Origin: Planctomycetota bacterium
Lineage (GTDB): Bacteria; Planctomycetota; UBA1135; UBA2386
Reading direction: 5' to 3'
NCBI GenBank assembly: GCA_947501605.1
Contig: CANMWZ010000018.1
Span: 12,780 to 76,779, forward strand
Length of the DNA stretch: 64,000 bases
Part shown: in pieces, positions 1-64,000 of the stretch
Layout of the letters: the number at the start of each line of letters is the position of its first letter
Numbering within the stretch: the stretch's first letter is position 1
The notes under the pieces: generated by a model
Told to the model about the DNA's origin: nothing
Seen by the model: the letters and a program-made list of their open reading frames with translations, nothing else
Database searches by the model: none
Made by a program: the position numbers and the translations under genes

Positions 1-336
1 CAGCAGCGAGGAGGCGATCATGATCGGCACTTCCTGGCGCAGGATCTGTGCGTGCACCACGAGGGGCGTGATCAGCGCCGATACTCCGAGGATGAACAGG
101 ACGTTGAAGATGTTGCTACCGACGACGTTGCCGATGGCGATGTCGCTGTTGCCGTGGATCGCCGAGCCGACTGAGACCGCTACTTCGGGTGCGCTGGTGC
201 CAAAGGCGACAATCGTCAGTCCGACCACAAGCGGCGAAACGCCGCAGGACAGCGCCAGTCGGCTGCTGCCGCGAACGAGCAGTTCGGCGCCGATGACAAG
301 AGCAACGAGACCAAGGCAGAAGTAGAGGGTTTCCAC
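1..336 (-). CDS. CaCA-family Na+/Ca2+ exchanger (YrbG-like), N-terminal 112 codons; gene runs off the window start
   Basis: Not in the ORF track (GTG start at 334-336, no stop in window). Manual reverse translation gives VETLYFCLGLVALVIGAELLVRGSSRLALSCGVSPLVVGLTIVAFGTSAPEVAVSVGSAIHGNSDIAIGNVVGSNIFNVLFILG. This carries the alpha-repeat signature (GTSxPE ... GNxxGSNxFN) of sodium/calcium exchanger membrane proteins. Confidence 0.85.
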   Translation of the reverse strand, partial: METLYFCLGLVALVIGAELLVRGSSRLALSCGVSPLVVGLTIVAFGTSAPEVAVSVGSAIHGNSDIAIGNVVGSNIFNVLFILGVSALITPLVVHAQILRQEVPIMIASSLL

Positions 337-402
337 GGCGCCGGATGCTACTCAGGTGCCGAGTGCGTGCCCGGGCAAAATGGCGCGGCTCACGCACTCG
401 CG

Positions 403-1362
403 TCAGTCGCGCACGCCGGCGTCGCTACCGAGTCGGAAGGTGTGCTCGACCACGCCGCGACATTGGGCGCCGGGCACGGCTACTTCGGTGCCGGAGACCA
501 GCAGGCGGCCACAGGCGCGAATCAGCGTGAACGCAACAAAGCCGCCGGCCGCATTCTCGACTTCCTCGTGCACGTCAGTGCAGTCGTGGTGCAGCAAGCT
601 TGACGGTACGCCGAGGAAGCGCGCCCGCAGACGGTGGTCGTCGTGGCGGTTGTCGATGCGGATGCGCATGCGTACAAACGGCTCGTCAGCGCTGCCGGTG
701 AACTGCAGCAGGCAGTCGAAACCCGCCGAAGTGCGCCCGAGGCGGCCGCCGAGCAGCAAGTCGAACCAGCCGGCGCCGGCGACGTAGCGCACTGGGTCCA
801 AGAACTGGGCGGAGAAGATGCGCGGGCGCTCGTTCTCATCGCCGGCAAAGCCGTCGAGGGTGCCGCGATCGCTGCGCGCTTCGAAGCGAAGGCTGTTGGG
901 CGAGTTGACGCCGGCATCGCGGTCGACAAAGAGGACGCCTTCTTTGCGCGAAAAGCGAATGCGTGACCCCTTGCTCTCGACGACGAGGTCGCGCTTCTTG
1001 CGCAACTGCGAACCGGTGAACGTCTGCATTCGCGTCGGATCGTCCGGCGCTTCCTGAGGCGGCGCTGCGTTCGGACCGAGCGCAACCGCCTCTTCGAGTG
1101 CCACCATGAAGCCGCGCGCCGTGCCGTCCTGCACGGTGCCGGCCCACAGGTCGGGCCGCATCATCGGGTCGAATGCGTCGAGGCGCGCGCGTGCCGCAGC
1201 GCTGCGGCCAGCGGCTCGCAGGGCGCGCCACTGCAGCAGCTTGAGGTCGATCCGGCAGTCATGCGCGCCGCGGCCTGGCGGCTGCAGCGCCAGTTCCTGG
1301 TGGTGGTCGTCGGCAGGGATGGTGGCGAGCGTTGTGGCCCGGCGGTCGAGATGAGACCTCAA
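403..1362 (-). CDS. Hypothetical protein, 319 aa, with a glycoside-hydrolase-38 C-terminal-like motif
   Basis: Long ORF whose ATG overlaps the upstream methyltransferase stop by 4 nt (ATGA coupling). The segment IRIDNRHDDHRLRARF resembles the DHRLR motif I remember from the C-terminal domain of GH38 alpha-mannosidase / mannosylglycerate hydrolase. No catalytic N-terminal domain is present. Function is uncertain. Confidence 0.5.
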   Translation of the reverse strand: MRSHLDRRATTLATIPADDHHQELALQPPGRGAHDCRIDLKLLQWRALRAAGRSAAARARLDAFDPMMRPDLWAGTVQDGTARGFMVALEEAVALGPNAAPPQEAPDDPTRMQTFTGSQLRKKRDLVVESKGSRIRFSRKEGVLFVDRDAGVNSPNSLRFEARSDRGTLDGFAGDENERPRIFSAQFLDPVRYVAGAGWFDLLLGGRLGRTSAGFDCLLQFTGSADEPFVRMRIRIDNRHDDHRLRARFLGVPSSLLHHDCTDVHEEVENAAGGFVAFTLIRACGRLLVSGTEVAVPGAQCRGVVEHTFRLGSDAGVRD

Positions 1363-2060
1363 CGCGCGATCTCGATCGAATAGTGCCGGTCGCTGTTCAT
1401 CTCGACGCGAGCGTGGCCGATTCCAGCCGACTTCGCCAGAGCGCGCGCCTCGTCCAACGTCAGTGCGGCGCAGAGTGACTGCAGCAGCAGTTGCTGTTGA
1501 TCGGCCGGTGCCTGTCCCGCGTGCAGTGCCACCAGTCGCTTCGCCTCGGCCATGGTTTCGGGCCGATAGAGGTCGCGGATCAGCAGCACGCCGCCTTTCT
1601 GGAGAATGCGCGCGGCCTCGCGTACGAAGTCGATTGGCTCTGGGATGTGGTGCAGGATCGTGTTGCTGAACACCCCGTCGAACGAGCCGTCGGGATAGGG
1701 CAGCGCTTTCACATCTCCCTGCGCGAAGGTCACTCGTCGCGCCAACCCGAGCCGGGCTGCCTTCGGACTGGCCAAGGCCAGCATGGTGGCAGCAGCATCG
1801 ACGCCGACGATGTGGGCGATCGAGCTCTGCTGGGCCAGCAACATGGGGATGTCACCCGGCCCGGTTCCGAGGTCCACGACGCGAGAGCAAGCTCCACCGC
1901 CGAGCTGGAGAAATCGGTCGACCACGGCGGCATTGACCACCGAGTGGTCCATGGCGGCGTAGCTGTTCGCCTCGTCCGGGGTGTCCATGTATTCAGGCTC
2001 GAGCACGCGTTGCATCCGTGCGATCTTGGCGAAGCGACCTTCGGGTTCCAGTTCTGGCAC
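1359..2060 (-). CDS. Class I SAM-dependent methyltransferase
   Basis: 233 aa ORF with motif I VVDLGTGPGD, a later FDGVFSNTILHHIPEP segment and GGVLLIRD (Methyltransf_11/25-like layout). The true start may be the internal Met16 (MQRVLEPEYMD) at 2015. Confidence 0.85.
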   Translation of the reverse strand: MPELEPEGRFAKIARMQRVLEPEYMDTPDEANSYAAMDHSVVNAAVVDRFLQLGGGACSRVVDLGTGPGDIPMLLAQQSSIAHIVGVDAAATMLALASPKAARLGLARRVTFAQGDVKALPYPDGSFDGVFSNTILHHIPEPIDFVREAARILQKGGVLLIRDLYRPETMAEAKRLVALHAGQAPADQQQLLLQSLCAALTLDEARALAKSAGIGHARVEMNSDRHYSIEIAR

Positions 2061-2083
2061 GGAAATGCCGATGGCACCGCCTG

Positions 2084-4324
2084 ATGAAGCCTCTTCGCCT
2101 CTACGGGGATCCGTTCGCGAGCGGCAGTGCCGCCTCGGCGCTGCGCGCTGTGCTCGAGCTCAGTTTTCGGCGCGGGTTCCGCCCGAGCCTCTGTCTCTCG
2201 GCGATTCGCGCCGAAAAGGGCACCGGTCAGAGCGTCGTTGAACTTGGCAACGGCGTGCGCACGTTTGCCGTTGCGACCGAATTGACGCCAGCGCAGATCG
2301 AACTGCTGCAGCGCGCCGCGTCGACCCCGATTCCGGCGACAGCGCCGGTCGTGGTGTTCGCCCCGCGCCGGTTTGGCGACGAGATGATGTCGATGGCAGG
2401 CTTGGAGTGGCCGCGCGCCTGCACGGTGCGCAACGGCACGCTCGACTCGGCAACTGCGACGCTCGACCGCATCGAGGCAGAGCTGCGTTGGGCCGGAACC
2501 GAGGATCCTGCGATCGCCAGCGATCTCGCCGAACTCGAGGCCTGGGCGGCTCTGTCCGAGCCGCCCGAGGACGGGCCCGTTCTGCACGTCGGCGCCGAGG
2601 ATCCAGCGGCCGGCAGCGACATCGCGGTGCGCGCGTTCCTGGCCGCCTGCCCTGATGGCGATCGCATGCTGCGCCTCGTGTTGCCGATCGGTGCCGAAGA
2701 AACGGCCGCACGGTTGGCAGCACTCGCCAACGAACTCGGTGGCCTTGCCGCCGTGGCGCGCCTCGACTTCGTGCTGTCGCCGCTCGACCCCATGCATGCG
2801 GCAGGCTGCTCGGTCATTCTGCAACCGCTGCGTCGACTATTTGCCGGCGACGTACTGGCGCAGCTCCTGGCTTCTGGGCGTCCCGTGGTCGCGACCCGCT
2901 ATCACGCGACGGCGCCGGCCCTCGGAGCACCTGGCACCTGCATCCCGGTCGGCGGGATGCTCGTCACGGGTGACGACGGTTTGCCATTGTGTGAGCCGGA
3001 TCTCGACAACGTGATCTGTGGTTTGCAGAAGGCACTCGGCGATGCCGTTGCCGCCCGTTCCATCGGCCTGCGCGCTCGATCGCACGCAGTCGCGGAGTTG
3101 TCCGCGGACCGCCCGGCCGCGCCGCCGCGAAAGCTGCCTGCGGTGGCGAAGGGAGAAGCGAAGCCCGTGGTCGTGCTCGAAGCGCCGTTCTTCGAAGTCT
3201 CGTCGTCCGCCGAACTCAGCATCGAGACCGCGCGCGCACTGCTGCGTCGCGGCGAAGTCGATCTGCGTCTGGTGCCGACGGCGCCGTTCGTCGCCGACCT
3301 CGACATGTTGCGACAGCGCGCGCCGGAGCTGTGCTCGAGCCTGGCACGCGATCCGAAGGACGTCGATCTGTGGCTGTCGACCGGTTGGCCGCCGCGTTCT
3401 GAACGTCCGGACTGCCGCACCTTCGCGCTGCGCATCGACTGGGAGTACGGCGCGCTGCCAACCGAGCTGGTGCCGCTGGTGGCGCAGGAAGCCGACCTCG
3501 TCGTCGTTCACAGTCGTCACGTCGAGAAGACCGTCGTTGCAGCTGGCTGTGCGCCGTCGCGAATCGTGCGCATCCCGCACGGTGTCGATGCTGCGCTGTT
3601 CAGCGAGCAAGGCGCCGCGGATCAAGAGCTGCTCGCCTGGAAGGGCGACCTCCCGCTCGTGCTGTTCGTCGGTGGGATGGTGTTCCGCAAGGGCTTCGAC
3701 CTGTTGTTGCGGATGGCGCTCGATGCCGCGAGTCGCGGCGCGCGCTTTGTGCTCTGTGCCAAGACTGTGGGGCATGCCCAGCACTACGCGGGCTATCACA
3801 TGGCGGACTTGGCCGAGCGCTTCTGCAAGGCAAAGGGAGCGCCGCCGATGCGCATCCTGAACGGCGATCTCACGCGCGAACAGCTCGCCGGGATCTACCG
3901 CGCGTCCGACCTGCTGTGTCATCCGTATCGCGGCGAGGGCTTTGGCATGCCGGTGCTCGAGGCGCGCGCTTGCGGCGTCCCCGTGCTGGTCACGCGCGGC
4001 GGCTCGACCGACGACTTCGCCACCGGCGAAGGAACGGTCGGCATCCCGTCGGTGCGTCGCGCCATCGAACTCAACGGGGCGCACCTTGGGCAGCCCTGGG
4101 TGCTGGAGCCAAATGCCGGGCGCGCTGGCGAGTTGCTCGAGCAGAGTCTGCGGACTCTGCCGCAATTGCGCGCGAGTGCGCGGCAGGCGGCGGCGTCGGT
4201 GCAGAGGACGTTCTCGTGGGACGCTGCGGCGATTGCAATCGAGCGCTTGGCCGCGGCGAAGGCACCCCTTGCTGCGCCGGTCGACGTGCAACTGTCGCAG
4301 AAACCGTCACTCGCAGCGCTTTAG
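2084..4324 (+). CDS. Tandem two-module glycosyltransferase; the C-terminal module is an intact GT1/GT4-type (GT-B)
   Basis: The track ORF is 2018..4324; I prefer Met23 (ATG 2084) because it avoids overlap with the divergent methyltransferase. The C-terminal half carries the GT-B E-x7-E region (YRGEGFGMPVLEARACGVPVLVTRGGSTDDF). The N-terminal half has a degenerate second Rossmann-like module (GRPVVATRYHATAPALG). The stop is 85 nt upstream of flgB. Confidence 0.8.
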   Translation: MKPLRLYGDPFASGSAASALRAVLELSFRRGFRPSLCLSAIRAEKGTGQSVVELGNGVRTFAVATELTPAQIELLQRAASTPIPATAPVVVFAPRRFGDEMMSMAGLEWPRACTVRNGTLDSATATLDRIEAELRWAGTEDPAIASDLAELEAWAALSEPPEDGPVLHVGAEDPAAGSDIAVRAFLAACPDGDRMLRLVLPIGAEETAARLAALANELGGLAAVARLDFVLSPLDPMHAAGCSVILQPLRRLFAGDVLAQLLASGRPVVATRYHATAPALGAPGTCIPVGGMLVTGDDGLPLCEPDLDNVICGLQKALGDAVAARSIGLRARSHAVAELSADRPAAPPRKLPAVAKGEAKPVVVLEAPFFEVSSSAELSIETARALLRRGEVDLRLVPTAPFVADLDMLRQRAPELCSSLARDPKDVDLWLSTGWPPRSERPDCRTFALRIDWEYGALPTELVPLVAQEADLVVVHSRHVEKTVVAAGCAPSRIVRIPHGVDAALFSEQGAADQELLAWKGDLPLVLFVGGMVFRKGFDLLLRMALDAASRGARFVLCAKTVGHAQHYAGYHMADLAERFCKAKGAPPMRILNGDLTREQLAGIYRASDLLCHPYRGEGFGMPVLEARACGVPVLVTRGGSTDDFATGEGTVGIPSVRRAIELNGAHLGQPWVLEPNAGRAGELLEQSLRTLPQLRASARQAAASVQRTFSWDAAAIAIERLAAAKAPLAAPVDVQLSQKPSLAAL

Positions 4325-4357
4325 CTCATTCTCGAGGTGAATCGCCAACTGCCGACC

Positions 4358-4386
4358 TCAAGGCAGGATCCGCTCCACGCCGATGT
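4358..4386 (+). promoter_or_regulatory. Candidate sigma-28 (FliA)-like promoter upstream of flgB
   Basis: TCAAGG (4358-4363) followed by GCCGATGT (4379-4386), compared with the textbook TAAA-N15-GCCGATAA. It lies about 20 nt upstream of an AGAGGA Shine-Dalgarno and the flgB ATG at 4409. Spacing is one nt longer than in the two similar sites at 16079 and 17495. Confidence 0.3.
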
Positions 4387-4408
4387 GCAGTTTGCAGGCA
4401 GAGGAACC

Positions 4409-4756
4409 ATGATTGACTTCGATCGCGACACCGCGCTCTCGCAGAAGCTGCTCGACGCACTCGATGCGCGAGCCAAGGCTTCGATGCAGAACATCGCGAA
4501 CCAAAACACTCCTGGCTACAAGCGCCACGAAGTGCGGTTCGAGGAGTTGCTGCGCAAGGAGCTCGCCGGCGGTGGTTCCATCGAGAACGTGAGCCCCGTC
4601 ACGACCCGCGACGAGTCCGGCGGGCCTGGCGAGAACAATGTGTCGCTCGTCGAGGAGACGGCACTGCTCGACAAGACCAAGCTGATGCACGAGTTCGCCA
4701 CCAGGCGAGTCGGCAGCTACTTCAACTCGCTCAACAAAGCGATCTTCGGCAGGTGA
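4409..4756 (+). CDS. flgB: Flagellar basal-body rod protein FlgB
   Basis: The track ORF 4337..4756 was trimmed to Met25 (ATG 4409, preceded by agagga). The rod N-terminal motif is present (SMQNIANQNTPGYKRHEVRFEE). First gene of the flgB-flgC-fliE order. Confidence 0.9.
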   Translation: MIDFDRDTALSQKLLDALDARAKASMQNIANQNTPGYKRHEVRFEELLRKELAGGGSIENVSPVTTRDESGGPGENNVSLVEETALLDKTKLMHEFATRRVGSYFNSLNKAIFGR

Positions 4757-4764
4757 GGTGAACC

Positions 4765-5223
4765 ATGGCAGACCCCACGCAAGGCGTTTTCCAGGGCTTC
4801 GACATCGCCGCATCTGGGCTCCGTGCCGAGATGATGCGCAGCGAAGTCGCCGCCGCGAACATCGGCAACATGCACCGCACGGGCAACGCAACCAAGGAGC
4901 CCTACCGGCGCAAGTCGGTGGTCTTCGAGGAGATGCTCGATCGTGTGCAGTCGGCAAGCGGTGTTCCTGGTGGCGAAGAGCTGGCGCAGGGCGTCCGTGT
5001 GAAGGAAGTCGTCGAAGATCGTGAGACCGCTTTCCCGCGGTTCCGCAATCCGGGCCATCCCGATGCCGACGCCGACGGTTGGGTTTGGGGCAGCAACGTC
5101 GACGTCTTCCAGGAGTTGGTGGACCTCTCCGTGATCGAACGCAGCTTCGAGGCGAACCTCGCCTCCATGCGCTCGTACCGGACGATGTTGCAGAACACGC
5201 TGAACAACATGCGGTCATCGTGA
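4765..5223 (+). CDS. flgC: Flagellar basal-body rod protein FlgC
   Basis: 152 aa. FDIAASGLRAEMMRSEVAAANIGNMHRTG is the typical FlgC N-terminus. The C-terminal VDLSVIERSFEANLASMRSYRTMLQ matches the rod-protein C-terminal helix. Confidence 0.92.
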   Translation: MADPTQGVFQGFDIAASGLRAEMMRSEVAAANIGNMHRTGNATKEPYRRKSVVFEEMLDRVQSASGVPGGEELAQGVRVKEVVEDRETAFPRFRNPGHPDADADGWVWGSNVDVFQELVDLSVIERSFEANLASMRSYRTMLQNTLNNMRSS

Positions 5224-5251
5224 CCCACTCCTTCGAGTCTGAGGTGATCCA

Positions 5252-5629
5252 ATGAGCAGCTTCGGCATCGAAGGCATGGTGAGCCCGGCGACGTCCGGGA
5301 CATTCGCAGACATGCTGCAGAACCCAGGTCTCGCCAATCGGCGCGTCCAAGGTCCGGCAGAAGGTGAGAAGGTCAGTCCGAAGATCGCTGGTGGGTCGAG
5401 CGGCCCTCAGCTCGATTTCGGCGGCACGCTGGCGGACGCGATCGATCGCGTGGACAGCCTTCAGGGTGAAGTGGCGAGCAAGACGCAGGCACTCGCGACC
5501 GGCGAACCGGTTGCACTGCACGACGTGATGGTGTCGATGGGCAAGAGCGAAGTCGCGTTCAACCTCCTCCTGGAGGTCCGCAACAAGCTCATCGACGCCT
5601 GGGAAAAGTTGTCGCGATCGGTGGTTTGA
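5252..5629 (+). CDS. fliE: Flagellar hook-basal body complex protein FliE
   Basis: 125 aa. C-terminal LHDVMVSMGKSEVAFNLLLEVRNKLIDAWEKL matches the conserved FliE tail (xVRNKxxxAYxEi). Sits between flgC and fliF. Confidence 0.88.
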   Translation: MSSFGIEGMVSPATSGTFADMLQNPGLANRRVQGPAEGEKVSPKIAGGSSGPQLDFGGTLADAIDRVDSLQGEVASKTQALATGEPVALHDVMVSMGKSEVAFNLLLEVRNKLIDAWEKLSRSVV

Positions 5630-5632
5630 TCC

Positions 5633-7162
5633 ATGCGTCACTTCTTCAGTGAGCTCCAGAAGAACCTCGCGGGCATCTGGGCCCGTCTCGACGGTGGCCA
5701 GCGGCTGATCGTGATGTCGGTCATGGCTGCTGCCATGGTCGGCCTCGGCGCGATCCTCTGGTTTGCCGGCCAGCCGAGCTACGTAACCGTGCTCGAGCCT
5801 GCAAGCAGCGAGGAGATGCGCGATGCCAAGCGTGTGCTCAGCCAAGCCGGCGTGCCCACCGTGCCCGACGAAACCGGCCGCGGCATCCTCGTCGATCGGT
5901 CGCGCTACGGGCTTGCCCGCAGTGCGCTGATCGAAGGCGGCCTGCTCGACAAGAGCCAGCGCGGCCTGCTCGATTCGAGCCTCGTAGAGGACGCGGACAC
6001 CAAGCGCTTCAAGCTCGAAGCCGCGACCCGATCGCAGACCGAAGCGGCGATCGCCTCGCTCGCCGGCGTCCAGAGCGCAACCGTCACCGCGAGCCGACCC
6101 AAGCGTGCCGTGTTCCTGGACCAGGAAGCCGGATCGCAGGCGCAGGCGACGATCGCGCTGCGACTGCGCGCCGATGCCTCGTTCGAAGCCATTGCTCGTA
6201 GCGCAGCTTCGCTGGCCGCCTCGCAACTCGGCATCCCGATGACCAATGTCGAGGTCTTCGATGCTGGCAACCCCAGTCAGCGATGGCGCTACGACGCCGA
6301 CCGCGAAGCCGGCGGCGGTTCGGCCGAGTTCCTGGCGATGCAACGTCGCATCGCCAGCGAACGCACTCGGCAGGCGCAGGAAGCACTCGATGCGATCCAC
6401 CCCGGCAAGACGATGGTCAGGGTCGGCATCGAGCTCGACCCGCTGTGGGAAATCACCAATCAGAAGGTCCTACCGGAGACGCCGATCGTCATCACCGATG
6501 ACATGACGAAGGACGAGACCGACACGAGTCAGCGCACGCGCGCGGGCGGCGATCCGAGTCTCGCTTCGAACGGCGTCGACCAACCGGGCAACTCGAACAC
6601 GAGCAAGAAGGAGACGCGCAAGCGGACCTACCTCCCCGAGCTCGGCGAGCGCCGCAGTGGCCGGCACGCACCGGACATCAAACGCCTGTCGGTGGCGTTG
6701 CTCTACGACCGAACCCTGGAGCAGCGAGAGGGCTTCGACAAGGAGAGCCTCAAGAACATCGTCAAGTCGATCGTCGGCTGGGATCCAACACGCGACAACG
6801 ACACCACGTTCAGTTCGATCGTCGGCGACTTCGCCGCGGAGGAACTCGCCGTCGCCGAATCGGGACCTGGCTTTGGGGCGCTCGCCACCCAGTGGGGGCC
6901 AGTCGTCGGTCAAGTCGTCGGTGTCGTGCTCGTGCTGATGTTCTTGAAGAGTCTCATGCGAACCACGACGACACGCAGCGGTGGCGCCAGCGACTCGAAT
7001 CCAGGGACCGCTCCGAGTGGCAGCGGCGACGGGTCCGAACCGAATCTCACGCCAGAAGAACAACAGAAGCGGATGCGACGCGAGATCGAACGCGCCATCA
7101 CCAGTGATCCCGCCACGTTGGCGAAGATGCTGGAGAGTTGGCTCGCCGAACAGAAGGCCTGA
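5633..7162 (+). CDS. fliF: Flagellar MS-ring protein FliF
   Basis: 509 aa. N-terminal TM segment (LIVMSVMAAAMVGLGAILWFA), a YscJ/FliF-like periplasmic region and a second TM (VVGQVVGVVLVLMFL) near the C-terminus. Sits between fliE and fliG. Confidence 0.9.
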   Translation: MRHFFSELQKNLAGIWARLDGGQRLIVMSVMAAAMVGLGAILWFAGQPSYVTVLEPASSEEMRDAKRVLSQAGVPTVPDETGRGILVDRSRYGLARSALIEGGLLDKSQRGLLDSSLVEDADTKRFKLEAATRSQTEAAIASLAGVQSATVTASRPKRAVFLDQEAGSQAQATIALRLRADASFEAIARSAASLAASQLGIPMTNVEVFDAGNPSQRWRYDADREAGGGSAEFLAMQRRIASERTRQAQEALDAIHPGKTMVRVGIELDPLWEITNQKVLPETPIVITDDMTKDETDTSQRTRAGGDPSLASNGVDQPGNSNTSKKETRKRTYLPELGERRSGRHAPDIKRLSVALLYDRTLEQREGFDKESLKNIVKSIVGWDPTRDNDTTFSSIVGDFAAEELAVAESGPGFGALATQWGPVVGQVVGVVLVLMFLKSLMRTTTTRSGGASDSNPGTAPSGSGDGSEPNLTPEEQQKRMRREIERAITSDPATLAKMLESWLAEQKA

Positions 7163-7168
7163 TCCGCC

Positions 7169-8200
7169 ATGGAAGAGGAAGTAAAGAAGGAGACGCGCGC
7201 GATGTCGGCCGATCGGGCCATCGCCACGCTGCTGCTGACGATCGACCAAGAGTTGTCGGCGAAGGTCCTCCGGCACTTCTCCGATGACGCCGTCGACCGC
7301 GTCACCCGGGCGATGCAGGAGCTGCAGGAGCTTGCGATCGATCGCGAGAGCGTGCGGTTGGTGTATGTCGCGGCGGTGCAGCGACTGCGCCAAGGCAACA
7401 TCGCGCTCGGCGACGTCGGCGGGCTCATGCACAACGTCCTCATCAAGGCGTTCGGCGAGAACCGCGGTGCGGACGTCAACAAGCGGGCCAACAGCGACAT
7501 CCTGGCAAAGAAGCCGTTCGCGATGTTCGAGGCGCTGACGCCCGAGGACCTCGCCAATCTTCTCACCGAAGAACACCCGCAGATTGCCGCGGTGTTCATG
7601 GCGCACCTTGATCGCAAGAAGGGTGGTGAAGTGCTGCGCTTCCTCGAAGAAGACATGCGCGCCGATCTCGTGAGTCGAGTGGCCAATCTCGACCGAACGC
7701 CCCCTGACGTAGTGCAGCGAGTGCTCGACGTGATGCGCAAGAAGGTCAAGGACCTTGGCCTCACCACGCTGCGTGCCGAGCCGAAAGCGTGGGTCAAGGC
7801 CGCAGCTCAAATACTGAACAACGTCGGCGGTGGCGAGAAGGCGATCCTCGAGAAGATCGAGGCCTCTGACGCCGAGATGGCTGCTGCGATCCGCGAAGAG
7901 ATGTTCACCTTCGAGGACATCCAGAAGCTCGACAAGAAGTCGATCCAGAAGATCCTCGCCAGCGTCGACTCGCGCAATCTCGCGGTGTCGCTGAAGGCAA
8001 CGACCCCGGGCGTCGAGGCCAACGTGCTCAACAACCTCAGCAAGCGCGCTGCGGACATGGTCCGTGAAGAGCGCGACTCACTGGGGCCAACTCCGCTCTC
8101 CGATGTGCTGGCGGCGCAGAACGAGATCCTGAAGCTCATCCGCGACCTCGTCGACAAGGGCGATATCGCCGTCGGCGGCGCTGCCGAGCAACTGGTCTGA
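7169..8200 (+). CDS. fliG: Flagellar motor switch protein FliG
   Basis: 343 aa. Typical FliG segments are present: LLTIDQELSAKVLRHFSDD; EDLANLLTEEHPQIAAVFMAHLD; the C-terminal MFTFEDIQKLDKKSIQKIL...VSLKATTPGVEANVLNNLSKRAADMVREE torque-helix region. Confidence 0.93.
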   Translation: MEEEVKKETRAMSADRAIATLLLTIDQELSAKVLRHFSDDAVDRVTRAMQELQELAIDRESVRLVYVAAVQRLRQGNIALGDVGGLMHNVLIKAFGENRGADVNKRANSDILAKKPFAMFEALTPEDLANLLTEEHPQIAAVFMAHLDRKKGGEVLRFLEEDMRADLVSRVANLDRTPPDVVQRVLDVMRKKVKDLGLTTLRAEPKAWVKAAAQILNNVGGGEKAILEKIEASDAEMAAAIREEMFTFEDIQKLDKKSIQKILASVDSRNLAVSLKATTPGVEANVLNNLSKRAADMVREERDSLGPTPLSDVLAAQNEILKLIRDLVDKGDIAVGGAAEQLV

Positions 8201-8207
8201 ATCCACC

Positions 8208-8813
8208 ATGACGACGACTCACTCGGCCATTGCGCTCGACGCGCCGATGCGCAGCGTGCGCCTGCAGTCACGCGCCGCCACGACCGATGCCGCATCCCAA
8301 GCGAAGGTCGAGTGGCTGGTCCAACTCGGCGACCGACAAGCGCGTCGCGATGCGGAAACCAAGGCACTGCAGGTGACCGTTCAGGCAATTCAGCGAACTC
8401 TGCAGGCGATGAATGCGACCGTTGCGAGTCGTCTCGACGAGATTGCCGCCTTGGTCGTCGACCTCGGGTTGGCCGTTGCCCGCGAGATTGTCGGCAACGC
8501 TCTCGACCGCGGTCAGGTCGATCCGACGCCGACCGTGATTCACTGTCTGCGCGACTGCGTGCACGGCACCAGCGGCGCCGATCTGTCGATCGCGCTCAAT
8601 CCCGACGACCTTGCCTCGGTGCTGGCCAAACTTGCCGAACGAGTGGATCTGCAGCGGGAAGTCGCCGCCGCCGAGATCGTGGCCGACCCCGCCCTCGCTC
8701 GTGGTGCGGTGCGCGCGGAGACCGGCACGGGTCGCTTGCGCTATGACCCACGCGAGACGTTTGAACGCATCGCCGCAGCCGTTCGTAGCAGTGCGCAGGG
8801 CGGCACGACGTGA
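8208..8813 (+). CDS. fliH: Flagellar assembly protein FliH
   Basis: 201 aa, between fliG and fliI. The stop overlaps the fliI GTG start (GTGA). Coiled-coil N-terminus and a FliH/YscL-like C-terminus (LSIALNPDDLASV...). Called mainly on position and size. Confidence 0.72.
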   Translation: MTTTHSAIALDAPMRSVRLQSRAATTDAASQAKVEWLVQLGDRQARRDAETKALQVTVQAIQRTLQAMNATVASRLDEIAALVVDLGLAVAREIVGNALDRGQVDPTPTVIHCLRDCVHGTSGADLSIALNPDDLASVLAKLAERVDLQREVAAAEIVADPALARGAVRAETGTGRLRYDPRETFERIAAAVRSSAQGGTT

Positions 8814-10135
8814 TTGGTCGTCCACCGTTGCCGGCGCACCTAGAAGCCGCTCTCGCTGCAGGTCGCGCGCAGAACCGCATGATCGCTGAGGGTCGCGTGA
8901 AGGCGATCTCTGGCATCGCCATTCGCGTCAGCGGACTGCGAGCTGCGATCGGCGATGTCTGCACCATTCACTCGCAGAACGGTCGCGAGACGCTGCCGGC
9001 GGAGGTCGTCGGCTTCGACGGGGGCGAGGCCGTCGTGCTCGCACTCGGCGACCAGCATGGCGTCGCGCCATGGGATCTCGTGCGCAACGACCATCGCTCG
9101 CTGCAAGTGCCCGTCGGACCGGCCTTGCTGGGTCGGGTCCTCGACGCGCTCGGTCGTCCCATCGATGGCGGTCCGCCGCTCGAAGCGCCGACCCGATCGA
9201 TCACGGCGACGGCGCCGACTCCACTCGAACGCGCCCCGATCCACGAGCCTCTGGTCACCGGCGTGGCGGCGATCGACGGCTTTGCGACCTGCGGCAAGGG
9301 GCAGCGTATCGGCATCTTCGCGGGTTCCGGCGTCGGCAAGTCGACGCTCATGGGCACCATCGCCAAGAGCGGCTCGGCGGCGGTCAACGTCATTGCGATG
9401 ATCGGTGAGCGCGGCCGCGAAGTCGGTGAGTTTCTCACCGAGTCGCTGGGGCGCGAGGGCATGGCCAAGTCGGTCGTCATCGCGTGCACCTCCGACCAGG
9501 CGCCGATGTTGCGGCTGAAGGCGCCAATGGTCGCAGTCACCATTGCAGAGGCGTTTCGCGAGCAGGGCCAAGACGTGCTGTTCTTGATGGACAGCGTCAC
9601 GCGCTTCGCGATGGCCGCTCGCGAAGTCGGCCTCGCCGCCGGCGAGCCGCCGACGTTGCGCGGCTACCCGCCGTCCTTGTTCGCCAAGCTGCCGCAGCTG
9701 GTCGAACGTCTCGGCAACGACGGGCGCGGTTCGATCACGGGCATGCTGACCGTGCTGGTCGACGGCGACGACATGAACGAACCGGTCGCCGATGCTCTGC
9801 GCGGCTACCTCGACGGTCACATCGTGCTGTCGCGCAAGCTGGCGGAACGCGGGCGCTTTCCGGCAATCGACGTGCTGGCGTCGATCAGCCGTTTGATGCC
9901 GAAGGTCACGACCAAGGAGCACCAGCAGCGGGTGCGCAAGGTGCGCGAGTGGATGGCGCACTACGAGGAGAACCGCGATCTCATCACCGTCGGTGCCTAC
10001 AAGAAGGGCGGCGACCAGTTGCTGGACCAGGCGATTGCCCGTTTGCCGGCAATCGAGGAACTGCTGTTCCATGGCGCCACCCCGCGCCCGCTGGCGGAGA
10101 CCCAGAAGCGACTGCAGCAGCTGGCCGGGAGCTGA
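8810..10135 (+). CDS. fliI: Flagellum-specific ATPase FliI
   Basis: 441 aa. Walker A GIFAGSGVGKSTLMG, Walker B VLFLMDSVTRFAMAAREV, and F1/T3SS-ATPase-like PPSLFAKLPQLVERLG...GSITGMLTVLV. Confidence 0.95.
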   Translation: MIGRPPLPAHLEAALAAGRAQNRMIAEGRVKAISGIAIRVSGLRAAIGDVCTIHSQNGRETLPAEVVGFDGGEAVVLALGDQHGVAPWDLVRNDHRSLQVPVGPALLGRVLDALGRPIDGGPPLEAPTRSITATAPTPLERAPIHEPLVTGVAAIDGFATCGKGQRIGIFAGSGVGKSTLMGTIAKSGSAAVNVIAMIGERGREVGEFLTESLGREGMAKSVVIACTSDQAPMLRLKAPMVAVTIAEAFREQGQDVLFLMDSVTRFAMAAREVGLAAGEPPTLRGYPPSLFAKLPQLVERLGNDGRGSITGMLTVLVDGDDMNEPVADALRGYLDGHIVLSRKLAERGRFPAIDVLASISRLMPKVTTKEHQQRVRKVREWMAHYEENRDLITVGAYKKGGDQLLDQAIARLPAIEELLFHGATPRPLAETQKRLQQLAGS

Positions 10136-10197
10136 GGCGAAGGGGCGACCGGTAGGCGCCCGTTCCACTTCGGTGGAGTTCGCCTCATCAAGAGCCC

Positions 10198-10665
10198 ATG
10201 CCATGGCCGATAGACGAGACCATGGGTCGGTTCCAGTTCCGTTTGGCAGGTCTGCTCCGTCTGCGCACGCAGATGGAGAAGACTGCGCGGCGCACTCTCG
10301 CAGCGGCGATGGGCAACGTCGCCAACGTCGAGCAGCGCATGGCGACGGCCACGATTGGTCTGGCCGAGTGCGAGCAACTGGGATGCGGCACTGACGCGCA
10401 TGCACCGCTGGCGCGCGCCCTGGCGCAGGGCCTCGCGCGGCATCGGTTGCGGCTCCAGAACGAGCTGCGCGCAGCGCATGCGCAACTCGAGCGCACCCGC
10501 GGGGACTGGATCGAACGACGGCGCGAGCAACGCACGCTCGATGTCCTGCGCGACAAGCAGCGCGAAGAATGGCAGATGGAACGGCAGCGCGCCGAACAGC
10601 ACGAACTCGAAGAACTGGCACGCGGCCGCAAGGTCCTCGCGCCCGCTGAGGAGACGCAAGAATGA
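10198..10665 (+). CDS. fliJ: Flagellar export chaperone FliJ (probable)
   Basis: 155 aa predicted coiled coil (FQFRLAGLLRLRTQMEKTARRTLAAAMGNV...), directly after fliI. The stop overlaps the next start (ATGA). The start could instead be the internal Met at 10222. Confidence 0.65.
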   Translation: MPWPIDETMGRFQFRLAGLLRLRTQMEKTARRTLAAAMGNVANVEQRMATATIGLAECEQLGCGTDAHAPLARALAQGLARHRLRLQNELRAAHAQLERTRGDWIERRREQRTLDVLRDKQREEWQMERQRAEQHELEELARGRKVLAPAEETQE

Positions 10666-11759
10666 AGGGGCTCATCGTCAACGTCTTGGTAGGTGTCGGT
10701 CTGTTTGCCGGAGCTCTGGTGGGGGGGCTGATGGCCACGGGTCGCTGGAACAACGCGGGTGTCGCCAACATCCCCGTGCTCAACGGCATGTTCCCGGCAC
10801 CACCTGAGGGCGAAGGCTCGACTGCGGATGGTCACGCCGGCGCGCCGAAGGGCGAGGTTGGCAACAACGGCGGCAACGATGCCCACGGTGCGCCGAGCGA
10901 CGCCAATGCGACGCCGCACGACGGGGCACCCGTCGATGGTGCGCACGCGCAGGACCCGCAGAAGCCGCAAGAGCCACCGCTCGCGCCGCTGAAGCGTGGG
11001 CGTTCCATCGTGCAGAAGGACGAGCCAAAGGGTGGTGGTCACGGCGAGGCGCCCGCGAGCGGGCACGGCGAGAAGCCAGCAGCGCACGGGGCCGAGAAGC
11101 CGAAGAACGAGCACGCTACCCCCGAGCATGGCTCGGCGACCGAGCCTGACGCGAGCCACGGCTCGCTGCCAGACAAGGACTTCGCGCACCTGTCGAACCA
11201 GCTGAAGCAAGAACCCGACATCCGCTATTCGCCAGGGGCCTACTTCCGCTTTGACGGGATGCCTGCTGGGGTGACGCCCGACCAACTCAACGACGCCTGG
11301 AAGAGAGTTCAGGAGGCCGTCGGCGAACTGGAACGCCGCACCAAGGCGCTGGAGCTGCGCGAGCAGGAGTTGCGCGAGTTCTCCGACGACATCGCACGTC
11401 GCCAGACCGAGGTCGGTAAGGAGCGCGCCGAGATCGAAGCGATGCAACGTCGCCTCGACGAACGTGTCGAGCAGTTCCAGGACCAGGTCAAACTGATCAA
11501 GAACGACGAGATCGCCAGCTTGCAGAAGAACGCGAAGAGCTACGAGATCTTCGAACCCAGCAAGGCGGCCGAGCTCATCAAAGACCAGTGGAAGACCGAC
11601 GCTGGCCAGATCGAGATGCTCAAGATGATGGAGTTCATGAGCAAGGAGACGGTGGACCAGATTCTGGCGGCAATGCCCAACGAGCTGGTGCTCGACGTGA
11701 TGGCGAAGCGGCGAAAGATCAGCAGGGAGACGGTGCCACCGGCTGCTCCGCGCAAGTGA
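10662..11759 (+). CDS. MotE/YlxF/FlbB-like flagellar protein: N-terminal TM, His/Gly/Pro-rich linker, coiled coil, MgtE_N-like C-terminus
   Basis: 365 aa. TM segment LIVNVLVGVGLFAGALVGGLMA, then a low-complexity HG/HA-rich stretch (DGHAGAPKGE...GGHGEAPASGHGEKPAAHGAEKPKNEH). A coiled coil follows. The C-terminal PSKAAELIKDQW...IEMLKMMEFMSKETVDQILAAMPNELVLDVMAKR resembles the MgtE_N-type repeat of MotE / B. subtilis YlxF. It occupies the ylxF position after fliJ. Confidence 0.6.
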   Translation: MKGLIVNVLVGVGLFAGALVGGLMATGRWNNAGVANIPVLNGMFPAPPEGEGSTADGHAGAPKGEVGNNGGNDAHGAPSDANATPHDGAPVDGAHAQDPQKPQEPPLAPLKRGRSIVQKDEPKGGGHGEAPASGHGEKPAAHGAEKPKNEHATPEHGSATEPDASHGSLPDKDFAHLSNQLKQEPDIRYSPGAYFRFDGMPAGVTPDQLNDAWKRVQEAVGELERRTKALELREQELREFSDDIARRQTEVGKERAEIEAMQRRLDERVEQFQDQVKLIKNDEIASLQKNAKSYEIFEPSKAAELIKDQWKTDAGQIEMLKMMEFMSKETVDQILAAMPNELVLDVMAKRRKISRETVPPAAPRK

Positions 11760-11833
11760 AGATCTTTTGAACACCGTGAGCGGATCGAGTCGATAGACGA
11801 ACCGAAGGATCGGCGGCGAGGGAGTGACGCAGA

Positions 11834-12355
11834 GTGGCTGACGACAAGAAGAAAGAAGCAGACGCCAAAGCCGAGGACGGCAAGAAGAAGAAGAAGGGCT
11901 TGCCGCCCGTCCTTTTGATCGCCGTCGGTGCTGCCTTGGGCGGTGTCGGCGTCGTGTTCGGAGTGCCGCCAAAGCAGGTGGAAGTCCACGTGCCCGAGGT
12001 GGTGCACACGTTCACGCCGATCCAGCATCCAGACCTCCTCGAGTTCCAATTCAACCCGCGCGCGCAAGCCGGCAAGGCCTACGCGAGCGTGTCGTTCTAC
12101 TTCGTCTACGTCGCCCGCGACGACCGCGAAGAAGCGGCGTTCGAGGCGATCAAGACCAACTGGGATCGCATTCGTTCGCGCGTGCTGGAACTGCTCAGCA
12201 ACACCAGCGTGAGCGATCTCAACGCCGAGAACGGCAAACGCATGCTGGCGAAGGCCTTGGTCGACGACCTCGACGCGACCATCTTCCCCGGCAAGGCAGA
12301 TGAGAAAGTGGCCAAGGTGAGCGAAGTGCTCTGGGCCAAGTGGATCCTTCAGTAG
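11834..12355 (+). CDS. fliL: Flagellar basal body-associated protein FliL
   Basis: 173 aa, GTG start. Lys-rich N-terminus, a single TM (PPVLLIAVGAALGGVGVVFGV) and a FliL-like C-terminal domain (...LSNTSVSDLNAENGKRMLAKALVDDLDA). Located immediately upstream of fliM. Confidence 0.8.
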   Translation: MADDKKKEADAKAEDGKKKKKGLPPVLLIAVGAALGGVGVVFGVPPKQVEVHVPEVVHTFTPIQHPDLLEFQFNPRAQAGKAYASVSFYFVYVARDDREEAAFEAIKTNWDRIRSRVLELLSNTSVSDLNAENGKRMLAKALVDDLDATIFPGKADEKVAKVSEVLWAKWILQ

Positions 12356-12374
12356 CAACCAACCGGACAACTGC

Positions 12375-13355
12375 GTGAACGAGATCCTCAGCAACGAAGA
12401 GATCGACACCCTGCTCGACATGTTTCGAGCCGGAGCGGGCGAGGACGAAGTCCCCGTTGCCGCGCCGAAGCTCGAAACGGTCGTCGACGACCGCATCAGC
12501 GAGGTCGATCTCCTGAAGCCCAACCGCCTCGCGCGCGAGCAGCTGCGCGGGATGGAGCGCTACTTCGAGAGCGCGGGCAAGCTGCTGTCGGCAACGATCT
12601 CGGACAAGCTCCGCATCGACACGCGCTGCGATTGCGTTGCGGTCGAACAGCAGCGATTCGGCACGTGGCTCGAACAGCTCCCCGGACCGGTCGCGATCTA
12701 CGTCTGCAAGATGGAACCGTTCCGGACGCCGGTCTTGCTCACCGCCAGCACCAGTCTGCTGTACGGCGCCGTCGACCGCATCCTCGGGGGTTCTGGTCGC
12801 GTGTCGAGGGTTCCGAAGGACTTCACGCAGGCCGAGTACACCGTTGCCGACGCGCTGATGGGGCCTTGCCTCGATCGCATCGTCGAGAGTCTCGAAGACG
12901 TCATCCCCTTGAAGTGGCAGATCGAGAATCGATTCTGCAACCCGTCGATGGCGCAGATCCTGCCGTCGCAGGATGTGGTGCTCTCGGTCTACTTCCAGGT
13001 TGCGGGCGAGTTCCTGATTGGCGACCTGCGACTGCTGGTGCCGTTCCAGTCGATCGAGCCCTACCTCGACAAGTTCGCCAAAGACAGCGTCACGCGCATG
13101 GAGCCAGGAACGATGCGCGAACAGGTTGCACGAACGGTCAAGAGCGTGCCGCTCGACCTAGCCGTCGAACTCGGCAACGCGCGCATCACGTTGCGTCAAC
13201 TGCTCGATCTTCAGCAAGGCGACGTGATCCCGCTCGATACCCGCTTTGGCAGCCCCGCGGTCGTGCCAGTGATGGGGCGCCCCAAGTTCCTCGGTCAGAT
13301 CGGCCGGATCGGCAACAGGTTGGGTGTGCAGGTTGCCGATGTCATCGGGGCGTAG
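12375..13355 (+). CDS. fliM: Flagellar motor switch protein FliM
   Basis: 326 aa, GTG start. The N-terminal LSNEEIDTLLD is the CheY-P-binding LSQxEIDALL-type motif. The C-terminal SpoA-like region is present (LRQLLDLQQGDVIPLD...PVMGRPKFLGQIGRIGNRLGVQV). Confidence 0.92.
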   Translation: MNEILSNEEIDTLLDMFRAGAGEDEVPVAAPKLETVVDDRISEVDLLKPNRLAREQLRGMERYFESAGKLLSATISDKLRIDTRCDCVAVEQQRFGTWLEQLPGPVAIYVCKMEPFRTPVLLTASTSLLYGAVDRILGGSGRVSRVPKDFTQAEYTVADALMGPCLDRIVESLEDVIPLKWQIENRFCNPSMAQILPSQDVVLSVYFQVAGEFLIGDLRLLVPFQSIEPYLDKFAKDSVTRMEPGTMREQVARTVKSVPLDLAVELGNARITLRQLLDLQQGDVIPLDTRFGSPAVVPVMGRPKFLGQIGRIGNRLGVQVADVIGA

Positions 13356-13358
13356 AGC

Positions 13359-13754
13359 ATGAGCGACTCGTCGATGAATCCTGGTGACGCATGGGAAGCC
13401 GCGGGCGAACTCGCGCGCGCCTCGGCAGAAATGGCCGCGGCGGCCGTGCAGCCGGTTGCGTTCGGCCAGCTTGGCCCGAGCGTGCGCGGCAATGCCCGCA
13501 ACCTCGATCTGCTGCTCGACGTCGAGATCCCGATCTCGGTCGAAGTCGGTCGTGCCCAGATGAGCCTCGAAGAGGTTCTCAAGCTCGTGCCTGGCAGCGT
13601 CGTCGCCCTCGACAAGAAGGCCGAAGAGCCGGTCGATCTGCGAGTGAATGGCAAGCTCGTAGCGCGCGGCGAAGTCGTGCTCGTCGACGACACCTACGGA
13701 CTGCGCATCACGCAGATCGTGGACGCTTCCGGTCGCATCGAAAGCCTGCGCTGA
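13359..13754 (+). CDS. fliN: Flagellar motor switch protein FliN
   Basis: 131 aa. SpoA domain: LDVEIPISVEVGRAQMSLEEVLKLVPGSVVALDKKAEEPVDLRVNGKLVARGEVVLVDDTYGLRITQIV. Confidence 0.93.
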   Translation: MSDSSMNPGDAWEAAGELARASAEMAAAAVQPVAFGQLGPSVRGNARNLDLLLDVEIPISVEVGRAQMSLEEVLKLVPGSVVALDKKAEEPVDLRVNGKLVARGEVVLVDDTYGLRITQIVDASGRIESLR

Positions 13755-13872
13755 GGCTACGGGCCCGGTGCCGGTGACTGTCGTTGGGTCTGCCACCGAG
13801 CAGATCGTTCGAGCCTCGCGAACTCTGCGCCCTCGAGGTGAGCTGGATCGACAGCAAAGAACGCTCTGCATT

Positions 13873-13917
13873 GCCGATGCGCGGACGTAGTCGCGGTGAA
13901 GACCGCAAGGCATCGGC
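13873..13917 (+). terminator. Nested hairpin about 120 nt downstream of fliN; possible operon terminator or structured RNA
   Basis: The outer arms GCCGATGC (13873-13880) and GCATCGGC (13910-13917) are exact reverse complements. An inner hairpin is GCGGT-GAAG-ACCGC (13893-13906). No U-tract follows. It lies in a ~360-nt stretch between fliN and dinB with no convincing ORF. Confidence 0.4.
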
Positions 13918-14115
13918 TTGCGCCTCGGACCGTTCCGCTGCCTCGGGGGTCGCGCCGATCGTCGGTGCGATCGGGTCTGGCCGGCAAGCGTCGTCCCGGA
14001 CTCCCGCGTCAGGCGTCGGAACGAGCGGGCTCATTCCACCGGCCAGAAGCTCTCAGACCGCGGTTGGTTCCTGCGGCTCGCCATCACCGCTCCCAACCCA
14101 GCTATCTTCTGCACG

Positions 14116-14619
14116 ATGTCCCCGCTCGAGGCCCGTCTGCTCGTTACCTACCACCACTGGGCGCGCGATCGCGCGACCGAAGCCGTTGCTCGCCTCACAG
14201 CGGCGCAGTTCACCCAGCCTCTCGGCAATTCCTTTGCCTCCGTGCGCGACACGCTCGCGCATCTCTACGGTGCGGACGTCGTCTGGCTGCAGCGCTTCTG
14301 CGGCAGCAGCCCGAGCGGTCTCCCGCCTGCCGAACAGTTTCTAGACCTTGCCGCGCTGCAGGCCGCGTGGAGCGAAGTCGACGACCGCCTTCGTACCTTC
14401 GTCGCGAGCCTCGACGAACCAGCGCTTGCGACATCGATCACCTACCGCGCCTTCAACGGCCAGGACGCCACGCTGCCCTACTGGCAGATGCTCCAGCACC
14501 TCGTCAACCACGGCAGCTACCACCGCGGCCAGGTCACGACCCTGCTGCGACAACTCGGCGCGCCAGCACCGCGCGGCATGGACCTCGTCGCGTTCTATCG
14601 CGAACGGCAAGTGCACTGA
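14116..14619 (+). CDS. DinB-family (DinB_2 / YfiT-like) metal-dependent protein
   Basis: The track ORF 13918..14619 was trimmed to the internal ATG at 14116 (MSPLEARLLVTYHHWARDR...). A DinB four-helix pattern with a His triad context is present (HHWA ... TLAHLYGADVVW ... LQHLVNHGSYHRGQV). Confidence 0.8.
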   Translation: MSPLEARLLVTYHHWARDRATEAVARLTAAQFTQPLGNSFASVRDTLAHLYGADVVWLQRFCGSSPSGLPPAEQFLDLAALQAAWSEVDDRLRTFVASLDEPALATSITYRAFNGQDATLPYWQMLQHLVNHGSYHRGQVTTLLRQLGAPAPRGMDLVAFYRERQVH

Positions 14620-14845
14620 CCTGCGCCCCGGTGGAGCAGACTAGCGGGTGCCCTGGTCGCGCGCGGTGTCGTTCGATCGAGCTAGCCGCCTGTTGCAGCA
14701 CGCATCCTGCCTGCTTGCGCGGTAGCTGGTCCGATCTCTGCGCCGCGCGAACGGCGTCGAATCTGCAGATCCGACACAGTTTGCGCCACTTGATCTGAAA
14801 CCAGATCCTGAGCCATCGGCGACGGAGCCGTTCGTCAGCAGGCTG

Positions 14846-15025
14846 CTAACGCAGCTTCGCGATCAGCAGCTTGTCGAGCTTGGCCCGGATCTTCACGGAC
14901 TCCTCGCTGCGCGTGAGGGAGTTGCAGATGGCTTTGAGGCTCATGCCTTTGTTGGCCATCTGGTGGAGCTTCTGGATCTCGGTCGGCGTCCACGGCTGAC
15001 GGTGGCGTTCGAAGCGTTCGGTCAT
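14846..15025 (-). CDS. Small (59 aa) Myb/SANT- or GcrA-N-terminal-like HTH protein
   Basis: Only the last 59 codons of track ORF 14846..16027 look coding: MTERFERHRQPWTPTEIQKLHQMANKGMSLKAICNSLTRSEESVKIRAKLDKLLIAKLR. The W-x-x-x-E...L...G.S...IA...R pattern resembles single Myb-like / GcrA-type DNA-binding helices. The segment looks less GC-rich than its flanks (by eye). Confidence 0.5.
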   Translation of the reverse strand: MTERFERHRQPWTPTEIQKLHQMANKGMSLKAICNSLTRSEESVKIRAKLDKLLIAKLR

Positions 15026-15061
15026 GGTGAGGTGGTCGGTCAGTGCGGAGAAGGCGGCCAA

Positions 15062-15110
15062 GCCTAGAAGTGGTTTGTCAAAGCGCCAGCGGCTGCACCG
15101 GTCCTCGGTC
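15062..15110 (+). repeat. Third, partial copy of the GTGGTTT(C/G)TCAAAGCG-initiated leader/promoter motif
   Basis: AGTGGTTTGTCAAAGCGCCAGCGGCTGCACCGGTCCTCGGTCG aligns with the first ~45 nt of the repeats at 16071 and 17487. It lies ~150 nt upstream of the proposed YciI-like lipoprotein start. Confidence 0.5.
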
Positions 15111-15259
15111 GTCGCCGGGGTCGCGGAAGCGAACGATCGGCCCCTGACCGGTCGCCCATGCGGCCGCGGCGCTGCGTGGCAGGCAACGCCGACGATGGTC
15201 AGGCTCGACGACTGGATCTGCTCGCCCTGGCGCCAAAGCCGCGGCATGCTGCGGGCATC

Positions 15260-15952
15260 TTGCGCACCACTTCGCTGCTGCTCGCGGTTGCCTTCTCGAT
15301 CGCTGGTTGCCACACGGCAGAGGCGAACGTCGACGCCGCTCCCTACACGTTGGTCTATCTCAAGACCGGCCCGACCAAGGGCCTGAGCAAAGAGCGGCAG
15401 CAGGAGGTGTTTGCCGGGCACTTCGCGAACATGGAACGGCTCGCGCAGCAAGGCCACTTGGTGCTCGCGGGTCCGTTCGGCACGCGCAAGACCGACGCGT
15501 CCCTGCGCGGCATCTTCGTGCTCGCGACCGGCGACGAGGCGAAAGCGCGCGCGCTGGCCGAGACCGATCCCGGCGTGGTGGCGGGCGTGTTCGTGTTGGA
15601 GTACCACGCGCTCGCGACCGCGGCAGCTCTGCCGAAGTGGGTCGCTGCGGAGATGGCGCGCGACGCGGCGTTGAAGGCGACGGGGAAGACGCCAAAGCCT
15701 GGCGAGTTTGGGCGCGGATTTGTGCTCTTGATTGGCGAGGATGGAGCGAGCGTTCGCCGCGAGTTGACCGGGCAGAAGGGCGTGTTGCTGCTGGCGAGCT
15801 ATGACGAGAAGGGCGCCTTTGCGGTGCTCGATGCGGTCGATTGCGGTGCGGCAACGACGAAGTTCGGTGCAGTCTTGCCAAAGGTCGGCGCGCATCGGCT
15901 GGAAGACTGGTTTGCCAGTCGCGGGCTCGAGCAGTTGCCGCTCATGAAGTGA
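15260..15952 (+). CDS. YciI-like domain lipoprotein
   Basis: Track ORF is 15158..15952. An in-frame TTG at 15260 gives a classic lipoprotein signal, MRTTSLLLAVAFSIAGC (lipobox IAGC). It is followed by a YciI-like fold pattern (YTLVYLKTGP...FAGHFANMERLAQQGHLVLAGPF...DPGVVAGVFVLEYHAL). The start codon is uncertain. Confidence 0.7.
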   Translation: MRTTSLLLAVAFSIAGCHTAEANVDAAPYTLVYLKTGPTKGLSKERQQEVFAGHFANMERLAQQGHLVLAGPFGTRKTDASLRGIFVLATGDEAKARALAETDPGVVAGVFVLEYHALATAAALPKWVAAEMARDAALKATGKTPKPGEFGRGFVLLIGEDGASVRRELTGQKGVLLLASYDEKGAFAVLDAVDCGAATTKFGAVLPKVGAHRLEDWFASRGLEQLPLMK

Positions 15953-16070
15953 CCACGGCACCAAGCCGAGCCCGCAACGCGACTGCTCCCGTGTAGACAC
16001 GCACGTGGAGCGGCCAAGCCTTGGCAAAGACGGCGCATCTTCACGGTTCCTGCGGAGTCGCAGGCTAGGA

Positions 16071-16223
16071 GTGGTTTCTCAAAGCGCCAGCGCCTGCGGC
16101 CGGCACGTCGGTCGATGGCTGTGTCGCGAACTCCCAGCGGAATCCACGGATCCCGCCATCAGTCCGCTCCTTGTCCTCAACTGTCGTGGCTCGGTCGCGC
16201 GCGCAGGCCATTTGGGCAACCAC
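16071..16223 (+). repeat. Conserved ~155-nt 5' leader, copy A (upstream of paralog A1)
   Basis: Aligns colinearly with 17487-17640 at high identity by eye, including identical runs CGATGGCTGTGTCGCGAACTC and GCGGAATCCACGGATCCCGCCA. Indels change the reading frame between the copies, so it is not coding. It begins with GTGGTTTCTCAAAGCG. Confidence 0.8.
16079..16106 (+). promoter_or_regulatory. Candidate sigma-28-like promoter inside leader copy A
   Basis: TCAAAG (16079-16084) and GCCGGCAC (16099-16106) have the same spacing as the copy B site. The -10 is weaker (GCCG only). Confidence 0.25.
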
Positions 16224-16301
16224 TCCGTGGAAGGCGCCTCGTCGCCCTGCCATGCGGTGGTGCTGCTTCCTCTTCTCCACACAGACTTCGCGATTCCTCC
16301 A

Positions 16302-17411
16302 ATGCGTCATCTCACTATCCCCACGGGGCTCCTTCTCAGTCTTTCCGTTGCCAGCATGTCGGTCTCGGCTGCGGCCCAAGTCTTGGCCAGCGACAGCTTT
16401 TCCTATGCCGGGGCGCTGACGGCCAACGGTTGGGCGGCACACAGCGGTGCTGGCGCGAAGCTGATTCTCTCGAATGGCTCCATCGCGACGTTGAACCAGG
16501 GCCCGGGCTCGGGCGAAGACGTCAACTTGGCGTTCCCCGCGCTGACCGCGACCGACACGGTGTTCGCCTCGTTCACGTTGAATGTGCCGTCGGGCACCCC
16601 GGTCACGCCGCCCGCCGCCGGTCTCTACTTCGCGCACTTCAAGGACACGACGACACTGTTCCGCGCCCGCACCGGCGTCGTGGCGCCAACTGCTGGCGGC
16701 AACTTCCGTATCGCGATCCATGCCGACAACGCCAACCTCTCGCTCGGCACGTCGTGGCCGACGGAGCAGGTGTTCAATACCGACTACAAGGTCGTCATCA
16801 GCTGGAACGCGGCGACCGGTCAGTCGCAGCTGTGGATCGATCCGACGGCTGTGACGGATCCGTCGATCTCCCACACGGGCACGTTGGTCGGCACGATCAT
16901 CTCGCAGTTCGCGCTGCGTCAGGCGAGTGACTACACCGGCTTCCTCACCATCGACGACGTGCTCGTCGGCCGCACGTTCGCCGATGTCTGTGGAACTCCG
17001 GGTAGCTACACCACCTTCGGCGCCGGCTGCGCCAGCTCGGTCGGTGTCGCAACCAACACGGCGAGCCCGGTCCCCGCGATCGGTGTCACCACGGTGGTCA
17101 CGCTCTCGCCGGTGCCGAACCCCGGCGTCGGGCTGCTCCTGATCGGCTCGAGCAACACGTTCTCGAACTCGTTCGGCCCGCTGCCGCTCGACCTCACGTT
17201 CTTCGGTGCGCCTGGCTGCAGTGGTCGCGTCAGCGATGACGTCGCGCAGTTCTTCGGCATTGGTGCGGGCAGCATCAGCTTCAACGTCGGCATCCCGAAC
17301 GACCCGTTCTTCGTCGGCCTCCAGCTCTACACCCAGGGCCTCGTGTTCGAGAACGTGAACGCGCTCGGCATCGTGTTCTCGGATGCCGCGACGATGGTGA
17401 TCGGCGGTTGA
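16302..17411 (+). CDS. Secreted protein A1: signal peptide, beta-rich N-domain of unknown function and the shared C-terminal domain
   Basis: The track ORF 16005..17411 was trimmed to ATG 16302 (MRHLTIPTGLLLSLSVASMSVSAAAQ, a Sec signal). It is a paralog of 17721..18818 over its full length. The tail ...FGAGCASSVGV...GLLLIGSSN...GPLPLDLTFFGAPGCSGRVS...VGIPNDPFFVGLQLYTQGLVFENVNALGIVFSDAATMVIGG carries the shared C-terminal domain. Confidence 0.85.
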   Translation: MRHLTIPTGLLLSLSVASMSVSAAAQVLASDSFSYAGALTANGWAAHSGAGAKLILSNGSIATLNQGPGSGEDVNLAFPALTATDTVFASFTLNVPSGTPVTPPAAGLYFAHFKDTTTLFRARTGVVAPTAGGNFRIAIHADNANLSLGTSWPTEQVFNTDYKVVISWNAATGQSQLWIDPTAVTDPSISHTGTLVGTIISQFALRQASDYTGFLTIDDVLVGRTFADVCGTPGSYTTFGAGCASSVGVATNTASPVPAIGVTTVVTLSPVPNPGVGLLLIGSSNTFSNSFGPLPLDLTFFGAPGCSGRVSDDVAQFFGIGAGSISFNVGIPNDPFFVGLQLYTQGLVFENVNALGIVFSDAATMVIGG

Positions 17412-17486
17412 GCCCAAAGCGGAGAGTTGGCAACGCCTGCGTCCAACGGACGTAGGCGCACAATCGCCATACTGCGGGCCGTAGAC

Positions 17487-17640
17487 GTGGTTTCTCAAAG
17501 CGTCTGCGGCTGTGGCCGATCCCGACGGCCGATGGCTGTGTCGCGAACTCGCCGCGGAATCCACGGATCCCGCCACGAGTCCGCTCGTGGTCCTCGACTG
17601 TCGTGGCTCGGCCGCGCCCGCAGGTCCTTTGGGAAACCGC
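17487..17640 (+). repeat. Conserved ~155-nt 5' leader, copy B (upstream of paralog A2)
   Basis: See copy A. It contains a perfect local hairpin CCACGAG-TCCG-CTCGTGG that is not conserved in copy A. Confidence 0.8.
17495..17522 (+). promoter_or_regulatory. Candidate sigma-28 (FliA)-like promoter inside leader copy B
   Basis: CAAAGCGT-N11-GCCGATCC (equivalently CAAA-N15-GCCGAT), compared with the textbook TAAAGTTT-N11-GCCGATAA. It would give a ~190-nt 5' UTR before ATG 17721. Confidence 0.35.
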
Positions 17641-17720
17641 TTCTGGCGACTGCGGCCGCGCTAGAACGCCCAGTCAGCGGCCCGATCCCCTATCCTGCGT
17701 CGCTACCCAGACGATCCAGA

Positions 17721-18818
17721 ATGCGCCACTTCGCCACCACATTCCTCAGTGCGGCTCTCGCCCTTTCGACCGCCGCTTCGGCTCAGCAACTGCTGCGCGA
17801 CGACTTCGCCTACGCCGGCCCGCTGACCAGCAACGGCTGGTTTGCACACAGCTCGGGCGGCCAGCGTACCATCGTGTCGTTCGGCGACTACGCGATCTTG
17901 AGCCAGGGCACGGGCGCCGGCGAGGACCTCAGCCGCGGGTTCCCGCAGCTTGCGGCGACGGACTCGGTCTACGCCGCGTTTCGACTCAACGTGCCGTCAG
18001 GCAACGCGGTCAATCCGGCATCCGCCGGGCTCTACTTCATCCACTTCAAGGACGGTACCACGGGCTTCCGTGCGCGCACGGGTGTGCTCGCGCCGGCGTC
18101 AGGTGGTGCGTTTCGGTTGGCGATTCATGCCGACAGTGCCAATCTCGGCCTCGGCGCTGCGTGGCCATCGGATCTTGCGTTCGACACCGACTACCTGGTC
18201 GTCATCGGCTTCGATGGCGCGCTCAATCGAGCGACGCTTTGGGTCGATCCGATCACTGCAGCCTCGCCTTCGATCGGACACACCGGGACGCTGCCGACCC
18301 CGTTCGTGACCGCCATCGCGCTGCGGCAGAGCAGTGAATACACCGGCTCGCTCCGCATCGACAACCTGATCGTCGGGCGCACCTTTGTGGATGTCGCCGG
18401 CGCCGGCCGTAGCTACGTGACGTTCGGCGCGGGCTGCTCCGGCTCGGTCGGGGTTCCGTCCAACACCGCGAGCCCGCTGCCTCGCCTTGGTCGCACGACG
18501 ACGATCACCATCGGCAACGTGACGGTGCCCGCCATCGCGCTGCTGCTGGTCGGCACCAGCAACACGTTCTCGCCGTCGTTCGGTCCGCTGCCGATCGACC
18601 TCACGGCGTTTGGTGCGCCGGGCTGCTCAGGCCGCGTCAGTGATGACGTAACGCAGTTCTTCGCTCTTGGCTTTGCCGGCGTGCCCTTTGACGTGGCGAT
18701 TCCCAATGACACCTACTTCATGGGGCTGCAGCTCTACACGCAGGCACTGGTGTTCGAGAACGTGAACCCGTTGGGGCTCGTGCTCTCGGACGCTGCGACG
18801 TTCGTCATCGGCGGCTGA
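17721..18818 (+). CDS. Secreted protein A2 (paralog of A1) with the shared C-terminal domain
   Basis: The track ORF 17427..18818 was trimmed to ATG 17721 (MRHFATTFLSAALALSTAASAQQ). It is colinear with A1. The tail is ...FGAGCSGSVGV...ALLLVGTSN...GPLPIDLTAFGAPGCSGRVS...IPNDTYFMGLQLYTQALVFENVNPLGLVLSDAATFVIGG. Confidence 0.85.
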   Translation: MRHFATTFLSAALALSTAASAQQLLRDDFAYAGPLTSNGWFAHSSGGQRTIVSFGDYAILSQGTGAGEDLSRGFPQLAATDSVYAAFRLNVPSGNAVNPASAGLYFIHFKDGTTGFRARTGVLAPASGGAFRLAIHADSANLGLGAAWPSDLAFDTDYLVVIGFDGALNRATLWVDPITAASPSIGHTGTLPTPFVTAIALRQSSEYTGSLRIDNLIVGRTFVDVAGAGRSYVTFGAGCSGSVGVPSNTASPLPRLGRTTTITIGNVTVPAIALLLVGTSNTFSPSFGPLPIDLTAFGAPGCSGRVSDDVTQFFALGFAGVPFDVAIPNDTYFMGLQLYTQALVFENVNPLGLVLSDAATFVIGG

Positions 18819-18877
18819 CCGGCGCATATCGCCGACGCGCTGCAGGCGAACGCTCGTCCGCTGCAGGTGCGGAACCG

Positions 18878-18916
18878 CGCCGTCCCGGACCGAGTCGTTC
18901 CGGGCAGGGGACGGCG
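18878..18916. terminator. Bidirectional hairpin between the convergent A2 and thioredoxin-fold genes
   Basis: CGCCGTCC...GGACGGCG outer stem with an inner CCGGA-CCGAGTCGT-TCCGG stem. A second hairpin, GAGCCC-N14-GGGCTC, lies at 18919-18944. Confidence 0.5.
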
Positions 18917-18953
18917 GCGAGCCCACGCTAGGTGGCGCGGGCTCGCGGGGCCA

Positions 18954-19949
18954 TCAGCCCTTGGTCGAGAACTTCCCCAGCATCTCCTCGGCCTGCTGGG
19001 CGGCGTGCGTACCGGCGTACTTCTTGGTGCTCTTGAACTTCTCTAGTTCTTCGACCAGCTTGCGTCGTTGCGCGACCTTGCCGGCGTCGAACTTGCCGAC
19101 CACCTTCTCGAGCGCCTTCGAGGCCGCGATCTCGTCCTTGACGTGCGCGTCCTTGGCAAAGCGTTCGAGCTCTGACTTGGCCGCGTCGGCGGGCGGCAGG
19201 CCGGCCCAGTCCTTTTGCAGGCGCTCCAGCTGATTCAAGGCGGTGTAGAAGTCCGGACCCTTGCCCAGCGTCTGCACGCGAGCCGTCGCGCGCTCCATCC
19301 GCTTCTGCAGCTCCGCTTGCTGGCTTTCGTAGACTGTCCGCAGTTCCGCGTCGACGGTCGGTTGCCCCAGCATCTTGGTGAGGTAGTCACCGAGCTTCTT
19401 GAACTCCTTCTTCTGCCAGAGGCTGCGAATCGCGTCGAAACGCGAATCCACCGGCATCTTGGGCGAGAGCGAGACGTTTGCGAGCTGCTCCTCGATGAAT
19501 GCCTCCGTCGGCATGCGATCGTCGGGCACAGTCAGGATCGTGCCATCGGGCGCAATGCAGTAGACGCTGGGGAAGAAACCGATGCGGTACTGCTCGTTGA
19601 CGCCCTTGGCGCAGACGAACGGGTACTTGGCACCGAGTTTGGTGATGAAGGTCTCTTCGATCAGGCTTTCGTTCTCATCGGACACGCCGATGAGTAGCAA
19701 CCCCCGCTCCGCGTACTTCTCGTGAAGTTCGTTGAGGTGCGGGACGGCTGCCTTACACGGGCCTCACCAGGTCTGGGCGAAGTCGAGGATGACCAGCTTG
19801 CCTTCGAACTCGTCGAACTTGGCGGGGCCGTCGTTCCAGACCTTGGCGATCTCGAAGGCCGGAGCCGGCGAGCCCTTCGCGAGCTGGGCTGGCGCCGCGG
19901 CGGCAAACAGCAGCGTTGCGGCGGTGGCGAAATGGATGTTCTTGTTCAT
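18954..19949 (-). CDS. Secreted thioredoxin-fold (TlpA/redoxin-like) protein with an in-frame TGA at the first active-site Cys (W-U-G-P-C): probable selenoprotein
   Basis: Two track ORFs in the same frame (18954..19700 and the last 61 codons of 19764..21191) are separated only by TGA at 19764-19766. The joined product is MNKNIHFATAATLLFAAAAPAQ (signal)...GKLVILDFAQTW-[TGA]-GPCKAAVPHLNELHEKYAERGLLLIGVSDENE..., so the canonical WCGPC motif has TGA in place of the first Cys. The frame stays open for 270 codons after the TGA. An imperfect extended hairpin can be drawn 13-67 nt downstream of the TGA (19697-19751). Confidence 0.75.
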
Positions 19950-20087
19950 GGTAATGGCGGCCCCGCAGCGGGAGCCGAGCGGCGGAGGATACTCGTTCAT
20001 CCGTCGATGCCCAAGGTGTCCCTCTTGCTCGTCGGCAAATGACCCGTCCCAAGTCCGTAGCCTTGCTATGCTCTCCGCCCGCTTCGC

Positions 20088-23000
20088 ATGACCCCAGCCT
20101 TCGACCCATTCGAGCGTCAGGACCGTTTCCCCATCCTCCGAACGCTGCGCGATCGCGTGCTCGTGTTCGACGGCGGCATGGGGACGATGATTCAGCGCGC
20201 CACCCTCACCCTTGACGACTTCCACGGCAAGGAGGGCTGCAACGAGATCCTCGTCCGCACCCGCCCCGATGTCATCGAGGACATTCACTCGGCCTACTTT
20301 GCCGCGGGGGCGGATGTCGTCGAGACCAACACCTTCGGCGGCATGCCCTACGTGCTGGGCGAGTTCGACATGGCCGACGAGGCCTTCGAACTGAACCGCA
20401 TCGGCGCCGAAGTCGCGCGCCGAGCCGCTGACAAGTTCAGCACCAAGGCGAGGCCGCGCTTTGTTGCCGGTTCGATGGGGCCCGGCACGCGCCTCGTGAC
20501 GCTCGGTCACATCTCGGTCGACGAGCTGTACGACGCGTATCGAGTGTTTGCCAAAGGCCTCATCGCTGGCGGCGTCGACTGTCTCAACATCGAGACCTGC
20601 CAGGACATCCTCCAGGTCAAGATGGCGATCCTGGCGTCGCGCGACGCCATGGCCGAACTCGGCCGCGAGGTGCCGATCTTCTGCACAGTGACCATCGAGA
20701 CGACCGGAACGATGCTGGTCGGCAGTGACATCGCTGCCGCGCTGACGACACTGGAGCATCTGCCGGTGGACGTGGTCGGCCTCAACTGCGCCACGGGTCC
20801 AGACTTGATGCAGGAGTCGGTGCGCCACCTCGGCAAGTTGTCGACGCGTTCGGTGATGGTGATGCCCAATGCCGGCTTGCCGCGCAATGTGGGCGGCGTC
20901 GCGGTCTATGACCTCACGCCCGAGGAGCTCGGCGCGTTTCATGCTCGCTTCGTCCGCGAGTTTGGCGTCAGCATCGTCGGCGGCTGCTGCGGCACCACGC
21001 CGGAGCACATCGCCGCGGTGCAGAAGGCGGTTCAGGGACTCGTGCCCTCGGAGCGCCCCCGCGACTACTTGCCGCAGGTCGCGAGCCTGTTTCACTCGGT
21101 GCCGTTGACGCAGGACCAGGGGCCGCTGCTCATCGGCGAGCGCACCAATGCGAACGGCAGCAGGAAGTTCAAGGAGCTGATGCTGGCTCAAGACATCGAG
21201 GGCATGCTGCAGATTGCCAAGGAGCAGTCACACGAAGGCGCGCACGTTCTCGACGTCTGCACTGCCTACGTCGGCCGCAATGAAGTTGCGGACATGACCA
21301 ACCTGCTCCGGCCGCTGGTCCAGAAGGTCACCGCGCCGGTGATGATCGACAGCACGCAGCTCGACGTCGTCGAGGCCGCGCTCAAAGTCACGCCCGGTCG
21401 CGCGATCATCAACTCGATCAACCTCGAAGACGGCGAAGAGCGCGCTGACGCGCTGTGCCGGCTCGCCGTCCGCTACGGCGCGATGTTCGTCGCCCTGACC
21501 ATCGACGAGGAGGGCATGGCGAAGACTGCGCAGCGCAAGCTGGAGGTCGCGCAGCGAATTCACGACATCGTCGTCAAGCGGCACGGCATGAAGCCGCAGG
21601 ACCTGATCTTCGACCCGTTGACCTTCACGATCGGGTCCGGCGACGAAGCCTCGCGTGACGCGGGCGTTCAGACACTGCTCGGCATCAAGCTGATCAAGGA
21701 ACAGATTCCGGGGGTCCGCACGATCCTTGGTCTCTCCAACATCAGCTTTGGTCTCGATCCGTATCCGCGGCAGATCCTCAACTCGGTCTACCTCGCCGAA
21801 GCGATCCGTCACGGGCTCGACGCCGCGATCGTGCACGCGAGCAAGATCGTGCCGATCCACAAGCTCGACGAAGACGACCGCGTGGTCACTCTCGATCTGA
21901 TCCACGACCGTCGCCGCGAAGGCTACGACCCGCTGTTCAAGTTCATCGAGCGGTTCTCCGGCCAGAAGCGCATCGAGTTCGGCAAGGGCCAGAACGAGAT
22001 GGACGTCGCGGTCGAGGAGCGGCTGAAGCGACGCATCATCGACGGCAATCGCATCGGCATCGAGAAGCACCTCGAAGAGGCGATGACGAAGCACAAGCCC
22101 CTGGAGATCATCAACGAGATCCTGCTCGATGGCATGAAAGTCGTCGGCGACCTGTTCGGCAGCGGTGAGATGCAGTTGCCGTTCGTGTTGCAGAGCGCCG
22201 AGGCCATGAAGGCTGCGGTCGGTTACTTGCAGCAGTTCATGGAGAAGCTCGACGGCGAAGAGAAGGGCACCCTCGTGCTCGCGACCGTGCGCGGCGACGT
22301 GCACGACATCGGCAAGAACCTCGTCGACATCGTCGTCAGCAACAACGGCTACCGCGTCGTGAACCTCGGTATCAAGGTCCCGATCGAGCGGATCCTCGAG
22401 GCGGCGCGCACGGAGAAGGCCAACGCAATCGGCATGAGCGGCCTGTTGGTCAAGTCGACTGTCGTGATGAAGGAGAACCTCGAGCTGATGAGCCAGCGCG
22501 GGATCGCGACGCCGGTCATCTGCGGCGGCGCAGCGCTCAATCGCGCCTACGTCGAACTCGACCTTCGCGCGGCGTACACCACTGGCCCGGTCTATTACGG
22601 GCAGGACGCGTTTGCCGGGCTGCACATCATGGACGAGCTCACGGGCCGTTCGAAGGTGCCGACGCTCACCGAATCCAAGGAGCCGCAGGTACGGGCGACC
22701 AATCGCCGCAGAATGACGCGCGCCGACAAAGAGAAGATGTTGGAGCACGCTTACACCGAGTTCGCCGACAGCGGCGTTCCGCGTGCAGAGCGGGTGCCGA
22801 CACCGCCGTTCTGGGGGCCGCAGCTCGTCAGCACCGCGGAGCTCGATCTCGGCACGGTGCTTCAATACGTCAACAAGAAGGCTCTCTTCCGCCTGCAGTG
22901 GCAGTATCGCCAGGGCAAGCGCAGCGAAGAGGACTACAAGAAGTTCGTCGCCGAACACGTCGAGCCGAGATTCCGCGAATGGCAGAAGCGTGTGCGGGAG

Positions 23001-23603
23001 AACGCCATGCTCGAGCCTCGTGTCGTCTACGGCTATTGGCCGTGCTACAGCGAGCGCAACGCGCTCGTGGTGCTCGATCCCAAGGATCACGCCCGCGAAC
23101 TGTGCCGCTTCGACTTCCCGCGCCAGCCGGGCGGTCGCCGGCTGTGCATGTCGGACTTCTACCGCCGTCGCGACGACGGTCCGGATGTGGTCGGGTTCTC
23201 GCTCGTGACGATGGGTGCGCGCGCGACCATCGAGAGCGAGCGCTTGTTCAAGGAGAACCGCTACGACGAGTACCTCCACTTCCACGGCCTCGCGGTCGAG
23301 GGCGCCGAGGCACTCGCGGAGTACTGGCACAAGCGCATGCGCCAGCAGTTGTCGATCGCGGCCAATGACGCCCCGGACGTCGACGATCTGTTCAAGCAGC
23401 GCTATCAGGGCAGCCGCTACTCGTTCGGTTACCCGGCCTGCCCGAACCTCGAAGATCAGGACAAGCTACTGCGGCTGCTCGAGGCAACCCGCATCGGTGT
23501 GACGTTGAGCGAGGAGTCGCAGCTGGTGCCCGAGCAGAGCACTTCGGCGGTCATCTGCCACCACCCGGCAGCGAAGTACTTCAACGTCAGCGTCACGACC
23601 TGA
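20088..23603 (+). CDS. metH: Cobalamin-dependent methionine synthase MetH
   Basis: 1171 aa with these modules: Hcy-binding S-methyltransferase N-terminus (VLVFDGGMGTMIQ, GGCCGTTPEHI); pterin-binding module; B12-binding DxHxxG (GDVHDIGKN); C-terminal AdoMet activation domain (FGYPACPNLEDQ). Confidence 0.95.
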   Translation: MTPAFDPFERQDRFPILRTLRDRVLVFDGGMGTMIQRATLTLDDFHGKEGCNEILVRTRPDVIEDIHSAYFAAGADVVETNTFGGMPYVLGEFDMADEAFELNRIGAEVARRAADKFSTKARPRFVAGSMGPGTRLVTLGHISVDELYDAYRVFAKGLIAGGVDCLNIETCQDILQVKMAILASRDAMAELGREVPIFCTVTIETTGTMLVGSDIAAALTTLEHLPVDVVGLNCATGPDLMQESVRHLGKLSTRSVMVMPNAGLPRNVGGVAVYDLTPEELGAFHARFVREFGVSIVGGCCGTTPEHIAAVQKAVQGLVPSERPRDYLPQVASLFHSVPLTQDQGPLLIGERTNANGSRKFKELMLAQDIEGMLQIAKEQSHEGAHVLDVCTAYVGRNEVADMTNLLRPLVQKVTAPVMIDSTQLDVVEAALKVTPGRAIINSINLEDGEERADALCRLAVRYGAMFVALTIDEEGMAKTAQRKLEVAQRIHDIVVKRHGMKPQDLIFDPLTFTIGSGDEASRDAGVQTLLGIKLIKEQIPGVRTILGLSNISFGLDPYPRQILNSVYLAEAIRHGLDAAIVHASKIVPIHKLDEDDRVVTLDLIHDRRREGYDPLFKFIERFSGQKRIEFGKGQNEMDVAVEERLKRRIIDGNRIGIEKHLEEAMTKHKPLEIINEILLDGMKVVGDLFGSGEMQLPFVLQSAEAMKAAVGYLQQFMEKLDGEEKGTLVLATVRGDVHDIGKNLVDIVVSNNGYRVVNLGIKVPIERILEAARTEKANAIGMSGLLVKSTVVMKENLELMSQRGIATPVICGGAALNRAYVELDLRAAYTTGPVYYGQDAFAGLHIMDELTGRSKVPTLTESKEPQVRATNRRRMTRADKEKMLEHAYTEFADSGVPRAERVPTPPFWGPQLVSTAELDLGTVLQYVNKKALFRLQWQYRQGKRSEEDYKKFVAEHVEPRFREWQKRVRENAMLEPRVVYGYWPCYSERNALVVLDPKDHARELCRFDFPRQPGGRRLCMSDFYRRRDDGPDVVGFSLVTMGARATIESERLFKENRYDEYLHFHGLAVEGAEALAEYWHKRMRQQLSIAANDAPDVDDLFKQRYQGSRYSFGYPACPNLEDQDKLLRLLEATRIGVTLSEESQLVPEQSTSAVICHHPAAKYFNVSVTT

Positions 23604-23634
23604 GTCGTCCGCAGCACGCGCCGTAGAAATGCAG

Positions 23635-23669
23635 ACGCCGGTGATGCCGACCTGCGGCACCACCGGCGT
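23635..23669. terminator. Hairpin between convergent metH and NIDO-like paralog 1
   Basis: ACGCCGGTG (23635-23643) and CACCGGCGT (23661-23669) are exact reverse complements with a 17-nt loop. Confidence 0.5.
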
Positions 23670-23699
23670 TGCTGTTGATCTACTCGCGAGCGCGCGGCG

Positions 23700-25445
23700 T
23701 CAGATCCCGATCGTCCAACGAACGCCGTTGGAGACGCGGTAGCCAAACGCATTGGCCGTGAGGTCGTCGCTGATCGCTTGCGACATCAGTTGCACGCCGA
23801 CGAAGGCGGGCGTGTTGGGGATCGCGATCAGGTAGGTCGTGGTTGGCGCGCCGAGCGTCAGGTTGAAGTACGAGAGCAGCTCCGGCAGCGCGATGTAGGC
23901 CGTGCAGCCAGTGAGGCCGAAGCCATCGAGCGGGAAGCCGCCGGGGAGTTCGTTGCTGATCAACAAGATGCTGAAGACACCGTTGGGCAGGCTCGCGATG
24001 TTGTTGGTATCCAGCGTGTAGTTGCTGCCGATGGTCGGAACCGAGCCGGTTGGGACCGACAGGGTCAGCGGGAACACCTGGGTGCCCGGTACGGTGAGAC
24101 CATTGACGGTTGACAGGTCGGCGGCGCCGGAGTTCTGCACGTTGCCGCCGCGCGAGTATCCCGCCAGGAAGAAGCCGGTGTTCAGCGACACGTTCTGCCA
24201 GCGGATCGTGAACTGACCCGTCGGGCTGAGCGCGATCTGGACGTTGATGGGGGTCGCCGCGCCGTACTCCGGCACGTTGCGCCAGCTGATAACGAATTCG
24301 CCAGTGCCGGCGTCGAGCGCGTGCTCAACCGTGCCGCCAGAGGTCGGATCGAGGTCTTCCCACCAAGCTGCAATGCGAGCCGGTCCGCTGACGAGCACAG
24401 CAGGGTCTCCCGTGCAGCACCCGTCACCCGGATCCGTACCGCCGATGGTCAAGAAGCCGTTCGACGACACATAGATCGAGGTCTCGTTGGCGCCGTTGAA
24501 CGGGAACGCGAACGGCAAGGGGACCAAGTGCGAACTGTCATCGAGTGCCAGCAGTGGGGTTCCAGCGCCAGCGAACCACACCGGCGAAAGGCCGGGCAGC
24601 GCGATGTAGTCGTTGCCCGACGGCAAGAAGCTGAGGTTGAGGCCGCTGAGGTCGGGGGCGTTGTTGGCGCTGAACTGCTCATAGAGCGTGGGCGAAGCCG
24701 CAGCCGGGCAGCCAGCGCCGACTACGGTCGAGGTGGCGACGTTCGACGTGCACGTGACGTCGGTGACGACGTAGCCAGGGTTGGTCGGCGTGAACAGCCA
24801 CTTCGAGTTGGCGTAGGGCAGGAGCTGGCCGGGAGCACGCGTGATCACTTGGGCAAATGCGTTGGTCGCGATGTTCAGCGGGCGCGTGGCGAAGTTGACG
24901 GTCGGTGTCGCCACACCAGGACTCGCGCCGATGATCGCGGTGTTGGCCTGGAACGTCGACGTCGTGCCCAACGTGCCGTAGGCCACCGTGAAGGTGTTGT
25001 TGGCGAAGAGCGAGATCTGCATCGTGCCTGGCAACGTCGTGCCGTAGGTGTAGACGCGGATCCACGAAACGCGCGCGACGCCCGGCGTCGAGTTGTCGAA
25101 GTAGACCTGGCCGCTGCCCGCAATCGTGGGGTTGAAGTCGTTCCAGTAGGGGCAGATGCGCGCGCCGCCGGTCGCCATCTCAGCGAGCGTTGGCGAGTAG
25201 TCGCCGCCGTTCAGCGTCGACACGTTGGTGGAGCCGAGCACGAGGTAGCCGTTGGCGCACACCGAGATGCTGCTGTGGACAACACCGTTGTAGGTGAACG
25301 AGAACCCGAGGGGCAGCGGTGCCGTGACCTGGTCGTCACCGAGTGCGAGGCTGGGCCCGAAGTTGGTGTCGAAGCACGGACTCTGGGCCAACAGAGATGC
25401 AGCAAAGCTGGCTGCGAGAGCGGACGAGAGAAGGCTGCGGAGCAT
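23700..25445 (-). CDS. Secreted two-module NIDO-like protein with the shared C-terminal domain, paralog 1 of 5
   Basis: The track ORF 23700..25535 was trimmed to ATG 25445 (AGGAG upstream; MLRSLLSSALAASFAASLLAQSPCFD). Module 1: LGDDQVTAPLPLGFSFTYNGVVHSSISVCANGYLVLG...ARICPYWNDFNP. Module 2: DDSSHLVPLPFAFPFNGANETSIYVSSNGFLTIGGTDPGDGCC...RIAAWWEDLDP. Tail: ...ILLISNELPGGFPLDGFGLTGCTAYIALPE...IPNTPAFVGVQLMSQAISDDLTANAFGYRVSNGVRWTIGI. Confidence 0.85.
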   Translation of the reverse strand: MLRSLLSSALAASFAASLLAQSPCFDTNFGPSLALGDDQVTAPLPLGFSFTYNGVVHSSISVCANGYLVLGSTNVSTLNGGDYSPTLAEMATGGARICPYWNDFNPTIAGSGQVYFDNSTPGVARVSWIRVYTYGTTLPGTMQISLFANNTFTVAYGTLGTTSTFQANTAIIGASPGVATPTVNFATRPLNIATNAFAQVITRAPGQLLPYANSKWLFTPTNPGYVVTDVTCTSNVATSTVVGAGCPAAASPTLYEQFSANNAPDLSGLNLSFLPSGNDYIALPGLSPVWFAGAGTPLLALDDSSHLVPLPFAFPFNGANETSIYVSSNGFLTIGGTDPGDGCCTGDPAVLVSGPARIAAWWEDLDPTSGGTVEHALDAGTGEFVISWRNVPEYGAATPINVQIALSPTGQFTIRWQNVSLNTGFFLAGYSRGGNVQNSGAADLSTVNGLTVPGTQVFPLTLSVPTGSVPTIGSNYTLDTNNIASLPNGVFSILLISNELPGGFPLDGFGLTGCTAYIALPELLSYFNLTLGAPTTTYLIAIPNTPAFVGVQLMSQAISDDLTANAFGYRVSNGVRWTIGI

Positions 25446-25580
25446 GGGACTCCTGAGAGGGGTGTATGGCCAGTGGGGGACAATGGGAGCTGGCCGGGGT
25501 GGATTGCGACGAACGCTGTCCCCTTGGGGTTCCATCTTGCCATACCCGCGATCCCGTGCCTGTGGGGTTGCAGCACAAAT

Positions 25581-25621
25581 GACGACGCCCGGCCGACCGC
25601 GAGGGTCGTCCGGGCGTCGTC
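25581..25621 (-). terminator. Strong hairpin 19 nt downstream of paralog 2
   Basis: The 12-nt arms GACGACGCCCGG and CCGGGCGTCGTC are exact reverse complements, with further inner pairing CGACC/GGTCG. On the minus strand it is followed by ATTTGTG. Confidence 0.6.
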
Positions 25622-25639
25622 GTTCGGGCGCGAGCTAGA

Positions 25640-27400
25640 TCACAGACCGAGGATCCAGCGGACGCCGTTCGACACGCGGTAGCCGAAGGCATTTGCGGTC
25701 AGGTCATCGCTGATCGCCTGCGACATGAGCGTCACGCCGGCGAAGGCGGGGACGTTTGGGATCGGGATCGAGAACGTCGTGGTTGGCGCGCCAAGCGTCA
25801 GGTTGAAGTACGACAGCAGCTCTGGCAGCGCGATGTAGGCCGTGCAGCCAGTGAGGCCGAAGCCATCGAGCGGGAAGCCGCCGGGGAACTCGGTGCTGAT
25901 CAACAGGATGCAGAAGATGCCGTTCGGCAGGCTCTGGATGTTGGTCGCATCGAGCGTCATGGTCTGGCCGAGCTGCGGCAGGCCCGTCGGGGTCAGTTCG
26001 AGCGGAACCGAGATCAGGCCGCTGACCAGCTGGCCGCTGACCGCCGAAATGTCGGTGACACCCGGATCCCCCGTGTTGCTGCCGGCGGAGTAGCCGGAGA
26101 TCCACGTGTGACCTTGGTCGCTCACCGACTGCCAACGGATGGTGAACAGGCCGCTCGGGTTCAGCGCGATCTGGAAGGTCTCTAGCGGGCCTGCAAAGAA
26201 CTCGGGGACCTGATTCCAGGTGATGACGTACTCTCCAGTCGCGACGTCGAAATCGGCGAAGACGCCGCCGCCGGGGCCGGCGCCCGGAGGATAGATGTCC
26301 GCCCAGAAGCCCGAAATGCGCGGTGGCCCGGAGAGCATCGTCAAGACGTCGCCTGAGCAGCAGCCGCTGAACGGATCCGTAGCACCCAGCGTGAGGAAGC
26401 CGTTCGACGAGACGTAGATCTGGGTCTCGACCCCGCCGTTGTATGGGAACGGGAACGGCAACGTGATCTGGATCGTCTCGTCGTCGTTCATCAGGAGGTT
26501 GTTGGTGAACCCGGCGTACCACGTCGGGGCCACGTTCGGCAGGGCTAGGTAGTCGATAGCCCCCGAGGGCACGAAGCTCAGGTTGAGGCCGCTCAGGTCC
26601 GGCTGGTTGCCGAAGGTGTCGAAGATCTCGTAGAGCGACGGGCCGCTGCGACCAGGGCAGCCGCTACCGACGACCTCCGTCGAAGCGGGGCCGGGGAACG
26701 AGTTCGGCGTGCAGGTGAGGTCCGAGACTACGTAGCCTGGGGACGTCGGCGACCACAGCATCTTGAAGCCGAAGGGGATCGGCAGGCCGGGCGTTGTGCC
26801 GACGAAATCGCTGAACGAGTTCGAGGCGGTGACGACGGGCCGGGTCGCCAGCGAGATGGGATTCGAGACCGCGCCGAAGCCCGGGCTCGCGCCGATCAGG
26901 TAGTCCGTGCTGAACGCACCGATCTCGAGGGTCGGGCCGTAGGCGATGGTGACGCTGTTGCTGGCGTCGAGTGTGAGCTGGAAGCTGTTCGGCGTCGTGG
27001 TTGCGAATGCGAACACGCCAGCCCAAGAGATTCGGGCGACACCGGGCGTCGAGTTGTCGAAGTAGACGTGGCCGCTGCCGGTGGCACCTGGATTGAGGTC
27101 GGTCCAAAAGGCGCAGATGCGTGGATCACCGGCCAGCAGCTCCGCTTCGGTCGGGGTGTAATCGCCGCCGAACTGAGGGTTGACGCTGCCGAGCCAGATG
27201 TACCCATTCGAGCACACCTGAATGTCCGTGTAGGTGACGCCGTTGTAGGTGAAGTTGAAGCCGAGCGGCAACGGTGCCGACGTGTCGTCGTCGAAGAGAT
27301 TCAGGTCGGTGCCGATCGTGAGATCGAAGCACGGGCCCTGCGCAGGGAGCGTCGCGAAGAGAGTCGTCGCGATCGCGGCAGTCAGAATGCTGCGAAGCAT
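25640..27400 (-). CDS. Secreted two-module NIDO-like protein with the shared C-terminal domain, paralog 2 of 5
   Basis: Trimmed to ATG 27400 (MLRSILTAAIATTLFATLPAQGPCFD). Same architecture as paralog 1: DDDTSAPLPLGFNFTYNGVTYTDIQVCSNGYIWLG; ITLPFPFPYNGGVETQIYVSSNGFLTLGATDPFSGCC; tail ...RVSNGVRWILGL. Confidence 0.85.
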   Translation of the reverse strand: MLRSILTAAIATTLFATLPAQGPCFDLTIGTDLNLFDDDTSAPLPLGFNFTYNGVTYTDIQVCSNGYIWLGSVNPQFGGDYTPTEAELLAGDPRICAFWTDLNPGATGSGHVYFDNSTPGVARISWAGVFAFATTTPNSFQLTLDASNSVTIAYGPTLEIGAFSTDYLIGASPGFGAVSNPISLATRPVVTASNSFSDFVGTTPGLPIPFGFKMLWSPTSPGYVVSDLTCTPNSFPGPASTEVVGSGCPGRSGPSLYEIFDTFGNQPDLSGLNLSFVPSGAIDYLALPNVAPTWYAGFTNNLLMNDDETIQITLPFPFPYNGGVETQIYVSSNGFLTLGATDPFSGCCSGDVLTMLSGPPRISGFWADIYPPGAGPGGGVFADFDVATGEYVITWNQVPEFFAGPLETFQIALNPSGLFTIRWQSVSDQGHTWISGYSAGSNTGDPGVTDISAVSGQLVSGLISVPLELTPTGLPQLGQTMTLDATNIQSLPNGIFCILLISTEFPGGFPLDGFGLTGCTAYIALPELLSYFNLTLGAPTTTFSIPIPNVPAFAGVTLMSQAISDDLTANAFGYRVSNGVRWILGL

Positions 27401-27526
27401 GGGTTCCTTGAAAGATGGGGGGCGTTCACCTCTGCGACGTCGGGAGCCGTGCGCAGGTGCAGTCGATCCTAGAGATAATGGCACACTTAGCGATGAGGCC
27501 ACCGGCGGCAGTGTGTCGCCAAAATG

Positions 27527-27568
27527 CAAAACGCCCGGGGCACCGGCGAGCGGGCCACGGGCGTTTTG
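27527..27568 (-). terminator. Rho-independent-type terminator downstream of paralog 3
   Basis: The arms CAAAACGCCCG (27527-27537) and CGGGCGTTTTG (27558-27568) are exact reverse complements. On the minus strand the stem is followed by CATTTTGG (U-run). Confidence 0.65.
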
Positions 27569-27616
27569 CGGACGGGCGCGCGAGCCGCGTCCGTCACCGT
27601 CCTCAGAGCGCTTGGC

Positions 27617-29383
27617 TCAGAGGCCGAAGTTCCAGCGGAGACCGTTCGACACGCGGTAGCCGAAGGCGTTCGCGGTGAGGTCGTCGCTGACGGCCTGCGA
27701 CATCAGGCTGACGCCGTAGAAGGCGTTGTCGTTCGGGATGCTGATCGGCCACGACGTGGTCGCTGCGCCCAGCGTCAAGTTGAAGAACGACGCGATCTCT
27801 GGCAGCGCGACGTAGGCCGTGCAACCTGTGAGGCCGAAGCCGTCGAGCGGGAAGCCGCCCGGGACTTCGGTGCTGATCAGCAGGATGCAGAACACGCCGT
27901 TCGGCAGGGTCTGGACGCCGGTCGCATTGACCGTGAACGTGCCGCCGACTTGCGGGCGCGAGTTCAGGGCCGCCGCGATCGACAGCGGCGTGACCGTCGC
28001 CGGGATGTTGTTCGAGTAGTAGCCCAACGGCTGCGTCAGCACCAAGTAGTCGAGGCCGGTGTTGAACATCACGACTTCGAGGCCAGTCATGTCGATCGGC
28101 GACGCGTTGTTCGCGAACGTCTGGTACATCGTCGTGGCGTTGACGCCGGCGACGCCCGAGATGTCCGTGACACCCGGATCCGCAGCGCCGCCACCGACCG
28201 AGAAGCCGGTGAGCGCCACGCGCGTGGCGCTGACGATGCCGACGTTCAGGAAGCGCATCGTGACGGTGCCCGTCGGCGACAGCGCGATCTGGAAGTTGTT
28301 CGCCGGCTGCGGGGTGGCGCCGAACTCACCAGCGGAGACCCAGTTGATCACGTACTCGCCCGTGATCGCATCGACGTAGGCGTTGACTTCGCCGTTGCCG
28401 GTCGCCGACAGGTTGAGGTCCTGCCAGAAGGCCGCGAGGCGCGTCGGGCCCGTAAGCAGCGTGGCGGGGCTACCGGCGCAGCAGCCAGAGCCTGGGTTGG
28501 TCGTGCCGAGGGTCAGGAAGCCGTTCGACGAGACGACGATGTTGTTGAACGTGCCCGTCGGTGCCGGGAACGCGAACGGCAGGGTGAGTGCATGCGTGGT
28601 GTCGTCACCGGCGTTGAGGGCCGGGCTCACAAGGGCTGGGCAACCGACGCCGACGACTGCCGAGCTGGCCGGGGGCGGCAGCTGGTTCGGCGTGCAGGTG
28701 ACATCCGAGATCACGAAGCCGGGGTTGGTCGGGGTCCACAGCATCTTGAAGTTGCCGTAGGGGATCGGGACGCCGTTCACTGCCGGAATCGCTTCCGAGA
28801 ACGTGTTCGACGTCGAGATGATCGGGCGCGTGGCGAACGAGACCGGGTTGGCCACCGAGGCAGCACCGGGGCTGGCGCCGATGAGGACGGTCGTGTTCAG
28901 CGTGCCGGGAACGGCCGCGGCGCCGTAGGTGACCGTGACGCTGTTGCTGGCATCGAAGCTGACCTGGAAGTTGATGCCAGTCGTCGTGCCGAAGGCGAAC
29001 ACACCGGCCCAAGTGACCGTGGCGACGCCCGGCGTCGAGTTGTCGAACCAGACTTTGCCGCTGCCGACCGCGCCCGGGTTGAAGTCGCTCCAGAGCGGGC
29101 AGATGCGCGGCGCACCGGCGAGCAGTTCGGCCTCGGTCGGCGAGAAGTCACCGCCGGCGATGCCGGTCGTGCCGAGCCAGATGTAGCCGTTCGAGCACAC
29201 GCTTACCTGCGTGTAGGCGACACCGTTGTAGGTGAACGTGAAGCCGAGGTTCTGGGCCGCCGACGTGGAGTCGTCGATCAGCGCGAGATCGGTGCCGAGA
29301 GGGAGGCTGAAGCACGGGGCCTGGGCGCCGAGTGAGGCGGCGAGGGCCGTTGCAACGGCGGTCGTGAACAAACTACGAATCAT
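27617..29383 (-). CDS. Secreted two-module NIDO-like protein with the shared C-terminal domain, paralog 3 of 5
   Basis: Trimmed to ATG 29383 (MIRSLFTTAVATALAASLGAQAPCFS). It has IDDSTSAAQNLGFTFTYNGVAYTQVSVCSNGYIWLG; LTLPFAFPAPTGTFNNIVVSSNGFLTLGTTNPGSGCC; tail ...RVSNGLRWNFGL. The middle region is the most divergent of the five. Confidence 0.85.
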   Translation of the reverse strand: MIRSLFTTAVATALAASLGAQAPCFSLPLGTDLALIDDSTSAAQNLGFTFTYNGVAYTQVSVCSNGYIWLGTTGIAGGDFSPTEAELLAGAPRICPLWSDFNPGAVGSGKVWFDNSTPGVATVTWAGVFAFGTTTGINFQVSFDASNSVTVTYGAAAVPGTLNTTVLIGASPGAASVANPVSFATRPIISTSNTFSEAIPAVNGVPIPYGNFKMLWTPTNPGFVISDVTCTPNQLPPPASSAVVGVGCPALVSPALNAGDDTTHALTLPFAFPAPTGTFNNIVVSSNGFLTLGTTNPGSGCCAGSPATLLTGPTRLAAFWQDLNLSATGNGEVNAYVDAITGEYVINWVSAGEFGATPQPANNFQIALSPTGTVTMRFLNVGIVSATRVALTGFSVGGGAADPGVTDISGVAGVNATTMYQTFANNASPIDMTGLEVVMFNTGLDYLVLTQPLGYYSNNIPATVTPLSIAAALNSRPQVGGTFTVNATGVQTLPNGVFCILLISTEVPGGFPLDGFGLTGCTAYVALPEIASFFNLTLGAATTSWPISIPNDNAFYGVSLMSQAVSDDLTANAFGYRVSNGLRWNFGL

Positions 29384-29527
29384 GGTTTCCTCGATGTACA
29401 GGGGGCTGCATTGGCCGGAAACGGTGCATAGGGCTCCGGTTCTGGGGGCTTTGCTTGGATGAAGCCTACGCGCGAGAGGTTCCCTCACAATGGCCCGATG
29501 TAACTGCGGAGTCTCCCCGAAATGCGG

Positions 29528-29564
29528 AACGCCGGTAGTGCTGGCGACCAGCACTACCGGCGTT
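29528..29564 (-). terminator. Perfect 17-bp hairpin downstream of paralog 4
   Basis: AACGCCGGTAGTGCTGG-CGA-CCAGCACTACCGGCGTT. The arms are exact reverse complements. It lies 40 nt after the paralog 4 stop and upstream of the real paralog 3 start. Confidence 0.65.
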
Positions 29565-29603
29565 CAGGACGCAGGGCGCAGCAGGCGCGCCCGATCTGGC
29601 CGA

Positions 29604-31358
29604 TCAGAGGCCGCCGATGTTCCAGCGGAGGCCGTTCGACACGCGGTAGCCAAAGGCGTTGGCCGTCAGGTCGTCACTGATCGCCTGGGTCATGAGCGAC
29701 AGGCCCAGGAACGCATTGTCGTTCGGGATGCCGATCGTGAAGGTCGTGCTCGGGGCGCCGATCGTCAGGTTGAAGAACGACGCGATCTCTGGCAGCGCGA
29801 CGTAGGCCGTGCAGCCCGTGAGACCAAAGCCGTCGAGCGGGACGCCGCCCGGGATCTCGGTGCTGATCAGGAGGATGCAGAACACGCCGTTCGGCAGGCT
29901 CTGGATACCGCTGGCGGTGGAGCTGAAGGACAGACCGATGGTCGGGCGGGTGCCCGAGGCAAAGCCGAGCGACAGCGGAATGGTGCGGCAACCGAGGTTG
30001 ACGCCATTGAGTGCCGACACGTCACTGCTGCCGGGGTTCGTCGCACCGCCACCGCTGCTGTAGCCAGTGAGTTGGGTGCCGCCGGCGAATGCCAAGGCGA
30101 CCCAGCGGATCGTGAACTGGCCCGACGGGCTCAGGGCGATCTGGAAGGTCTCGGTGTTGGTTTGGCCGAACTCGCGGACCGCGTTCCATGTGATGCAGAA
30201 CTCACCCGTCACGGTGTCGAGGTCGGCAAAGACCGCACCGCCAGCGGCGGGGTTCAGGTCTTCCCACATGCCAGCGATGCGCGGCGAGCCGGCGAGCAGC
30301 GCCACGGGGTCACCCGCGCAGCAGCCCGAGCCCGGATCCGTGCCATCCAGCGTGATGAAGCCGTTCGACGAGACCCAGACGTTACTGACCGTGCCGCCGC
30401 CGTGCGGGAAGGCGAAGGGCAGCGCGACATTGCTCGTGCTGTCGTCGGTGAGCAACAGGTTGTTGGCGGCGCCAGTGAAGAACGTCGGCGAGATGCCGGG
30501 GACCACGAAGTAGCCGCCGCAGCCGTTCGGGACGAACGACTTGTCGAGGCCGGCGAGGTCGATCGAGGCCGGGACCGTGAACGTCTCGTAGACCGAGACG
30601 CTGGTCGCGGTCGGGCAACCGGTGCCGACGACCGCTGCGCTACCAGGAAGCGGCAGCGGGATCGCCGTGCACGCGACGTCGGTGATCACGAAGCCCGGGG
30701 ACGTCGGGGTCCACTGCATCTTCGTGTTGGCGTACGGCGCCACGGTGCCCGTGGGATTGAGGATGACCTGATAGGTCGTGTCCGAAGCGCTGATGATCGG
30801 ACGCGGCGTCAGCACGATGTTGTTGGCAACCGCGCCGCCACCCGTCGTGGCACCGATGATCGTCGTGCCGCCCTGGGCCGTCGACGACGGGCCGAGCTGA
30901 CCGATCGTGACCGTCACGCTATTGGTGAGGTCCAACGTGATCTGCATGTCGGTCTTGATCGTCGTGCCGAACGTGTAGACGCCGGCCCACGTGACGCGGG
31001 CGAAACCCGGGGTCGAGTTGTCGAAGTAGACGTGGCCGCTACCGACGATAGTGGGGTTGAAGTCCATCCACGCGCCGCAGATGCGCGGGCCCTGCGCCAG
31101 CAGTTCGGCTTCGGTCGGGTTCCAATCGGCAACGGCATTGGCCGCGCCAAGCCACACGTAGCCGTTCGAGCAGACGCGGACTTGCGTGTAGGCAACGCCG
31201 CCGTAGGTGAACGTGAAGCCGAGATTCAGAGCTGAAGACGTGGTGTCGTCACCCAGGTTGAGATCGGTGCCGGCCGGCAAGTCGAAGCACGGGGCCTGGG
31301 ACGTGAGACCAGCAGCAAAGGTTGCTGCAACAAACGTAGTGAGCAAGGTACGGAGCAT
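29604..31358 (-). CDS. Secreted two-module NIDO-like protein with the shared C-terminal domain, paralog 4 of 5
   Basis: Trimmed to ATG 31358 (MLRTLLTTFVAATFAAGLTSQAPCFD). It has LGDDTTSSALNLGFTFTYGGVAYTQVRVCSNGYVWLG; VALPFAFPHGGGTVSNVWVSSNGFITLDGTDPGSGCC; tail ...RVSNGLRWNIGGL. Confidence 0.85.
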   Translation of the reverse strand: MLRTLLTTFVAATFAAGLTSQAPCFDLPAGTDLNLGDDTTSSALNLGFTFTYGGVAYTQVRVCSNGYVWLGAANAVADWNPTEAELLAQGPRICGAWMDFNPTIVGSGHVYFDNSTPGFARVTWAGVYTFGTTIKTDMQITLDLTNSVTVTIGQLGPSSTAQGGTTIIGATTGGGAVANNIVLTPRPIISASDTTYQVILNPTGTVAPYANTKMQWTPTSPGFVITDVACTAIPLPLPGSAAVVGTGCPTATSVSVYETFTVPASIDLAGLDKSFVPNGCGGYFVVPGISPTFFTGAANNLLLTDDSTSNVALPFAFPHGGGTVSNVWVSSNGFITLDGTDPGSGCCAGDPVALLAGSPRIAGMWEDLNPAAGGAVFADLDTVTGEFCITWNAVREFGQTNTETFQIALSPSGQFTIRWVALAFAGGTQLTGYSSGGGATNPGSSDVSALNGVNLGCRTIPLSLGFASGTRPTIGLSFSSTASGIQSLPNGVFCILLISTEIPGGVPLDGFGLTGCTAYVALPEIASFFNLTIGAPSTTFTIGIPNDNAFLGLSLMTQAISDDLTANAFGYRVSNGLRWNIGGL

Positions 31359-31578
31359 GGGTTCCTCGATGTACGGGGGGTAGGCACGCGAGGCGCGCAC
31401 TCCGCCATGAGCCGGAGTGCGGGACTGCGAGCGCCGGAGGATACCAGCGGATCGCTGTCTCGCTAGTGGGGCCTCCCCATCCCCAGCCGAGGCAGAGGTT
31501 GCCCGCGAGGGACGCGGACTTGCGGCGCTACGGACCTGCTGCGAACTTCGTAGGGCTCAGATGCGCCGTAGCGAACCG

Positions 31579-33333
31579 TCAGAGGCCGAGGTTCCAGCGC
31601 AGGCCGTTGGAGACGCGGAAACCAAAAGCGTTGGCGCCGAGATCGTCACTCACCGCCTGTGACACCAGGGACACGCCGGCGAAGGCTGGGTTGGACGGGA
31701 TCGCAATCGAGTAGGCAGTCGTTGGCGCGCCAAGCGTCAGGTTGAAGTAGGACAGCAACTCCGGGAGGGCGACGTAGGCGGTGCAGCCGGTGAGGCCGAG
31801 CCCGTCGAGCGGGACACCGACCGGAACCTCGAGGCTGATCAAGAGGATGCAGAAGACGCCGTCTGGCAGCGGCTGGATGCCGCCAGCGTTGACGGTGAAG
31901 GTCGTGCCGATCGAGGGGCGCGAGTTGGCGGCAGCCGCGATCGTCAGCGGCGCCCGGACCGTGGCACTGATGGTGCGGCCATTGACGGCAGTCAGGTCCG
32001 TCGAGCCGGTGTCGGGAGTGCCGGTGCCGCGCGAGTAGCCAGCGAGGTAGCTGCCGCTCGTGCGCGCCACGTTTTGCCAGCGCGTTGTCATCATGCCGCT
32101 TGGGCTGAACGCGATTTGGAAGGTGTTGGGGCTGCTCGTGCCGTACTCGACCACCGCGTTCCAGGTGACCACAAAGTCACCGGACGTGGCGTCGAAGTCG
32201 GCGTAGACCGCGCCGCCGGCGGCGGGGTTCAGGTCTTCCCACCAGCCGCACAAGCGTGGCGAGCCCGCGAGCATCGTGGCGACGTTCGGCGTGCAGCAGC
32301 CACTGCCGGGACTGGCGCCGCCAATCGTCAAGAAGCCGTTCGATGACACGTAAATCGTCGACTCGCTGGAGCCGTTGAACGGCAGCGGGAAGGGCAGCGT
32401 GATCGGCACGGCCGCGTCGTCACCAAGGAACAGGTTGTTGCTGAAGCCCGCGAACCACGTCGGTGAGATGTTGGGGATCGCGATGTAGTCCGTGGCGCCG
32501 GCCGGCAGCAAGCTGAGGTTGAAGCCATTCAGGTCCGCGGCGTTCGTTGGCGTGAACAGCTCGTAGAGCGAAGGGCCGCTGCGGCCAGGGCAGCCGTCAC
32601 CGAGGATCTGCGAGCTCGCCGGCACCGGCAACGAGTTCTGTGTGCAACTGACATCAGTGATGACGAAGCCCGGGCTGGTCGGCGTCCACAACAGCTTGAC
32701 GTTGCCGTAGGGGATCGGAACGCCGCTCACCACCGCGAGGGCTTCATGGAACGTGTCCGAGGTCGAGATCATCGGTCGCGTGGCCAGCGAGACCGGGTTC
32801 GAGAGCGCGGCGGCACCAGGACTGGCGCCGATGACGATCGTCGTGTTCAGCGTGCCGGGGACGGCCGGGGCGCCATACGCGATCTGGATACTGTTGGTCT
32901 GATCGAACGTGACCTGGAAGCTCGCTGGCGTTGTGGAGCCGAACGGATAGACCCCAGCCCACGTCACGCGGGCGCTGCCTGGCGTGGCGTTGTCGAAGTA
33001 AATGTGGCCGCTGCCGGGCGCACTGGGATCAAAGTCGCTCCACATCGGGCAGATGCGCGGCGCGCCGGCGAGCAGCTCGGCGGCAGTCGGCGAGAAGTCA
33101 CCGCCGGCGATGCCGGTCGTGCCGAGCCAGATGTAGCCGTTCGAGCAGACACTGATCTGCGTGTAGACGACGCCGTTGTAGGTGAACGGGAAGCCGAGAC
33201 TCAGAGCGGGCGACGTCATGTCGTCGGTCAGAGCGAGGTCGGTGCCGAGCGCGAGATCGAAGCACGGGCTCTGGGCTGCGAGCGCGGCGGCGACGCCCAT
33301 GGCGAGCACAGAAGCGGCGATTTGACGGATCAT
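31579..33333 (-). CDS. Secreted two-module NIDO-like protein with the shared C-terminal domain, paralog 5 of 5
   Basis: This is the C-terminal 584 codons of the 1198-aa track ORF 31579..35175, starting at ATG 33333 (MIRQIAASVLAMGVAAALAAQSPCFD). It has LTDDMTSPALSLGFPFTYNGVVYTQISVCSNGYIWLG; ITLPFPLPFNGSSESTIYVSSNGFLTIGGASPGSGCC; tail ...RVSNGLRWNLGL. Confidence 0.85.
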   Translation of the reverse strand: MIRQIAASVLAMGVAAALAAQSPCFDLALGTDLALTDDMTSPALSLGFPFTYNGVVYTQISVCSNGYIWLGTTGIAGGDFSPTAAELLAGAPRICPMWSDFDPSAPGSGHIYFDNATPGSARVTWAGVYPFGSTTPASFQVTFDQTNSIQIAYGAPAVPGTLNTTIVIGASPGAAALSNPVSLATRPMISTSDTFHEALAVVSGVPIPYGNVKLLWTPTSPGFVITDVSCTQNSLPVPASSQILGDGCPGRSGPSLYELFTPTNAADLNGFNLSLLPAGATDYIAIPNISPTWFAGFSNNLFLGDDAAVPITLPFPLPFNGSSESTIYVSSNGFLTIGGASPGSGCCTPNVATMLAGSPRLCGWWEDLNPAAGGAVYADFDATSGDFVVTWNAVVEYGTSSPNTFQIAFSPSGMMTTRWQNVARTSGSYLAGYSRGTGTPDTGSTDLTAVNGRTISATVRAPLTIAAAANSRPSIGTTFTVNAGGIQPLPDGVFCILLISLEVPVGVPLDGLGLTGCTAYVALPELLSYFNLTLGAPTTAYSIAIPSNPAFAGVSLVSQAVSDDLGANAFGFRVSNGLRWNLGL

Positions 33334-33473
33334 TGGATAGGTGGGTTCGTGGTCACGCCTGCCCGCTGCCGGATGCAGGTCGGAAATGGCGACGAAGCGA
33401 CTCGCCAATGGAAGGCTACTCTGGGGCGCACCGGCGGGCGGGCGCGGGCTCCGCGCCGGTTCCTTCGTGGGAC

Positions 33474-35090
33474 TCAGTAGCGGACGCTGGCGCGCGCGTG
33501 CGGCCCAACAGCGCCCGTGACGTCGGCTGTTCCCCATGGGCGGGCGACGATCAGGTCGATGCCGAGGATCACCGAAACCAGGATCAGGGTCCTTGCGCGC
33601 GACCAGTTGGGAATCGTGGGAACGAGCGGTGCGAGCGCCGCAGACCAGAGCAAGGCAAGTGCTGGAATGCACAGCGCGCCAAGTCGCGCATAGCCGAAGA
33701 ACACGGTTGCGACCGCGAGTTTCGTCAGCAGCCAGAGCGCGAGAGCGGCCGCCGCTGGTTCGCGACGCAGGCGCCATGCGCCCGAAACCGCAAGCAGCAG
33801 CAACGAAGTGCGCCAGGCGACTGCGAACCAGTTGTCGGCGACGACGAGGTCCACAGGCTCGCGCGTGCCGCTGCGGCCGAGCGGCAGATTGGCGAGACCC
33901 AGGCCCGCGGTGGCGCCGCGCCACGCCTGCGCGATTTTGCGCGTGACGAGATCCAATGCGCCACCGGGGTGCCCGACGACCCAGTCGAGCCCGAGCCGGT
34001 AGCCGTCGTTCACGGCCCGCAAATGTGGTGGGTACGAGAGTTCGAGTTCTCGCGGCAGCACGTTCAGCAATCCCGCTGGATAGCGATCGAGTCCACCAGT
34101 GAGCGGCGGTCGGCGATCGAGTGGTCCGCGCGTGAAGCCGCCGTCGCTCTCGCTGCAGTTGGCGAGGAAGAAGTTGAGCGGGCCGTACAGCGCGATCAGC
34201 GGCGTGTGCAACGGCGCGGGCATGTAGCCGTAGGCCTCGGTGACGATGCGCAGGTCGCCTGGCGTCACGCGCGCGCCAGCACGGACCCGGACGGTGTCGC
34301 CGACGAACGCCGCGGTCGAGAGTTGCGCAAATGGCGGTAGCGCGCGAACTGCTGCAAGGGCCTCGTCCGCCCAAGGCAACGAACCGGGCAACGGCAGCCT
34401 CGGCGCGCTGCTGCCGATCTTGCCGCTGTTGAAGTCGGCGATCGTGCGATGCACATGCAGTTGCCAGGGCAGCAAGACGAGCACGAAGGTCGCGATCGCC
34501 ACGCCGAGGTCGCGAGCGCGCGAGTTCTGCTTTTGCCACAGCAGCCATGCGATGCTGGCGACGAAGCAGAGCAGATGGTCGGCGCGGAACAGGCATGCGA
34601 CTGCGTGCAGCATGGCCCAGCGCACGGCCGCCGCTGGCGCCGCCCCGGTGCGCAACCGGTCGAAGTCGGCGAGCGTCAGGACGAACAAGAGCAGATACGG
34701 GATCTCGCCGTGCACGCCGTTGCCGAGGACGATCAAGGCGTTGCTGAGGGCGCAGATCCAACCCGCGGCGAGTGCAATCGGTGCCGCGAAGGTGCGTCGC
34801 AAAGCGAGGTAGAGCAGTGGCGCGACCAGCGCTCCGAGGGCGACCATCAAAGCGCGTGGCAACAGCGCATCCACGCCGCCGTCCCACGTTGCGCGCGCGA
34901 GCCAGCCCATCGCCGGTGGGCGAAACGGGAGCGCTGCTTCGAGGCCCGCGGTGCCGTTCGCGAACTGTTGCCAGTATGGCGCGTCCCCCTGGTACGAGGC
35001 TTCGAACGGCGCGCTCCGCTGCGGTGACGCAAGCCAGTGCACTGCACGCACAGTCAGGCTGGCGGAGAACAACGCAACGGCGTGACGCAT
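33474..35090 (-). CDS. Polytopic membrane glycosyltransferase, GT-C fold (PMT_2 / ArnT / GT39-like)
   Basis: 538 aa with about 10 or more hydrophobic segments around a large central soluble loop. The N-terminal third resembles dolichyl-phosphate-mannose / undecaprenyl-phosphate-sugar transferase families (RPPAMGWL...LPRALMVALGALVAPLLYLALRR). It lies in a different frame from the overlapping part of ORF 31579..35175 and looks far more protein-like. The family assignment is from memory only. Confidence 0.6.
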   Translation of the reverse strand: MRHAVALFSASLTVRAVHWLASPQRSAPFEASYQGDAPYWQQFANGTAGLEAALPFRPPAMGWLARATWDGGVDALLPRALMVALGALVAPLLYLALRRTFAAPIALAAGWICALSNALIVLGNGVHGEIPYLLLFVLTLADFDRLRTGAAPAAAVRWAMLHAVACLFRADHLLCFVASIAWLLWQKQNSRARDLGVAIATFVLVLLPWQLHVHRTIADFNSGKIGSSAPRLPLPGSLPWADEALAAVRALPPFAQLSTAAFVGDTVRVRAGARVTPGDLRIVTEAYGYMPAPLHTPLIALYGPLNFFLANCSESDGGFTRGPLDRRPPLTGGLDRYPAGLLNVLPRELELSYPPHLRAVNDGYRLGLDWVVGHPGGALDLVTRKIAQAWRGATAGLGLANLPLGRSGTREPVDLVVADNWFAVAWRTSLLLLAVSGAWRLRREPAAAALALWLLTKLAVATVFFGYARLGALCIPALALLWSAALAPLVPTIPNWSRARTLILVSVILGIDLIVARPWGTADVTGAVGPHARASVRY

Positions 35091-35199
35091 GCAGTGGGGG
35101 TGCGGTCTTGAAACGAACCGGGGCGCGGTTGTACCGCGCCCCGGTCGTCGCGTCAGCGGTGCGCGCAGCAGCCACTTGGCCGCTGCACCGCGCGCTGCA

Positions 35200-38190
35200 T
35201 CACGGAACGAACAGACTCTTGTGCTGGTTCGACAGCGTGAAGCTGCCGTCCGGCTCGAACACCAACACCTGCGTGTAGAGCAGGATGCCCTGCGCGGGCA
35301 TGCCCGGGAACGACGGGAAGTTCAGGCTGTAGAGCCCGGTCGGACCTGAGAAGTCAGTGAAGAAATCGAGCGTGCCACCGACCGAGGCGGTCGGGAAACC
35401 AGGAGCGCTCGTCGGGCCGCCAGTGTCACCGAGCACCAGCACGAACAACTTCGCGGCACCGTTGGTGGTGATTGCGATGTTGACGTTCTGGCTGGCGCTG
35501 GACTGTTCCGGCGTCATCTGCAGAGTGGCCGCGAGCGGCGGCACGGTACGCGTGCCGAGTTCGAGGTCGTCGATCGTCCAGCCGCCGAGTTGCAGACCGC
35601 CGTCCGTGATCAGGCGGAACTCGACCTGCACCGATGGATTGTTGTCTGCCATCGGCAGCGCGTACTCGAAGGTCTGCCACGACGTGTCGATCAAGTTGCC
35701 GGTGGTCGGGTTCTGCCAGACGAGCACCCCGTTCACGTTGATCTGGGCCTGATCGAAGACGGCTTCTTCGACCGTGAGCCAGCGCTTGAAGCGCAGCACG
35801 ACGCCCGAGCGGCCGGTGCAGTCGATGATCGGTGACCGCACGAACTCGTTGATGCTCGCCGGGTAGGCACCATTGGCCGTGCCGGTGCCGAGGTCGGTCG
35901 CCACCGCGCGCGTGCCGGTCGGAGCGCCGAGCGGATCGGCCCAGGCGATGCCGAGCGAAGTGCCCAACTTGCCGTTTGGCGCGCCGAACTGCCAGTCGAC
36001 CGTGCCGGTCGTGCTGGAGCGGCCAGTGGTCCAACCCGCGGGTGTGCCAGCACCTTCGAAGCCCTGCGAGAAGAACTGGACGTAGGTGCCACCGAGGCTG
36101 CCGCTCACCGTGTAGGTGAGTTCGCCGGTCAGCGGGAAGCGACCTGTTCCAGTCGTGCTCGTGGCTTCGACGTGGTAGCTGATCTGGCCCGAGGACAGGC
36201 CCGGCAGCATCGAGCGGTAACCCGTCAAGGTGCCGTCCGTCACCATGTTGCGCGTCTGCGTGGGCCCACCGGCGGCCGAGTAGACAAGGCGCATCTGCGT
36301 GATCGCGCCGAGGTCGTTGGCGATGCCCTGGGCGCTGACGAGGCGCGAGTTGTAGCGGTCGCCCGTGTTCGTCAGTGCCGTGTGTACGACGGTCACTGGC
36401 TGGAACGTGGGGAACGGGATCGCCTTGATGTTGGCCGCGGCGCTGAGTTCGGTGTAGTGCGGGACGCCGTTGAACAGGTTGCCGTCGTCGTCATCCGCGA
36501 TGAACACTTCACGCACGGCGTCGACGCGCGTCTGCGCGTTGGCGACCAACGTGCCGATGACGATGTCGTTCGTCAGTGCGATTGCTGCAGGGCTGCCAAG
36601 GCTCGTGCGCAGTTGCTGACGCAGTTGCCAGGCAAAGCCCATCCACACCTGTCCCGCTGTGTGCGGCGAAGTGCCGGAGGCCGGCCACAGCAGCGTGTTG
36701 TTGCCACTGCGCAGCGCGACGTTCGCGGTCTGGAAGCCACTGCCGAGCGACGGGCTGTCGACGAGGTAGAGGCCGACGACGTCGCCCCAGCCTTCGCTCA
36801 AGCCTTCGGCGTTCGAGTTGAAGATGCCACCGTAGCGCTCGTCGATGCCGTGGCCCCATTCGTGGGCGATGACCGTCGAGAATGCCGTGTTCGCGCAACC
36901 GCCGCCCTGGGCGTAGAAGTTGATCGTGTTGCCCGTGTAGTAGGCATTGCACGTCGACGCGATGTTGACCGTCGGCGTGATGCCGCTTGCGGTCGCGAGT
37001 TGCGCCGAGTTGCCGAGGATCGAGCGGCAGAACTCGTTGGTCCGGTCGATCCAGTAGCTGGTCGTGACGTCCGAGGCCTGTTCGGGCGTGTCCGTCGAGG
37101 CGCCCAGCTGGACCGTGTTCGGCACGCCTGGCGTGATCGTGAAGGTGCCGCCAGTCGACTGGCCCCCGATCAGCGTGGCGTGGTGGCGACCGTCGAGCGC
37201 GCCGATCGTGATGTTGACCGGTACTGCGATGTCGACCGTGAACTGGCCGTTGTTGTCCGTCGTCACGTTGCCGATGCCCGGAACGTTGACCACGAGGCCG
37301 GGGATTCCGGCGTTGCTCAGCGCGCTGAAGGCGTCGTTGCCGGTGCGGGTCCACTGCTGGACCGTCACCGTCGTCTGGACGAGGGCGCTGCCGTCCTTGC
37401 CCTTGATCGAGGCCGCGAGGCGAGCCGTCTCGGAAAGGCTGCAATTGGCCATGCCGCACTCGTGCTTGTCGGTGCGGAAATGGAGGACGTTGCCGTTCTT
37501 GGCGTCGATGTAGTAGCGGCCGATCGGGCCGAGGCCTTCGGCGTCGACGTTGCTGACCGGGACTTCCCAGGCCAGGTAGATCGGTGCCGCGTCCTGAGCT
37601 TCCACGTCGCCCCAGATGACGAGCCGCAGTTCGCGCGGCTTGCCGGGCTGGGTGACGCCGGTCGGCTGCTGGCCGAGGGCCATCCAGGCACGCGCAGTCG
37701 CCTCGGCTTCTGCGATCGTCGGCATGACGTCGAAGTTGGCGGGGACTTGCCAAGCGGTGCTGCCGATCATGGCGAGCACGCCCTTCATGTTGATGCGGAC
37801 GTCGGCGCGCCCGTCGATGCAGGGCAGACTGCGGAAGTACTGGTCAAAGGTGAACGACCAAGTGCGACCCATGCGCGCACCGATGCTCTCGCGAAACTCG
37901 GAGACGCCGAGGCCGAGAAGGTCACCGTGCTCGCCAAGGGCGAGGTTGGCGTGGCGGCGGGCCTCTTCGATCGAGTTGCCGCGCCAACCGGCGAGCGTGG
38001 CGCCGGAGCCGTAGATGGCGCGTGGGGTGTTGGTTGCAACTGTCCATTGCGCCAGCCATTGGCCGCCGAGCCGTTCGCTCAGTGCTGGGAAAGGCATGGG
38101 CTGGAAGTTCTTCGAAAGGGGCACCTGCTTGGTGTCCTGTGCCATGGCGAAGGACGCCAAGATCAGACTGAGAAGCGGCGTGAAACGCAT
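35200..38190 (-). CDS. Secreted zinc metalloprotease, M36 (fungalysin)-like, with extra beta domains and a divergent copy of the shared C-terminal domain
   Basis: Trimmed to Met21 (ATG 38190; MRFTPLLSLILASFAMAQD signal). An FTP/PepSY-like propeptide region is present. The zinc site is VIAHEWGHGIDE followed by EGLSEGWGD (the HExxH...EGWxD pattern of M36). A later jelly-roll-like region (WQFGAPNG...GGWTIDDLELG) follows. The tail is ...KLFVLVLGDTGG...FPSFPGMPAQGILLYTQVLVFEPDGSFTLSNQHKSLFVP. Confidence 0.8.
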   Translation of the reverse strand: MRFTPLLSLILASFAMAQDTKQVPLSKNFQPMPFPALSERLGGQWLAQWTVATNTPRAIYGSGATLAGWRGNSIEEARRHANLALGEHGDLLGLGVSEFRESIGARMGRTWSFTFDQYFRSLPCIDGRADVRINMKGVLAMIGSTAWQVPANFDVMPTIAEAEATARAWMALGQQPTGVTQPGKPRELRLVIWGDVEAQDAAPIYLAWEVPVSNVDAEGLGPIGRYYIDAKNGNVLHFRTDKHECGMANCSLSETARLAASIKGKDGSALVQTTVTVQQWTRTGNDAFSALSNAGIPGLVVNVPGIGNVTTDNNGQFTVDIAVPVNITIGALDGRHHATLIGGQSTGGTFTITPGVPNTVQLGASTDTPEQASDVTTSYWIDRTNEFCRSILGNSAQLATASGITPTVNIASTCNAYYTGNTINFYAQGGGCANTAFSTVIAHEWGHGIDERYGGIFNSNAEGLSEGWGDVVGLYLVDSPSLGSGFQTANVALRSGNNTLLWPASGTSPHTAGQVWMGFAWQLRQQLRTSLGSPAAIALTNDIVIGTLVANAQTRVDAVREVFIADDDDGNLFNGVPHYTELSAAANIKAIPFPTFQPVTVVHTALTNTGDRYNSRLVSAQGIANDLGAITQMRLVYSAAGGPTQTRNMVTDGTLTGYRSMLPGLSSGQISYHVEATSTTGTGRFPLTGELTYTVSGSLGGTYVQFFSQGFEGAGTPAGWTTGRSSTTGTVDWQFGAPNGKLGTSLGIAWADPLGAPTGTRAVATDLGTGTANGAYPASINEFVRSPIIDCTGRSGVVLRFKRWLTVEEAVFDQAQINVNGVLVWQNPTTGNLIDTSWQTFEYALPMADNNPSVQVEFRLITDGGLQLGGWTIDDLELGTRTVPPLAATLQMTPEQSSASQNVNIAITTNGAAKLFVLVLGDTGGPTSAPGFPTASVGGTLDFFTDFSGPTGLYSLNFPSFPGMPAQGILLYTQVLVFEPDGSFTLSNQHKSLFVP

Positions 38191-38471
38191 TCTTTGGAAC
38201 CTGGTGGTGGGAGAGACCCGGCGATGCCGGGCTTGACTGCTCCAGTCCAAAGGGCAGGGTGTGGACCAGATCCGGGCAGGGAGAGGATTAGTCTGGTGGG
38301 TTTTCCTAGGTTGTCAAGTTGGGGCAGTTTCTTGGAGTTGCGCGCAGCAGTGGCGAGCCGCTTCGATCGCTGGCATCGGGAGCAAGGTCATGCCCGACAA
38401 TCGGCGCGCTGTGCGGTTGCGGCGCACGGGATAGGCTTCTGCGCCCCACGCCCCGTTGCGCCTCCATCCTG

Positions 38472-39806
38472 ATGACCACCAACCAAGCCCTCGGGCAGCC
38501 TCCGGATCCGGCGAGCAACGCTGGTTTTGGGTCAGTGCTCGGCGTGCGTCTGTGGTTGGAGGAAGCTGGGCTCGCGGCCGCGGCGGGCATCGTCGCCTAC
38601 CTGCTGTCGTGTCTGATTGAGCCGGCGCGATCCGTTCCGCACGGCTTCGGCATCCAGTGGGCAACGATGTCGGAGGCGCCGTTCGAGTTCACCGGCCAGC
38701 TGCCGCATCGGCTGCTGACCCCGCTGCTCGCGCATCTCGTCGGCTTGCAGGGCACGAGCTACACCGACTTCACCCGCCTCTCCGGGGCGGCGATGCTGGC
38801 GCTGGTCTTCTTCGTTGCCCGCCGGCGAGGGGCGCTGCGGATCGACGCGTGGTTGATCACGCTGGCGATTGCGGCCACCGGCGCGATCCAGATCTACAAG
38901 CGCGGGATGATCGGCTACTGCGACAACGTCGGCTTCTCGTTGTTCCTGCTCGCCTGGTTGTTCCGCGGTCATGGCCTCGTGTTCTGGCCGCTCTACTTTC
39001 TCAATCTCGTCAATCACGACATGGCAGCGTTCTTCCTGCCGTGGATGTGGTTTCTGCGGCGCGAGGCCGGCGCCTTGCGCCGGTACGACGCGATCGGCGC
39101 TGGGCTCGTGCTGTTCGGCTACTACCTGTTCCGGCTCTACGTTTCGCAGCACGCAGCGAGTTGGGAGTACGACGAGGGATACTTCCTGGCGAACTGCTTC
39201 TTGCCCTTCAATTTCATCTGGCTGTGGTACTTGGCTGCATGTCACTTGATGCTGCAGTTCGGCCCGATGCTGACGGTCGTGTTGTGGCATGCGTGGTGGC
39301 CGCGACCTGCGCACGAACGGATGCACACAGGTCTGATCTTGCTCGGCATGGGCGCGGTGTTCGGCTTCGCCTACGACGTGCATCGCCACGGCAACCTGAT
39401 CTTCCTGCCGCTGCTGTTCGCCTCGACACGCTTCCTCGTCGACGCGCGGAGTCGAGCGTTCTACTGCGGCCTGATCGCGCTCCAGATCCTCTGCTATCGC
39501 ACCTACTCGTGGCGGCCGGCATCGGAAGACCCGTGGGCCTTCCAGTCACCGGGGTGGATGTTCGATCAGATCACCGGCGTCATGGTGTTTCAGAACGGCG
39601 GCCACCGCATCATTCAGCCGGAGCATCGGTTTGACTTGTCGGTCCACTGGGACCTGCTGACGCAGTCGTTGCCGATGCTGGCGCGCGAGATGATCGGCTT
39701 CGCGTACGGCGCGCTCCTGGTCGTGGCGCTCAGTCGCTGGTTTGTGCGCGCCAACATCGGCGGTCCACGGTGGCGCGCGCTGCCCCGCCGCCATGCAAAC
39801 GGGTGA
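38472..39806 (+). CDS. Polytopic integral membrane protein of unknown function (about 10 TM segments)
   Basis: The track ORF 38319..39806 was trimmed to ATG 38472 (MTTNQALGQPP...). It is highly hydrophobic and Trp/Phe/His-rich (FWPLYFLNLVNHDMAAFFLPWMWFLRRE; NFIWLWYLAACHLMLQFGPMLTVVLWHAWW). It is divergent from the metalloprotease gene. I recognise no family. Confidence 0.6.
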   Translation: MTTNQALGQPPDPASNAGFGSVLGVRLWLEEAGLAAAAGIVAYLLSCLIEPARSVPHGFGIQWATMSEAPFEFTGQLPHRLLTPLLAHLVGLQGTSYTDFTRLSGAAMLALVFFVARRRGALRIDAWLITLAIAATGAIQIYKRGMIGYCDNVGFSLFLLAWLFRGHGLVFWPLYFLNLVNHDMAAFFLPWMWFLRREAGALRRYDAIGAGLVLFGYYLFRLYVSQHAASWEYDEGYFLANCFLPFNFIWLWYLAACHLMLQFGPMLTVVLWHAWWPRPAHERMHTGLILLGMGAVFGFAYDVHRHGNLIFLPLLFASTRFLVDARSRAFYCGLIALQILCYRTYSWRPASEDPWAFQSPGWMFDQITGVMVFQNGGHRIIQPEHRFDLSVHWDLLTQSLPMLAREMIGFAYGALLVVALSRWFVRANIGGPRWRALPRRHANG

Positions 39807-39818
39807 CGGCGAAGCCGG

Positions 39819-41297
39819 TCAGGGTTGCCAGCGCGGCGCTAGCAGTCGGCGCTTGCCGTCGCGCGAACGCGAGACATCCTCGTCGCTGAACTGGCGGTCC
39901 CAGAGCTGACACGTCACTTCCTTGTGCTTCTGGTCGAGACCTTCGCAGTAGTTCGTGAACTTGCAGCGGCGCACTTCGTTGCCGCGCCCGAGTTCTGTCT
40001 TGCGGAACCAGTCTGGGTCGGCGAGCGATTGCCGCGCGCTGGCGACGATGTCGGCGTCGCCGTTCGCCAGGATGGCCTCGGCCTGTTCGAACGACGCGAT
40101 GCCGCCCGCCGCGACGATCGGCGTCGAGAAGCCAGCCTCGCGCACCGCGCGGCGGACCGCGCTCGCGAACGGCACGTTGCGCGAGAATGGCCCGCGTTCG
40201 TCGCTGCGCACTGTCGGCATGCACTCGTGGCCCGAGGGACCGGTGTACGGATACGCAGCTTCGCCGATGTTCGGCTGCTTGGCGTCGTCGAACTTGCCGC
40301 CGCGGCTGATCGACAAGAAGTCGAAGCCCGCCTTGGCGAACGCCACGCCGTGGTGCGCGGCGTCGGCGACGGTGCTGCCGCCAGCGATCACCTCGTCGCC
40401 GAGAAATCGCACGCCGGTGCAGAAGTCGCGGCCGACTGCCGTCCGCACCGCGGCGAAGACTTCGAGTGGGAGTCGCTGCCGGCCTTCGATCGAGCCGCCA
40501 TAACCGTCGCTGCGCACGTTGGTCCGCGACAGCAACGAGGCCATCGTATAGGCGTGCGCGAAATGCAGCTCGACGCCGTCGAAGCCGGCCGTGCGGGCGC
40601 GCATGGCGGCGGCGGCGAACAGCGGTGGTAGGGTCTGCGGCAAGTCGCGCACATGTGCGAGGTGCAGGTCATCGACCTGTTCGCGTTGGCCGAAGTCGAG
40701 GTCGCGAAGTTCGCGCTCCGTGAGTGCTGCGCGCTGTGCCGCTGTTGGCATTGCTGCCAGCGTGGCGCGAACCGCGGCATCGTCCGGCAGCGGCGAGCCT
40801 GCGTGCGCCGCGGCGGCCACGCGATGGCGATCCGTGAGTTGCAGGAATCGTGCGAGGAACTTCTCCGGCTCGGGGCGTCGCCTTATCGACAGGAAGTCGA
40901 GGATCTGCACGAAGAGCCGTGTGCGGCCGCTGCTCCGCTCGCGCACGAGGCGCACGAGTTCGCGAAGGCCATCGAGAAATCGATCGTGGCCGATGCGCAG
41001 CAATGGCCCGCTCGGCACATCGCGGATGCCAGTCGCTTCGACGACGAGCACGCCAGGCTGGCCGTCGGCAAAGCGGCCATACCAGTCGAGCACGTTTTGC
41101 GTGACGAACCCATCCTCGCTCGCCCGCCACGGCACCATTGCCGGGACCCACGTGCGCGTGCGTGCCGTGACCGGACCGAGCTGCACTGGCGAGAACCAGC
41201 GCGATGCAGCGGCTTGCTCCGCTGTCGGCCACTGCGCGTCCGGTAGTTGGTGCCAGACGACTCTGCTGCGTGCGTTCGGATCCGAAGGGGCGCTCAC
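39819..41297 (-). CDS. Old Yellow Enzyme-family NAD(P)H:flavin oxidoreductase (2,4-dienoyl-CoA reductase-like TIM barrel)
   Basis: 492 aa with these OYE features: VLVVEATGIRDV...; GFDGVELHFAHAYTMASLLSRTNVRSDGYGGSIEGRQRLPLEV; IVAAGGI...ILANGDADIVASARQSLADPDW. It carries an internal insertion relative to the ~360-aa OYEs. Confidence 0.8.
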   Translation of the reverse strand: MSAPSDPNARSRVVWHQLPDAQWPTAEQAAASRWFSPVQLGPVTARTRTWVPAMVPWRASEDGFVTQNVLDWYGRFADGQPGVLVVEATGIRDVPSGPLLRIGHDRFLDGLRELVRLVRERSSGRTRLFVQILDFLSIRRRPEPEKFLARFLQLTDRHRVAAAAHAGSPLPDDAAVRATLAAMPTAAQRAALTERELRDLDFGQREQVDDLHLAHVRDLPQTLPPLFAAAAMRARTAGFDGVELHFAHAYTMASLLSRTNVRSDGYGGSIEGRQRLPLEVFAAVRTAVGRDFCTGVRFLGDEVIAGGSTVADAAHHGVAFAKAGFDFLSISRGGKFDDAKQPNIGEAAYPYTGPSGHECMPTVRSDERGPFSRNVPFASAVRRAVREAGFSTPIVAAGGIASFEQAEAILANGDADIVASARQSLADPDWFRKTELGRGNEVRRCKFTNYCEGLDQKHKEVTCQLWDRQFSDEDVSRSRDGKRRLLAPRWQP

Positions 41298-41310
41298 GAG
41301 GCGCGACAGC

Positions 41311-42429
41311 CTACTTGTCGGTGCTCGGCACTGCTGCCGTCCATTGCGCGAACGCCATCCCGTCCGGTCCTTTGCCGCCGGGGATGCGGTCCGTGACGGT
41401 GAAGGTCTTCAGGTCGATCACTGCGAGGAACTCACCGCGCTGGCACGCAATCCAGGCAAACGCCCCGTCGGGCTGCACGCAGATGCCGATCGGCACGGGA
41501 CTGAGTTCGGTGTTGTCCGCGAGTAGATCGACCGTGTGGGCGAGAGTCTTGGTTGCGGCGTCAAACACCTGCACACAACCGGCCTCGGCGCACGACACCA
41601 GCGCGTGCGCTCCGTCGGCCGTGAAGGCGACACGGATTGGGAACGACGCGGTCTCGAGTGTGGTGGTCACGGCCCGCTTCTGTGCATCGACGACGCTGAT
41701 GGTGTTGGCACTGCGGTTGCCGACCCAGATCGAGCCGTCGCGAGGCGAGATCGCCAGACCTTCGGCGCCGTCGCCGGTCGGCAGCACGCTGGCGGTCTCG
41801 GCGCTGCCATCGACTGCAAACCAGCCGAGTGAACCGTCCTGGATGCTGGTGCCGTAGGCCGTTCTGCCGTCAGGCGAGAGGTCGACCATGTGGAGTGTTG
41901 GCTGCGCGGTCTTCAGTGACCGAACGACCTTCTGGGTTTCGAGATCGACGACGAGCAGTCGGCGCAGCATCTCGCTGGTGACGACCACGTGGCGTCCATC
42001 GGGCAGGAAACGCAGGCCGTGCGGGCGCAGAAAGGTGCGCTGTTTGACTTTGCCATCGACCGTCTCTGCGTCGCTCAGTCCGATCGTGGCGAGGACGCGC
42101 GCATTCGGGATGTCGATCACGGTCAGCGTGCTACCAGGGCGCTGGTCGCCGTAGTCGCTCACCACCGCGGTGCGGCCGTTGGGTGCCACTGCAACTTCGT
42201 GCGGGCCGTTGCCAACCGGCACGGTGGCGACCAGCGTGCGGGTGGTTGGGTCGAACAACTGCGCGCGCGCGGCGGACTTCTCCAGCACGATGAGGCGGGA
42301 TCCGCCTCCGGGTGCTCTCGTGTCGGTGTTCGGCTCCTGAGCAGTGGCACACAGAAGCAGGCCGGGCGAGAGCAAGAAGACGAACAAGACTGGAAGCATG
42401 GAGTTCAAAGCGACGGGCGCGGCTTGCAC
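41311..42429 (-). CDS. Secreted YVTN-type beta-propeller repeat protein
   Basis: 372 aa with a signal peptide (MLPVLFVFLLSPGLLLCATAQE). It has repeated VATVPVGNGPHEVAVAPNGRTAVVSDYG-type units typical of the 40-residue YVTN / lactonase-like propeller. Confidence 0.8.
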   Translation of the reverse strand: MQAAPVALNSMLPVLFVFLLSPGLLLCATAQEPNTDTRAPGGGSRLIVLEKSAARAQLFDPTTRTLVATVPVGNGPHEVAVAPNGRTAVVSDYGDQRPGSTLTVIDIPNARVLATIGLSDAETVDGKVKQRTFLRPHGLRFLPDGRHVVVTSEMLRRLLVVDLETQKVVRSLKTAQPTLHMVDLSPDGRTAYGTSIQDGSLGWFAVDGSAETASVLPTGDGAEGLAISPRDGSIWVGNRSANTISVVDAQKRAVTTTLETASFPIRVAFTADGAHALVSCAEAGCVQVFDAATKTLAHTVDLLADNTELSPVPIGICVQPDGAFAWIACQRGEFLAVIDLKTFTVTDRIPGGKGPDGMAFAQWTAAVPSTDK

Positions 42430-42476
42430 AATGCAGCGCGCCTTCGCTCCTCTACCTACGCGCGTCCCCTGCTCTC

Positions 42477-44546
42477 GTGCGAATCCCCACCCGCCATTTT
42501 CAGGCTGTGCTGCTGTCTACTCTTGCCGCCGCCACTGCGGCGCAGCAGCCGAACCCGCCGCGGCCGGCGTCCACCGCACCTGCAGCCAAGCAGCCATGCG
42601 AGTCAGACTCAGGGAAGGACCAGGAGGCGCTGCTCGAGTCTGCACTGCAGCGCTGGGCGGAAGCGTCGAAGAAGCAGGATGCAAAGCGCTTGGCGGCGCT
42701 GCGAACGCTGGCGGCGTTTGACGACCCGCGCGTGACCGAAGTTCTGCTCGACGCACTTCGACGGTCCGGCGGCGATTGGACGTCATCGCAGATCGCGGAT
42801 GCAATCGGCCTGAAGCCGCGTGCCAACGTGCTCACGCCGCTACTCGATCTGCTCGCAGCAAAGGGCACGCAGCCAGGGTTGCGCACGGCGGCGTGCCGCG
42901 CCATCGCGCGCCAGGGCAGCCGCGGCATCGACGCGTTGATCGCGATCGCAGCTGATGACACCGGCACCCAGTCGCACGAACTGAAGGTGGCGGCGATGAA
43001 TGGACTGAGCGCTTGTGGTGAGGAGCGTGCGTGGCGCGGCCTCGCGCCACTCGCACTGCGCGGCAACTCCACAGAGCAACTCGCCGTCTTGCGACTTCTG
43101 GCCGCGGCCAAGGATGTGAAGGCGGTGACGCAAGTGCGCCTTCGACTGCTCCAGGACAGCGATGACGTGCTCGCAGCCGCAGCGTGGCGGCAGCTCGCGG
43201 CGGAGGGTCATGCCAAATCACCGAGCGCGTTCGATGACCTGATCGGGCGGATGGGCGAGTCGCCCAGGCCAGCCGCGTGCGTCGAGTTGATCCAAGGACT
43301 CACCTACGGCATGCGACCGTCGACGTTCGAGGACTTCCTTCGCCTCGCCAGCAACTCTTCGCCGATGGTCTATGCCGTGCTTTCGGCAACGGCCGGCGAC
43401 TTTGCCAAGGACGGCAAACTCGTGCATTGGCTGCTCGAGGATGCGATCGACGGTGCGAGCGAGCCGTCGCGGTTGGTGATTCTCGCGATCCTCAGCAAGG
43501 CGAGCGTCGAGGACCTGAAGCCGATGGTCGGCAAGATCCGCGCCGGATTGGCCAAGCCGACGCGAGAAGCAGTCGAACTCGCGATTGCGACGTTGCCGGC
43601 ACTGATCGCAGATCCCGCTTTCGAGCAGGACCTGCAGCGTATGGTCGACTCACAGGACCCACCGTTGCGCACGACGGGGCTCACGCTGATGTTGAACCTC
43701 GGCATCGACAGTGCTGTTCCGATTGCGCAGAGGCAGCTCGCCGCCAAGGAATGGGAGCTGCGCTCGGTGTGCTACCGCTACCTGGGCAAGTTCCGCAGTC
43801 TCGGGTCCATTCCGCTGCTGATCGATCGATTTGGCAAGGAGGACGGCCGCTTGCTGGCCGAGTTGTCCGAGGCCTTGTTCGTTCATGCTGGCGTCCGTTG
43901 CTGGAGCCGCGACGAGTGGGACGACTGGTGGCAGAAGAGCAAAGCCGGTCACGCACTGCCAGCCTGGGAGAGCGTGCACACGGCCAAGAAGAGTGCGTCA
44001 GGCGGCGGCTCGACGGCGGCGTACTACGGCATCCCGATGGTCAGCCGACGCGCCGTGTTCTTGATCGATACCTCAGGGTCGATGAGCGCGCCGATCGGGA
44101 CCGATCGCAAGAGGACGCGGCTCGACGAAGTGAAGAAGCAGTTGCGCGCGTCGGTCGAGAAGTTGCCCGATGACCAGCTGTTCAACATCTACTTCTATGC
44201 CGGCGGCGTGAACCCGATGTGGCCGCAGCTGCAGAAGGCGGTCGGCGCCGATCGCAAGGCGGTGCTCGAGCGAGTCGAGAAGACCGCGATCGGCGATGGC
44301 GGCACCAACATCTTCGATTCGATCGAGCGCGCGTTCGCCGATCTCGAGGTCGACACGATCTATCTGCTCAGCGATGGTGCGCCGACGGCGGGTCGCGTCA
44401 TCGAGCCATCGCAGCTTGCCGATCAGGTGCGCCGCTGGAACTACGCGCGTCAGATCGTGATCCACTGTGTGGCCGTCGGCACCCGTTCGGAGTTGCTCGA
44501 GCGCCTCGCCAAGGAGTCTGGCGGCGAGTACGTGTTCGTGCAGTGA
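42477..44546 (+). CDS. Secreted HEAT-repeat protein with a C-terminal von Willebrand factor A domain
   Basis: Track ORF is 42312..44546. The first in-frame start that clears the convergent upstream gene is GTG 42477 (VRIPTRHFQAVLLSTLAAATAAQQ, signal-like). It has HEAT-like repeats (DPRVTEVLLDALRRS..., LRTAACRAIARQGSRG...). The C-terminal VWA has a MIDAS-type motif: VFLIDTSGSMS...GGTNIFDSIERAF...IYLLSDGAPT. The start is uncertain. Confidence 0.75.
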   Translation: MRIPTRHFQAVLLSTLAAATAAQQPNPPRPASTAPAAKQPCESDSGKDQEALLESALQRWAEASKKQDAKRLAALRTLAAFDDPRVTEVLLDALRRSGGDWTSSQIADAIGLKPRANVLTPLLDLLAAKGTQPGLRTAACRAIARQGSRGIDALIAIAADDTGTQSHELKVAAMNGLSACGEERAWRGLAPLALRGNSTEQLAVLRLLAAAKDVKAVTQVRLRLLQDSDDVLAAAAWRQLAAEGHAKSPSAFDDLIGRMGESPRPAACVELIQGLTYGMRPSTFEDFLRLASNSSPMVYAVLSATAGDFAKDGKLVHWLLEDAIDGASEPSRLVILAILSKASVEDLKPMVGKIRAGLAKPTREAVELAIATLPALIADPAFEQDLQRMVDSQDPPLRTTGLTLMLNLGIDSAVPIAQRQLAAKEWELRSVCYRYLGKFRSLGSIPLLIDRFGKEDGRLLAELSEALFVHAGVRCWSRDEWDDWWQKSKAGHALPAWESVHTAKKSASGGGSTAAYYGIPMVSRRAVFLIDTSGSMSAPIGTDRKRTRLDEVKKQLRASVEKLPDDQLFNIYFYAGGVNPMWPQLQKAVGADRKAVLERVEKTAIGDGGTNIFDSIERAFADLEVDTIYLLSDGAPTAGRVIEPSQLADQVRRWNYARQIVIHCVAVGTRSELLERLAKESGGEYVFVQ

Positions 44547-44564
44547 CCAGCGGGTGGCGCGGGC

Positions 44565-45602
44565 TCAGGCCTGCGCGCGGTCTCGTATTGCTGTGACGAT
44601 TCGCTGCAGCAACACCCAGCCGGCCTCGAGTTCTGCACCGGTGATGCGTTCTTCGTCGGTGTGTGCGAGCGTGATGCTGCCGGGGCCAGCGAGCACGATG
44701 GCGCGGTTGCGAGCAAACTGCCGGAGACGGGGCGCATCGCTGCCAAACGGCACCGGCTTGTGGGTGAAGCCCTGCAGCGGCGGATAGTGGTCGGCTTCGC
44801 AGGCGCCAAGCAGTTCGACCTCCGCATGCTCGGGCGCGAAAGCGCGGGCGGTCGACTCGAATTCGCAGCCGGGCAGGGTGCGGACGAACACCTCCGCCGC
44901 CGCGAATGCAGCCACGACGTTGGGGGCGGCGCCGCCAGTGACGGTGCCAAGGTTCCAAGTCTCGGCGCCGAGTTCTGAGTCTTCACGCCCGGCGAAGGAG
45001 CGCAGTCGTTGCAGCCAGTCGATCAGCTCCCAAAGTGCGGAGCGGCCGAGTTCGGGTGTGCCCGAGTGTGCTGGCACGCCATTGGTCTTGAGTCGCAGGT
45101 GCAGTGTGCCGCGCTGTCCGGTCGCCAGCACGTTATCGGTCGGTTCGCCGTTGATGACACCAAGGACATCGCCGCAGCGCGCGCGCAAGTCGAGAGCCGC
45201 CTTCGCACCAATGCTGTCGGTCTCCTCGCCAACGACGCCGAGCCAAGCGACGTCGGTTTGTCCGGCAGCGAGCATCGAGCGGATCGCGGCGAGTTGCGTG
45301 ACGATCTGCCCCTTGGCGTCGCAGGCGCCGCGGCCGTGCAGCAGGTCGCGCTGCAACCTTGGCTCGATGTAGGGCGGCACCGTGTCGAGGTGCGTGCTGA
45401 ACAAGACCGATGGTTTGTTGCACCAACGCGCGAGCACGTTGCTGCGACCGGGCGCAACGCGCTGCAGTTCGACGTCAGCGCCGAGTTCGCGCAGTACAGC
45501 GTGCAGCGCGGCGAGTCCGCGGTCCTCGTGCCCCGTGGTGGTGTCGTCGGCACACAGCGCCTCGAGACGGTCGAGCATCCAGCCTCGCAGACCGTCTGTC
45601 AT
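44565..45602 (-). CDS. M20-family metallopeptidase (ArgE/DapE/acetylornithine deacetylase-like)
   Basis: Trimmed to Met71 (ATG 45602; MTDGLRGWMLDRLEALC...). Motifs present: FSTHLDTVPP, GRGACDAKGQ, VVGEETDSIGA. Confidence 0.8.
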   Translation of the reverse strand: MTDGLRGWMLDRLEALCADDTTTGHEDRGLAALHAVLRELGADVELQRVAPGRSNVLARWCNKPSVLFSTHLDTVPPYIEPRLQRDLLHGRGACDAKGQIVTQLAAIRSMLAAGQTDVAWLGVVGEETDSIGAKAALDLRARCGDVLGVINGEPTDNVLATGQRGTLHLRLKTNGVPAHSGTPELGRSALWELIDWLQRLRSFAGREDSELGAETWNLGTVTGGAAPNVVAAFAAAEVFVRTLPGCEFESTARAFAPEHAEVELLGACEADHYPPLQGFTHKPVPFGSDAPRLRQFARNRAIVLAGPGSITLAHTDEERITGAELEAGWVLLQRIVTAIRDRAQA

Positions 45603-45612
45603 GGCAACTGGT

Positions 45613-45966
45613 TCAGGCGAGCTTGGTGATGCCGGCGTAGGCCGCGAAACCAGCGATCGCGAGCGCGACGATCCACCCCAGTGGGCGGGGGATGACTCCG
45701 CGACGGACCAGCACAGGCAGGACTGCGGCGAAGACCCAGGCGCCGATCTTGGCCCAGATCCAACTTTGCCAGTCATTGGGTGCGGAAAGTCCGAGCCGCG
45801 AGAGCATGCCAAAACCGGCGACCAGCAGCAGCAGCAGGCCGACGCCGTGGAAGATCATCGATGCCTTGTGCGGCGCGTCCTTCGGCGACGCCAGCGCCAC
45901 GCCGGTCGAGATCATCAACAGGGCGAGGCCCAGGACGTGGAGGACCCTGTACAGTTCGAGCGTCAT
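45613..45966 (-). CDS. Small four-TM membrane protein (SirB2-like size and topology)
   Basis: 117 aa with four hydrophobic helices. It ends 10 nt upstream of the M20 gene start on the same strand. Confidence 0.55.
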   Translation of the reverse strand: MTLELYRVLHVLGLALLMISTGVALASPKDAPHKASMIFHGVGLLLLLVAGFGMLSRLGLSAPNDWQSWIWAKIGAWVFAAVLPVLVRRGVIPRPLGWIVALAIAGFAAYAGITKLA

Positions 45967-46029
45967 GCGCCGCAGGGTAGATGTGTCGCGTGGCGAAGTC
46001 GAGCCCGCAGCACGAGCTGCATGGCGGGT

Positions 46030-47148
46030 TCAGCGAGTGAACTTGGCGATCGCTCCGACTACGTCGATCTGCTCGGCCTCCGTCAGGCCCTGGAAGATCG
46101 GCAGGGCAAGGCTGGTAGCTGCGGCCTTCTCGGCGACCGGGAAGTCCCCGGGCTTGCCGTTCAGGTAGCGGAAGCACGGCTGCAGATGGAACGGGATCGG
46201 ATAGTAGACCGCACTGCCGATGCCCTGTTCGCGCAGGTGCTGCAACAGGTCGTCGCGATGCTCTTGCGGCACGCGCATGACGAACTGGTGGTAGGCGTGT
46301 CGATCGCCGACGTCGGTTGGCAGTTGCAGCCACTCGGTCACTGTCGTCTTGGCGAAGAGGGTCCGATAGCGCGCGGCGTTGTCGCGGCGCGTCGCCGTGA
46401 TCTTCTCGATGTCGCGCAGCCGAACGCGCAGGGCCGCCGCCTGGATGGCGTCCATGCGGAAGTTGCCGCCGACGATGTTGTGCTTGTAGAGCTCGGCCTG
46501 GCCGTGGTTCCGCAGCATCTTGCAGCGGTCGTAGAAGTCCCTGTCGTTGGTTGTCAGGAAGCCGCCATCGCCGATGCCGCCGAGGTTCTTGGTCGGGAAC
46601 GTCGACCAGCCCGAGCACAGGCCGTCGTTGCCGCACATGCGGCCCTTGTACTTGGTGCCGATCGCTTGCGCGGCGTCTTCGATCAGTGGCACGCCTGCCT
46701 TGCGGCAGATCGCGCTGATCGAGTCCACGTCGAACGGAGCGCCGAACAGGTGCACGGCCATGACGGCCTTGACCTTCTTCGAGCGCTTCAGTGCCTCTTC
46801 GAGCCGTTGTGGGTCGATGCCCAAGAACGTGGGCTCGACATCGACGAACACTGGCGTCGCACCCGTTCGCGCGACGACGCCGGCCGTAGCGAAGAACGAA
46901 TACGTCGGCAGCAGCACTTCGTCCCCTGGGCCGATGCCGAGTGCCATGAGCGGGCACAGCAACGCATCGGTGCCGGACGACATCGAAAGGGCATGGGCAC
47001 ACCCGAGGTAGGCGCAGAGCTCTTGCTCGAAGCGCTCGACCTCGGGTCCGAGGATGTACTGGCCGCTTCTGACGACGGCGCTGATGACGGCTTCGATCTG
47101 GGCGAGCTGTGCCTTGTCGCGGCACAGGTCGATCATTGGCACGGGCAT
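46030..47148 (-). CDS. DegT/DnrJ/EryC1/StrS-family PLP-dependent sugar aminotransferase
   Basis: Trimmed to ATG 47148 (MPVPMIDLCRDKAQL...). Family motifs: GQYILGPEVERFEQELCAYLG, SGTDALL, DAAQAIG, FPTKNLGGIGDGG (PLP Lys), NFRMDAIQAA. Confidence 0.88.
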   Translation of the reverse strand: MPVPMIDLCRDKAQLAQIEAVISAVVRSGQYILGPEVERFEQELCAYLGCAHALSMSSGTDALLCPLMALGIGPGDEVLLPTYSFFATAGVVARTGATPVFVDVEPTFLGIDPQRLEEALKRSKKVKAVMAVHLFGAPFDVDSISAICRKAGVPLIEDAAQAIGTKYKGRMCGNDGLCSGWSTFPTKNLGGIGDGGFLTTNDRDFYDRCKMLRNHGQAELYKHNIVGGNFRMDAIQAAALRVRLRDIEKITATRRDNAARYRTLFAKTTVTEWLQLPTDVGDRHAYHQFVMRVPQEHRDDLLQHLREQGIGSAVYYPIPFHLQPCFRYLNGKPGDFPVAEKAAATSLALPIFQGLTEAEQIDVVGAIAKFTR

Positions 47149-47221
47149 GGGCGGGCAGGATAGGGGCCCGCCGCGCGCATGGAAGAGCGGGCAGCGGGTT
47201 GCGTCGGCAGCCCGCGGTGCG

Positions 47222-50029
47222 TCACTGCGCGCGCAAGTTCGTCTGCAGGCCGTCCGACGACGACAGGCCTTGCGGCTGGCAGGCGTCGAACCACGCGAAC
47301 TGCGTGTAGATCGGCAAGCCGTCGTAGAGCAGCAGGCTCGGCAGCGGCAGCAACCGTGCGGCCGTGCCCTGCGCGTCAGCCGCGAGGAACTCAACCCACG
47401 CCGAGGGGTTGGCGAGATCGACCAGCACGGTGACTCCGGCGATCGGCACGTTTGCCGAGGCGAAGCCGAGTGCGAAGAAGCCGGCGCCGCTTGCGGGGGC
47501 GTTGTCGCCGACAAGGGCAAACGTCGCGCTGCCGAGGCGGGCTTCGCTGTTGGCGCGAATGCGCGGTGCACCTGGACAACCGTTGGTCGCGATGCCGTAC
47601 TGGATCGACTGCTCGTCGCCATCCAGTGCGTTGTCGAGGTCGCGATCGCGCGCCATGCGCTGGCCCGCACCCGGCGGCACGCCGGTGAAGGTCAGCGCGG
47701 CATTGCCTGCCTGCGCCAGTGCGACGAGCTGCGTGCGCGTCTGCGCCACGAAGCCCGTGGCGTTGCCCTGGAAGGAGCCAAGTGAGGTCGAGTAGAGCAG
47801 GCCGCGGACGACGCTCGAAACCGTGCCTTGGGCGACGACGTCAAGGTCTCCGGCGATCGCGCGCGCGATCAGCAGATCCAGGTCGGCAAGGGCCGCCGCG
47901 TTGGTCGCGTTCGATTGGTCGATCGTGACCTGCAGGCCGACGGCCGGCGCCGTGCCGGTGTCCATGGCCATGACGAAGGGGACGATCTTCGACATCACGT
48001 TCGCGCCCAGCGCCGAGCGCCACGGGTTGAACACTGGCAGGGCGAGGAAGTCCGCGACGGTGCCCACCGAGCCATCGTGCGTGTAGCCAAAGCCGCTCTT
48101 CTGCGGACCCGCCGTCCGCGTCAAGCCGACCTTGCGGTACATGTTGCGCAACTGTGCGACCTTCATCTGCTGCGGCTCTTGCAGGATCGAGCCAGTGACA
48201 ACCTGTCGGTTCGTGCCGGTGAGGTTGCCGACGTCGTGGGTGTGGCAGGTGTTGCAGCTGATCGTGACGAATCCGCCAAGGTTGCTGGCGGTCGCGTCAA
48301 ACGCCACCTGGCCTTCGGACTCGCTGGCGCCAGCCGGCGTGGTGCGCAGCGTGCGCGTCTTCAGCTGGTTCGGGTTCGGCGGGAACGCGATGCTGGTCGC
48401 GAACTGCGCGTAGAGGTTCATGTCTGCAGTCGACAGCAGCGAGCCGCCCATCAGCGAGTTGAAGGCGCCATTGAACGCCTGGAAGTTGACGCGATCGCCG
48501 CGCCAGTGGAACGGCGCAGTTGCCGACAGACCCTTCAGAGTCTGCGTCGTCATCGCGCCCTTCATCGGGTGGAACGACGACAGCGGCAGAAGGTTGAACG
48601 GGCTGACGGTGTTCACCGGCGCCGAAGCCATGGTGCCGCTCGGATCGCCGAGGTCCCATGAGAGGCCGTCGAGGTCGCCATCGGTGTGGCACGAAGCGCA
48701 GCTCATCGTGCCGTTACCGGCGAGCTTGGCGTCGTAGAGGAACTTGCGGCCGTCGCGGATATTGGTCGGCGTCGGGTCGTAGGAGCCGAGCGCCACTTCG
48801 CCTAGCAGTGCATTGCTGCTGGTGTCGATCACACTGATCGACGACGAGAGCTTGTTGTGCACGTAGAGGCGCTGGGTTGCTGTTGCCAGTGCGAGGCCAC
48901 GCGGGCCGCGCTTGTTGATGGTGTTGATGAGCGCGCCCGGCGTGCCGCCCATTTCGATGCGCGCGAGCACATTGCCACTGCCGTCGAGCACGCCGATGCG
49001 GTCGGTGCCCTGCGCGGCGACGTAGATGCGACCGACGGCGGCGTCGATGGCGACGCCGTAGGGTTCGGCAAGGGCCGTCGACAGCGCTGCGTTGTTCGGC
49101 AGCAATGCGTAGTTGATGCCCGGGTTGAGGTCGATCGGCGTGACCACCGGCGAGGCGCCCGTGGTGATGCGCGTGATCCGGCTGTCGATCGCGTGGCCCT
49201 TGAGCACCGGCTCGAACGCGACCAGGTTGCGCGCTTCGGTATTGGCAACCCAGAGATCGCCGGTCAGAGGGTTCACAGCGATGCCGGTGTTGGTGGTCCC
49301 GACGGCGCGGAAGTTGCGCGTGACAGTCAGCGACGCGACGTCGATTTCGGCGATGTCGTTGTCAGGCAACGTGAACGGGATCTGCGCGGCCCACGCTGGG
49401 TCGTCGGCGCGGACGATCTTGCTGGTCAGCGGCGCGGCCGGCAGCGACGTATTGGTGGGCGCCGGTTGTGACTGGTTTGGAACCGTGGTGGTGCCGTTAC
49501 CCGAGCGCTGCACGACGGCGTAGACCTTGGTTCCGGCAGCGTTGACCGCGAGGTTGCGCGGGTCCTTGCCGAATACCGCGACAGAGCCCAGCGACGCGCG
49601 AGACGTCGCATCGAACACGGCGACGCGATCGCTGGCTGCCGCTGTCACGAAGGCTTTGCCGCCCGCGAACACGACGTCCGATGGCTCGTCGGCGACTTGC
49701 AGAGTGGCGACGACGCGACCCTGAGCCAGCGACACGATGCTGACCGAGTCAGAGAGGTGGTTGACAACCCAGACTTCGTCGCTGGTGCGCGGATTGACGG
49801 ATACTGGCTCGAGGCCGACGGGGATCTCGTGCAGCAGCACCGGCGCGTTCGGGTTCTGCAGGCTGTAGACGCAGAGCCGTTGGTCGGCAGTGTGCGCTGC
49901 AAACAGCCGCGTGCCATCGGCGGAGAGGCGGATCGAGCTGACGATCGGACTCTCGTAGTTGACGAACGACTGCGCATTGGCCGCGACCGTCAGGAGCACT
50001 GCTGCCGCGAGGACATGGGATCGATGCAT
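47222..50029 (-). CDS. Secreted beta-propeller / di-haem cytochrome c peroxidase-like protein with a divergent copy of the shared C-terminal domain
   Basis: Trimmed to ATG 50029 (MHRSHVLAAAVLLTVAANAQS signal). It has N-terminal YVTN-like propeller repeats (VPVGLEPVSVNP..., LQVADEPSDVVFA...) and two CxxCH haem c sites (SCASCHTDG and SCNTCHTHD). The tail is YGIATNGCPGAPRI...LGSATFALVGDNAPASGAGFFALGFAS...LLLYDGLPIYTQFAWFDACQPQGLSSSDGLQTNLRAQ. Confidence 0.8.
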   Translation of the reverse strand: MHRSHVLAAAVLLTVAANAQSFVNYESPIVSSIRLSADGTRLFAAHTADQRLCVYSLQNPNAPVLLHEIPVGLEPVSVNPRTSDEVWVVNHLSDSVSIVSLAQGRVVATLQVADEPSDVVFAGGKAFVTAAASDRVAVFDATSRASLGSVAVFGKDPRNLAVNAAGTKVYAVVQRSGNGTTTVPNQSQPAPTNTSLPAAPLTSKIVRADDPAWAAQIPFTLPDNDIAEIDVASLTVTRNFRAVGTTNTGIAVNPLTGDLWVANTEARNLVAFEPVLKGHAIDSRITRITTGASPVVTPIDLNPGINYALLPNNAALSTALAEPYGVAIDAAVGRIYVAAQGTDRIGVLDGSGNVLARIEMGGTPGALINTINKRGPRGLALATATQRLYVHNKLSSSISVIDTSSNALLGEVALGSYDPTPTNIRDGRKFLYDAKLAGNGTMSCASCHTDGDLDGLSWDLGDPSGTMASAPVNTVSPFNLLPLSSFHPMKGAMTTQTLKGLSATAPFHWRGDRVNFQAFNGAFNSLMGGSLLSTADMNLYAQFATSIAFPPNPNQLKTRTLRTTPAGASESEGQVAFDATASNLGGFVTISCNTCHTHDVGNLTGTNRQVVTGSILQEPQQMKVAQLRNMYRKVGLTRTAGPQKSGFGYTHDGSVGTVADFLALPVFNPWRSALGANVMSKIVPFVMAMDTGTAPAVGLQVTIDQSNATNAAALADLDLLIARAIAGDLDVVAQGTVSSVVRGLLYSTSLGSFQGNATGFVAQTRTQLVALAQAGNAALTFTGVPPGAGQRMARDRDLDNALDGDEQSIQYGIATNGCPGAPRIRANSEARLGSATFALVGDNAPASGAGFFALGFASANVPIAGVTVLVDLANPSAWVEFLAADAQGTAARLLPLPSLLLYDGLPIYTQFAWFDACQPQGLSSSDGLQTNLRAQ

Positions 50030-50360
50030 GGGAGAGGCCTGGGGGGAGAAGAGAATCGTAGACTCGTGGGCGTGGACGGTTTCGCGGCCGTCCGCGGTCC
50101 CGCGAGCAGGCTGGGCGGAGGCACAGGAGCATAACTCCTGACCAGCGATTTGGGGCCCGTGCGAGTGGCGCTTCGTTGCCGTCCGTTCGGTCGACCGCCT
50201 TGCCGGCCGGGCGAGGCCTCTCGCGCCGAGTGAATGACCGGTGGCGCCGCAGTCGTGGGGCGAGACGACCGTGCTGGTGGCATGTGCCAGTGCGCCGATC
50301 CTAGAACGGGACTCTGCGACCCGGCAGCGAAGCCGCCTGCTTCCGCTGGTCCGATAGGTC

Positions 50361-51113
50361 GTGACGATGCCCGACCCTCGGCCAGTCCGTCGCCTTGCCC
50401 TCGCCGCGATGGCGACCGCTCTTGCGTTCGTTGCCGTGCACTGCCTGTTCTTCCTGACGTGGACCATTCAGCGGCGAACGCCGATGGCAGTGAAGAACTG
50501 GTTTGACCTGCGCAATGACTACAGCCTGCCGTCGTGGTTTGGCTTCCTGTGCCTGTCTGCCGCTGGCATTGCCTGCCTGCGTTGGGGGCAGCGCTCGGGC
50601 CGGCGAGGCATCCTCACGACAGGCGTGTTGTTCCTATTCCTCACCGTCGACGACCTGTTGATGCTGCACGAGCGCATCGGTGGGCTGTTTGCCGAGAGCC
50701 TGAGTCGGACGGGCACCTACGCCTGGGTTCTGGTGCTCGTCATTCCGCTCTGCCTCTCCGGGCTGGTCGCTGCATGGTCCTGCTGGTCGGCGCTCGCTGG
50801 CGACCGTCCAGCGCGAAGGATGCTGTTTGGGGGCTTTGCCTGCCTCGGCACTTCGATGGTGATCGAGGCCTTCGAGCAGAAAGTGACGCACTCAGGGCTC
50901 CGTTGGCGCGAGCTCGATCTGGTGCTCTACACCCAGGTCGTCGAAGAGACCTTGGAGATGGTCGGCCCACTGTTGGTTGCATGGGCTGCCGCCGAAGCGT
51001 GGCGGAGAACTCCGCAGCGGCCGCGGCGTGCACCGCGGACGATGGCCGCGGCCGCGGCCGTGCTGGTGGCAGCGCCGCAGGAGCAAGAACAAGAGGTTGG
51101 TTGCGGCGTGTGA
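50361..51113 (+). CDS. Integral membrane protein of unknown function (about 6 TM)
   Basis: 250 aa with hydrophobic segments and conserved-looking acidic motifs (LTVDDLLMLHERIG; VVEETLEMVGPLLV). No family recognised. The start is uncertain. Confidence 0.55.
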   Translation: MTMPDPRPVRRLALAAMATALAFVAVHCLFFLTWTIQRRTPMAVKNWFDLRNDYSLPSWFGFLCLSAAGIACLRWGQRSGRRGILTTGVLFLFLTVDDLLMLHERIGGLFAESLSRTGTYAWVLVLVIPLCLSGLVAAWSCWSALAGDRPARRMLFGGFACLGTSMVIEAFEQKVTHSGLRWRELDLVLYTQVVEETLEMVGPLLVAWAAAEAWRRTPQRPRRAPRTMAAAAAVLVAAPQEQEQEVGCGV

Positions 51114-51116
51114 GCC

Positions 51117-52022
51117 TCAGGATGGCCCAGACGAGTTGGCGCGCGCTTGCCGGTCGAGGTCCCTCTTGAACTCGGCAATGCGCATGCGCCGCATGCCCAT
51201 GACGACGCCGAAGCCAGCGCCCGCGATGCCGATGCAGCTGCCACCAATCGCACCGATCCATGCGGCGTACTCACCGATGCCGGTCCAGCACATGACCGAG
51301 AAGGCCGTGGCGAACACCAATGGCATGGCGATCCCGAGCATCCAGAACAAGCCGAGGATCTTCGCGTCGCGCAGCGAATCGTACATCTGCGCCAGATCTG
51401 GGTTGCCGGCAGCATCGAGCGGCTCCGGTTCGAGCAGCATGCGCCGCAACACCCACGGCAGGATCGCGGCGATGAGCAGGACTTGCGACGCATAGCCCGC
51501 TAGCTGCATGAGCCATGCGCGCTGCAGGCCGTCATTCTCGAACGGTGCCCCAAGTGCGCGCGCACTGATGGCGGCCAGACCTGCGATCGCAGCGAGTGCG
51601 AACATCCACCAGTGGCTCCGGCGAAGCGGGCTCTTCCGGGCGCGGTTCACGAGACCCGCGATGCGAACGCTGTCAGAGGGTCGAAAGCCAGACTCGTCCG
51701 CCATGCCAGTCTTGGCCCGCAGAATGGGCGTGGCGAGCACGAACCACAGCGGGAAGAACATCATCCAGCCCATACGGGCGACCCACGGCAGGACGCCGCC
51801 GAGGGGATACTGTCGACTCAGCAGGAACGAGCCGAACCAGAGTGTCACCGCCGTCAGCGTTGCCAAGAGGAGCACGATGGTGCGAGCCCGAATCAAGGCG
51901 TGGGCTGCCGGTGTCGCGTCGCGCGTGCGGACAAACAACACGACAAGCAGAGGCATCAACAACATCAACGGCACGAAGATCAGCGTGAACAGGTTGCCGA
52001 GTACGGACGCGGGGTCGTTCAT
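51117..52022 (-). CDS. Integral membrane protein, co-transcribed with a YtrA-type GntR regulator
   Basis: 301 aa with about 8 TM segments. It starts 12 nt after the GntR gene stop on the same strand. Confidence 0.6.
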   Translation of the reverse strand: MNDPASVLGNLFTLIFVPLMLLMPLLVVLFVRTRDATPAAHALIRARTIVLLLATLTAVTLWFGSFLLSRQYPLGGVLPWVARMGWMMFFPLWFVLATPILRAKTGMADESGFRPSDSVRIAGLVNRARKSPLRRSHWWMFALAAIAGLAAISARALGAPFENDGLQRAWLMQLAGYASQVLLIAAILPWVLRRMLLEPEPLDAAGNPDLAQMYDSLRDAKILGLFWMLGIAMPLVFATAFSVMCWTGIGEYAAWIGAIGGSCIGIAGAGFGVVMGMRRMRIAEFKRDLDRQARANSSGPS

Positions 52023-52034
52023 GGTCGTTCTCGA

Positions 52035-52436
52035 TCAGGCGTTGATGTAGGTCTGGTTCCAGAGCTTCGCGAGTTGGCGTTCGATCAGCGTGCGCGTGTC
52101 GGCAAGCGACATCCCGGCGATCTTGGCGTCGGCGAGTGCTGCCGCGACCGAGACTTCGATGCGCTTGCGCTCGACTGCCGGGCGCCCGGATGGGCGTTCG
52201 GTCGTCGACAGCACGACCGTGCCGCGCCCGCGCGCGGACGCCAACAGGCCAGCGTCGGTCAGTTCGCGATAGGCGCGGGCAACGGTGTTCAGGTTGATGC
52301 CCAAGTCATTGGCGAGCTGGCGAACAGGCGGCAGTTCGTCGCCGGCGACCAGCTTGCCACTGGCGAGCAGTCGGCGCAGTTCGGCGACGATCTGGTCGTG
52401 CAGTGGTACCTGGCTGCTCAGCGAGACGACGATCAC
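52035..52436 (-). CDS. GntR-family transcriptional regulator (short YtrA-like subfamily)
   Basis: 133 aa. Winged HTH: PLHDQIVAELRRLLASGKLVAGDELPPVRQLANDLGINLNTVARAYRELTDAGLLASARGRGTVV. The short C-terminal domain is typical of YtrA-type members. Confidence 0.88.
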   Translation of the reverse strand: MIVVSLSSQVPLHDQIVAELRRLLASGKLVAGDELPPVRQLANDLGINLNTVARAYRELTDAGLLASARGRGTVVLSTTERPSGRPAVERKRIEVSVAAALADAKIAGMSLADTRTLIERQLAKLWNQTYINA

Positions 52437-52938
52437 GAGCGCAAAGTATCACACTATGCGACAAGTGCAAGGGGGTGGGGACGACCCAGCTTGGCGACTG
52501 GCCGCGCCCGATGGCGGCAAACCTCGCAGCGGCCCCAACAACACGGAGTTTCTCGCGCACCTCGACCGCCATCGGCGACCTGCCGCAGGCGACGCACGAG
52601 TGACGTCCACCGGCAGAGAGTCGGTCGCTGGCCCCGGTGCTTCTGCACCGCAGTAGCGGCGAGCGCCACGTCGTTGCGCCACGTGCGGCGAGGATGAGGC
52701 TCGCGGAGTCACGCCGGCAACTGGTGGATGGGCTGCGCCGAGTCGACGGGCGCACGACGGGCGCCATCTACGTGCCGCATGTCGGGCTCGGCAAGTTGCC
52801 ATTTCCCCAGTGAGTGGCTTGCTTTCGTTGCCACGAAGCTCGGCACGCGATGCAGATCCGCGAGTTCGCAGGCCAACTGGCGGCCAAGTGACCGCACTGG
52901 CGTTGTTGGGCGGGCTCGTCTGACCTAGCCCCGCAGCG

Positions 52939-55900
52939 TCACTTCTGCTGGAGGTGACCCTGGCGCCAGCGGTCGGCGAGTGCCTGAATCGACTCTGTCA
53001 GGAGATCGGCAACGGGCATCTGTTCCAGCAGCGACTCGTCGAATGACGGCTCCGTCTCGGTGACGGAGTCGGAGAGTGCGGCGAAGCGGTTGCGATAGGT
53101 CGACAGCACACTGCGCACGGCGGAAGCAGGAAGCCGGTCGGCGAAGCGAACGTGCAGCAGAGTGATCCCGGTGGTGACGTTGCGGTCGATCTCCGGCACG
53201 AGGATCACCGTGCGATCGTCGCTGCGACCCTTGGCGACGAGGCACTGCTTCTCCATCGCGACGAGGTGCTTGGTTCCCCGTAGCTGCGGGTTCTTCCCGG
53301 TGCGAGAACGCAGCTGTGTCGCGACGCCGCGTTGATCGACGACGTGAATCGTCGCCGTGCCATTCTCGAGGTCGCCGTCGATGCGGTACCGGGTCGAGCC
53401 GAGCACTTCGACGGTGGCGGCGTCGAGGCCCGCGAGCGCCCGAAGGTCGCGGTAGACGATGTGGTCGCGCACGGCGCCAGCAGCAATCGTTGCGCGTACG
53501 AGTGGCACCGTGAGCAGCGTCTCGTCCGAGCGCGAGATGCCGACGGTCACTGTCTTGGCTTGGTGCTTGATCGCATCGACCGGGCGTGTGAGCTGGTCGA
53601 TCGCTGCGGTCAGTTCCTCGGTCAGTGCGTCGACCACGACTCCAGGCGATCCCGGATGGCCGAACTCGACCGCGAAGGAGTCGAGCGGCATCAATGCCAA
53701 CGCATAGTTGAACAGGGAGGTCAGGCTCGCAGATGTTCGGGCTTCCAGGGCGCCGTCATAGCGCCCGAGCATGAGGTCCTTGCGGAAATCGATCCAGTGC
53801 GGCAGCAGTCGTGGTTGTAGGTAGTGCAGTGGCTCGGCGCGCAACTCGCGCTTCGATGCAATCTCTTCGATGGCGCCGCGAGCGCGGCGCAATGGCAGCG
53901 CGAGCATGTCGATTGCGAGCGCGGCGCGGTAGCCGAACAGGTGGCCGGCCATCGTCGACAAGACAAACGCGAGAGACGGGTGCGCGACCGGAACGCTGAT
54001 CGTGGCGGTCGCAGCTGCGAAGCGCTTCTCTCCGGTCGTGGCGATCACGATCGGCGCGGCCTTGTGGGCCTGGTAGATCGCGATCTCCTTGGCAACGTCG
54101 TCGGCGGTCGAGCCGGTGAGGCCCGCAGCGCAGATGAGGATCATCGGTTCGCAGGAGAGATCGATGTGCTTCTTGTCTTCGGTCGCGTCGCACGCGATCG
54201 ACTTGTAGCAAAGCTCACTGAGCTTGATGCGGACCTCGGCCGCAGCGACGCGGTTCTTGCCGTTGCCGACCAGTGCCCAGTGGCGTCGTTGCGGCGCGTG
54301 CGCTGTCGCGATCGCGGCAATCGCGTCGTCCTGCGCCAGAACCTCGCGCATCGCCTTGGGCAGCTCCAGCAAGGCGCGCAAGAGCGAGTCCTCGGCGGCG
54401 TCGTCAGCGACGCCGGCGGCGCGGGCGAGCGTGAGTGCCAGGATCCAGCCCGCAGCGCACTGCGCATAGAAGGCCTTGGTGCTGGCGACGCTCATTTCGA
54501 TGTCGCGTCCATCGCTCGTGAACACGACGCCGTCGGCCTTGTCGCAGAGGTCGCTGCCGCGACGGTTGACGATCGCCAGGACGGGTGCGCCGCGGCCTCG
54601 AACCAGATCCACGGTGCGGTTGGTGTCAGTAGTCGTGCCCGACTGCGAGATCGCGATGATGAGCGTGTCGCGCATGTCGTCGCCGAGGCCGAAGCCCGAC
54701 AGCTCCGTGGCCGGCAGCGCGCGAATGTCGATGGGAGTCTTTGCCAAGGTCTCCGCGAGCGCGGCGGCGACCGCCTGGCCGGCAACAGCAGCCGTGCCCT
54801 GGCCGATCACCAGGATGCGACGGAACTGGCCCGCGCGCAGTGCCGTGGTGACCTTCTCCGGCAACGACGTCGAGGGCAATGCAGCGCGCACTCCGTTGCC
54901 TTCACGCACGATGCGACCACGCAGCGTCTTCTGCAGCGAGACCGGAGCTTCGCTGATCTCCTTCAGCAGGAAGTGCGGGTAGCCGGCGCGATCGATGTCA
55001 CGCGTGGTGACTGTGGCGGTCACTAGGTGCTTGCTCTGCAACGGCAGCGGCGTGCCGTCGAAGGCCTCGCGCGCGATGCCGCCAAGAGTGCCTGCGCGTC
55101 GGCGATCGAGGACGATCACCTGCCCCCGACTCGCGGACGGGTTCTGCGGGTTGCCAGCAGTCTCTCCGTCCATGCGCAGATACTGACGGCAGTCCTCGAT
55201 CACACCGTACGGTTCGCTGGCAACCACGAAGGTGTCGTCGGCGATGCCGATGTACAGGGCCTGACCCGAGCCACGCAGCGACAGTGCGAGGCGGTGTGGT
55301 TCGGACGCAGATGCTGCAGCGACCGCGACCGAGCCGTCAAACGTCGAGACCGTGCGGCGGAACGACTCGGCGAACGCGACGCCGCCCTGCATGTGGCGAG
55401 CCACCAGGGTCGGGATGACCTTGGCATCGGTGGTGATCTCGGGCGCGATGTCGAGCCCGTGCCGCTGCACCAGTTCTTGATGGTTGTCGACGTCGCCGTT
55501 GAGCACGCCGATCAGGTAGGGCGTGCCGCGCGGCGTCTGTTCTTCGCTGTTCAGCGGATGGGTGTTGGGCTGACTGATGACGCCGACGCTGGCCCAGCGA
55601 GTGTGGCCGAGCACGAGCGCTTCGGCGTTGTCGTTCTGCAGCAAGGCGCGCAGCAAGGTGTCCTCGCGGATCGCGGAACGCAGTGCTTTGACGTTGTCGC
55701 CGAGTTCGCCGATCTCGGCCGCGTGCTTGTAGACCAGGTCGATGGCCGTCTCGAGGACTCGAACGGAGCGATGGCCGAAGAGCGGGTCGTCGGTGCGTGA
55801 TTGCGCAATCCTACGGATCTCCGGCGAGTTGGTATCGATCCCCGTGATCAGCACGCTCACCCCGGCCGAGTCGCGCCCGCGGACCTCCAGTCGGTCGAGT

Positions 55901-56376
55901 GCCGCCAGGGCGGTTTGAATGCTGGACCATGAGGTCGCGGCGGCAGGGCCGAGCGCGCCGGGCCCGGCAAGGTCGCGCACGGCTTCGGCGTGCTGTAGGC
56001 GGTCTTTCCAAACGGACCAGAGCGCGTCCTTCAGACGGACGAGTGCTGCGTTGCGCTGTTCGAGTTGGTCGTCGAGGGTCAGCGACGCGTCCTGGTCGAG
56101 CGTGCGTTCAAACGCTGTGACCTGTTGGTGCAGTGCCTCAAGCTGCTGCTTTGCCGTGGCTGCAGCAGCGGGTGCGTCGAGCAGGCAGCGCAGACCGGGT
56201 ACGGAACGGAGCTCGCGATCGAGGTCAGCGAGCGCAGTTGCCGCCGCCGTCAGGTTCTTGGCGTCGAAGCCCTGCGCGATGGCTCTCGTGGCAACGGCGA
56301 CGGCTTGTTCGAGGACTGCGACTGCCGGCGGCGCTTGCCGCGATCTCTGCCGCAACACGGCGATGATGCCACACAT
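52939..56376 (-). CDS. Atypically long (1145 aa) GlmS-like protein: class II (Ntn) glutamine amidotransferase with a ~150-aa insertion, two SIS domains and an extra ~270-aa C-terminal region
   Basis: MCGIIAVL provides the Cys2 nucleophile. A helical insertion follows before RGRDSAGVSVL, then GHTRWASVG and NGDVDNHQEL (GATase-2 motifs). SIS motifs are present (IAISQSGTTTDT; a second SIS around LVGNGKNRVAAAEVRIKLSEL). The region after about residue 870 has no GlmS counterpart that I recognise. Confidence 0.75.
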   Translation of the reverse strand: MCGIIAVLRQRSRQAPPAVAVLEQAVAVATRAIAQGFDAKNLTAAATALADLDRELRSVPGLRCLLDAPAAAATAKQQLEALHQQVTAFERTLDQDASLTLDDQLEQRNAALVRLKDALWSVWKDRLQHAEAVRDLAGPGALGPAAATSWSSIQTALAALDRLEVRGRDSAGVSVLITGIDTNSPEIRRIAQSRTDDPLFGHRSVRVLETAIDLVYKHAAEIGELGDNVKALRSAIREDTLLRALLQNDNAEALVLGHTRWASVGVISQPNTHPLNSEEQTPRGTPYLIGVLNGDVDNHQELVQRHGLDIAPEITTDAKVIPTLVARHMQGGVAFAESFRRTVSTFDGSVAVAAASASEPHRLALSLRGSGQALYIGIADDTFVVASEPYGVIEDCRQYLRMDGETAGNPQNPSASRGQVIVLDRRRAGTLGGIAREAFDGTPLPLQSKHLVTATVTTRDIDRAGYPHFLLKEISEAPVSLQKTLRGRIVREGNGVRAALPSTSLPEKVTTALRAGQFRRILVIGQGTAAVAGQAVAAALAETLAKTPIDIRALPATELSGFGLGDDMRDTLIIAISQSGTTTDTNRTVDLVRGRGAPVLAIVNRRGSDLCDKADGVVFTSDGRDIEMSVASTKAFYAQCAAGWILALTLARAAGVADDAAEDSLLRALLELPKAMREVLAQDDAIAAIATAHAPQRRHWALVGNGKNRVAAAEVRIKLSELCYKSIACDATEDKKHIDLSCEPMILICAAGLTGSTADDVAKEIAIYQAHKAAPIVIATTGEKRFAAATATISVPVAHPSLAFVLSTMAGHLFGYRAALAIDMLALPLRRARGAIEEIASKRELRAEPLHYLQPRLLPHWIDFRKDLMLGRYDGALEARTSASLTSLFNYALALMPLDSFAVEFGHPGSPGVVVDALTEELTAAIDQLTRPVDAIKHQAKTVTVGISRSDETLLTVPLVRATIAAGAVRDHIVYRDLRALAGLDAATVEVLGSTRYRIDGDLENGTATIHVVDQRGVATQLRSRTGKNPQLRGTKHLVAMEKQCLVAKGRSDDRTVILVPEIDRNVTTGITLLHVRFADRLPASAVRSVLSTYRNRFAALSDSVTETEPSFDESLLEQMPVADLLTESIQALADRWRQGHLQQK

Positions 56377-56395
56377 GGATGCTTTCGACTCCTGG

Positions 56396-57607
56396 TCAAC
56401 GGGCCTGCGCCGCGATCGATACGAACTGCTCTAGACGCTGACGAAGGGCGCCGGCGAGCGACGGATCGCCTGACTCTTCGATCGCAGCGGCTAGTTGCTT
56501 GAGCCAGTCTGCCGCAGGTTGCGGCAAGGCTGAGGGTGCGACCGCAGCCTGCGGCCGATCCGTTCGCAACTGCAGGCGAAGCTTGTCGCAGATGACCACA
56601 CCGTTCTCCTGTGGTAGCTCGAGCGCCGTCGCGGTGCGCAGCAGTTTGGTCCAGTGCGCAGGGGCGATCTGTCGCGAATGCGAGCAGTCTGGCGAGGGCC
56701 CTCCCTGCACGAGTCCGTCGGCGGACCACCGCAGGAATAGGTCGCCGTTCTTGCAGGAGAGGATCTCGATCCCGCCCAAGAATGTGAGGTTCGGGTCGGC
56801 CTGCGTAACCGTGGCTGGCGTGCTGCCGCCATCTTTGGCCGCGATGGCGTCCGCGAGGCGAAGGCGCGCCGGCGCGTGCTCCTGATCGGTGGCGTCAATG
56901 CGGTAGCCGCAGTCCGTGCCGAGCAGAGCCGTGAGCGCGGTGAGAGCTTCGGCGGCGCGACGCTTGCCCCACGGGTCGCCGAGAAAGGTGCGTCGGTCAC
57001 TGAGGGCCGTGAAGAGTTCGCGCGAGTTGCCGCGTAGTGCCGCGAGTCGTGTGCGCGCGCGCGGATCAGACTCCACGGTGCGTACGATCTGGCCTGGCGC
57101 AGTCTCGACGTCGAAGTCGCGAGTCGGGTCGTCGGCGAGCCAGCGCGCAAACGTGCGCATCAGCCACGCCGGGTCCTCGACGAACTCGGCGAACACCGGA
57201 GCGAACTTCGCCCGCAGCGCCGCTTCGTTGTGCGCGCGAAGTGCCAGGCCGCGCAGCGCCTGTGCGCGCCAGTAGAAATCGCGATCGAGCGCCCACTGCT
57301 GGAGCAAACCGAGCACAGCTTCGCCGTTACCACCCGCATCGGCGATCGCTTCGACGAGGGCGACGGGCAACGAGTTGAGCCCGAGTTTGTCGGTCCAAGC
57401 GCGCACGGCTGGCATCGCGGCGTCGCCACCCGCTGCGACCTTCTTGCTTGCCGACAGGCGCAAGCCGTAGCGGGCGTGCGTGCACGCGCGTTCGACGTGC
57501 TTCTGCCAGTCCTCGCTGTTGGGCGCGGTCGCATCTTGAGCGGCCGTCGTTGCGGTGAGGCAGGTCAGCAACGCCACCAGCGCGGGTCTCGGAAACGTGC
57601 GGCTCAT
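56396..57607 (-). CDS. Secreted alpha-helical (HEAT/ARM-like) protein of unknown function
   Basis: Trimmed to ATG 57607 (MSRTFPRPALVALLTCLTATTAAQD signal). 403 aa. The start overlaps the DUF3299 gene stop by 4 nt, and the gene ends 19 nt before the GlmS-like start. Confidence 0.6.
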   Translation of the reverse strand: MSRTFPRPALVALLTCLTATTAAQDATAPNSEDWQKHVERACTHARYGLRLSASKKVAAGGDAAMPAVRAWTDKLGLNSLPVALVEAIADAGGNGEAVLGLLQQWALDRDFYWRAQALRGLALRAHNEAALRAKFAPVFAEFVEDPAWLMRTFARWLADDPTRDFDVETAPGQIVRTVESDPRARTRLAALRGNSRELFTALSDRRTFLGDPWGKRRAAEALTALTALLGTDCGYRIDATDQEHAPARLRLADAIAAKDGGSTPATVTQADPNLTFLGGIEILSCKNGDLFLRWSADGLVQGGPSPDCSHSRQIAPAHWTKLLRTATALELPQENGVVICDKLRLQLRTDRPQAAVAPSALPQPAADWLKQLAAAIEESGDPSLAGALRQRLEQFVSIAAQAR

Positions 57608-58011
57608 TGCACCGAGTCGGCGTCGAGGACGTAGATGGAGACGACCTCGTCTTCTTCGGTTTGTTCGCCGACGTAGAGCTTCCCGGTCACCTGCACGATC
57701 CCGGCCTTGATCTCCATCGTGGTGCCTTCCGCGAGAGCGCAGAAGACGATCTCGTTCAGCTTCGGGGTGCCGTTGCAGCCGCAGGCATCGTTGATCATCA
57801 GGAACTGTCCTACCGGCCCGCTGCCTGGTACCTCGCGCGCCATGAAGCCGGACAGTTGGACGATCTTGCCGTCGAGTGCCGTGACTTCGTCGGGCAGTTT
57901 CATGCCCTTGGAGAACTCGAAGCCGGCCAGCACCGCGAAGTTGGTGCGCACGGGGTCCTGCATCAGCAGGCACAGTGGCAGCAGGAGCGCAAACGACTTC
58001 ATGTGGCGCAT
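57604..58011 (-). CDS. DUF3299-like periplasmic protein
   Basis: Trimmed to ATG 58011 (MRHMKSFALLLPLCLLM...). FAVLAGFEF...LPDEVTALDGKIVQLSGFMAREV...FLMINDACGCNGTPKLNEIVF matches my memory of the DUF3299 layout (F..L..F, LdGk.V.i.GFm, internal C.C). Confidence 0.65.
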   Translation of the reverse strand: MRHMKSFALLLPLCLLMQDPVRTNFAVLAGFEFSKGMKLPDEVTALDGKIVQLSGFMAREVPGSGPVGQFLMINDACGCNGTPKLNEIVFCALAEGTTMEIKAGIVQVTGKLYVGEQTEEDEVVSIYVLDADSVQ

Positions 58012-58037
58012 GCTAGCGCGCGAGCCCGGCCGCCGAC

Positions 58038-58259
58038 TCATGTCGCTGGGTTGGCATCCAGCTTGATCACTTCGACGGGACAGTCCTTGGCGGCCTGCTC
58101 GATTTCGTCTTGGAGCTTGCGGAAGTGTGCCGCCGCGTCGGGGCGAATGATGCAGGTGCCGTCGCCGTCGACTTCGAAGACTTGGGGCGCAAGGTCTTCG
58201 CAGACCTTGCACGAGATGCAGCCTTCTTCGATCCAGACACGGCGGATGGGGGACGTCAC
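58038..58259 (-). CDS. Small ferredoxin (single [3Fe-4S]/[4Fe-4S] cluster type)
   Basis: 73 aa: VWIEEGCISCKVCEDLAPQVFEVDGDGTCII...AAKDCPVEVIKL. The CxxCxxC...CP arrangement matches Fer4_13/15-type ferredoxins. Confidence 0.8.
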   Translation of the reverse strand: MTSPIRRVWIEEGCISCKVCEDLAPQVFEVDGDGTCIIRPDAAAHFRKLQDEIEQAAKDCPVEVIKLDANPAT

Positions 58260-58426
58260 GGCGGCCTGCTTAGCCCGCCGCGGCGCTGCGATCTACGGGG
58301 GATCTGCGGGCGGCTCCGAAAGCCGGGATTGTCGCGTGCCAGCGTGGCGTGCGAGTATCGATGCCATGGGGCGGGCGCGCGCTGCAAGGCTGAGCAACTC
58401 CTGAACAAACTTGACAAAGTAGATAG

Positions 58427-58441
58427 TTAGACGCAGTCTAA
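58427..58441. promoter_or_regulatory. Perfect 6-3-6 palindrome TTAGAC-GCA-GTCTAA, candidate Fur/PerR-family operator (autoregulation)
   Basis: It ends 5 nt upstream of the regulator ATG (58447), in the only AT-rich patch of the region. A TTGACA hexamer sits at 58411-58416. A near-identical palindrome lies upstream of ahpC. Confidence 0.55.
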
Positions 58442-58446
58442 GAGAT

Positions 58447-58848
58447 ATGGATCACCCCGCTGTCGTCCGCCTGCTCGAGGCCCATGCGATCCGCCCCTCC
58501 GCGCAGCGGGTTGCGATCGCCGGCTACGTGCTCGCGACCGCCGAGCATCCCTCCGCCGATCAGGTCTGGCGCCGCGTCAAGCTGGAGTTCCCAATGGTCT
58601 CGCGTGCGACCGCCTACAACACTCTTAAGTTGTTCGTGGAAAAAGGGTTGCTTCGTGAACTCGTGTTGGCTCCAGGCTACGCGGTCTACGATCCAAACAC
58701 TGCACCGCACCACCACTTCCTCGACGAAGATCGCGGCTCGATCCACGATGTCCCGTGGTCGGCCCTGACCGTCGACCTCGTGGGCGACTTGCCCGACCTC
58801 GAGGTGCGCAACGTGAGCGTCGTGCTACGAGGCCGACGCCGCAGCTGA
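58447..58848 (+). CDS. Fur-family metalloregulator (PerR-like by genomic context)
   Basis: 133 aa. Fur-type winged helix (RPSAQRVAIAGYVLATAEHPSADQVWRRV...VSRATAYNTLKLFVEKGLL) and an HHHF metal-site region. No C-terminal CxxC pairs. It sits immediately upstream of ahpC / ahpD-like / dps. Confidence 0.8.
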   Translation: MDHPAVVRLLEAHAIRPSAQRVAIAGYVLATAEHPSADQVWRRVKLEFPMVSRATAYNTLKLFVEKGLLRELVLAPGYAVYDPNTAPHHHFLDEDRGSIHDVPWSALTVDLVGDLPDLEVRNVSVVLRGRRRS

Positions 58849-58881
58849 CCTTGGCCGCCGACCCTCGAACATGCCCCTCTC

Positions 58882-58896
58882 TTGGACAGAGTCCAA
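58882..58896. promoter_or_regulatory. Perfect 6-3-6 palindrome TTGGAC-AGA-GTCCAA, second candidate Fur/PerR-family operator
   Basis: It lies 28 nt upstream of the ahpC ATG (58924). It shares the TTrGAC-N3-GTCyAA pattern with the site at 58427. Confidence 0.55.
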
Positions 58897-58923
58897 AACA
58901 ACACAGAGTGCACAGGAGTCACG

Positions 58924-59463
58924 ATGATCACCGTAGGAGACCGATTTCCCGCCTTCCGCATCACCGCCACCCTGTCTCGCGAGTCGGGCAAAGAGTTCGC
59001 GCAGCTGACGGACCAGAGCTTTCCAGGCAAGTGGCTTGTGCTGTTCAGCTGGCCGCTCGACTTCACCTTCGTCTGCCCGACGGAGATCGCTGAGTTCGGC
59101 CGCAGGAACGCGGACTTCCTAGGCCGCGACGCCCAGCTACTCGGGTTGTCGCTCGACTCGGAGTATGTCCATCTCGCCTGGCGCAACCAGCACCCGGATC
59201 TAGCGACCTTGCCGTTTCCGATGCTCGCCGACGTGAAGCGCGAACTCTGCACCGCCCTGGGAATTCTCCACCGCGATGCAGGCATCCCGTTGCGTGCGAC
59301 GTTCGTCGTCGACCCACAAGGCTTGGTCCGCTTCGTCTCGGTCCACGATCTCGATGTCGGTCGCAACGTCGACGAGGTGCTGCGCACCCTCGACGCGCTG
59401 CAGACCGGAGAGATGTGTCCGTGCAACTGGAAGAAGGGCGAGAAGACCCTGGAGATGAAGTGA
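58924..59463 (+). CDS. ahpC: 2-Cys peroxiredoxin AhpC
   Basis: The track ORF 58882..59463 was trimmed to ATG 58924 (AGGAG upstream; MITVGDRFPAFRI...). The peroxidatic site is DFTFVCPTEI. The resolving region is GEMCPCNWKKGE. Confidence 0.92.
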   Translation: MITVGDRFPAFRITATLSRESGKEFAQLTDQSFPGKWLVLFSWPLDFTFVCPTEIAEFGRRNADFLGRDAQLLGLSLDSEYVHLAWRNQHPDLATLPFPMLADVKRELCTALGILHRDAGIPLRATFVVDPQGLVRFVSVHDLDVGRNVDEVLRTLDALQTGEMCPCNWKKGEKTLEMK

Positions 59464-59838
59464 TTGCGGCACTGAGCGCTGCTGGTGGCAGTGACGTGAG
59501 GCCCGAGGTCATGGCCGATGCTCAGGCGGTTGCTGCGCTGATGGCGATGAACAACGCCTGCGACCGCGTTCGCCACATGGTGCAGCAGCCGTCCTACCAG
59601 CCGTTGCCGCCGCGCCTGCAGAAGCTGGCCCTGGCGCAGGCCAACACGACAGTCCCCGAGCTCTTCGGTCTCGCGGTCAGCGTCATCGATGGATGTGATC
59701 CCTGCGTCGTTGCCCGCCAGCGCCTTGTCATCGAAGCCGGGTCGACCGAGGGCCAGGTGAACGATGTCCAGCCGCATTGCTGCGACGGTCAATGCCGTTG
59801 CGACCGCCGCCGCCATGAGGAGGGACGTCGTCGCGTGA
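59460..59838 (+). pseudogene. ahpD: ahpD-like alkylhydroperoxidase (CMD family): N-terminally short, with an apparent +1 frameshift near 59769 and a degenerate active site
   Basis: Frame A (within track ORF 59415..60377) reads ...AALMAMNNACDRVRHMV...LPPRLQKLAL...ELFGLAVSVIDGCDPCVVARQRLVIEAGSTEGQVNDV, colinear with the C-terminal half of AhpD (AIMAMNNVYYRF...LAVSAINGCGMCIDAHE...). After 59768 this frame turns into nonsense-like QPHCCDGQCRCDRRRH. The +1 frame gives the expected tail SRIAATVNAVATAAAMRRDVVA and a stop at 59836-59838. The His of CxxCxxxH is Arg here. This could also be a sequencing error. Confidence 0.55.
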
Positions 59839-59900
59839 ATGTCATGAGCTGCGGCCCAGGGCCAGCTCTCCGAACCCCTAACTACCCCAGGAAAACGATC

Positions 59901-60377
59901 ATGTATGCATCTCCGACCCCGCTACCGCTCGAAGCTCGCGCTGCGATCGTGAAGTCGCTCAACGCGGTGTTGATCGACGGTCTCGACCTGCATTCGCAGA
60001 TCAAGGTTGCGCACTGGAACATCAAAGGTCCGCACTTCGCGGCGCTGCACCCGTTGTTCGACACGTTTGCCACCGAGTTGTCGGTGCACAACGATGCCAT
60101 CGCCGAGCGCGCCGTCACGCTCGGCGGCGTCGCGGTTGGTACCGTGCGGCAGGTGGCGCAGCAGTCGGGTCTGCCCGAACTGCCGGCCCAGGCAACGCGC
60201 GACTTGGAACTCGTCGAGCTGCTCGCATTGCGCTTCGAGAAGTATCTCGGCGGTGTGCGCATCGGCCGCGATGTTGCCGGCGAGTCGGGCGACGAAGAAG
60301 CGGTCGACCTGTTGACCCAAGTGGTGCAGGACTTCGAGAAGCACGCGTGGTTCCTGCGCGCGACTCTTGGTCGCTGA
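59901..60377 (+). CDS. dps: Dps (DNA-binding ferritin-like protein)
   Basis: ATG 59901 (MYASPTPLPLEARAAIVKSLNAVLIDGLDLHSQIKVAHWNIKGPHFAALHPLFD...). The ferroxidase-centre pattern HWN...H..F(D/E)...E is present. 158 aa. Confidence 0.9.
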   Translation: MYASPTPLPLEARAAIVKSLNAVLIDGLDLHSQIKVAHWNIKGPHFAALHPLFDTFATELSVHNDAIAERAVTLGGVAVGTVRQVAQQSGLPELPAQATRDLELVELLALRFEKYLGGVRIGRDVAGESGDEEAVDLLTQVVQDFEKHAWFLRATLGR

Positions 60378-60574
60378 GTCGCGGGCAGAGAGGCGACCCC
60401 ATCGCTGTTCGCGCTGGGGCGGTGCGCCGTACGCGGCAGCCCGAGGGGCGGCAGTCCTTCGAGCTCGGGCGTGACCGGTGGGTGCTGCAAAGGAAACGTG
60501 AGTTTCTCTGCTTCGCCGCACGATCTCGTTCGTAACCTGCCCGCCTGTTTTCCCGACCGAGGTCTAAATACCAC

Positions 60575-61558
60575 ATGTTCGCCCGTCCTAGCGTTCTGTT
60601 TGCTGTTGCTCTTACCTTCGCTCCTGCCGCAATCGTGGCCCAAGAAGGAGGCGCGGCACCGGCAGCCGAGTGGCTGCAGAACTTCGCTGACGCCAAGGCC
60701 AAGGCCGCGGCGGCTGGCAAAGACCTGCTGGTCGACTTCACCGGGTCCGATTGGTGCGTTTGGTGTCAGCGTCTTGACGCGGAAGTTTTCGAGAAGGCGG
60801 ACTTCCAGGCCGAGATCACGAAGAACTTCGTGCTGGTCAAGCTCGACTACCCGCAGAACCAGGAGTTGGTGACCGCGGAGATCAAGGCACAAAACGCCGA
60901 GCTCCAGGCCAAGTACAAGGTCCAGGGCTTCCCGACGATCTTCCTCATGGATGCCGAGGGCAAGCCCTACGCGCAGACGGGTTATCAGGAAGGCGGGGAC
61001 GCGAAGTACCTCGAGCACGTCAGCGGGATGCGCAGCAACAAGGTTGGCCGCGACGAGCATTTCGGCAAGGCCAAGGACGCCAAGGGCATCGATCGCGCCA
61101 CGCACCTCGCCGCCGGTCTCGAAGCACTGAAGAACGACGAGATGGTCCTCGCGCACTACCGCGCCGAGATCGACGAGGTCATGAGCCTCGACGCCGACGG
61201 GAAGGCTGGCCTCAAGGGCAAGTTCGAGGCCAAGGTCGCGAAGGCCGAGCTCGAGGGCAAGTTTCAGGAGCTGGCGCAGGCCGGTGATTGGGACGGTGTC
61301 GACAAGCTGATGGCCGAGATGCTCGAGAAGTTCAAAGGCAACGGCGAACTCGAGCAGATGGCGACGTTCTACCGCGCCGTCGTGCTGATCGAGTCGAAGC
61401 AGGACTTCGACGGCGCGCTCAAGCTGGTCGATGCAGCCTTGGCGTTTGCGCCGGAAAGCGACATGGGCAAGCAGCTGCCGCGTATCCGCAAGAACATCGA
61501 GAAGATCCAGAAGCAGTCGCAGGGCGGCGACGAAGAGAAGAAAGACGGCGGCAAGTGA
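60575..61558 (+). CDS. Secreted thioredoxin-like protein (Thioredoxin_7-type, CxxC = CVWC) with a helical C-terminal extension
   Basis: 327 aa with a signal peptide (MFARPSVLFAVALTFAPAAIVAQE). The thioredoxin-like core is KDLLVDFTGSDWCVWCQRLDAEVF...GFPTIFLMDAEGKP. A Lys/Glu-rich helical tail follows. Confidence 0.8.
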   Translation: MFARPSVLFAVALTFAPAAIVAQEGGAAPAAEWLQNFADAKAKAAAAGKDLLVDFTGSDWCVWCQRLDAEVFEKADFQAEITKNFVLVKLDYPQNQELVTAEIKAQNAELQAKYKVQGFPTIFLMDAEGKPYAQTGYQEGGDAKYLEHVSGMRSNKVGRDEHFGKAKDAKGIDRATHLAAGLEALKNDEMVLAHYRAEIDEVMSLDADGKAGLKGKFEAKVAKAELEGKFQELAQAGDWDGVDKLMAEMLEKFKGNGELEQMATFYRAVVLIESKQDFDGALKLVDAALAFAPESDMGKQLPRIRKNIEKIQKQSQGGDEEKKDGGK

Positions 61559-61683
61559 TGCTGTCGTTCTGAGCGCGGGCCTCGCGGTTCGTGCCGATGA
61601 CCGTGCCCTTGCGGGGCGCGAACGCGCGGCGTTCGCGCCCCGCTGCAATTGCGGCGCGATCGTCGGGTGCTACGTTCGCCGGA

Positions 61684-62721
61684 ATGACGTCCATGCGCTG
61701 CGTCGTCGTGCGTGAACACGGCGGTTTCGACAGGCTGCTCCTCGAAGAGCGTCCGGTGCCTGCTCCCGGCCCGGGTCAGGTCCGCGTCAAGCTCGCTGCG
61801 ATCGGCCTGAACCACCTCGACACGTGGGTGCGACGCGGCGTTCCGGGCCACACGTTTCCGTTGCCGCAGATCCCCGGAAGTGACGGTTGCGGCTTCGTCG
61901 ATGCGCTGGGCCTCGGCGTGACCAACTGCAAGGAAGGCGACGAGGTCGTGGTGCTGCCGGGAGTGTCGTGCGGCGTCTGCGTCGCCTGCGCGTCAGGATC
62001 GGACCAGTTGTGCCGTCACTACCACATTCTCGGCGAGACGGGCGATGGTCTGTGTGCCGACTACGCCGTTGTGCCCGCTGCCAACGTCGCGCCCAAACCG
62101 CACGGCCTTGGCCGGGCCGAGGCCGCGAGCATCTGCCTCGTGTTCTTGACCGCGTGGAACATGCTCGTCCGTCGAGCCGAGTTGCGCGCCGGTGAGACGG
62201 TACTCGTGCATGCTGGTCTCTCGGGCGTCGGCAGTGCCGCCGTACAGATCGCCAACGTGCTCGGGGCGCGCGTGATCGCTACCGCTGGTGGCGAGCGCAA
62301 GTGTGGACTCGTGCAGGCTCTCGGCGCCCATCACGTGATCGATTATCGCAGCAAGGACTTTGCGACCGAGGTCCGTACGCTGACCGGCAAGGCCGGCGTC
62401 GACGTGGTCTTCGAACACGTTGGCGCCGCGACCTTCGAAGGCTCCATCAAGTGCCTCGCGCGCGGCGGCAGATTGGTCACTTGCGGCGCGACCACTGGTG
62501 GAACTGTGCAGATCTCACTGCATCAGGTGTTCTTCAAGAGCCTCTCGATCCTCGGGAGCACGATGGGCAGCAAGGGTGATTTGCGCACGATCCTGAAGAT
62601 GTTCGATCAGGGCCGCTTCCGCGCCGTGGTCGATCGCACGCTGCCGCTCGCCGAGGTCGGTGAGGCGCATCGGTTGCTCGAGGCCCGCGAGGCATACGGC
62701 AAGATCGCGTTGCTGATCTGA
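61684..62721 (+). CDS. Zinc-type alcohol dehydrogenase / quinone oxidoreductase (MDR superfamily)
   Basis: The track ORF 61591..62721 was trimmed to ATG 61684 (MTSMRCVVVREHGGFDRLLLEE...). It has GSDGCGFV, structural-Zn Cys residues (GVSCGVCVACASGSDQLC) and the NAD(P) fold motif (VHAGLSGVGSAAVQIA). Confidence 0.88.
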   Translation: MTSMRCVVVREHGGFDRLLLEERPVPAPGPGQVRVKLAAIGLNHLDTWVRRGVPGHTFPLPQIPGSDGCGFVDALGLGVTNCKEGDEVVVLPGVSCGVCVACASGSDQLCRHYHILGETGDGLCADYAVVPAANVAPKPHGLGRAEAASICLVFLTAWNMLVRRAELRAGETVLVHAGLSGVGSAAVQIANVLGARVIATAGGERKCGLVQALGAHHVIDYRSKDFATEVRTLTGKAGVDVVFEHVGAATFEGSIKCLARGGRLVTCGATTGGTVQISLHQVFFKSLSILGSTMGSKGDLRTILKMFDQGRFRAVVDRTLPLAEVGEAHRLLEAREAYGKIALLI

Positions 62722-62800
62722 CGCGGCCTGTCCGGTGACCTGGCCAGCGTTCCGCGATGCGGCGTTCGGGTTCGTGCCGGTGCGCCCGTAGCATCTCGCA

Positions 62801-64000
62801 ATGCGCCCGCTCGCCCTTTCGCTGTCGTTCGTACTGGTAGTGATTGCCTCGACGATCACGCCCGCGCAAGTCCCGAGTCCGACTGCGTTCCTCGGTCACG
62901 AAGTTGGCGCCGACCATCGGCTGTGCAACCACACCGACTTGCTGCGGTACTTCGAGGCAATCGACGCGGCGAGTGATCGTGTCAAGCTCGTCGACATCGG
63001 CACCTCAAGTTACGGCCGTCGCATGACCATGGCGGTGATCACCTCACCGGAGAACCACCAGCGTCTCGAAGAGTTGCGCCAGATCGCGGTTCGCTTGTGT
63101 CGGGCTCGCGATGACGAGCAATCGGCCGAGTCTCTGGTCGAGCAGGGTCGCGCTGTCGTCTGGATCGATGCCGGGCTGCACGCGAATGAGTCGATCGCCG
63201 CTCAGAACATCATCGAACTCGTCTGGCAGATGGCGTCGCGCGAAGACGAAGAGGTCCGTCGCATCCTCGACGAGGTTGTGTTGCTCGCGTGCCCGGTCAA
63301 TCCCGACGGCCTCGAACTGGTGGCGAATGCCTACACGGCGACGGGTTCGCAGGACATCCCCATCCTCTACCAGCGCTACATCGGCCACGACAACAACCGC
63401 GACTACTACATCAGCAACCAGCTGGAGACGCGCAACGTGAGCCGTGTCTTCTTCACCGACTGGTGCCCGCAGATTGTCTACAACCATCACCAATCAGCAC
63501 CGAGCGGCACGATCCTGTTCACGCCGCCGTTTCGCGACCCTTTCAACTACAGCGCTGACCCACTGGTGATGCGCGGCATCGATTGGGTTGCTGGTTCGAT
63601 GAATCGCCGGTTTGCCAGTGAGCAAAAGCCTGGGGTCATCTCGCGCGGCGGCGCGCCTTACTCCGGCTGGTGGAATGGCGGCCTGCGTTCGACCTGCTAC
63701 TTCCACAACATCATCGGCATCCTCACCGAGGCCTTCGGGCATCCGGACCCGACGCGCATCGTGCAGACGATCGATCGCCGATTGACCTCGGGGGACTATC
63801 CAGATCCCGTGCCGACGCAGATGTGGCACGCGCGCCAGACCATCGAGTACCTGCAGACCGCGAACTTCGGCATCCTTGACCATGCCTCGCGCTACCGCCG
63901 CGAACTGCTGCGCGACATCTATCGAATGGGGCGCAACTCGATCGCGCGAGGTGGGCGCGACCACTGGACCGTCACGCCAAAGCTGATCGCCATGGCGAAG
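62801..64000 (+). CDS. Secreted M14-family zinc carboxypeptidase, N-terminal 400 codons; gene runs off the window end
   Basis: Not in the ORF track (no stop in window). Manual translation from ATG 62801 gives MRPLALSLSFVLVVIASTITPAQVPSPTAFLGHEVGADHRL...YGRRMTMAVITSPENH...VWIDAGLHANESIAAQ (HxxE zinc motif) ...NPDGLELV...GHDNNRDYY. This layout is typical of M14 peptidases. Confidence 0.8.
   Translation, partial: MRPLALSLSFVLVVIASTITPAQVPSPTAFLGHEVGADHRLCNHTDLLRYFEAIDAASDRVKLVDIGTSSYGRRMTMAVITSPENHQRLEELRQIAVRLCRARDDEQSAESLVEQGRAVVWIDAGLHANESIAAQNIIELVWQMASREDEEVRRILDEVVLLACPVNPDGLELVANAYTATGSQDIPILYQRYIGHDNNRDYYISNQLETRNVSRVFFTDWCPQIVYNHHQSAPSGTILFTPPFRDPFNYSADPLVMRGIDWVAGSMNRRFASEQKPGVISRGGAPYSGWWNGGLRSTCYFHNIIGILTEAFGHPDPTRIVQTIDRRLTSGDYPDPVPTQMWHARQTIEYLQTANFGILDHASRYRRELLRDIYRMGRNSIARGGRDHWTVTPKLIAMAK

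What the first reader, a model, noticed from the sequence alone, without database searches (positions are those of the whole stretch)
16302..50029. A ~100-120 aa C-terminal domain shared by nine otherwise unrelated secreted proteins: candidate unnamed sorting, anchoring or assembly tag
Nine genes in this window end in a recognisably related beta-rich tail, although their N-terminal cargo differs.
- Carriers: two unknown beta-rich proteins (16302-17411, 17721-18818); five NIDO-like proteins (23700-33333); an M36-like metalloprotease (35200-38190); a propeller/di-haem protein (47222-50029).
- Recurrent pattern read from the alignable tails: [FY]G.GC.G..G.P (present in A1/A2 and the haem protein), then P.(L/I)G..(F/T)...., then a hydrophobic strand (LLLIG / ILLIS / FVLVLG / FFALGF), then PLD(L/G)..(F/L)G..GC, then (I/F)P(N/S)...(F)(V/A/L)G(V/L).L(Y/M)(T/S)Q..(V/I)(F/S)(D/E), and an (S)(N/D)(G/A) motif close to the C-terminus.
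- The tails always sit at the extreme C-terminus of signal-peptide proteins.
- They lack a terminal hydrophobic helix and basic tail, so they are not PEP-CTERM or LPXTG types.
- They do not match my memory of the T9SS CTD consensus.
- I see no sortase, exosortase or PorU-like gene in the window.
This distribution (variable enzyme or adhesin head plus an invariant C-terminal module) is what known sorting or cell-surface attachment domains look like.
Basis: partly seen in the sequence, partly recalled or inferred. Interest (0 to 1): 0.85.

Follow-up and report, generated by a model that had tools for sequence, protein, structure and literature searches.

The report
Unnamed C-terminal domain on planctomycete secreted proteins
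Nine secreted proteins in this window from an uncultured planctomycete end in the same ~130-residue beta-sandwich domain, which has no name in Pfam or NCBIfam, occurs on thousands of otherwise unrelated secreted proteins in metagenomes, and is distributed the way a protein-sorting or surface-anchoring tag would be, although its function is untested.

Summary
The window is a Planctomycetota MAG contig (GCA_947504505.1). Nine Sec-signal-peptide proteins there end in a related ~125-135 aa all-beta tail.

- **Support for the nine tails:** the A1/A2, N1-N5 and haem-protein tails are statistically solid. The M36 tail is a probable but degenerate member (hhalign 67-76%, C-terminal half only, both cysteines lost).
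- **No named match:** no Pfam or NCBIfam model hits any tail, even at E<=10. The PDB has no sequence relative.
- **Size of the family:** a profile search of 1.84 billion representative proteins finds 8,601 clusters.
- **Position and cargo:** in 161 of 166 proteins examined the domain ends within 5 residues of the stop codon, usually as [IVL]-G-X-stop. It is single-copy and sits behind unrelated cargo: PKD, Kelch and other propellers, LamG, C-type lectin, sulfatase, M12/M43/M36 peptidases.
- **Hosts:** every named host is a Planctomycetota MAG.
- **Structure:** AlphaFold gives a confident beta sandwich (pLDDT 95) with no significant Foldseek match in the PDB and no T9SS CTD among the top hits.
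- **Selection:** in the N1-N5 array the tail is more conserved than the cargo.

The distribution is what a sorting or anchoring tag would show. No processing or transport partner was found, so the function remains inferred.

The parts
16302..17411 (+). Carrier A1 (369 aa): signal peptide, unknown beta-rich head, C-terminal tail at 16998-17408
   Evidence: Translation. Tail scores E 8e-46 against a profile of 141 external tails. No Pfam or NCBIfam family on the whole protein.
17721..18818 (+). Carrier A2 (365 aa), paralogue of A1; tail at 18408-18815
   Evidence: E 1.7e-47. The gene call of 365 aa is confirmed in the deposited assemblies.
23700..25445 (-). Carrier N1 (581 aa), first of five tandem paralogues; tail at 23703-24113
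   Evidence: E 5e-26. Gene call of 581 aa. Tail 74-86% identical among N1-N5, against 49-61% for the head.
25640..27400 (-). Carrier N2 (586 aa); tail at 25643-26044
   Evidence: (E 1.9e-28).
27617..29383 (-). Carrier N3 (588 aa); tail at 27620-28009
   Evidence: (E 3.3e-27).
29604..31358 (-). Carrier N4 (584 aa); tail at 29607-29984
   Evidence: (E 8.4e-26).
31579..33333 (-). Carrier N5 (584 aa); tail at 31582-31989
   Evidence: E 2.6e-25. Gene call of 584 aa with a 'faint' NIDO hit on record.
35200..38190 (-). Carrier M36 (996 aa): M36/M4-like metallopeptidase, MAM-like region, then a probable degenerate tail at about 35203-35565
   Evidence: Sub-threshold peptidase hits around HExxH. For the tail: no hmmsearch hit; hhalign 67% (E 5e-5) and 76% (E 2.3e-5, C-terminal 45 columns). 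Both conserved Cys are absent (alignment).
47222..50029 (-). Carrier HEM (935 aa): beta-propeller, di-haem CCP/MauG-like region, tail at 47225-47602
   Evidence: Pfam CCP_MauG, Lactonase and SGL. Tail recruited independently; E 1e-7 and hhalign 95.5%.

Best explanation
The nine tails are copies of one previously unnamed ~125-135 aa all-beta domain.

**Consensus:** ..AGYGfFG.GCaGs.G.P.l.a...P.lG.T......nlP...a....G.S.T.S..GPLPlDl...GaPGC..rVS.D....l.G....A...l.iPN.P.l.G..fY.QAlVlDp.aNAlG.v.SDAa...[IV]G-X-stop.

**What is shown.**
- It is the shared C-terminal module of a large part of the Sec-exported proteome in an uncultured Planctomycetota lineage.
- It is homologous across eight of the nine window proteins, and probably the ninth.
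- It is strictly terminal and single-copy.
- It sits on unrelated cargo.
- It folds as a confident beta sandwich.
- It is more conserved than its cargo.

**What is inferred.**
- After Sec export and signal-peptide cleavage, the folded domain is recognised by one common partner. That partner would be either an outer-membrane export or sorting machine, or a cell-envelope component. It would carry the cargo across the outer membrane, hold it on the cell surface, or both.
- The domain is probably stapled by a disulfide between the two near-invariant cysteines.
- This would make it a functional analogue, not a homologue, of the T9SS C-terminal domain of Bacteroidota.
- The best-conserved motif (GPLP.DL...GAPGC..RVS.D) lies in the segment between the two long beta-hairpins of the model. 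I propose it as the recognition surface.
For: **Homology.** A-N E 1e-7 to 2.5e-9. HEM E 6e-5 in an independent iteration, then hhalign 95.5%.

**Size of the family.** 8,601 representative clusters at E<=1e-3 and 2,272 at E<=1e-10, out of 1.84e9 proteins.

**Position.** 156 of 166 proteins end 0-2 residues after the domain and 161 of 166 within 5. Only one copy is internal. In all window and locus ORFs the domain abuts the stop codon. The penultimate Gly is 95% conserved and is followed by one variable residue.

**Signal peptides.** 9 of 9 in the window. 65 of 80 complete carriers match small-x-small-Q by a strict pattern, and most of the rest do by eye.

**Cargo diversity in 56 full-length carriers.** PKD 13, Kelch 9, DUF5122 propeller 4, LamG 3, C-type lectin 2, and one each of sulfatase, BNR/sortilin, reprolysin, M43 and DUF4394. 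The window adds M36 and propeller/di-haem.

**Expansion and clustering.** 9 carriers in 64 kb. 39 of 219 plausible ORFs in the window and related loci. 2-4 carriers in each 20 kb locus examined from one MAG.

**Constraint.** N1-N5 tails are 74-86% identical against 49-61% for the heads. Identical-codon use is similar in both regions, which indicates selection and not gene conversion.

**Structure.** AF2 with a 46-sequence alignment gives pLDDT 95.1 and pTM 0.88, all-beta.

**Lineage.** All 8 genome hits and every named cluster member are Planctomycetota MAGs. One contig is labelled UBA2386.

**Analogy.** NCBIfam holds M36 peptidase families defined by rhombosortase or T9SS dependence, so that cargo type usually carries a C-terminal sorting signal.
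Against: - No partner, peptidase or transporter was identified. The genes that recur next to carriers only reflect synteny of the A1/A2 locus.
- The window's two unassigned membrane proteins have no homologues near other carriers.
- There is no evidence of cleavage or attachment.
- The strongest conservation lies in a loop-rich segment with polar residues (D, N, Q, S, D). This would equally suit a metal- or ligand-binding site of a binding module.
- The domain is longer than known secretion CTDs.
- One protein carries it internally (P0154), and four carry 11-14-residue extensions.
- Only the top 150 of the 8,601 hits could be inspected.
Confidence: 0.5

Rival explanations
1. The tail is a ligand-binding module (CBM- or lectin-like, possibly Ca2+-dependent). 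It would tether secreted enzymes and adhesins to an external substrate or to prey or particle surfaces, and would play no part in export or sorting.
For: It has a beta-sandwich fold. The conserved polar and Gly/Pro loop motif GPLP.DL...GAPGC..RVS.D, the invariant Q and the SDA motif could form a binding site. The cargo includes sulfatase, peptidases and lectins, which is typical of polymer-degrading exoproteomes.
Against: No CBM, lectin or Ig-like HMM matches. Binding modules are commonly internal, N-terminal or tandem, whereas this domain is single-copy and ends 0-2 residues before the stop in 156 of 166 proteins. Most cargo is non-catalytic (PKD, Kelch, propellers). Foldseek finds no significant CBM match.
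Confidence: 0.25
2. The tail is a C-terminal pro-domain or intramolecular chaperone, like the PPC pre-peptidase C-terminal domain. It would help folding or keep cargo inactive during transit, and would then be clipped off.
For: It sits at the C-terminus of secreted hydrolases such as M36, M12, M43 and sulfatase.
Against: There is no PPC (PF04151) hit at any threshold. Most carriers are not enzymes. A general folding aid would not be expected on PKD, Kelch and lectin proteins. It also would not be expected to be more conserved than every cargo.
Confidence: 0.1
3. The tail is an assembly or oligomerisation domain. It would link different surface proteins into a common lattice or fibre, for example a disulfide-linked proteinaceous surface layer.
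For: There are two near-invariant cysteines (92% and 99%). Many co-encoded paralogues exist. The free C-terminus is strictly conserved.
Against: The Cys pair is most simply intramolecular. N-type and HEM tails move one Cys elsewhere in the domain, and the M36 tail has none. No multimer evidence was obtained. Enzymes such as a sulfatase are odd lattice components.
Confidence: 0.1
4. The similarity is chance or compositional: high-GC, Gly/Ala/Thr-rich beta proteins that merely look alike.
For: The genome is 65% GC. The tails are rich in G, A, S and T.
Against: E-values reach 1e-47 in the window and 1e-44 in a 1.84e9-protein library. The motifs stay in register. No other ORF in the six-frame translation matches. 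The AF2 model is confident.
Confidence: 0.01

Closest known systems
T9SS C-terminal domain (CTD; TIGR04183 / Pfam Por_Secre_tail PF18962) of Bacteroidota
   Same: It is a folded all-beta domain, not a TM-helix signal, at the extreme C-terminus of Sec-exported proteins. It occurs in one copy per protein on very diverse cargo (peptidases, adhesins, PKD and propeller proteins), with many paralogues per genome, and is restricted to one lineage. In both lineages the predicted signal-peptidase site is followed by Gln (PMC5837995).
   Different: There is no sequence match at E<=10 and no CTD among the top 50 Foldseek PDB hits. The domain is 125-135 aa, against roughly 70-100 aa for the CTD by my recollection. 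It has a conserved Cys pair. [quoted passage not shown] No SprA, PorU or PorV was seen, and cleavage is unknown.
PEP-CTERM/exosortase, LPXTG/sortase, GlyGly-CTERM/rhombosortase and MYXO-CTERM signals
   Same: They mark a large and varied set of secreted proteins at the C-terminus. The cargo classes overlap; for example, NCBIfam defines a rhombosortase-dependent M36 family.
   Different: Those signals are about 20-35 aa and tripartite: motif, TM helix, basic cluster. This is a globular 130 aa beta domain ending ...[IVL]-G-X, with no hydrophobic helix.
PPC (pre-peptidase C-terminal) domain, PF04151
   Same: It is a beta-sandwich at the C-terminus of secreted bacterial peptidases.
   Different: There is no HMM match. 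This domain is not limited to peptidases, and no evidence of removal exists.
ML / NPC2 / GM2-activator lipid-binding beta-cups (nearest Foldseek PDB hits)
   Same: They are disulfide-containing secreted beta sandwiches of similar size.
   Different: The matches are not significant: E >= 1.6e-3, TM 0.32-0.41, rmsd about 8-13 A, 7-12% identity. I treat this as a generic beta-sandwich resemblance.

Membership tests
T9SS CTD (TIGR04183 / PF18962; type B TIGR04131) | Significant match to the family HMMs | tested here: not met
   There is no Pfam or NCBIfam hit on 17 tails at E<=10. None covers the tail in 4 window proteins or in 56 full-length carriers.
T9SS CTD (TIGR04183 / PF18962; type B TIGR04131) | Single copy at the extreme C-terminus of Sec-signal-peptide proteins with diverse cargo | tested here: met
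   161 of 166 proteins end within 5 residues of the domain. Signal peptides are present. PKD, Kelch, LamG, lectin, sulfatase and peptidase cargo are found.
T9SS CTD (TIGR04183 / PF18962; type B TIGR04131) | Fold superposes on solved CTD structures (Ig-like seven-strand sandwich) | tested here: not met
T9SS CTD (TIGR04183 / PF18962; type B TIGR04131) | Host genome encodes the T9SS core (SprA translocon, PorU/PorV, PorK-N) | not testable with these tools
   Only 64 kb of the genome and loci of up to about 23 kb were available. None of these families appeared in the window genes scanned. A whole-genome HMM scan is needed.
T9SS CTD (TIGR04183 / PF18962; type B TIGR04131) | The CTD is cleaved off and the cargo is released or attached to the surface | not testable with these tools
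   This requires proteomics.
Tripartite C-terminal sorting signals (PEP-CTERM, LPXTG, GlyGly-CTERM, MYXO-CTERM, PGF-CTERM) | Short signature motif, then a hydrophobic TM helix, then a basic cluster at the C-terminus | tested here: not met
   All nine proteins and 141 external tails end in a beta strand followed by [IVL]-G-X. There is no terminal helix or Arg/Lys cluster, and no NCBIfam sorting-signal model hit.
PPC pre-peptidase C-terminal domain (PF04151) | HMM match; association with secreted peptidases | tested here: not met
   There is no hit. Only a minority of carriers are peptidases.
Carbohydrate-binding modules, dockerins and named Ig-like domains (Pfam) | HMM match to a named family; frequent internal or tandem arrangement | tested here: not met
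   No Pfam family covers the tail. A tail-profile search gave no additional domain hit on any window carrier, and 1 internal case was seen in 166 proteins.
ML (MD-2-related lipid-recognition) domain | Structural superposition with TM > 0.5 and a conserved disulfide pattern | tested here: not met
   These are the top Foldseek hits (2ag2, 6r4n, 1nep), but with TM 0.32-0.41 and rmsd about 8-13 A. There is no Pfam E1_DerP2_DerF2 hit.

The most novel reading that the evidence does not exclude
The tail is the export or attachment signal of an undescribed outer-membrane protein secretion or sorting system in an uncultured Planctomycetota lineage. That system would be a convergent counterpart of the Bacteroidota T9SS with an unrelated CTD. 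It would sit in a lineage whose Sec substrates also appear to follow a Bacteroidetes-like 'Q-rule' (Gln at +1 of the signal-peptidase site).
Probability: 0.3. Interest if true: 0.9.

Novelty: new variant of a known kind. Interest (0 to 1): 0.65.

Why it matters
How Planctomycetota move their large exoproteomes across the outer membrane and display them on the cell surface is poorly understood.

- **A large unnamed family.** It comprises 8,601 clusters at 50% identity. It marks hundreds of kinds of secreted cargo, is strictly C-terminal and is more conserved than the cargo. That is the signature which led to the discovery of sortase, exosortase, rhombosortase and T9SS substrates.
- **Immediate practical use.** Naming it with an HMM would annotate thousands of 'hypothetical' or 'PKD domain-containing' proteins. 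It would also define the surface and secreted proteome of this lineage.
- **A route to the machinery.** It would give a handle for finding the cognate machinery by phylogenetic profiling.

If the domain turns out to be a binding module instead, it is still a new, structurally distinct domain family of ecological relevance in freshwater and soil metagenomes.

Tried and rejected
- **Named domains.** Pfam and NCBIfam were scanned on whole proteins, on tails alone at E<=10 and on 56 external carriers. Nothing covers the tail. A PDB sequence profile search gave only noise, E>=0.7.
- **Word-indexed homologue search.** It returned only 12-13 fragmentary hits even with a 22-sequence alignment, and 4 for the M36 tail. 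It gave little beyond a few fragmentary sequences used as alignment seeds, so the exhaustive representative search was used instead.
- **First AF2 run.** With 17 sequences it was mediocre (pLDDT 66), and its Foldseek hits were generic. It was superseded by the 46-sequence run.
- **Partner search.** ORFs from the window plus 26 related loci were clustered all-against-all. The only recurrent non-carrier families are the syntenic flagellar, YCII, AhpC-like and MetH neighbours of the A1/A2 locus. Homologues of the window's unassigned membrane proteins, propeller and VWA protein are absent from the eight genome loci L001-L008. Neighbourhoods of P0121 and P0169 show nothing suggestive.
- **Gene conversion as the cause of tail conservation in N1-N5.** Rejected, because identical-codon use among identical residues is similar in head and tail.
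- **A conserved linker or cleavage motif upstream of the tail.** None was found. The apparent upstream motif belongs to the commonest cargo family.
- **Literature.** Searches for a described planctomycete C-terminal sorting domain found nothing relevant. I could not verify my recollection that UBA2386 corresponds to the Saltatorellus/OM190 clade.

Full report
**Context.** The window is 64-67% GC. It carries flagellar genes (fliF, fliG, fliI, fliM), metH and other housekeeping genes. An exact look-up of the MetH protein places it on NCBI GCA_947504505.1 (CANNHV010000012.1) and on several ENA metagenome assemblies. Relatives found through the tail are all Planctomycetota MAGs.

**The observation.** Translating the nine ORFs shows that each starts with a Sec-type signal peptide. 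The gene boundaries agree with deposited gene calls: 365, 581, 584, 996 and 935 aa.

**Statistics inside the window (684 six-frame ORFs).**
- An HMM of the N tails alone finds A1 and A2 at E 1e-7 and 6e-7.
- An HMM of A1/A2 alone finds four N tails at E 2.5e-9 to 2.6e-5, and N5 only at E 0.02.
- No tenth ORF matches any profile.
- The haem-protein tail is not found by these small profiles. It is recruited in the second search round (E 6e-5, full length, residues 957-1077) when a profile seeded only with A/N tails is iterated over the window plus related loci.
- A profile of 141 external tails that contains no HEM- or M36-type sequence scores the haem-protein tail at E 1e-7. hhalign gives 95.5% (E 1.6e-8, 114 columns).
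- The M36 tail never gives an hmmsearch hit. hhalign gives 19%, 67% over 96 columns and 76% over the C-terminal 45 columns.
- The M36 tail keeps the LVLG strand, the (I/F)P(N/S) turn, G..LYTQ.LVFE and the SN motif. It lacks both cysteines and the GAPGC hairpin.
- I therefore accept eight tails as homologous and the M36 tail as a probable degenerate member.

**Is it a named domain?** No.
- Pfam-A and NCBIfam give nothing on the tails in whole-protein scans.
- They give nothing on 17 isolated tails at E<=10.
- No family covers the tail in 56 external full-length carriers.
- A profile search of all PDB sequences gives only noise.
- NCBI's pipeline names members 'hypothetical', 'PKD domain-containing' or 'right-handed parallel beta-helix repeat-containing', that is, after the cargo only.

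**How big is the family?** The word-indexed search reached only a dozen fragments. The exhaustive HMMER scan of 1.84 billion representatives (one per 50%-identity cluster) found 8,601 proteins at E<=1e-3 and 2,272 at E<=1e-10.

**Position of the domain.**
- In the 166 sequences I could inspect, the domain ends 0-2 residues before the protein's end in 156 and within 5 residues in 161.
- Four proteins have 11-14-residue extensions.
- One protein (P0154: C-type lectin, tail, NHL-like repeats) carries the domain internally.
- In the window and in 8 genome loci, every instance abuts the stop codon, apart from one with a 32-residue extension.

**Family consensus.** ..y..fG.GCaGs.g.p.l.a...P.lG.t......nlP...a....G.s.t.s..gpLPldl...GaPGC..rVspd....l.g....a...l.iPn.p.l.G..fy.Qa.vlDp.aNalG.v.SdAa....G.
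- The two Cys are present in 92% and 99% of tails.
- There is an invariant Gln and two 99% Pro.
- A 95% penultimate Gly is followed by a single variable residue.
- No linker or cleavage motif is conserved upstream.

**Cargo and signal peptides.** Among 56 full-length carriers the cargo is as follows:

| Cargo | Carriers |
|---|---|
| PKD | 13 |
| Kelch propeller | 9 |
| DUF5122 propeller | 4 |
| LamG | 3 |
| C-type lectin | 2 |
| Sulfatase, BNR/sortilin-like, reprolysin M12B, M43, DUF4394 | 1 each |

The window adds an M36/M4-like peptidase and a propeller/di-haem protein. Complete carriers have N-terminal signal peptides.

**Clustering of carriers.**
- There are nine in this 64 kb window.
- There are 2-4 in each of three loci of about 20 kb from one MAG.
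- 39 of 219 plausible ORFs in the window and related loci are carriers.

**Structure.**
- With a 17-sequence alignment AF2 was unconvincing (pLDDT 66).
- With 46 diverse tails it gives pLDDT 95.1 and pTM 0.88. The model is an all-beta domain built from short N-terminal strands, two long hairpins (residues 30-49 and 81-97) and two C-terminal strands.
- The most conserved motif sits in the loop-rich segment between the hairpins.
- Foldseek against the PDB finds nothing at E<=1e-3. The best hits are GM2-activator, NPC2, LaX325 and NIS1 at TM 0.3-0.45, and no T9SS CTD is in the top 50.

**Selection.** In the N1-N5 tandem array the last 100 residues are 74-86% identical, against 49-61% for the rest. 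The fraction of identical codons among identical residues is similar in both parts: 0.53-0.77 in the tail and 0.60-0.72 in the head. The tail is therefore conserved by purifying selection and not by recent gene conversion. That is consistent with all paralogues having to fit one common partner.

**Search for a partner.**
- Pfam scans of the window's other genes show no sortase-, exosortase-, rhombosortase- or PorU-like family.
- Clustering ORFs from the window and 26 loci shows only the syntenic neighbours of the A1/A2 locus (flagellar genes, YCII, AhpC-like, MetH) as recurrent non-carriers.
- Two unassigned polytopic membrane proteins flank the M36 gene. One has a weak GT-C/PMT_2 hit at E 0.016. 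Neither has a homologue in the eight genome loci L001-L008.
- No machinery is identified, so the mechanism remains an inference.

**Interpretation.** The features shown are:
- a folded domain;
- strictly terminal, with a constrained free end;
- single-copy;
- behind a Sec signal peptide;
- on unrelated cargo;
- massively paralogous and lineage-restricted;
- more conserved than the cargo.

These are the features that define protein-sorting signals. Among known signals they are matched best by the T9SS CTD, which is also a beta domain and not a TM-helix signal. Homology to the T9SS CTD was tested and not found. [quoted passage not shown]

I therefore propose a functional analogue. After Sec export the disulfide-stapled domain would be recognised by a common partner that exports the cargo across the outer membrane, retains it at the outer membrane, or both (confidence about 0.5). 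Rivals:

| Rival | Confidence |
|---|---|
| Substrate- or surface-binding module; favoured by the conserved polar loop, disfavoured by strict terminality and single copy | 0.25 |
| PPC-like pro-domain | 0.1 |
| Assembly or oligomerisation domain | 0.1 |

**Side observation.** Nearly all carriers have Gln immediately after the predicted signal-peptidase site (A-x-A|Q). So do most other predicted Sec substrates in the window and the related loci. This mirrors the 'Q-rule', which was described as Bacteroidetes-specific and as phylogenetically coincident with T9SS (PMC5837995). It is suggestive of a parallel in envelope biology, but it is not evidence for the tail's function.

**Verdict.**
- This is a new domain family, and most likely a new variant of the C-terminal sorting or anchoring domain concept in a phylum where none of this type is described.

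Noticed in passing
window signal peptides of all nine carriers; also 41311-42429(-), 60536-61555(+), 62792-64000(+); loci L003-L029: The predicted signal-peptidase I sites are almost always followed by Gln (AAA|QV, ASA|QQ, LLA|QS, AMA|QD, ANA|QS, ATA|QE, IVA|QE, TPA|QV). A strict pattern matches 65 of 80 complete external carriers, most of the rest by eye, and most non-carrier secreted ORFs. This resembles the 'Q-rule' reported as Bacteroidetes-specific and co-occurring with T9SS (PMC5837995). It may imply N-terminal pyroglutamate and a glutaminyl cyclase in this planctomycete lineage.
   Followed up: partly
window 33474-35090 (-): A 538 aa polytopic membrane protein lies between the M36 gene and the N5-N1 array. 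It has only a weak PMT_2 (GT-C glycosyltransferase) hit, E 0.016, below the cut-off. It could glycosylate neighbouring secreted proteins. No homologue was found in the eight genome loci L001-L008.
   Followed up: partly
window 38472-39806 (+): A 444 aa polytopic membrane protein is divergently transcribed from the M36 gene. It has no Pfam family.
   Followed up: partly
window 23700-33333 (-): Five tandem paralogues (N1-N5) lie in the same orientation, separated by spacers of roughly 50-220 bp. The heads are 49-61% identical and the tails 74-86%. The head has no Pfam family beyond a 'faint' NIDO record on N5. Similar heads occur in metagenome proteins P0021, P0022 and P0049.
   Followed up: partly
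window 16302-18818 (+) and loci L001, L002, L017, L018, L022: The position of the A1/A2-type gene is syntenic in related MAGs: after the flagellar operon and a YCII-like gene, and before an AhpC/TSA-like gene and metH. The A-type head (about 230 aa, beta-rich) has no family assignment.
   Followed up: partly
protein P0154 (metagenome, 571 aa): This is the only internal copy of the domain seen: C-type lectin, then the tail at 148-283, then about 290 aa of NHL-like repeats. It may be a gene fusion, a missed stop or a true exception.
   Followed up: no
protein P0007 (metagenome, 214 aa): An IS/transposase-like N-terminal fragment (…HWRIENCLHYVRDVTLGEDACR…) is fused in frame to the C-terminal two-thirds of a tail. 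This is probably an IS insertion into a carrier gene.
   Followed up: no
many external carriers of about 690-710 aa (e.g. P0028, P0033, P0057; loci L004, L005, L008): The commonest architecture is a signal peptide, an unassigned ~230 aa N-terminal domain (…VPNGYA..EGNS.N.YPW…), two PKD domains, another unassigned beta domain ending …PR.WNG.LHY, and then the tail.
   Followed up: no
locus L013 record name: The depositor labelled one carrier-bearing 111 kb contig 'Planctomycetota_UBA2386'. GenBank titles of other carrier MAGs say 'Brocadiaceae', which may be a loose automatic label. The exact class of the lineage was not resolved.
   Followed up: partly

What the first reader, a model, noticed from the sequence alone, without database searches (positions are those of the whole stretch)
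18954..19949. Thioredoxin-fold protein with TGA replacing the first Cys of WCGPC: probable selenocysteine (W-U-G-P-C) protein split by ORF callers
The minus-strand reading frame is continuous from ATG 19949 to the stop at 18954, apart from one TGA at 19764-19766.
- That TGA falls exactly where the canonical thioredoxin/TlpA active site W-C-G-P-C has its nucleophilic Cys: ...LVILDFAQTW-TGA-GPCKAAVPHLNELHEKY...
- Sequence on both sides belongs to one redoxin fold. Upstream is a signal peptide plus beta1. Downstream are the alpha1 helix, LLLIGVSDE, and so on.
- Cys-to-Sec replacement at the CxxC of thioredoxin-like proteins is a well-documented class of bacterial selenoproteins.
- By hand I can draw an extended imperfect stem-loop starting 13 nt after the TGA (mRNA +13 to +67, genome 19697-19751). 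It has about 20 pairs, a 2-nt GU bulge and an ACGA apical loop. This is the right place for a bacterial SECIS, though longer than the E. coli fdhF element.
Automatic annotation would call two fragments or a pseudogene.
Basis: partly seen in the sequence, partly recalled or inferred. Interest (0 to 1): 0.75.

Follow-up and report, generated by a model that had tools for sequence, protein, structure and literature searches.

The report
Planctomycete selenoprotein with unusual SECIS
This is a real gene for an exported thiol-disulfide enzyme whose catalytic cysteine is replaced by selenocysteine (read from a TGA "stop"); the enzyme type is ordinary, but the RNA signal expected to direct that reading is built and placed unusually.

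Summary
The minus-strand frame 19949..18954 is open except for one TGA (19766-19764), which sits in W-TGA-G-P-C of a ResA/TlpA-type redoxin domain.

The selenocysteine reading is strongly supported:
- The same in-frame TGA is present in all 65 informative homologous loci fetched (Planctomycetota MAGs and metagenomes).
- More distant full-length homologues carry W-C-G-P-C.
- TGA ends 28 of 31 window ORFs, so the recoding is site-specific.
- Public gene calls for the family are almost all about 240-aa fragments that start after the TGA.

The SECIS proposal is only partly right. The best-supported element lies just 3' of it. This is a 7-8 bp hairpin (19674-19694) with an invariant CGUGU/A loop. 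It is paired in 41 of 41 relatives, shows compensatory changes, and is not maintained in Cys forms. It starts 70 nt after the UGA. A sister Sec subfamily instead has a canonical hairpin 16 nt after the UGA.

My inference is that SL1 brings this distal hairpin close to the UGA. The Sec machinery (selABCD) could not be checked.

The parts
18954..19949 (-). Complete selenoprotein gene: 331 codons including Sec62, with its own stop TGA at 18954-18956.
   Evidence: The frame is continuous apart from one TGA. Homologues cover both halves.
19887..19949 (-). Probable N-terminal signal peptide (MNKNIHFATAATLLFAAAAPA | QLAKG).
   Evidence: Read directly from the sequence: a basic N-region, a hydrophobic core and an A-P-A motif. 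The PAQ(L/V)xKG junction is conserved in homologues. No signal-peptide predictor was available, so this is inferred.
19479..19877 (-). ResA/TlpA-type redoxin (thioredoxin-fold) domain, residues about 25-157.
   Evidence: Pfam AhpC-TSA, Redoxin and Thioredoxin_8 match. NCBIfam ResA subfamily matches residues 21-157. PDB ResA structures align. The AlphaFold2 model has pLDDT 91.
19755..19766 (-). Active site U-G-P-C: TGA (19766-19764), GGC, CCG, TGT (19757-19755).
   Evidence: TGA is conserved in 65 homologous loci. TGC is found in the Cys forms L067-L069.
19696..19752 (-). Its base starts 11 nt after the UGA.
   Evidence: RNAfold gives -27.2 kcal/mol. Cells are 91% (outer helix) and 80% (apical helix) paired across 36 relatives, with 7 pairs showing double changes. 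L060 keeps the structure with a different sequence. The base helix appears in the MFE fold of only 24 of 41 relatives.
19674..19694 (-). Hairpin 2: CUCAUCGG-CGUGU-CCGAUGAG. It has a 7-8 bp stem and loop at 19682-19686, and starts 69-70 nt after the UGA.
   Evidence: RNAalifold predicts it. All cells are paired in 36 sequences, and 3 of 7 pairs show double changes in 15 cells. It is in the MFE fold of 41 of 41 relatives, with loop CGUGU in 39 and CGUGA in 2. It folds at -10.6 kcal/mol. It is not maintained in Cys forms (4-5 of 7 pairs) or in the sister Sec subfamily (52% paired).
18957..19448 (-). C-terminal all-helical domain of about 165 aa (residues about 168-331), of unknown function.
   Evidence: The AlphaFold2 model shows eight helices with pLDDT about 95. 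There is no significant PDB fold match, only weak TPR-like or 14-3-3-like hits with E > 0.2. It weakly matches the C-terminus of NCBIfam NF041382 (E = 2e-6). It is conserved across the family, including the Cys forms.

Best explanation
The gene at 19949..18954 (minus strand) encodes one 331-residue protein. It has a signal peptide, a ResA/TlpA-type redoxin domain whose attacking active-site residue is selenocysteine (W-U-G-P-C, with U read from UGA at 19766-19764), and a C-terminal helical domain of about 165 aa.

What is shown:
- The UGA is conserved in every close and many distant relatives.
- Cysteine occupies the same column in other family members.
- UGA is otherwise the normal stop codon in this window.
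- The mRNA from the UGA to about 90 nt downstream is under RNA-level selection.

What is inferred about the protein:
- It is exported to the periplasm.
- It works like ResA/TlpA, as a thiol-disulfide reductase whose selenolate attacks substrate disulfides or sulfenates and is resolved by Cys65.
- The helical domain recruits a partner or substrate.

What is inferred about recoding:
- SelB carrying Sec-tRNA is recruited by RNA structure downstream of the UGA.
- This subfamily has no canonical SECIS hairpin 16-37 nt after the UGA.
- I propose that the invariant-loop hairpin 2 (19674-19694, loop CGUGU) is the SelB-binding element.
- I propose that the variable stem-loop 1 (19696-19752), whose base lies 11 nt after the UGA, folds out the intervening 57 nt. 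Hairpin 2 would then sit next to the ribosome's mRNA entrance when the UGA is in the A site.
For: Conserved TGA:
- 35 of 35 informative Planctomycetota genome loci have W-TGA-GPC in frame.
- 23 of 23 metagenome loci of a distant subfamily have TGA at the same codon.
- 7 of 7 further distant members do as well.

Sec/Cys pair:
- Full-length homologues at 25-34% identity carry WCGPC, YCGPC or WCPPC.
- The Cys codon is TGC in L067-L069.

Site-specific recoding:
- TGA terminates 28 of 31 window ORFs, including this gene.
- This is the only coding-like internal TGA in the window.

Fold.

RNA-level selection:
- Excess synonymous-site identity peaks at codons +1 to +9 and +16 to +30 after the UGA.
- The region from +1 to +91 has a mean z of -2.25 in 41 relatives. 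The sister Sec subfamily gives -0.02, and three Cys forms give about 0 to +1.6.

Hairpin 2:
- It is 100% paired, with compensatory changes that include coupled amino-acid changes, such as I to V/L/M paired with D to G/R/S.
- Its loop is invariant, CGUG(U/A), in 41 of 41.
- It has G then U at loop positions 2-3, as in the published bacterial SECIS model (PMC13188914).
- L065 carries the same CGUG loop motif on a hairpin at canonical spacing of 17 nt.

Reciprocity between subfamilies:
- The sister subfamily has a canonical hairpin, CAGGU-GGGUC-ACCUG, 15 nt after the UGA. It is 98% paired there, and that subfamily has no hairpin 2.
- This subfamily is 49% paired at that proximal position and 100% paired at hairpin 2.
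- A simplified canonical-SECIS scan hits 23 of 23 versus 2 of 41 sequences.

Literature:
- Planctomycetes with complete selA/B/C/D are known.
- One of them has two 'thiol-disulfide isomerase-like thioredoxin' selenoprotein candidates for which bSECISearch found no SECIS (PMC4807772, table S9).
Against: - No selA, selB, selD or tRNA-Sec is present in the 64-kb window or in any flanking DNA fetched. The rest of the genome could not be read.
- There is no Rfam match.
- Selenium incorporation is not shown.
- The SECIS model is inference. A hairpin whose loop lies 77 nt from the UGA is outside the 16-37 nt range of the published model, and outside the strict spacing known for E. coli (my knowledge of the fdhF work).
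- SL1's base helix appears in only 24 of 41 MFE folds, and its register varies.
- No second selenoprotein gene from these genomes was available to show which loop their SelB recognises.
- The Cys-form control has only three sequences.
Confidence: 0.85

Rival explanations
1. The protein is a selenoprotein, but the first reader's long stem-loop (SL1) is itself the SECIS, with SelB binding its apex. Hairpin 2 would then be an accessory element, for example for pausing, mRNA stability or regulation.
For: - SL1 begins 11 nt after the UGA and is the first stable structure the ribosome meets.
- It shows some compensatory changes.
- It is kept with a different sequence in L060 and L063.
- Its spacing to the loop (38-40 nt) is only just outside 16-37.
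Against: [quoted passage not shown]
- The apical helix is only 80% paired.
- The base helix is in 24 of 41 MFE folds, against 41 of 41 for hairpin 2.
- The invariant, SelB-like GU loop is on hairpin 2.
Confidence: 0.3
2. The UGA is recoded to something other than Sec. One route would be Cys inserted by a tRNA-Sec-like tRNA(Cys), which has been described in some bacteria (my recollection, not checked). Another would be near-cognate Trp read-through stimulated by the downstream structure.
For: The data here show recoding and a conserved RNA element, but not which amino acid is inserted.
Against: - The position is the nucleophilic Cys of a CxxC motif, the classic Sec/Cys exchange site.
- UxxC TlpA-like selenoproteins are an established class (PMC13188914).
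- A sister subfamily has a canonical SECIS hairpin.
- Trp would inactivate the site.
Confidence: 0.04
3. The gene is broken, or is really two genes. Translation would stop at the TGA, through a pseudogene or a sequencing error, and the 248-aa downstream ORF would be expressed alone.
For: Gene callers annotate it this way in nearly all public records.
Against: - The TGA and both flanks are conserved at protein level in 65 independent assemblies.
- The split would cut the thioredoxin fold inside its active site.
- Downstream start positions differ between homologues.
Confidence: 0.02

Closest known systems
UxxC selenoproteins of the TlpA-like or thiol-disulfide isomerase-like class (cd02966, PF00578, PF08534), predicted since the Sargasso Sea and GOS selenoproteome surveys and listed in PMC13188914
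   Same: A redoxin fold with Sec replacing the first Cys of CxxC. They are predicted from Sec/Cys pairs and are usually mis-annotated as fragments.
   Different: This family adds a conserved helical C-terminal domain of about 165 aa. No NCBIfam model reaches its cut-off; the best is the ResA subfamily at 76.6 against 170 bits. This subfamily also lacks a canonical SECIS.
Two 'thiol-disulfide isomerase-like thioredoxin' selenoprotein candidates of planctomycete P1 (PMC4807772, table S9)
   Same: They come from the same phylum, have the same annotation type, are each annotated as two genes, and bSECISearch found no SECIS.
Bacillus ResA and Bradyrhizobium TlpA (Cys-containing extracytoplasmic thiol-disulfide reductases)
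   Same: They are the best sequence and fold matches. The W-C-x-P-C motif and the conserved proline align.
   Different: They use Cys, not Sec, and have no C-terminal helical domain. A partner such as cytochrome c maturation or copper-site assembly is not indicated by gene neighbourhood here.
Canonical bacterial SECIS (the E. coli fdhF type, and the consensus model in PMC13188914)
   Same: Hairpin 2 has a 7-8 bp stem and a 5-nt loop with G-U at positions 2-3, at -10.6 kcal/mol. It lies within the coding sequence downstream of the UGA.
   Different: Its loop lies 77 nt from the UGA rather than 16-37 nt. A 57-nt stem-loop occupies the interval.
VPGUxxT family thioredoxin-like selenoprotein, type 1 (NCBIfam NF041382)
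   Same: Residues 168-325 weakly match the C-terminal 157 positions of its 349-position profile (E = 2e-6). The helical domain therefore seems to be shared between two thioredoxin-like selenoprotein families.
   Different: The score of 27 bits is far below the cut-off of 350, and the active-site motif differs. This protein is not a member.

Membership tests
Bacterial selenoprotein gene | In-frame UGA conserved among orthologues, with coding conservation on both sides | tested here: met
   TGA is present in 35 of 35, 23 of 23 and 7 of 7 informative loci.
Bacterial selenoprotein gene | Cys-containing homologues align Cys with the UGA | tested here: met
   At least 15 full-length homologues carry WCGPC or a variant. 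The codon is TGC in L067-L069.
Bacterial selenoprotein gene | Genome encodes selA, selB, selC (tRNA-Sec) and selD | not testable with these tools
   None is present in the window or in fetched flanks. Other Planctomycetes do have the full set (PMC4807772, table S8).
Bacterial selenoprotein gene | Selenium is incorporated at the UGA position | not testable with these tools
   This needs 75Se labelling or mass spectrometry.
Canonical bacterial SECIS (model in PMC13188914) | Apical loop of 3-9 nt on an upper stem of 4-16 bp, with MFE of -7.5 kcal/mol or lower | tested here: met
   SL1 has a 4-nt loop and folds at -27.2 kcal/mol. Hairpin 2 has a 5-nt loop, 7-8 bp and folds at -10.6 kcal/mol.
Canonical bacterial SECIS (model in PMC13188914) | [quoted passage not shown] | tested here: inconclusive
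   The SL1 loop ACGA does not meet it. The hairpin 2 loop CGUGU does.
Canonical bacterial SECIS (model in PMC13188914) | 16-37 nt between the UGA and the apical loop | tested here: not met
   The spacing is 40 nt for SL1 and 77 nt for hairpin 2. A simplified scan found no qualifying hairpin in the window and found one in only 2 of 41 relatives, against 23 of 23 in the sister subfamily. That scan allows no bulges, so the real bSECISearch could differ.
TlpA/ResA-like thiol-disulfide oxidoreductase | Thioredoxin/redoxin fold above curated thresholds, with the CxxC motif at the start of helix 1 | tested here: met
   Pfam AhpC-TSA scores 51.4 bits against a cut-off of 26. ResA alignments and Foldseek matches support it. 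The motif is W-U-G-P-C.
TlpA/ResA-like thiol-disulfide oxidoreductase | Conserved (cis-)proline loop opposite the active site | tested here: met
   P127 is invariant in 37 sequences and aligns with the ResA proline.
TlpA/ResA-like thiol-disulfide oxidoreductase | Extracytoplasmic location through a signal peptide or membrane anchor | not tested
   A hydrophobic N-terminus with an A-P-A motif can be read from the sequence. No predictor was available.
NCBIfam NF041382 (VPGUxxT selenoprotein) and NF041054 (WAxxUGC) | Whole-protein score above the curated cut-off, and the family motif | tested here: not met
   Scores are 27.2 bits against 350, and 22.6 bits against 300. The motif here is WUGPC.

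The most novel reading that the evidence does not exclude
This subfamily uses a split or 'bridged' bacterial SECIS. The SelB-binding hairpin (invariant CGUGU loop) is encoded 70 nt downstream of the UGA. A variable 57-nt stem-loop, whose base sits 11 nt after the UGA, brings the hairpin to the ribosome. If so, this would be a defined architecture for part of the roughly 12% of bacterial selenoprotein genes in which no canonical SECIS is found. One protein family would then have swapped between a proximal and a distal SECIS.
Probability: 0.4. Interest if true: 0.75.

Novelty: new variant of a known kind. Interest (0 to 1): 0.55.

Why it matters
At the protein level this is one more UxxC redoxin selenoprotein. 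It also shows that hundreds of Planctomycetota entries in public databases are truncated 'hypothetical proteins' that should be joined across a Sec codon.

The RNA is the more useful result. Bacterial selenoprotein prediction relies on a hairpin 16-37 nt after the UGA. A recent database paper reports that 12.6% of entries lack one and calls their features uncharacterised (PMC13326102).

Here a single protein family offers a natural comparison. One Sec subfamily has a textbook proximal hairpin. Another has lost it and carries a covarying, invariant-loop hairpin 70 nt downstream, behind a long stem-loop. That makes the spacing rule of SelB-dependent recoding directly testable with reporters and binding assays. 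It also suggests a search model for SECIS elements that current tools miss.

Tried and rejected
Searches that found nothing:
- tRNA scans of the window and 36 loci found no tRNA-Sec.
- Rfam searches at gathering and at permissive thresholds returned only noise.
- Pfam scans of 30 window ORFs found no sel genes.
- The first genome-contig scan with the single protein found nothing.
- I searched window and loci for other hairpins with NGUGN loops downstream of in-frame TGA, hoping to find a second selenoprotein of these genomes. No credible case turned up.

Hypotheses rejected:
- A 4-bp mini-hairpin, GCGG-CCGUC-CCGC, at canonical spacing. Column 24 varies G/A/U against an invariant C32, which fits pairing with U74 in SL1 instead.
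- An outer helix enclosing both hairpins and the UGA. It is seen in some MFE folds but is not conserved.

Controls and models that added little:
- P0009, the Ser-variant homologue, as a decay control. Its codon is TCA, one step from TGA, and its RNA is still intact, so it is uninformative.
- The covariance model R1. It mostly scores shared coding sequence and adds little.

Protein and context:
- Gene-neighbourhood analysis gave no functional clue. metH adjacency holds only in the closest relatives. In other loci the neighbours are a GT9 glycosyltransferase and an acyl-CoA dehydrogenase-like gene.

Full report
**1. Observation**

On the minus strand the frame from ATG 19949 to the stop at 18954-18956 translates to 331 codons with one internal stop. 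That stop is TGA at 19766-19764, in ...LVILDFAQTW-TGA-GPCKAAVPHLNELHEKY. Mechanical ORF listing splits the gene into a 248-aa ORF (18954..19700) and an N-terminal piece that ends at the TGA.

With Cys written in place of the TGA, Pfam AhpC-TSA (E = 1.3e-13), Redoxin and Thioredoxin_8 match residues 25-138, across the TGA position. The best NCBIfam match is the ResA subfamily. Solved ResA structures align over residues 22-155, with W-x-G-P-C on ResA's T-W-C-K-P-C and the fold's proline aligned.

A scan for TGA codons with coding-like, stop-free sequence on both sides returned this site and two ordinary gene junctions. TGA is the stop codon of 28 of 31 ORFs in the window, including this gene. 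The genome therefore does not reassign UGA globally.

**2. Is the TGA conserved?**

A protein search returned more than 110 homologues, nearly all 237-248 aa long and covering only the C-terminal 72% of the query. These are fragments called from a start codon downstream of the TGA. Most come from Planctomycetota MAGs and are named 'hypothetical protein'.

| DNA source | Loci with in-frame TGA at this codon | Context |
|---|---|---|
| 36 GTDB species genomes, all Planctomycetota MAGs (one locus, L028, is truncated) | 35 of 35 | W-TGA-GPC |
| 23 metagenome loci of a more distant subfamily | 23 of 23 | W/G/T/N-TGA-GPC/PPC/VPC/KYC |
| 7 further distant members | 7 of 7 | typically annotated as a 59-68 aa ORF plus a roughly 250 aa ORF |

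An exhaustive profile-free search found 1156 relatives. The full-length ones at 25-34% identity carry WCGPC, YCGPC or WCPPC. The codon is TGC in three of these that were read as DNA. A few relatives have lost the redox residue. One of them (P0009) has TCA, a single step from TGA, with the downstream RNA still intact.

This is the standard signature of a Sec/Cys pair.

**3. The RNA downstream**

It spans 19696-19752 with 21 pairs, a GU bulge and an ACGA loop, at -27.2 kcal/mol.

An ungapped alignment of the window with 35 relatives (A3) gave an RNAalifold consensus in which the best-supported element is a second hairpin immediately 3' of SL1. Its sequence is UCAUCGG-CGUGU-CCGAUGA, at window 19675-19693, or 8 bp at 19674-19694.

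Pair counts on A3:

| Element | Cells paired | Compensatory changes |
|---|---|---|
| Hairpin 2 | 100% | 3 of 7 pairs with double changes, in 15 cells |
| SL1, outer helix | 91% | part of 7 pairs across SL1 |
| SL1, apical helix | 80% | part of 7 pairs across SL1 |

Several of the double changes in hairpin 2 couple an I to V/L/M replacement with a D to G/R/S replacement on the other strand.

Other measures point the same way:
- Synonymous-site identity exceeds codon-usage expectation most strongly at codons +1 to +9 and +16 to +30 after the UGA.
- Five relatives at 30-38% protein identity (L060-L064) and the 26%-identical Isosphaeraceae locus L036 keep hairpin 2. They also keep a long preceding stem-loop of different sequence and slightly shifted register.
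- Across 41 sequences, hairpin 2 is in the MFE fold of 41. Its loop is CGUGU in 39 and CGUGA in 2. The SL1 base helix is in the MFE fold of 24.
- The region from +1 to +91 has a mean z of -2.25 against dinucleotide shuffles.

**4. Controls**

- Three Cys-form genes encoding the same IIGVSDE / IIGVTNE / IVGVTDE peptide pair at only 4-5 of the 7 hairpin-2 positions. Their z-scores are about 0 to +1.6.
- The distant Sec subfamily (A5) is 52% paired at the hairpin-2 position and has z = -0.02. It carries a different conserved hairpin, CAGGU-GGGUC-ACCUG, starting 15 nt after the UGA, which is 98% paired.
- In the window's subfamily that proximal position is only 49% paired.

I implemented the published bacterial SECIS constraints (PMC13188914) in simplified form, without bulges. 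The constraints are a loop of 3-9 nt, a stem of at least 4 bp, a G in the first two loop positions and 16-37 nt of spacing. Under them, 23 of 23 sequences of the distant subfamily qualify. Only 2 of 41 of the window's subfamily qualify, and the window itself does not.

Two other distant members also have proximal hairpins. L065 has GGUGC-CGUGCC-GCACC at a spacing of 17 nt, so its loop shares the CGUG motif of hairpin 2. L066 has GUGGGGG-CGAU-CCCCCAC.

**5. Interpretation of the RNA**

These points are shown:
- This subfamily lacks a canonical SECIS.
- It has a strongly constrained hairpin 70 nt after the UGA.
- Between the UGA and that hairpin is a structured 57-nt segment whose base lies 11 nt after the UGA.

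My inference is that hairpin 2 is the SelB-binding element, for three reasons. It meets every SECIS criterion except spacing. Its loop is invariant, with G-U at positions 2-3. The SL1 apex, by contrast, varies (ACGA, AUGC, CAC, 8-nt loops).

SL1 would then act as a fold-out spacer. Counted through the junction, hairpin 2 sits about 13 nt from the UGA, close to the 11-nt spacing required in E. coli (my knowledge of the fdhF work, not checked here).

The rival is that SelB binds the SL1 apex and hairpin 2 is accessory. It cannot be excluded, because no second selenoprotein gene of these genomes was found for comparison.

Supporting context comes from two papers:
- A planctomycete genome paper lists two 'thiol-disulfide isomerase-like thioredoxin' selenoprotein candidates in which bSECISearch found no SECIS (PMC4807772, table S9).
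- The BSepDB paper reports that 12.6% of bacterial selenoprotein entries lack a canonical SECIS (PMC13326102).

**6. The protein**

An AlphaFold2 model of the 269 residues after Sec has pLDDT 91. It gives a ResA-like redoxin part and a confident eight-helix C-terminal domain.

Foldseek against the PDB matches ResA and DsbE for the N-terminal part. The helical domain has nothing significant, only weak TPR-like (LapB, BamD) or 14-3-3-like hits. The helical domain weakly matches the C-terminus of NCBIfam NF041382, another thioredoxin-like selenoprotein family. It is also present in the Cys forms.

The N-terminus looks like a cleavable signal peptide. This is read from the sequence and was not tested with a predictor.

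The most likely function is a periplasmic thiol-disulfide reductase with a selenolate nucleophile and Cys65 as the resolving residue. The helical domain would bind a partner.

Neighbourhood gives no clue to the partner. metH adjacency holds only in the four closest relatives. Elsewhere a GT9 glycosyltransferase and an acyl-CoA dehydrogenase-like gene are the common neighbours.

**7. What is missing**

No selA, selB, selD or tRNA-Sec occurs in the window or in any flank. The rest of the genome could not be reached. Planctomycetes with the full machinery are documented, including Isosphaera pallida, which belongs to the same family as L036 (PMC4807772).

**8. Verdict**

This is a genuine selenoprotein gene of a known kind, a UxxC TlpA-like redoxin, and it is systematically mis-annotated in public data.

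The element is well supported by covariation and by natural controls. Its proposed mechanism is plausible but unproven.

Noticed in passing
L037-L059 (for example L037:229-345): A distant Sec-containing subfamily of the same protein family (QVGHL type) has a textbook proximal SECIS, CAGGU-GGGUC-ACCUG, starting 15 nt after the UGA. It has no distal hairpin. One protein family therefore shows two different SECIS solutions.
   Followed up: yes
L070:481-597 (gene of P0009): A 51%-identical full-length homologue has TCA (Ser) where the others have TGA, and GGG where they have TGG (Trp). Stem-loop 1 and hairpin 2 are still intact. This is either a very recent loss of Sec or an assembly error in a single metagenome contig.
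   Followed up: partly
window 23700-31556 (-) and 15948-18818 (+): Four tandem paralogues of about 650 aa (46-55% identical) have no Pfam match. Two tandem paralogues of about 465-490 aa (about 60% identical) share a C-terminal region of about 120 aa with them. These probably secreted proteins of unknown function flank the metH/selenoprotein pair.
   Followed up: partly
window 4325-13355 (+): A flagellar gene cluster: rod protein, FliF, FliG, the FliI-type ATPase, FliL and FliM/N. This indicates a motile planctomycete.
   Followed up: no
window 39819-41408 (-): A 529-codon open frame matches only the C-terminal half (profile positions 154-340) of the Old Yellow Enzyme family Oxidored_FMN. The N-terminal half of the domain was not found in this frame. 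This could be a fusion, a frameshift or a divergent N-terminus.
   Followed up: no
window about 19550-19570 and 19800-19815 (-), codons +62 to +67 and -16 to -11 relative to the UGA: Two smaller peaks of excess synonymous-site conservation lie outside the two-hairpin region, over GFFPSVYCI and around EFEGKL. They are unexplained. They could be additional RNA pairing or codon-usage effects.
   Followed up: no
window 58849-59463 (+) and 60536-61558 (+): Two further redoxin-type genes (an AhpC/TSA peroxiredoxin and a Thioredoxin_7/DsbH-like protein) lie about 40 kb away. Both have ordinary uninterrupted reading frames.
   Followed up: no

What the first reader, a model, noticed from the sequence alone, without database searches (positions are those of the whole stretch)
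23700..33333. Head-to-tail array of five ~585-aa paralogs built from two NIDO-like modules
Five consecutive minus-strand genes encode proteins with the same architecture.
- A Sec signal ends in AQ(S/G/A)PCF(D/S).
- Module 1 is (L/I).DD..S....LGF.F(T)Y.GV.Y..(I/V).VC(S/A)NGY(I/L/V)(W/V)LG ... (P/A)RIC(P/A).W.D(F/L)NP.
- Module 2 is LPF(P/A)FP..G......(I/V)(Y/V)VSSNGF(L/I)T(L/I)(G/D).(T/A).P(G/F).GCC ... (P)R(I/L)(A/S/C)(A/G).W.DL(N/D)P.
- The shared C-terminal domain follows.
The motif trio (DD..S / fPF.F.G..y..lyV..NG.isf / ia.fW.D.d) is what I remember as the hallmark of the NIDO domain (nidogen/mucin-4 extracellular domain, Pfam PF06119). That domain has no established function and is only sparsely noted in bacteria. 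Five tandem, independently terminated copies suggest an expanded surface or adhesin family, possibly with antigenic or functional diversification.
Basis: partly seen in the sequence, partly recalled or inferred. Interest (0 to 1): 0.75.

Follow-up and report, generated by a model that had tools for sequence, protein, structure and literature searches.

The report
Five tandem NIDO-like secreted planctomycete paralogs
Five neighbouring genes of an uncultured planctomycete encode secreted all-beta proteins with two remote copies of the animal NIDO (nidogen) domain, ending in an uncatalogued C-terminal domain that thousands of other secreted proteins of this lineage also carry, so it may be a surface-sorting or anchoring tag.

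Summary
Window 23700-33333 (minus strand) holds five intact genes of 581-588 aa that are 54-64% identical. Each has a Sec signal, two homologous modules and a shared C-terminal domain.

The NIDO reading holds as remote homology:
- g5 just reaches Pfam's cut-off (25.1 bits against 25).
- 38 of 51 family members hit PF06119.
- The family profile aligns colinearly with human nidogen-1 NIDO (hhalign E 1e-4).

The array is real and old. Related Planctomycetota MAGs carry 5, 5 and 3 copies at the same locus. The closest genome has positional one-to-one orthologs. Ortholog dN/dS is 0.15-0.29, which indicates purifying selection, not antigenic variation.

New here is that the C-terminal ~330 aa (a 45-aa 'tail', NIDO-like core 2 and a ~120-aa Ig-like CTD) is a reusable cassette. 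The CTD matches 10,404 cluster representatives and always lies at the extreme C-terminus. It follows Kelch, FG-GAP, lectin and other passengers, and no Pfam or NCBIfam model covers it.

Best reading: these are exported, Lys/Arg-poor binding proteins with a diversified NIDO-like passenger and a constant sorting or anchoring cassette. Function and localisation are inferred, not shown.

The parts
23700..25445 (-). g1, 581-aa paralog (signal, NIDO-like module 1, tail2, NIDO-like core 2, CTD)
   Evidence: The ortholog P0031 is 86% identical, with dN/dS 0.15.
25640..27400 (-). g2, 586-aa paralog, same architecture
   Evidence: The ortholog P0018 is 83% identical, with dN/dS 0.24.
27617..29383 (-). 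g3, 588-aa paralog, a permuted isoform in which the 45-aa tail lies after NIDO-like core 2 rather than before it
29604..31358 (-). g4, 584-aa paralog
   Evidence: A partial ortholog is 80% identical.
31579..33333 (-). g5, 584-aa paralog, first of the array, with no SD-like motif
   Evidence: The ortholog P0002 is 74% identical, with dN/dS 0.29.
32584..33273 (-). g5 NIDO-like module 1 (core 32794-33273 plus tail 32584-32793). Equivalents: g1 24702-25385, g2 26651-27340, g3 28634-29323, g4 30609-31298.
   Evidence: family HMMs, E 1e-68 to 1e-78 for cores; Pfam NIDO hit of g2 at aa 60-117
32434..32583 (-). g5 'tail2' segment (YE.F...DL.G..L.F.P...Y). Equivalents: g1 24558-24701, g2 26498-26650, g4 30459-30605. 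In g3 it is relocated to 28034-28135.
31984..32433 (-). g5 NIDO-like core 2. Equivalents: g1 24105-24554, g2 26039-26497, g3 28151-28618, g4 30012-30458.
   Evidence: Pfam NIDO hits of g5 at aa 386-410 and g4 at aa 385-424; hhalign to nidogen-1
31582..31944 (-). g5 C-terminal domain (CTD, Ig-like beta-sandwich). Equivalents: g1 23703-24065, g2 25643-26002, g3 27620-27976, g4 29613-29966.
23635..23669 (-). terminator-like hairpin after g1 (15-bp stem, then CUGCAUUUCU)
   Evidence: z -4.4, 0 of 200 shuffles
25581..25621 (-). terminator-like hairpin after g2
   Evidence: z -5.0
27526..27569 (-). terminator-like hairpin after g3, followed by GCAUUUUG
   Evidence: z -3.5
29527..29565 (-). terminator-like hairpin after g4 (18-bp perfect stem)
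   Evidence: z -5.4
33474..35090 (-). conserved upstream neighbour: a 538-aa polytopic membrane protein, weakly PMT_2/GT-C glycosyltransferase-like
   Evidence: below cut-off; E 0.016 here and 0.0012 in the L001 ortholog over the whole profile
35200..38190 (-). conserved neighbour: a secreted HEWGH metalloprotease, weakly M36 (fungalysin)-like
   Evidence: the L001 ortholog scores 27.4 bits against a cut-off of 23.3
16302..17411 (+). h1, a secreted protein of another family that carries the same CTD (17049-17405)
17721..18818 (+). h2, tandem paralog of h1 with the same CTD (18456-18812)
47222..50467 (-). 1081-aa beta-propeller/CCP_MauG-like protein with a weak CTD match at its extreme C-terminus (47237-47560)
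   Evidence: E 1e-4

Best explanation
The five genes are old tandem paralogs that are kept separately. They probably encode proteins exported to the cell surface or outside the cell, in an uncultured Planctomycetota lineage.

Each protein is modular:
- a Sec signal peptide, with cleavage predicted to leave an N-terminal Gln;
- a 'passenger', which is a NIDO-like beta module (core plus tail);
- a C-terminal cassette found across the lineage, made of a 45-aa tail, a second NIDO-like core and a ~120-aa Ig-like domain (CTD) that always ends the protein.

I infer that the constant CTD, and perhaps the whole cassette, directs the protein to its final place. That could mean recognition by an export or attachment pathway, or direct binding to an envelope component. 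The more divergent NIDO-like modules would bind ligands such as proteins or glycans, as animal NIDO domains bind matrix partners. On this reading the array gives the cell five related but non-redundant binding specificities.

Shown by the analysis: architecture, homology, conservation, selection regime and the distribution of the CTD.

Inferred only: export beyond the inner membrane, the sorting or anchoring role of the CTD, and ligand binding.
For: - Signal peptides are present, and six Cys are conserved in at least 40 of 51 members.
- The AF2 model is all-beta, with pLDDT 87.8.
- Lys+Arg is 1.6-2.5% in the paralogs, against 10-13% in cytoplasmic proteins of the same window.
- NIDO homology is supported.
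- The CTD is 79% identical between copies (dN/dS 0.22), while the modules are 51-59% identical (dN/dS about 0.5).
- The CTD matches 10,404 representatives (3,937 at E<=1e-10). It ends 0-7 aa from the C-terminus in 146 of 146 carriers, is single-copy, and sits behind unrelated passengers including Kelch, FG-GAP, Rax2-type propellers and C-type lectin. Of 102 carriers that start with Met and have more than 60 aa before the CTD, 79 show an obvious signal peptide.
- Eight CTD proteins lie in this 64-kb window.
- All copies are under purifying selection.
- g1-g4 have their own SD-like sites, and g1-g4 are each followed by a hairpin.
- The array is conserved, with copy-number variation between genomes.
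Against: - There is no experimental or proteomic evidence of localisation.
- The CTD resembles only generic Ig/FN3 folds (best PDB E 2e-3). It shows no relation to the T9SS sorting domain (hhalign probability 0.1%).
- No candidate sorting machinery was identified.
- NIDO itself has no established biochemical function, so ligand binding is an analogy.
- Only the best 150 of the 10,404 CTD carriers were inspected.
- The conserved DD / NG / W.D residues could equally mark a catalytic or metal-binding site.
Confidence: 0.5

Rival explanations
1. The proteins are structural envelope or matrix components, such as an S-layer-like coat, fibre or crateriform-structure protein. On this view the CTD is a self-assembly or oligomerisation domain, not a sorting signal, and the five copies are alternative building blocks.
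For: - The composition is acidic, Lys/Arg-poor, rich in Gly, Ser and Thr, and all-beta.
- The proteins contain several Ig-like or sandwich modules.
- Animal NIDO proteins are matrix components (established knowledge).
- Many paralogs per genome share one conserved terminal domain.
Against: - CTD carriers have very different passengers, including propellers, lectins and possible enzymes. That fits a targeting tag better than a lattice subunit.
- No repeats or coiled coils are present.
- There is no abundance or expression evidence.
Confidence: 0.2
2. The array encodes substrates or partners of the adjacent PMT-like GT-C glycosyltransferase and M36-like protease. On this view the proteins are exported glycoproteins that are O-glycosylated during export and then matured by proteolysis, and the locus is one functional unit.
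For: - The order M36-like, GT-C-like, array is kept in four genomes.
- A distant genome places two copies next to a YfhO-type GT-C protein.
- Ser+Thr is 19-20%.
- g5 has no hairpin and no SD-like site separating it from the GT-C gene.
Against: - The GT-C assignment is below Pfam's cut-off (15.9 and 19.5 bits against 26.1), and no relative has a solved structure.
- These genomes are close (MetH 84% identical), and the unrelated MetH gene is just as syntenic, so the gene order may simply be inherited.
- Single-copy relatives sit in other contexts.
Confidence: 0.15
3. The NIDO-like modules are enzymes, or autoprocessing domains, of a fold not yet characterised. On this view the invariant DD / SNG / W.D residues form an active or metal-binding site, and the array is a set of secreted hydrolases or modifying enzymes.
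For: - Acidic and polar residues are invariant across both modules and shared with nidogen-1.
- Bacterial NIDO domains occur next to M43, M10 and S41 peptidase domains.
- No solved structure limits the possible function.
Against: - No similarity to any enzyme family or fold was found.
- In those peptidases NIDO is an accessory domain beside a complete catalytic domain.
- Known animal NIDO proteins are non-enzymatic matrix proteins.
Confidence: 0.1

Closest known systems
NIDO domain (Pfam PF06119 / nidogen-like; nidogen-1/2, MUC4, alpha-tectorin, SNED1)
   Same: The colinear motif set is shared: DD..S, (V/I)YV..NG, W/L.DL(D/N), VVTW and NTFQ.(A/V)L. Both are all-beta and extracellular and lie behind a signal peptide. 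The relationship is detectable by Pfam, by hhalign and through intermediate bacterial NIDO proteins.
   Different: - Identity to nidogen-1 is only 20-25%, and most copies score below Pfam's cut-off.
- The host is bacterial.
- There are two modules per protein, each with a 45-70-aa tail that can be permuted.
- The modules are fused to a planctomycete-specific CTD instead of EGF, AMOP or vWD domains.
T9SS C-terminal sorting domain (Por_Secre_tail, PF18962 / TIGR04183) of Bacteroidota
   Same: It works alike in outline. It is a ~80-120-aa Ig-like beta-sandwich, strictly at the extreme C-terminus and single-copy. It occurs on very many Sec-dependent proteins with unrelated passengers, and is restricted to one lineage.
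   Different: - No sequence or profile similarity was found.
- Planctomycetota are not known to have a T9SS (general knowledge, not tested here).
- It is often coupled to a preceding NIDO-like core.
- Cleavage, attachment and machinery are all unknown.
Tandem paralog arrays of bacterial surface proteins (for example chlamydial Pmp autotransporters in the PVC group)
   Same: The genes are clustered, separately expressed paralogs of exported proteins with a constant targeting part and a diverged functional part. Copy number varies between genomes.
   Different: There is no beta-barrel or autotransporter domain. There are no phase-variation repeats. Selection is purifying rather than diversifying.

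Membership tests
NIDO (PF06119) | Score at or above Pfam's gathering cut-off (25 bits) | tested here: inconclusive
   g5 scores 25.1 bits, which is at the cut-off. g2 scores 18 and g4 16.2. g1 and g3 have no hit. Across the family, 38 of 51 members hit at E<=0.01, best 7.4e-9.
NIDO (PF06119) | Colinear alignment with a founding NIDO domain through the conserved motifs | tested here: met
   hhalign of A1 against human nidogen-1 residues 66-186 gives E 1.1e-4 and probability 56%. YV..NG.DLD, VVTW and NTFQ all align. DD..S aligns in the MAFFT alignment.
NIDO (PF06119) | Link through intermediate sequences that pass the cut-off | tested here: met
   P0073 (38.5 bits, profile positions 5-148) and P0072 (31.8 bits) match g5 through this region.
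NIDO (PF06119) | Same three-dimensional fold as animal NIDO | not testable with these tools
T9SS C-terminal sorting domain (PF18962 / TIGR04183) | Sequence or profile match to the CTD models | tested here: not met
   No Pfam or NCBIfam hit covers the CTD in the paralogs or in 10 carriers. hhalign against a true Por_Secre_tail protein gives probability 0.1%.
T9SS C-terminal sorting domain (PF18962 / TIGR04183) | Strictly C-terminal, single-copy, on diverse Sec-dependent cargo | tested here: met
   The domain ends 0-7 aa from the C-terminus in 146 of 146 carriers. Passengers are diverse, and signal peptides are present in most.
T9SS C-terminal sorting domain (PF18962 / TIGR04183) | Presence of the cognate machinery (PorU/V, SprA and so on) and cleavage of the CTD | not tested
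   No whole genome was available to scan, and no proteomic data exist.
Rho-independent terminators | Stable GC-rich hairpin followed by a U-tract | tested here: inconclusive
   Strong hairpins follow g1-g4 (z -3.5 to -5.4). Each is followed by only 3-4 U (CAUUU(U/C)G), and the consensus scan found one of them. None follows g5.
GT-C glycosyltransferase (PMT_2, PF13231), for the neighbour at 33474-35090 | Score above Pfam's cut-off (26.1 bits) | tested here: not met
   The score is 15.9 bits here and 19.5 bits in the L001 ortholog, although the match spans the whole profile. Weak precomputed PMT and PMT_2 hits are recorded for the L021 ortholog. No PDB relative was found. I treat this as a lead only.

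The most novel reading that the evidence does not exclude
The ~120-aa C-terminal domain, often together with the preceding NIDO-like core, may be the recognition tag of an undescribed pathway in this uncultured Planctomycetota lineage. Such a pathway would move proteins across the outer membrane or attach them to the surface. It would be functionally analogous to the T9SS CTD system but unrelated in sequence, and it would serve thousands of cargo families. On this reading the five-gene array is one cargo family whose passenger is itself a NIDO-like module.
Probability: 0.2. Interest if true: 0.8.

Novelty: new variant of a known kind. Interest (0 to 1): 0.5.

Why it matters
NIDO is one of the animal extracellular-matrix domains that still has no known biochemical function and no solved structure. 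A compact bacterial family with two NIDO-like modules, a confident structural model and many natural variants, including circular permutants, would be a tractable system for working out what the fold does.

Separately, the analysis exposes a very large class of exported planctomycete proteins that has not been catalogued. It comprises more than 10,000 clusters defined by one strictly terminal domain. That is the sequence signature expected of a protein-sorting or surface-anchoring system. Protein export and surface display in Planctomycetota are poorly understood.

Tried and rejected
- **Assembly artefact:** rejected. The copies are 54-64% identical, independent assemblies give the same proteins, and the array is conserved elsewhere.
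- **Lipoprotein:** rejected. The residues before the first Cys (QSP, QGP, QAP) do not form a lipobox (sequence).
- **Antigenic or diversifying selection:** rejected at region level.
- **Recent expansion or strong concerted evolution:** not supported. An NJ tree groups copies by genome, but only weakly for the window (34% bootstrap). The closest genome shows positional one-to-one orthologs. Only short exact DNA tracts of 45-64 nt hint at micro-conversion.
- **T9SS-type CTD:** no profile similarity.
- **Known enzyme fold:** none found by Foldseek against PDB, by a PDB profile search, or in Pfam and NCBIfam.
- **Vicinal Cys-Cys of module 2 as a family hallmark:** rejected. It is present in only 15 of 39 family representatives and 9 of 58 other carriers.


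Full report
**1. Observation**

Window 23700-33333 contains five consecutive minus-strand genes. After trimming to the Met before the signal peptide they are:
- g1 23700-25445 (581 aa)
- g2 25640-27400 (586 aa)
- g3 27617-29383 (588 aa)
- g4 29604-31358 (584 aa)
- g5 31579-33333 (584 aa)

Pairwise identity is 54-64%. GC3 of 0.84-0.88 marks these as the coding frames, so the long plus-strand ORFs over the same DNA are high-GC shadows. An HMM built from module 1 finds module 2 in every copy (E 1e-18 to 1e-23), and the two modules are 29-33% identical.

**2. Gene organisation**

g1-g4 are each preceded by an AGGA/GAGGAA Shine-Dalgarno-like motif. g1-g4 are each followed, just after the stop codon, by a long GC-rich hairpin and then CAUUU(U/C)G. 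The hairpins lie at 23635-23669, 25581-25621, 27526-27569 and 29527-29565 (z -4.4, -5.0, -3.5 and -5.4; no shuffle out of 200 folds as well). g5 has neither an SD-like motif nor a significant downstream hairpin. It lies 140 bp after a membrane-protein gene, so it may be co-transcribed with that gene (inference). 'Independently terminated' is therefore plausible for four of the five genes. The U-tracts are short, and only one site passed the consensus scan.

**3. Is it NIDO?**

PF06119 is the only Pfam family with any consistent hit. g5 scores 25.1 bits against a cut-off of 25, g2 scores 18 (module 1) and g4 scores 16.2 (module 2). g1 and g3 have no hit. NCBIfam gives nothing.

Three further tests strengthen the link:
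- When members of a 51-sequence family alignment (A1) are scanned individually, 38 hit NIDO at E<=0.01, with the best at 7.4e-9.
- Distant relatives that match g5 through this region carry above-threshold NIDO domains. P0073 scores 38.5 bits over profile positions 5-148, and P0072 scores 31.8 bits. In these proteins NIDO is an accessory domain of M43, M10 or S41 peptidases.
- The family profile aligns colinearly with the NIDO region of human nidogen-1. The hhalign result is E 1.1e-4 and probability 56% against a single-sequence template, with YV(S/T)(S/T)NG.DL(N/D), VVTW and NTFQ all in register. The DD..S motif upstream of the Pfam boundary also aligns.

I conclude that this is real but remote NIDO homology (20-25% identity).

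**4. Finer anatomy**

Each protein has five parts: a signal peptide, NIDO-like core 1 (~160 aa) with tail 1 (~70 aa), a 45-aa 'tail2' (YE.F...DL.G..L.F.P...Y), NIDO-like core 2 (~150 aa), a variable linker, and a ~120-aa C-terminal domain (CTD).

Tail2 weakly resembles the tail of module 1. In most members tail2 lies before core 2. In g3 it lies after core 2, at 28034-28135. The same arrangement occurs in two of the five copies in L001, in two copies in L002, and in P0060, P0095 and P0097. Two architectural isoforms, a local circular permutation, therefore coexist within arrays of different genomes.

Six Cys are conserved in at least 40 of 51 members. That fits disulfide bonding outside the cytoplasm (inference).

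The mature proteins are acidic and very poor in Lys+Arg, at 1.6-2.5%. Cytoplasmic proteins encoded in the same window have 10-13%.

**5. The C-terminal part is a lineage-wide cassette**

Within the window, the CTD also ends two other tandem secreted paralogs with a different N-terminal region. These are h1 (16302-17411) and h2 (17721-18818). It also appears weakly at the end of a 1081-aa beta-propeller/CCP_MauG-like protein (47222-50467).

An exhaustive profile search with a 12-sequence CTD alignment (A2) gave these results:
- It found 10,404 cluster representatives at E<=1e-3, and 3,937 at E<=1e-10.
- In all 146 of the best carriers that I examined, the domain ends 0-7 residues from the C-terminus.
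- Of 102 carriers that start with Met and have more than 60 aa before the CTD, 79 show an obvious signal peptide, typically ending in A-Q.
- Carriers range from about 110 to 809 aa.
- N-terminal passengers include Kelch, FG-GAP and Rax2-type propellers, and C-type lectin. No Pfam model covers the CTD in any of them.
- Local HMMs show 30 carriers with tail2, NIDO-like core and CTD behind unrelated N-termini; 25 with NIDO-like core and CTD; and 36 with the CTD alone. Cassette-only proteins also exist, for example P0118.
- Every carrier with an organism name is from Planctomycetota.
- Carriers as a class are Lys/Arg-poor (median 2.6%).

The CTD modelled on its own (pLDDT 81) is a generic Ig/FN3-like sandwich, with a best PDB E-value of 2e-3. 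It shows no profile similarity to a true T9SS Por_Secre_tail (probability 0.1%).

**6. Evolution**

The family comprises about 70 full-length proteins of ~580 aa. All are from Planctomycetota MAGs.

The same locus (M36-like protease, PMT-like membrane protein, the array, then a convergent MetH) carries five copies in GCA_050247215.1 and three in GCA_965191875.1. In the closest genome, GCA_040080205.1, it is split over contigs. More distant genomes have one to three copies in other contexts.

Against the two moderately related genomes (MetH 84% identical), the best cross-genome pairs are only 46-58% identical, and copies tend to cluster by genome. The closest genome, however, has positional one-to-one orthologs: g5 74%, g4 80% (partial), g2 83% and g1 86%. 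The duplications therefore predate that split.

Ortholog dN/dS is 0.15-0.29 overall and never exceeds 0.55 in any region. It is highest in module 1 of g5.

Among the paralogs, divergence differs by region:

| Region | Identity between copies | dN/dS |
|---|---|---|
| CTD | 79% | 0.22 |
| NIDO-like modules | 51-59% | about 0.5 |
| Linker (aa 451-488) | 36% | 0.9 |

Exact DNA tracts of 45-64 nt between some copies suggest occasional micro-conversion.

Overall these are old, fast-evolving but functionally maintained paralogs. They do not form an antigenic-variation system.

**7. Neighbours**

The upstream 538-aa membrane protein is weakly PMT_2-like. It scores 15.9 bits, and its L001 ortholog 19.5 bits, against a cut-off of 26.1, though the match spans the full profile. 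Weak precomputed PMT hits are recorded for the ortholog in the closest genome. In L002 the neighbour is YfhO-like, which is also GT-C. The 996-aa HEWGH protein is weakly M36-like.

This could mean that the paralogs are glycosylated and processed. However, MetH is equally syntenic and the genomes are close, so the linkage is weak evidence.

**8. Interpretation**

- Best supported (confidence about 0.5): these are exported, disulfide-bonded, Lys/Arg-poor beta proteins. A constant C-terminal cassette or CTD determines destination or attachment, and the diverged NIDO-like modules bind ligands. The array provides five non-redundant specificities.
- Rivals: a structural envelope or matrix subunit (0.2); glycoprotein substrates of the neighbouring GT-C and protease genes (0.15); an uncharacterised enzyme or autoprocessing fold (0.1).
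- Shown by the analysis: architecture, homology, distribution and selection.
- Inferred only: localisation, the sorting role and binding.

**9. Novelty and score**

Bacterial NIDO hits already exist in Pfam-based annotation, and several of these proteins carry a precomputed PF06119 label. The NIDO finding is therefore a new variant of a known kind: a dual NIDO-like architecture with permuted isoforms and a new partner domain.

The more novel element is the strictly terminal CTD and cassette, which no database catalogues and which define a very large class of planctomycete exported proteins. If it proves to be a sorting tag for an unknown export or anchoring pathway (probability about 0.2), that would be of high interest.

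Overall interest: 0.5.

Noticed in passing
window 16302-17411 (+) and 17721-18818 (+): This is a second tandem pair of secreted paralogs (369 and 365 aa). Their ~245-aa N-terminal region has no Pfam or PDB match, and they end in the same CTD as the five NIDO-like genes. An ortholog exists in the closest genome (P0100/P0245, ABL997_07180).
   Followed up: partly
window 28034-28135 (g3); also L001 5770-9693 (copies 1 and 2) and L002 10001-14478: The 45-aa 'tail' segment lies after NIDO-like core 2 in g3 but before it in g1, g2, g4 and g5. Both arrangements coexist within arrays of several genomes. The g3 type looks like a plain tandem duplication of core plus tail, so the common type would be a circular permutant.
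   Followed up: partly
window 47222-50467 (-): This 1081-aa protein has lactonase-type beta-propeller and di-haem cytochrome c peroxidase (CCP_MauG) hits. It has a weak CTD match (E 1e-4) at its extreme C-terminus (47237-47560). That makes eight CTD proteins in 64 kb.
   Followed up: no
g1-g5, h1, h2 and about 100 CTD carriers (P0095-P0240): CTD carriers are extremely poor in Lys+Arg. The paralogs have 1.6-2.5% and carriers have a median of 2.6%, against 10-13% for cytoplasmic proteins of the window. Their signal peptides almost always end in A-Q, which predicts an N-terminal Gln on the mature protein.
   Followed up: partly
window 33474-35090 (-) and 35200-38190 (-): The two conserved upstream neighbours are a polytopic membrane protein with a weak full-length PMT_2 (GT-C) match and a secreted HEWGH metalloprotease that is weakly M36-like. 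The protease's C-terminal tail (..YTQVLVFEPDGSFTLSN..) looks superficially CTD-like but is not significant with the CTD HMM.
   Followed up: partly
between g1 and g2 CTD regions (about 23.9 and 25.9 kb) and between g3 and g5 module 1 (about 29.2 and 33.1 kb): Exact DNA matches of 64 nt (g1-g2) and 62 nt (g3-g5), and one of 45 nt (g3-g4), occur between genes that otherwise differ at about 40-50% of synonymous sites. This suggests short gene-conversion tracts.
   Followed up: partly
module 2 of g1-g5 (for example g5 aa 346-347, SGCCT): A vicinal Cys-Cys is present in all five window copies. It occurs in only 15 of 39 family representatives and 9 of 58 other cassette carriers, so it is not a hallmark of the fold.
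   Followed up: yes
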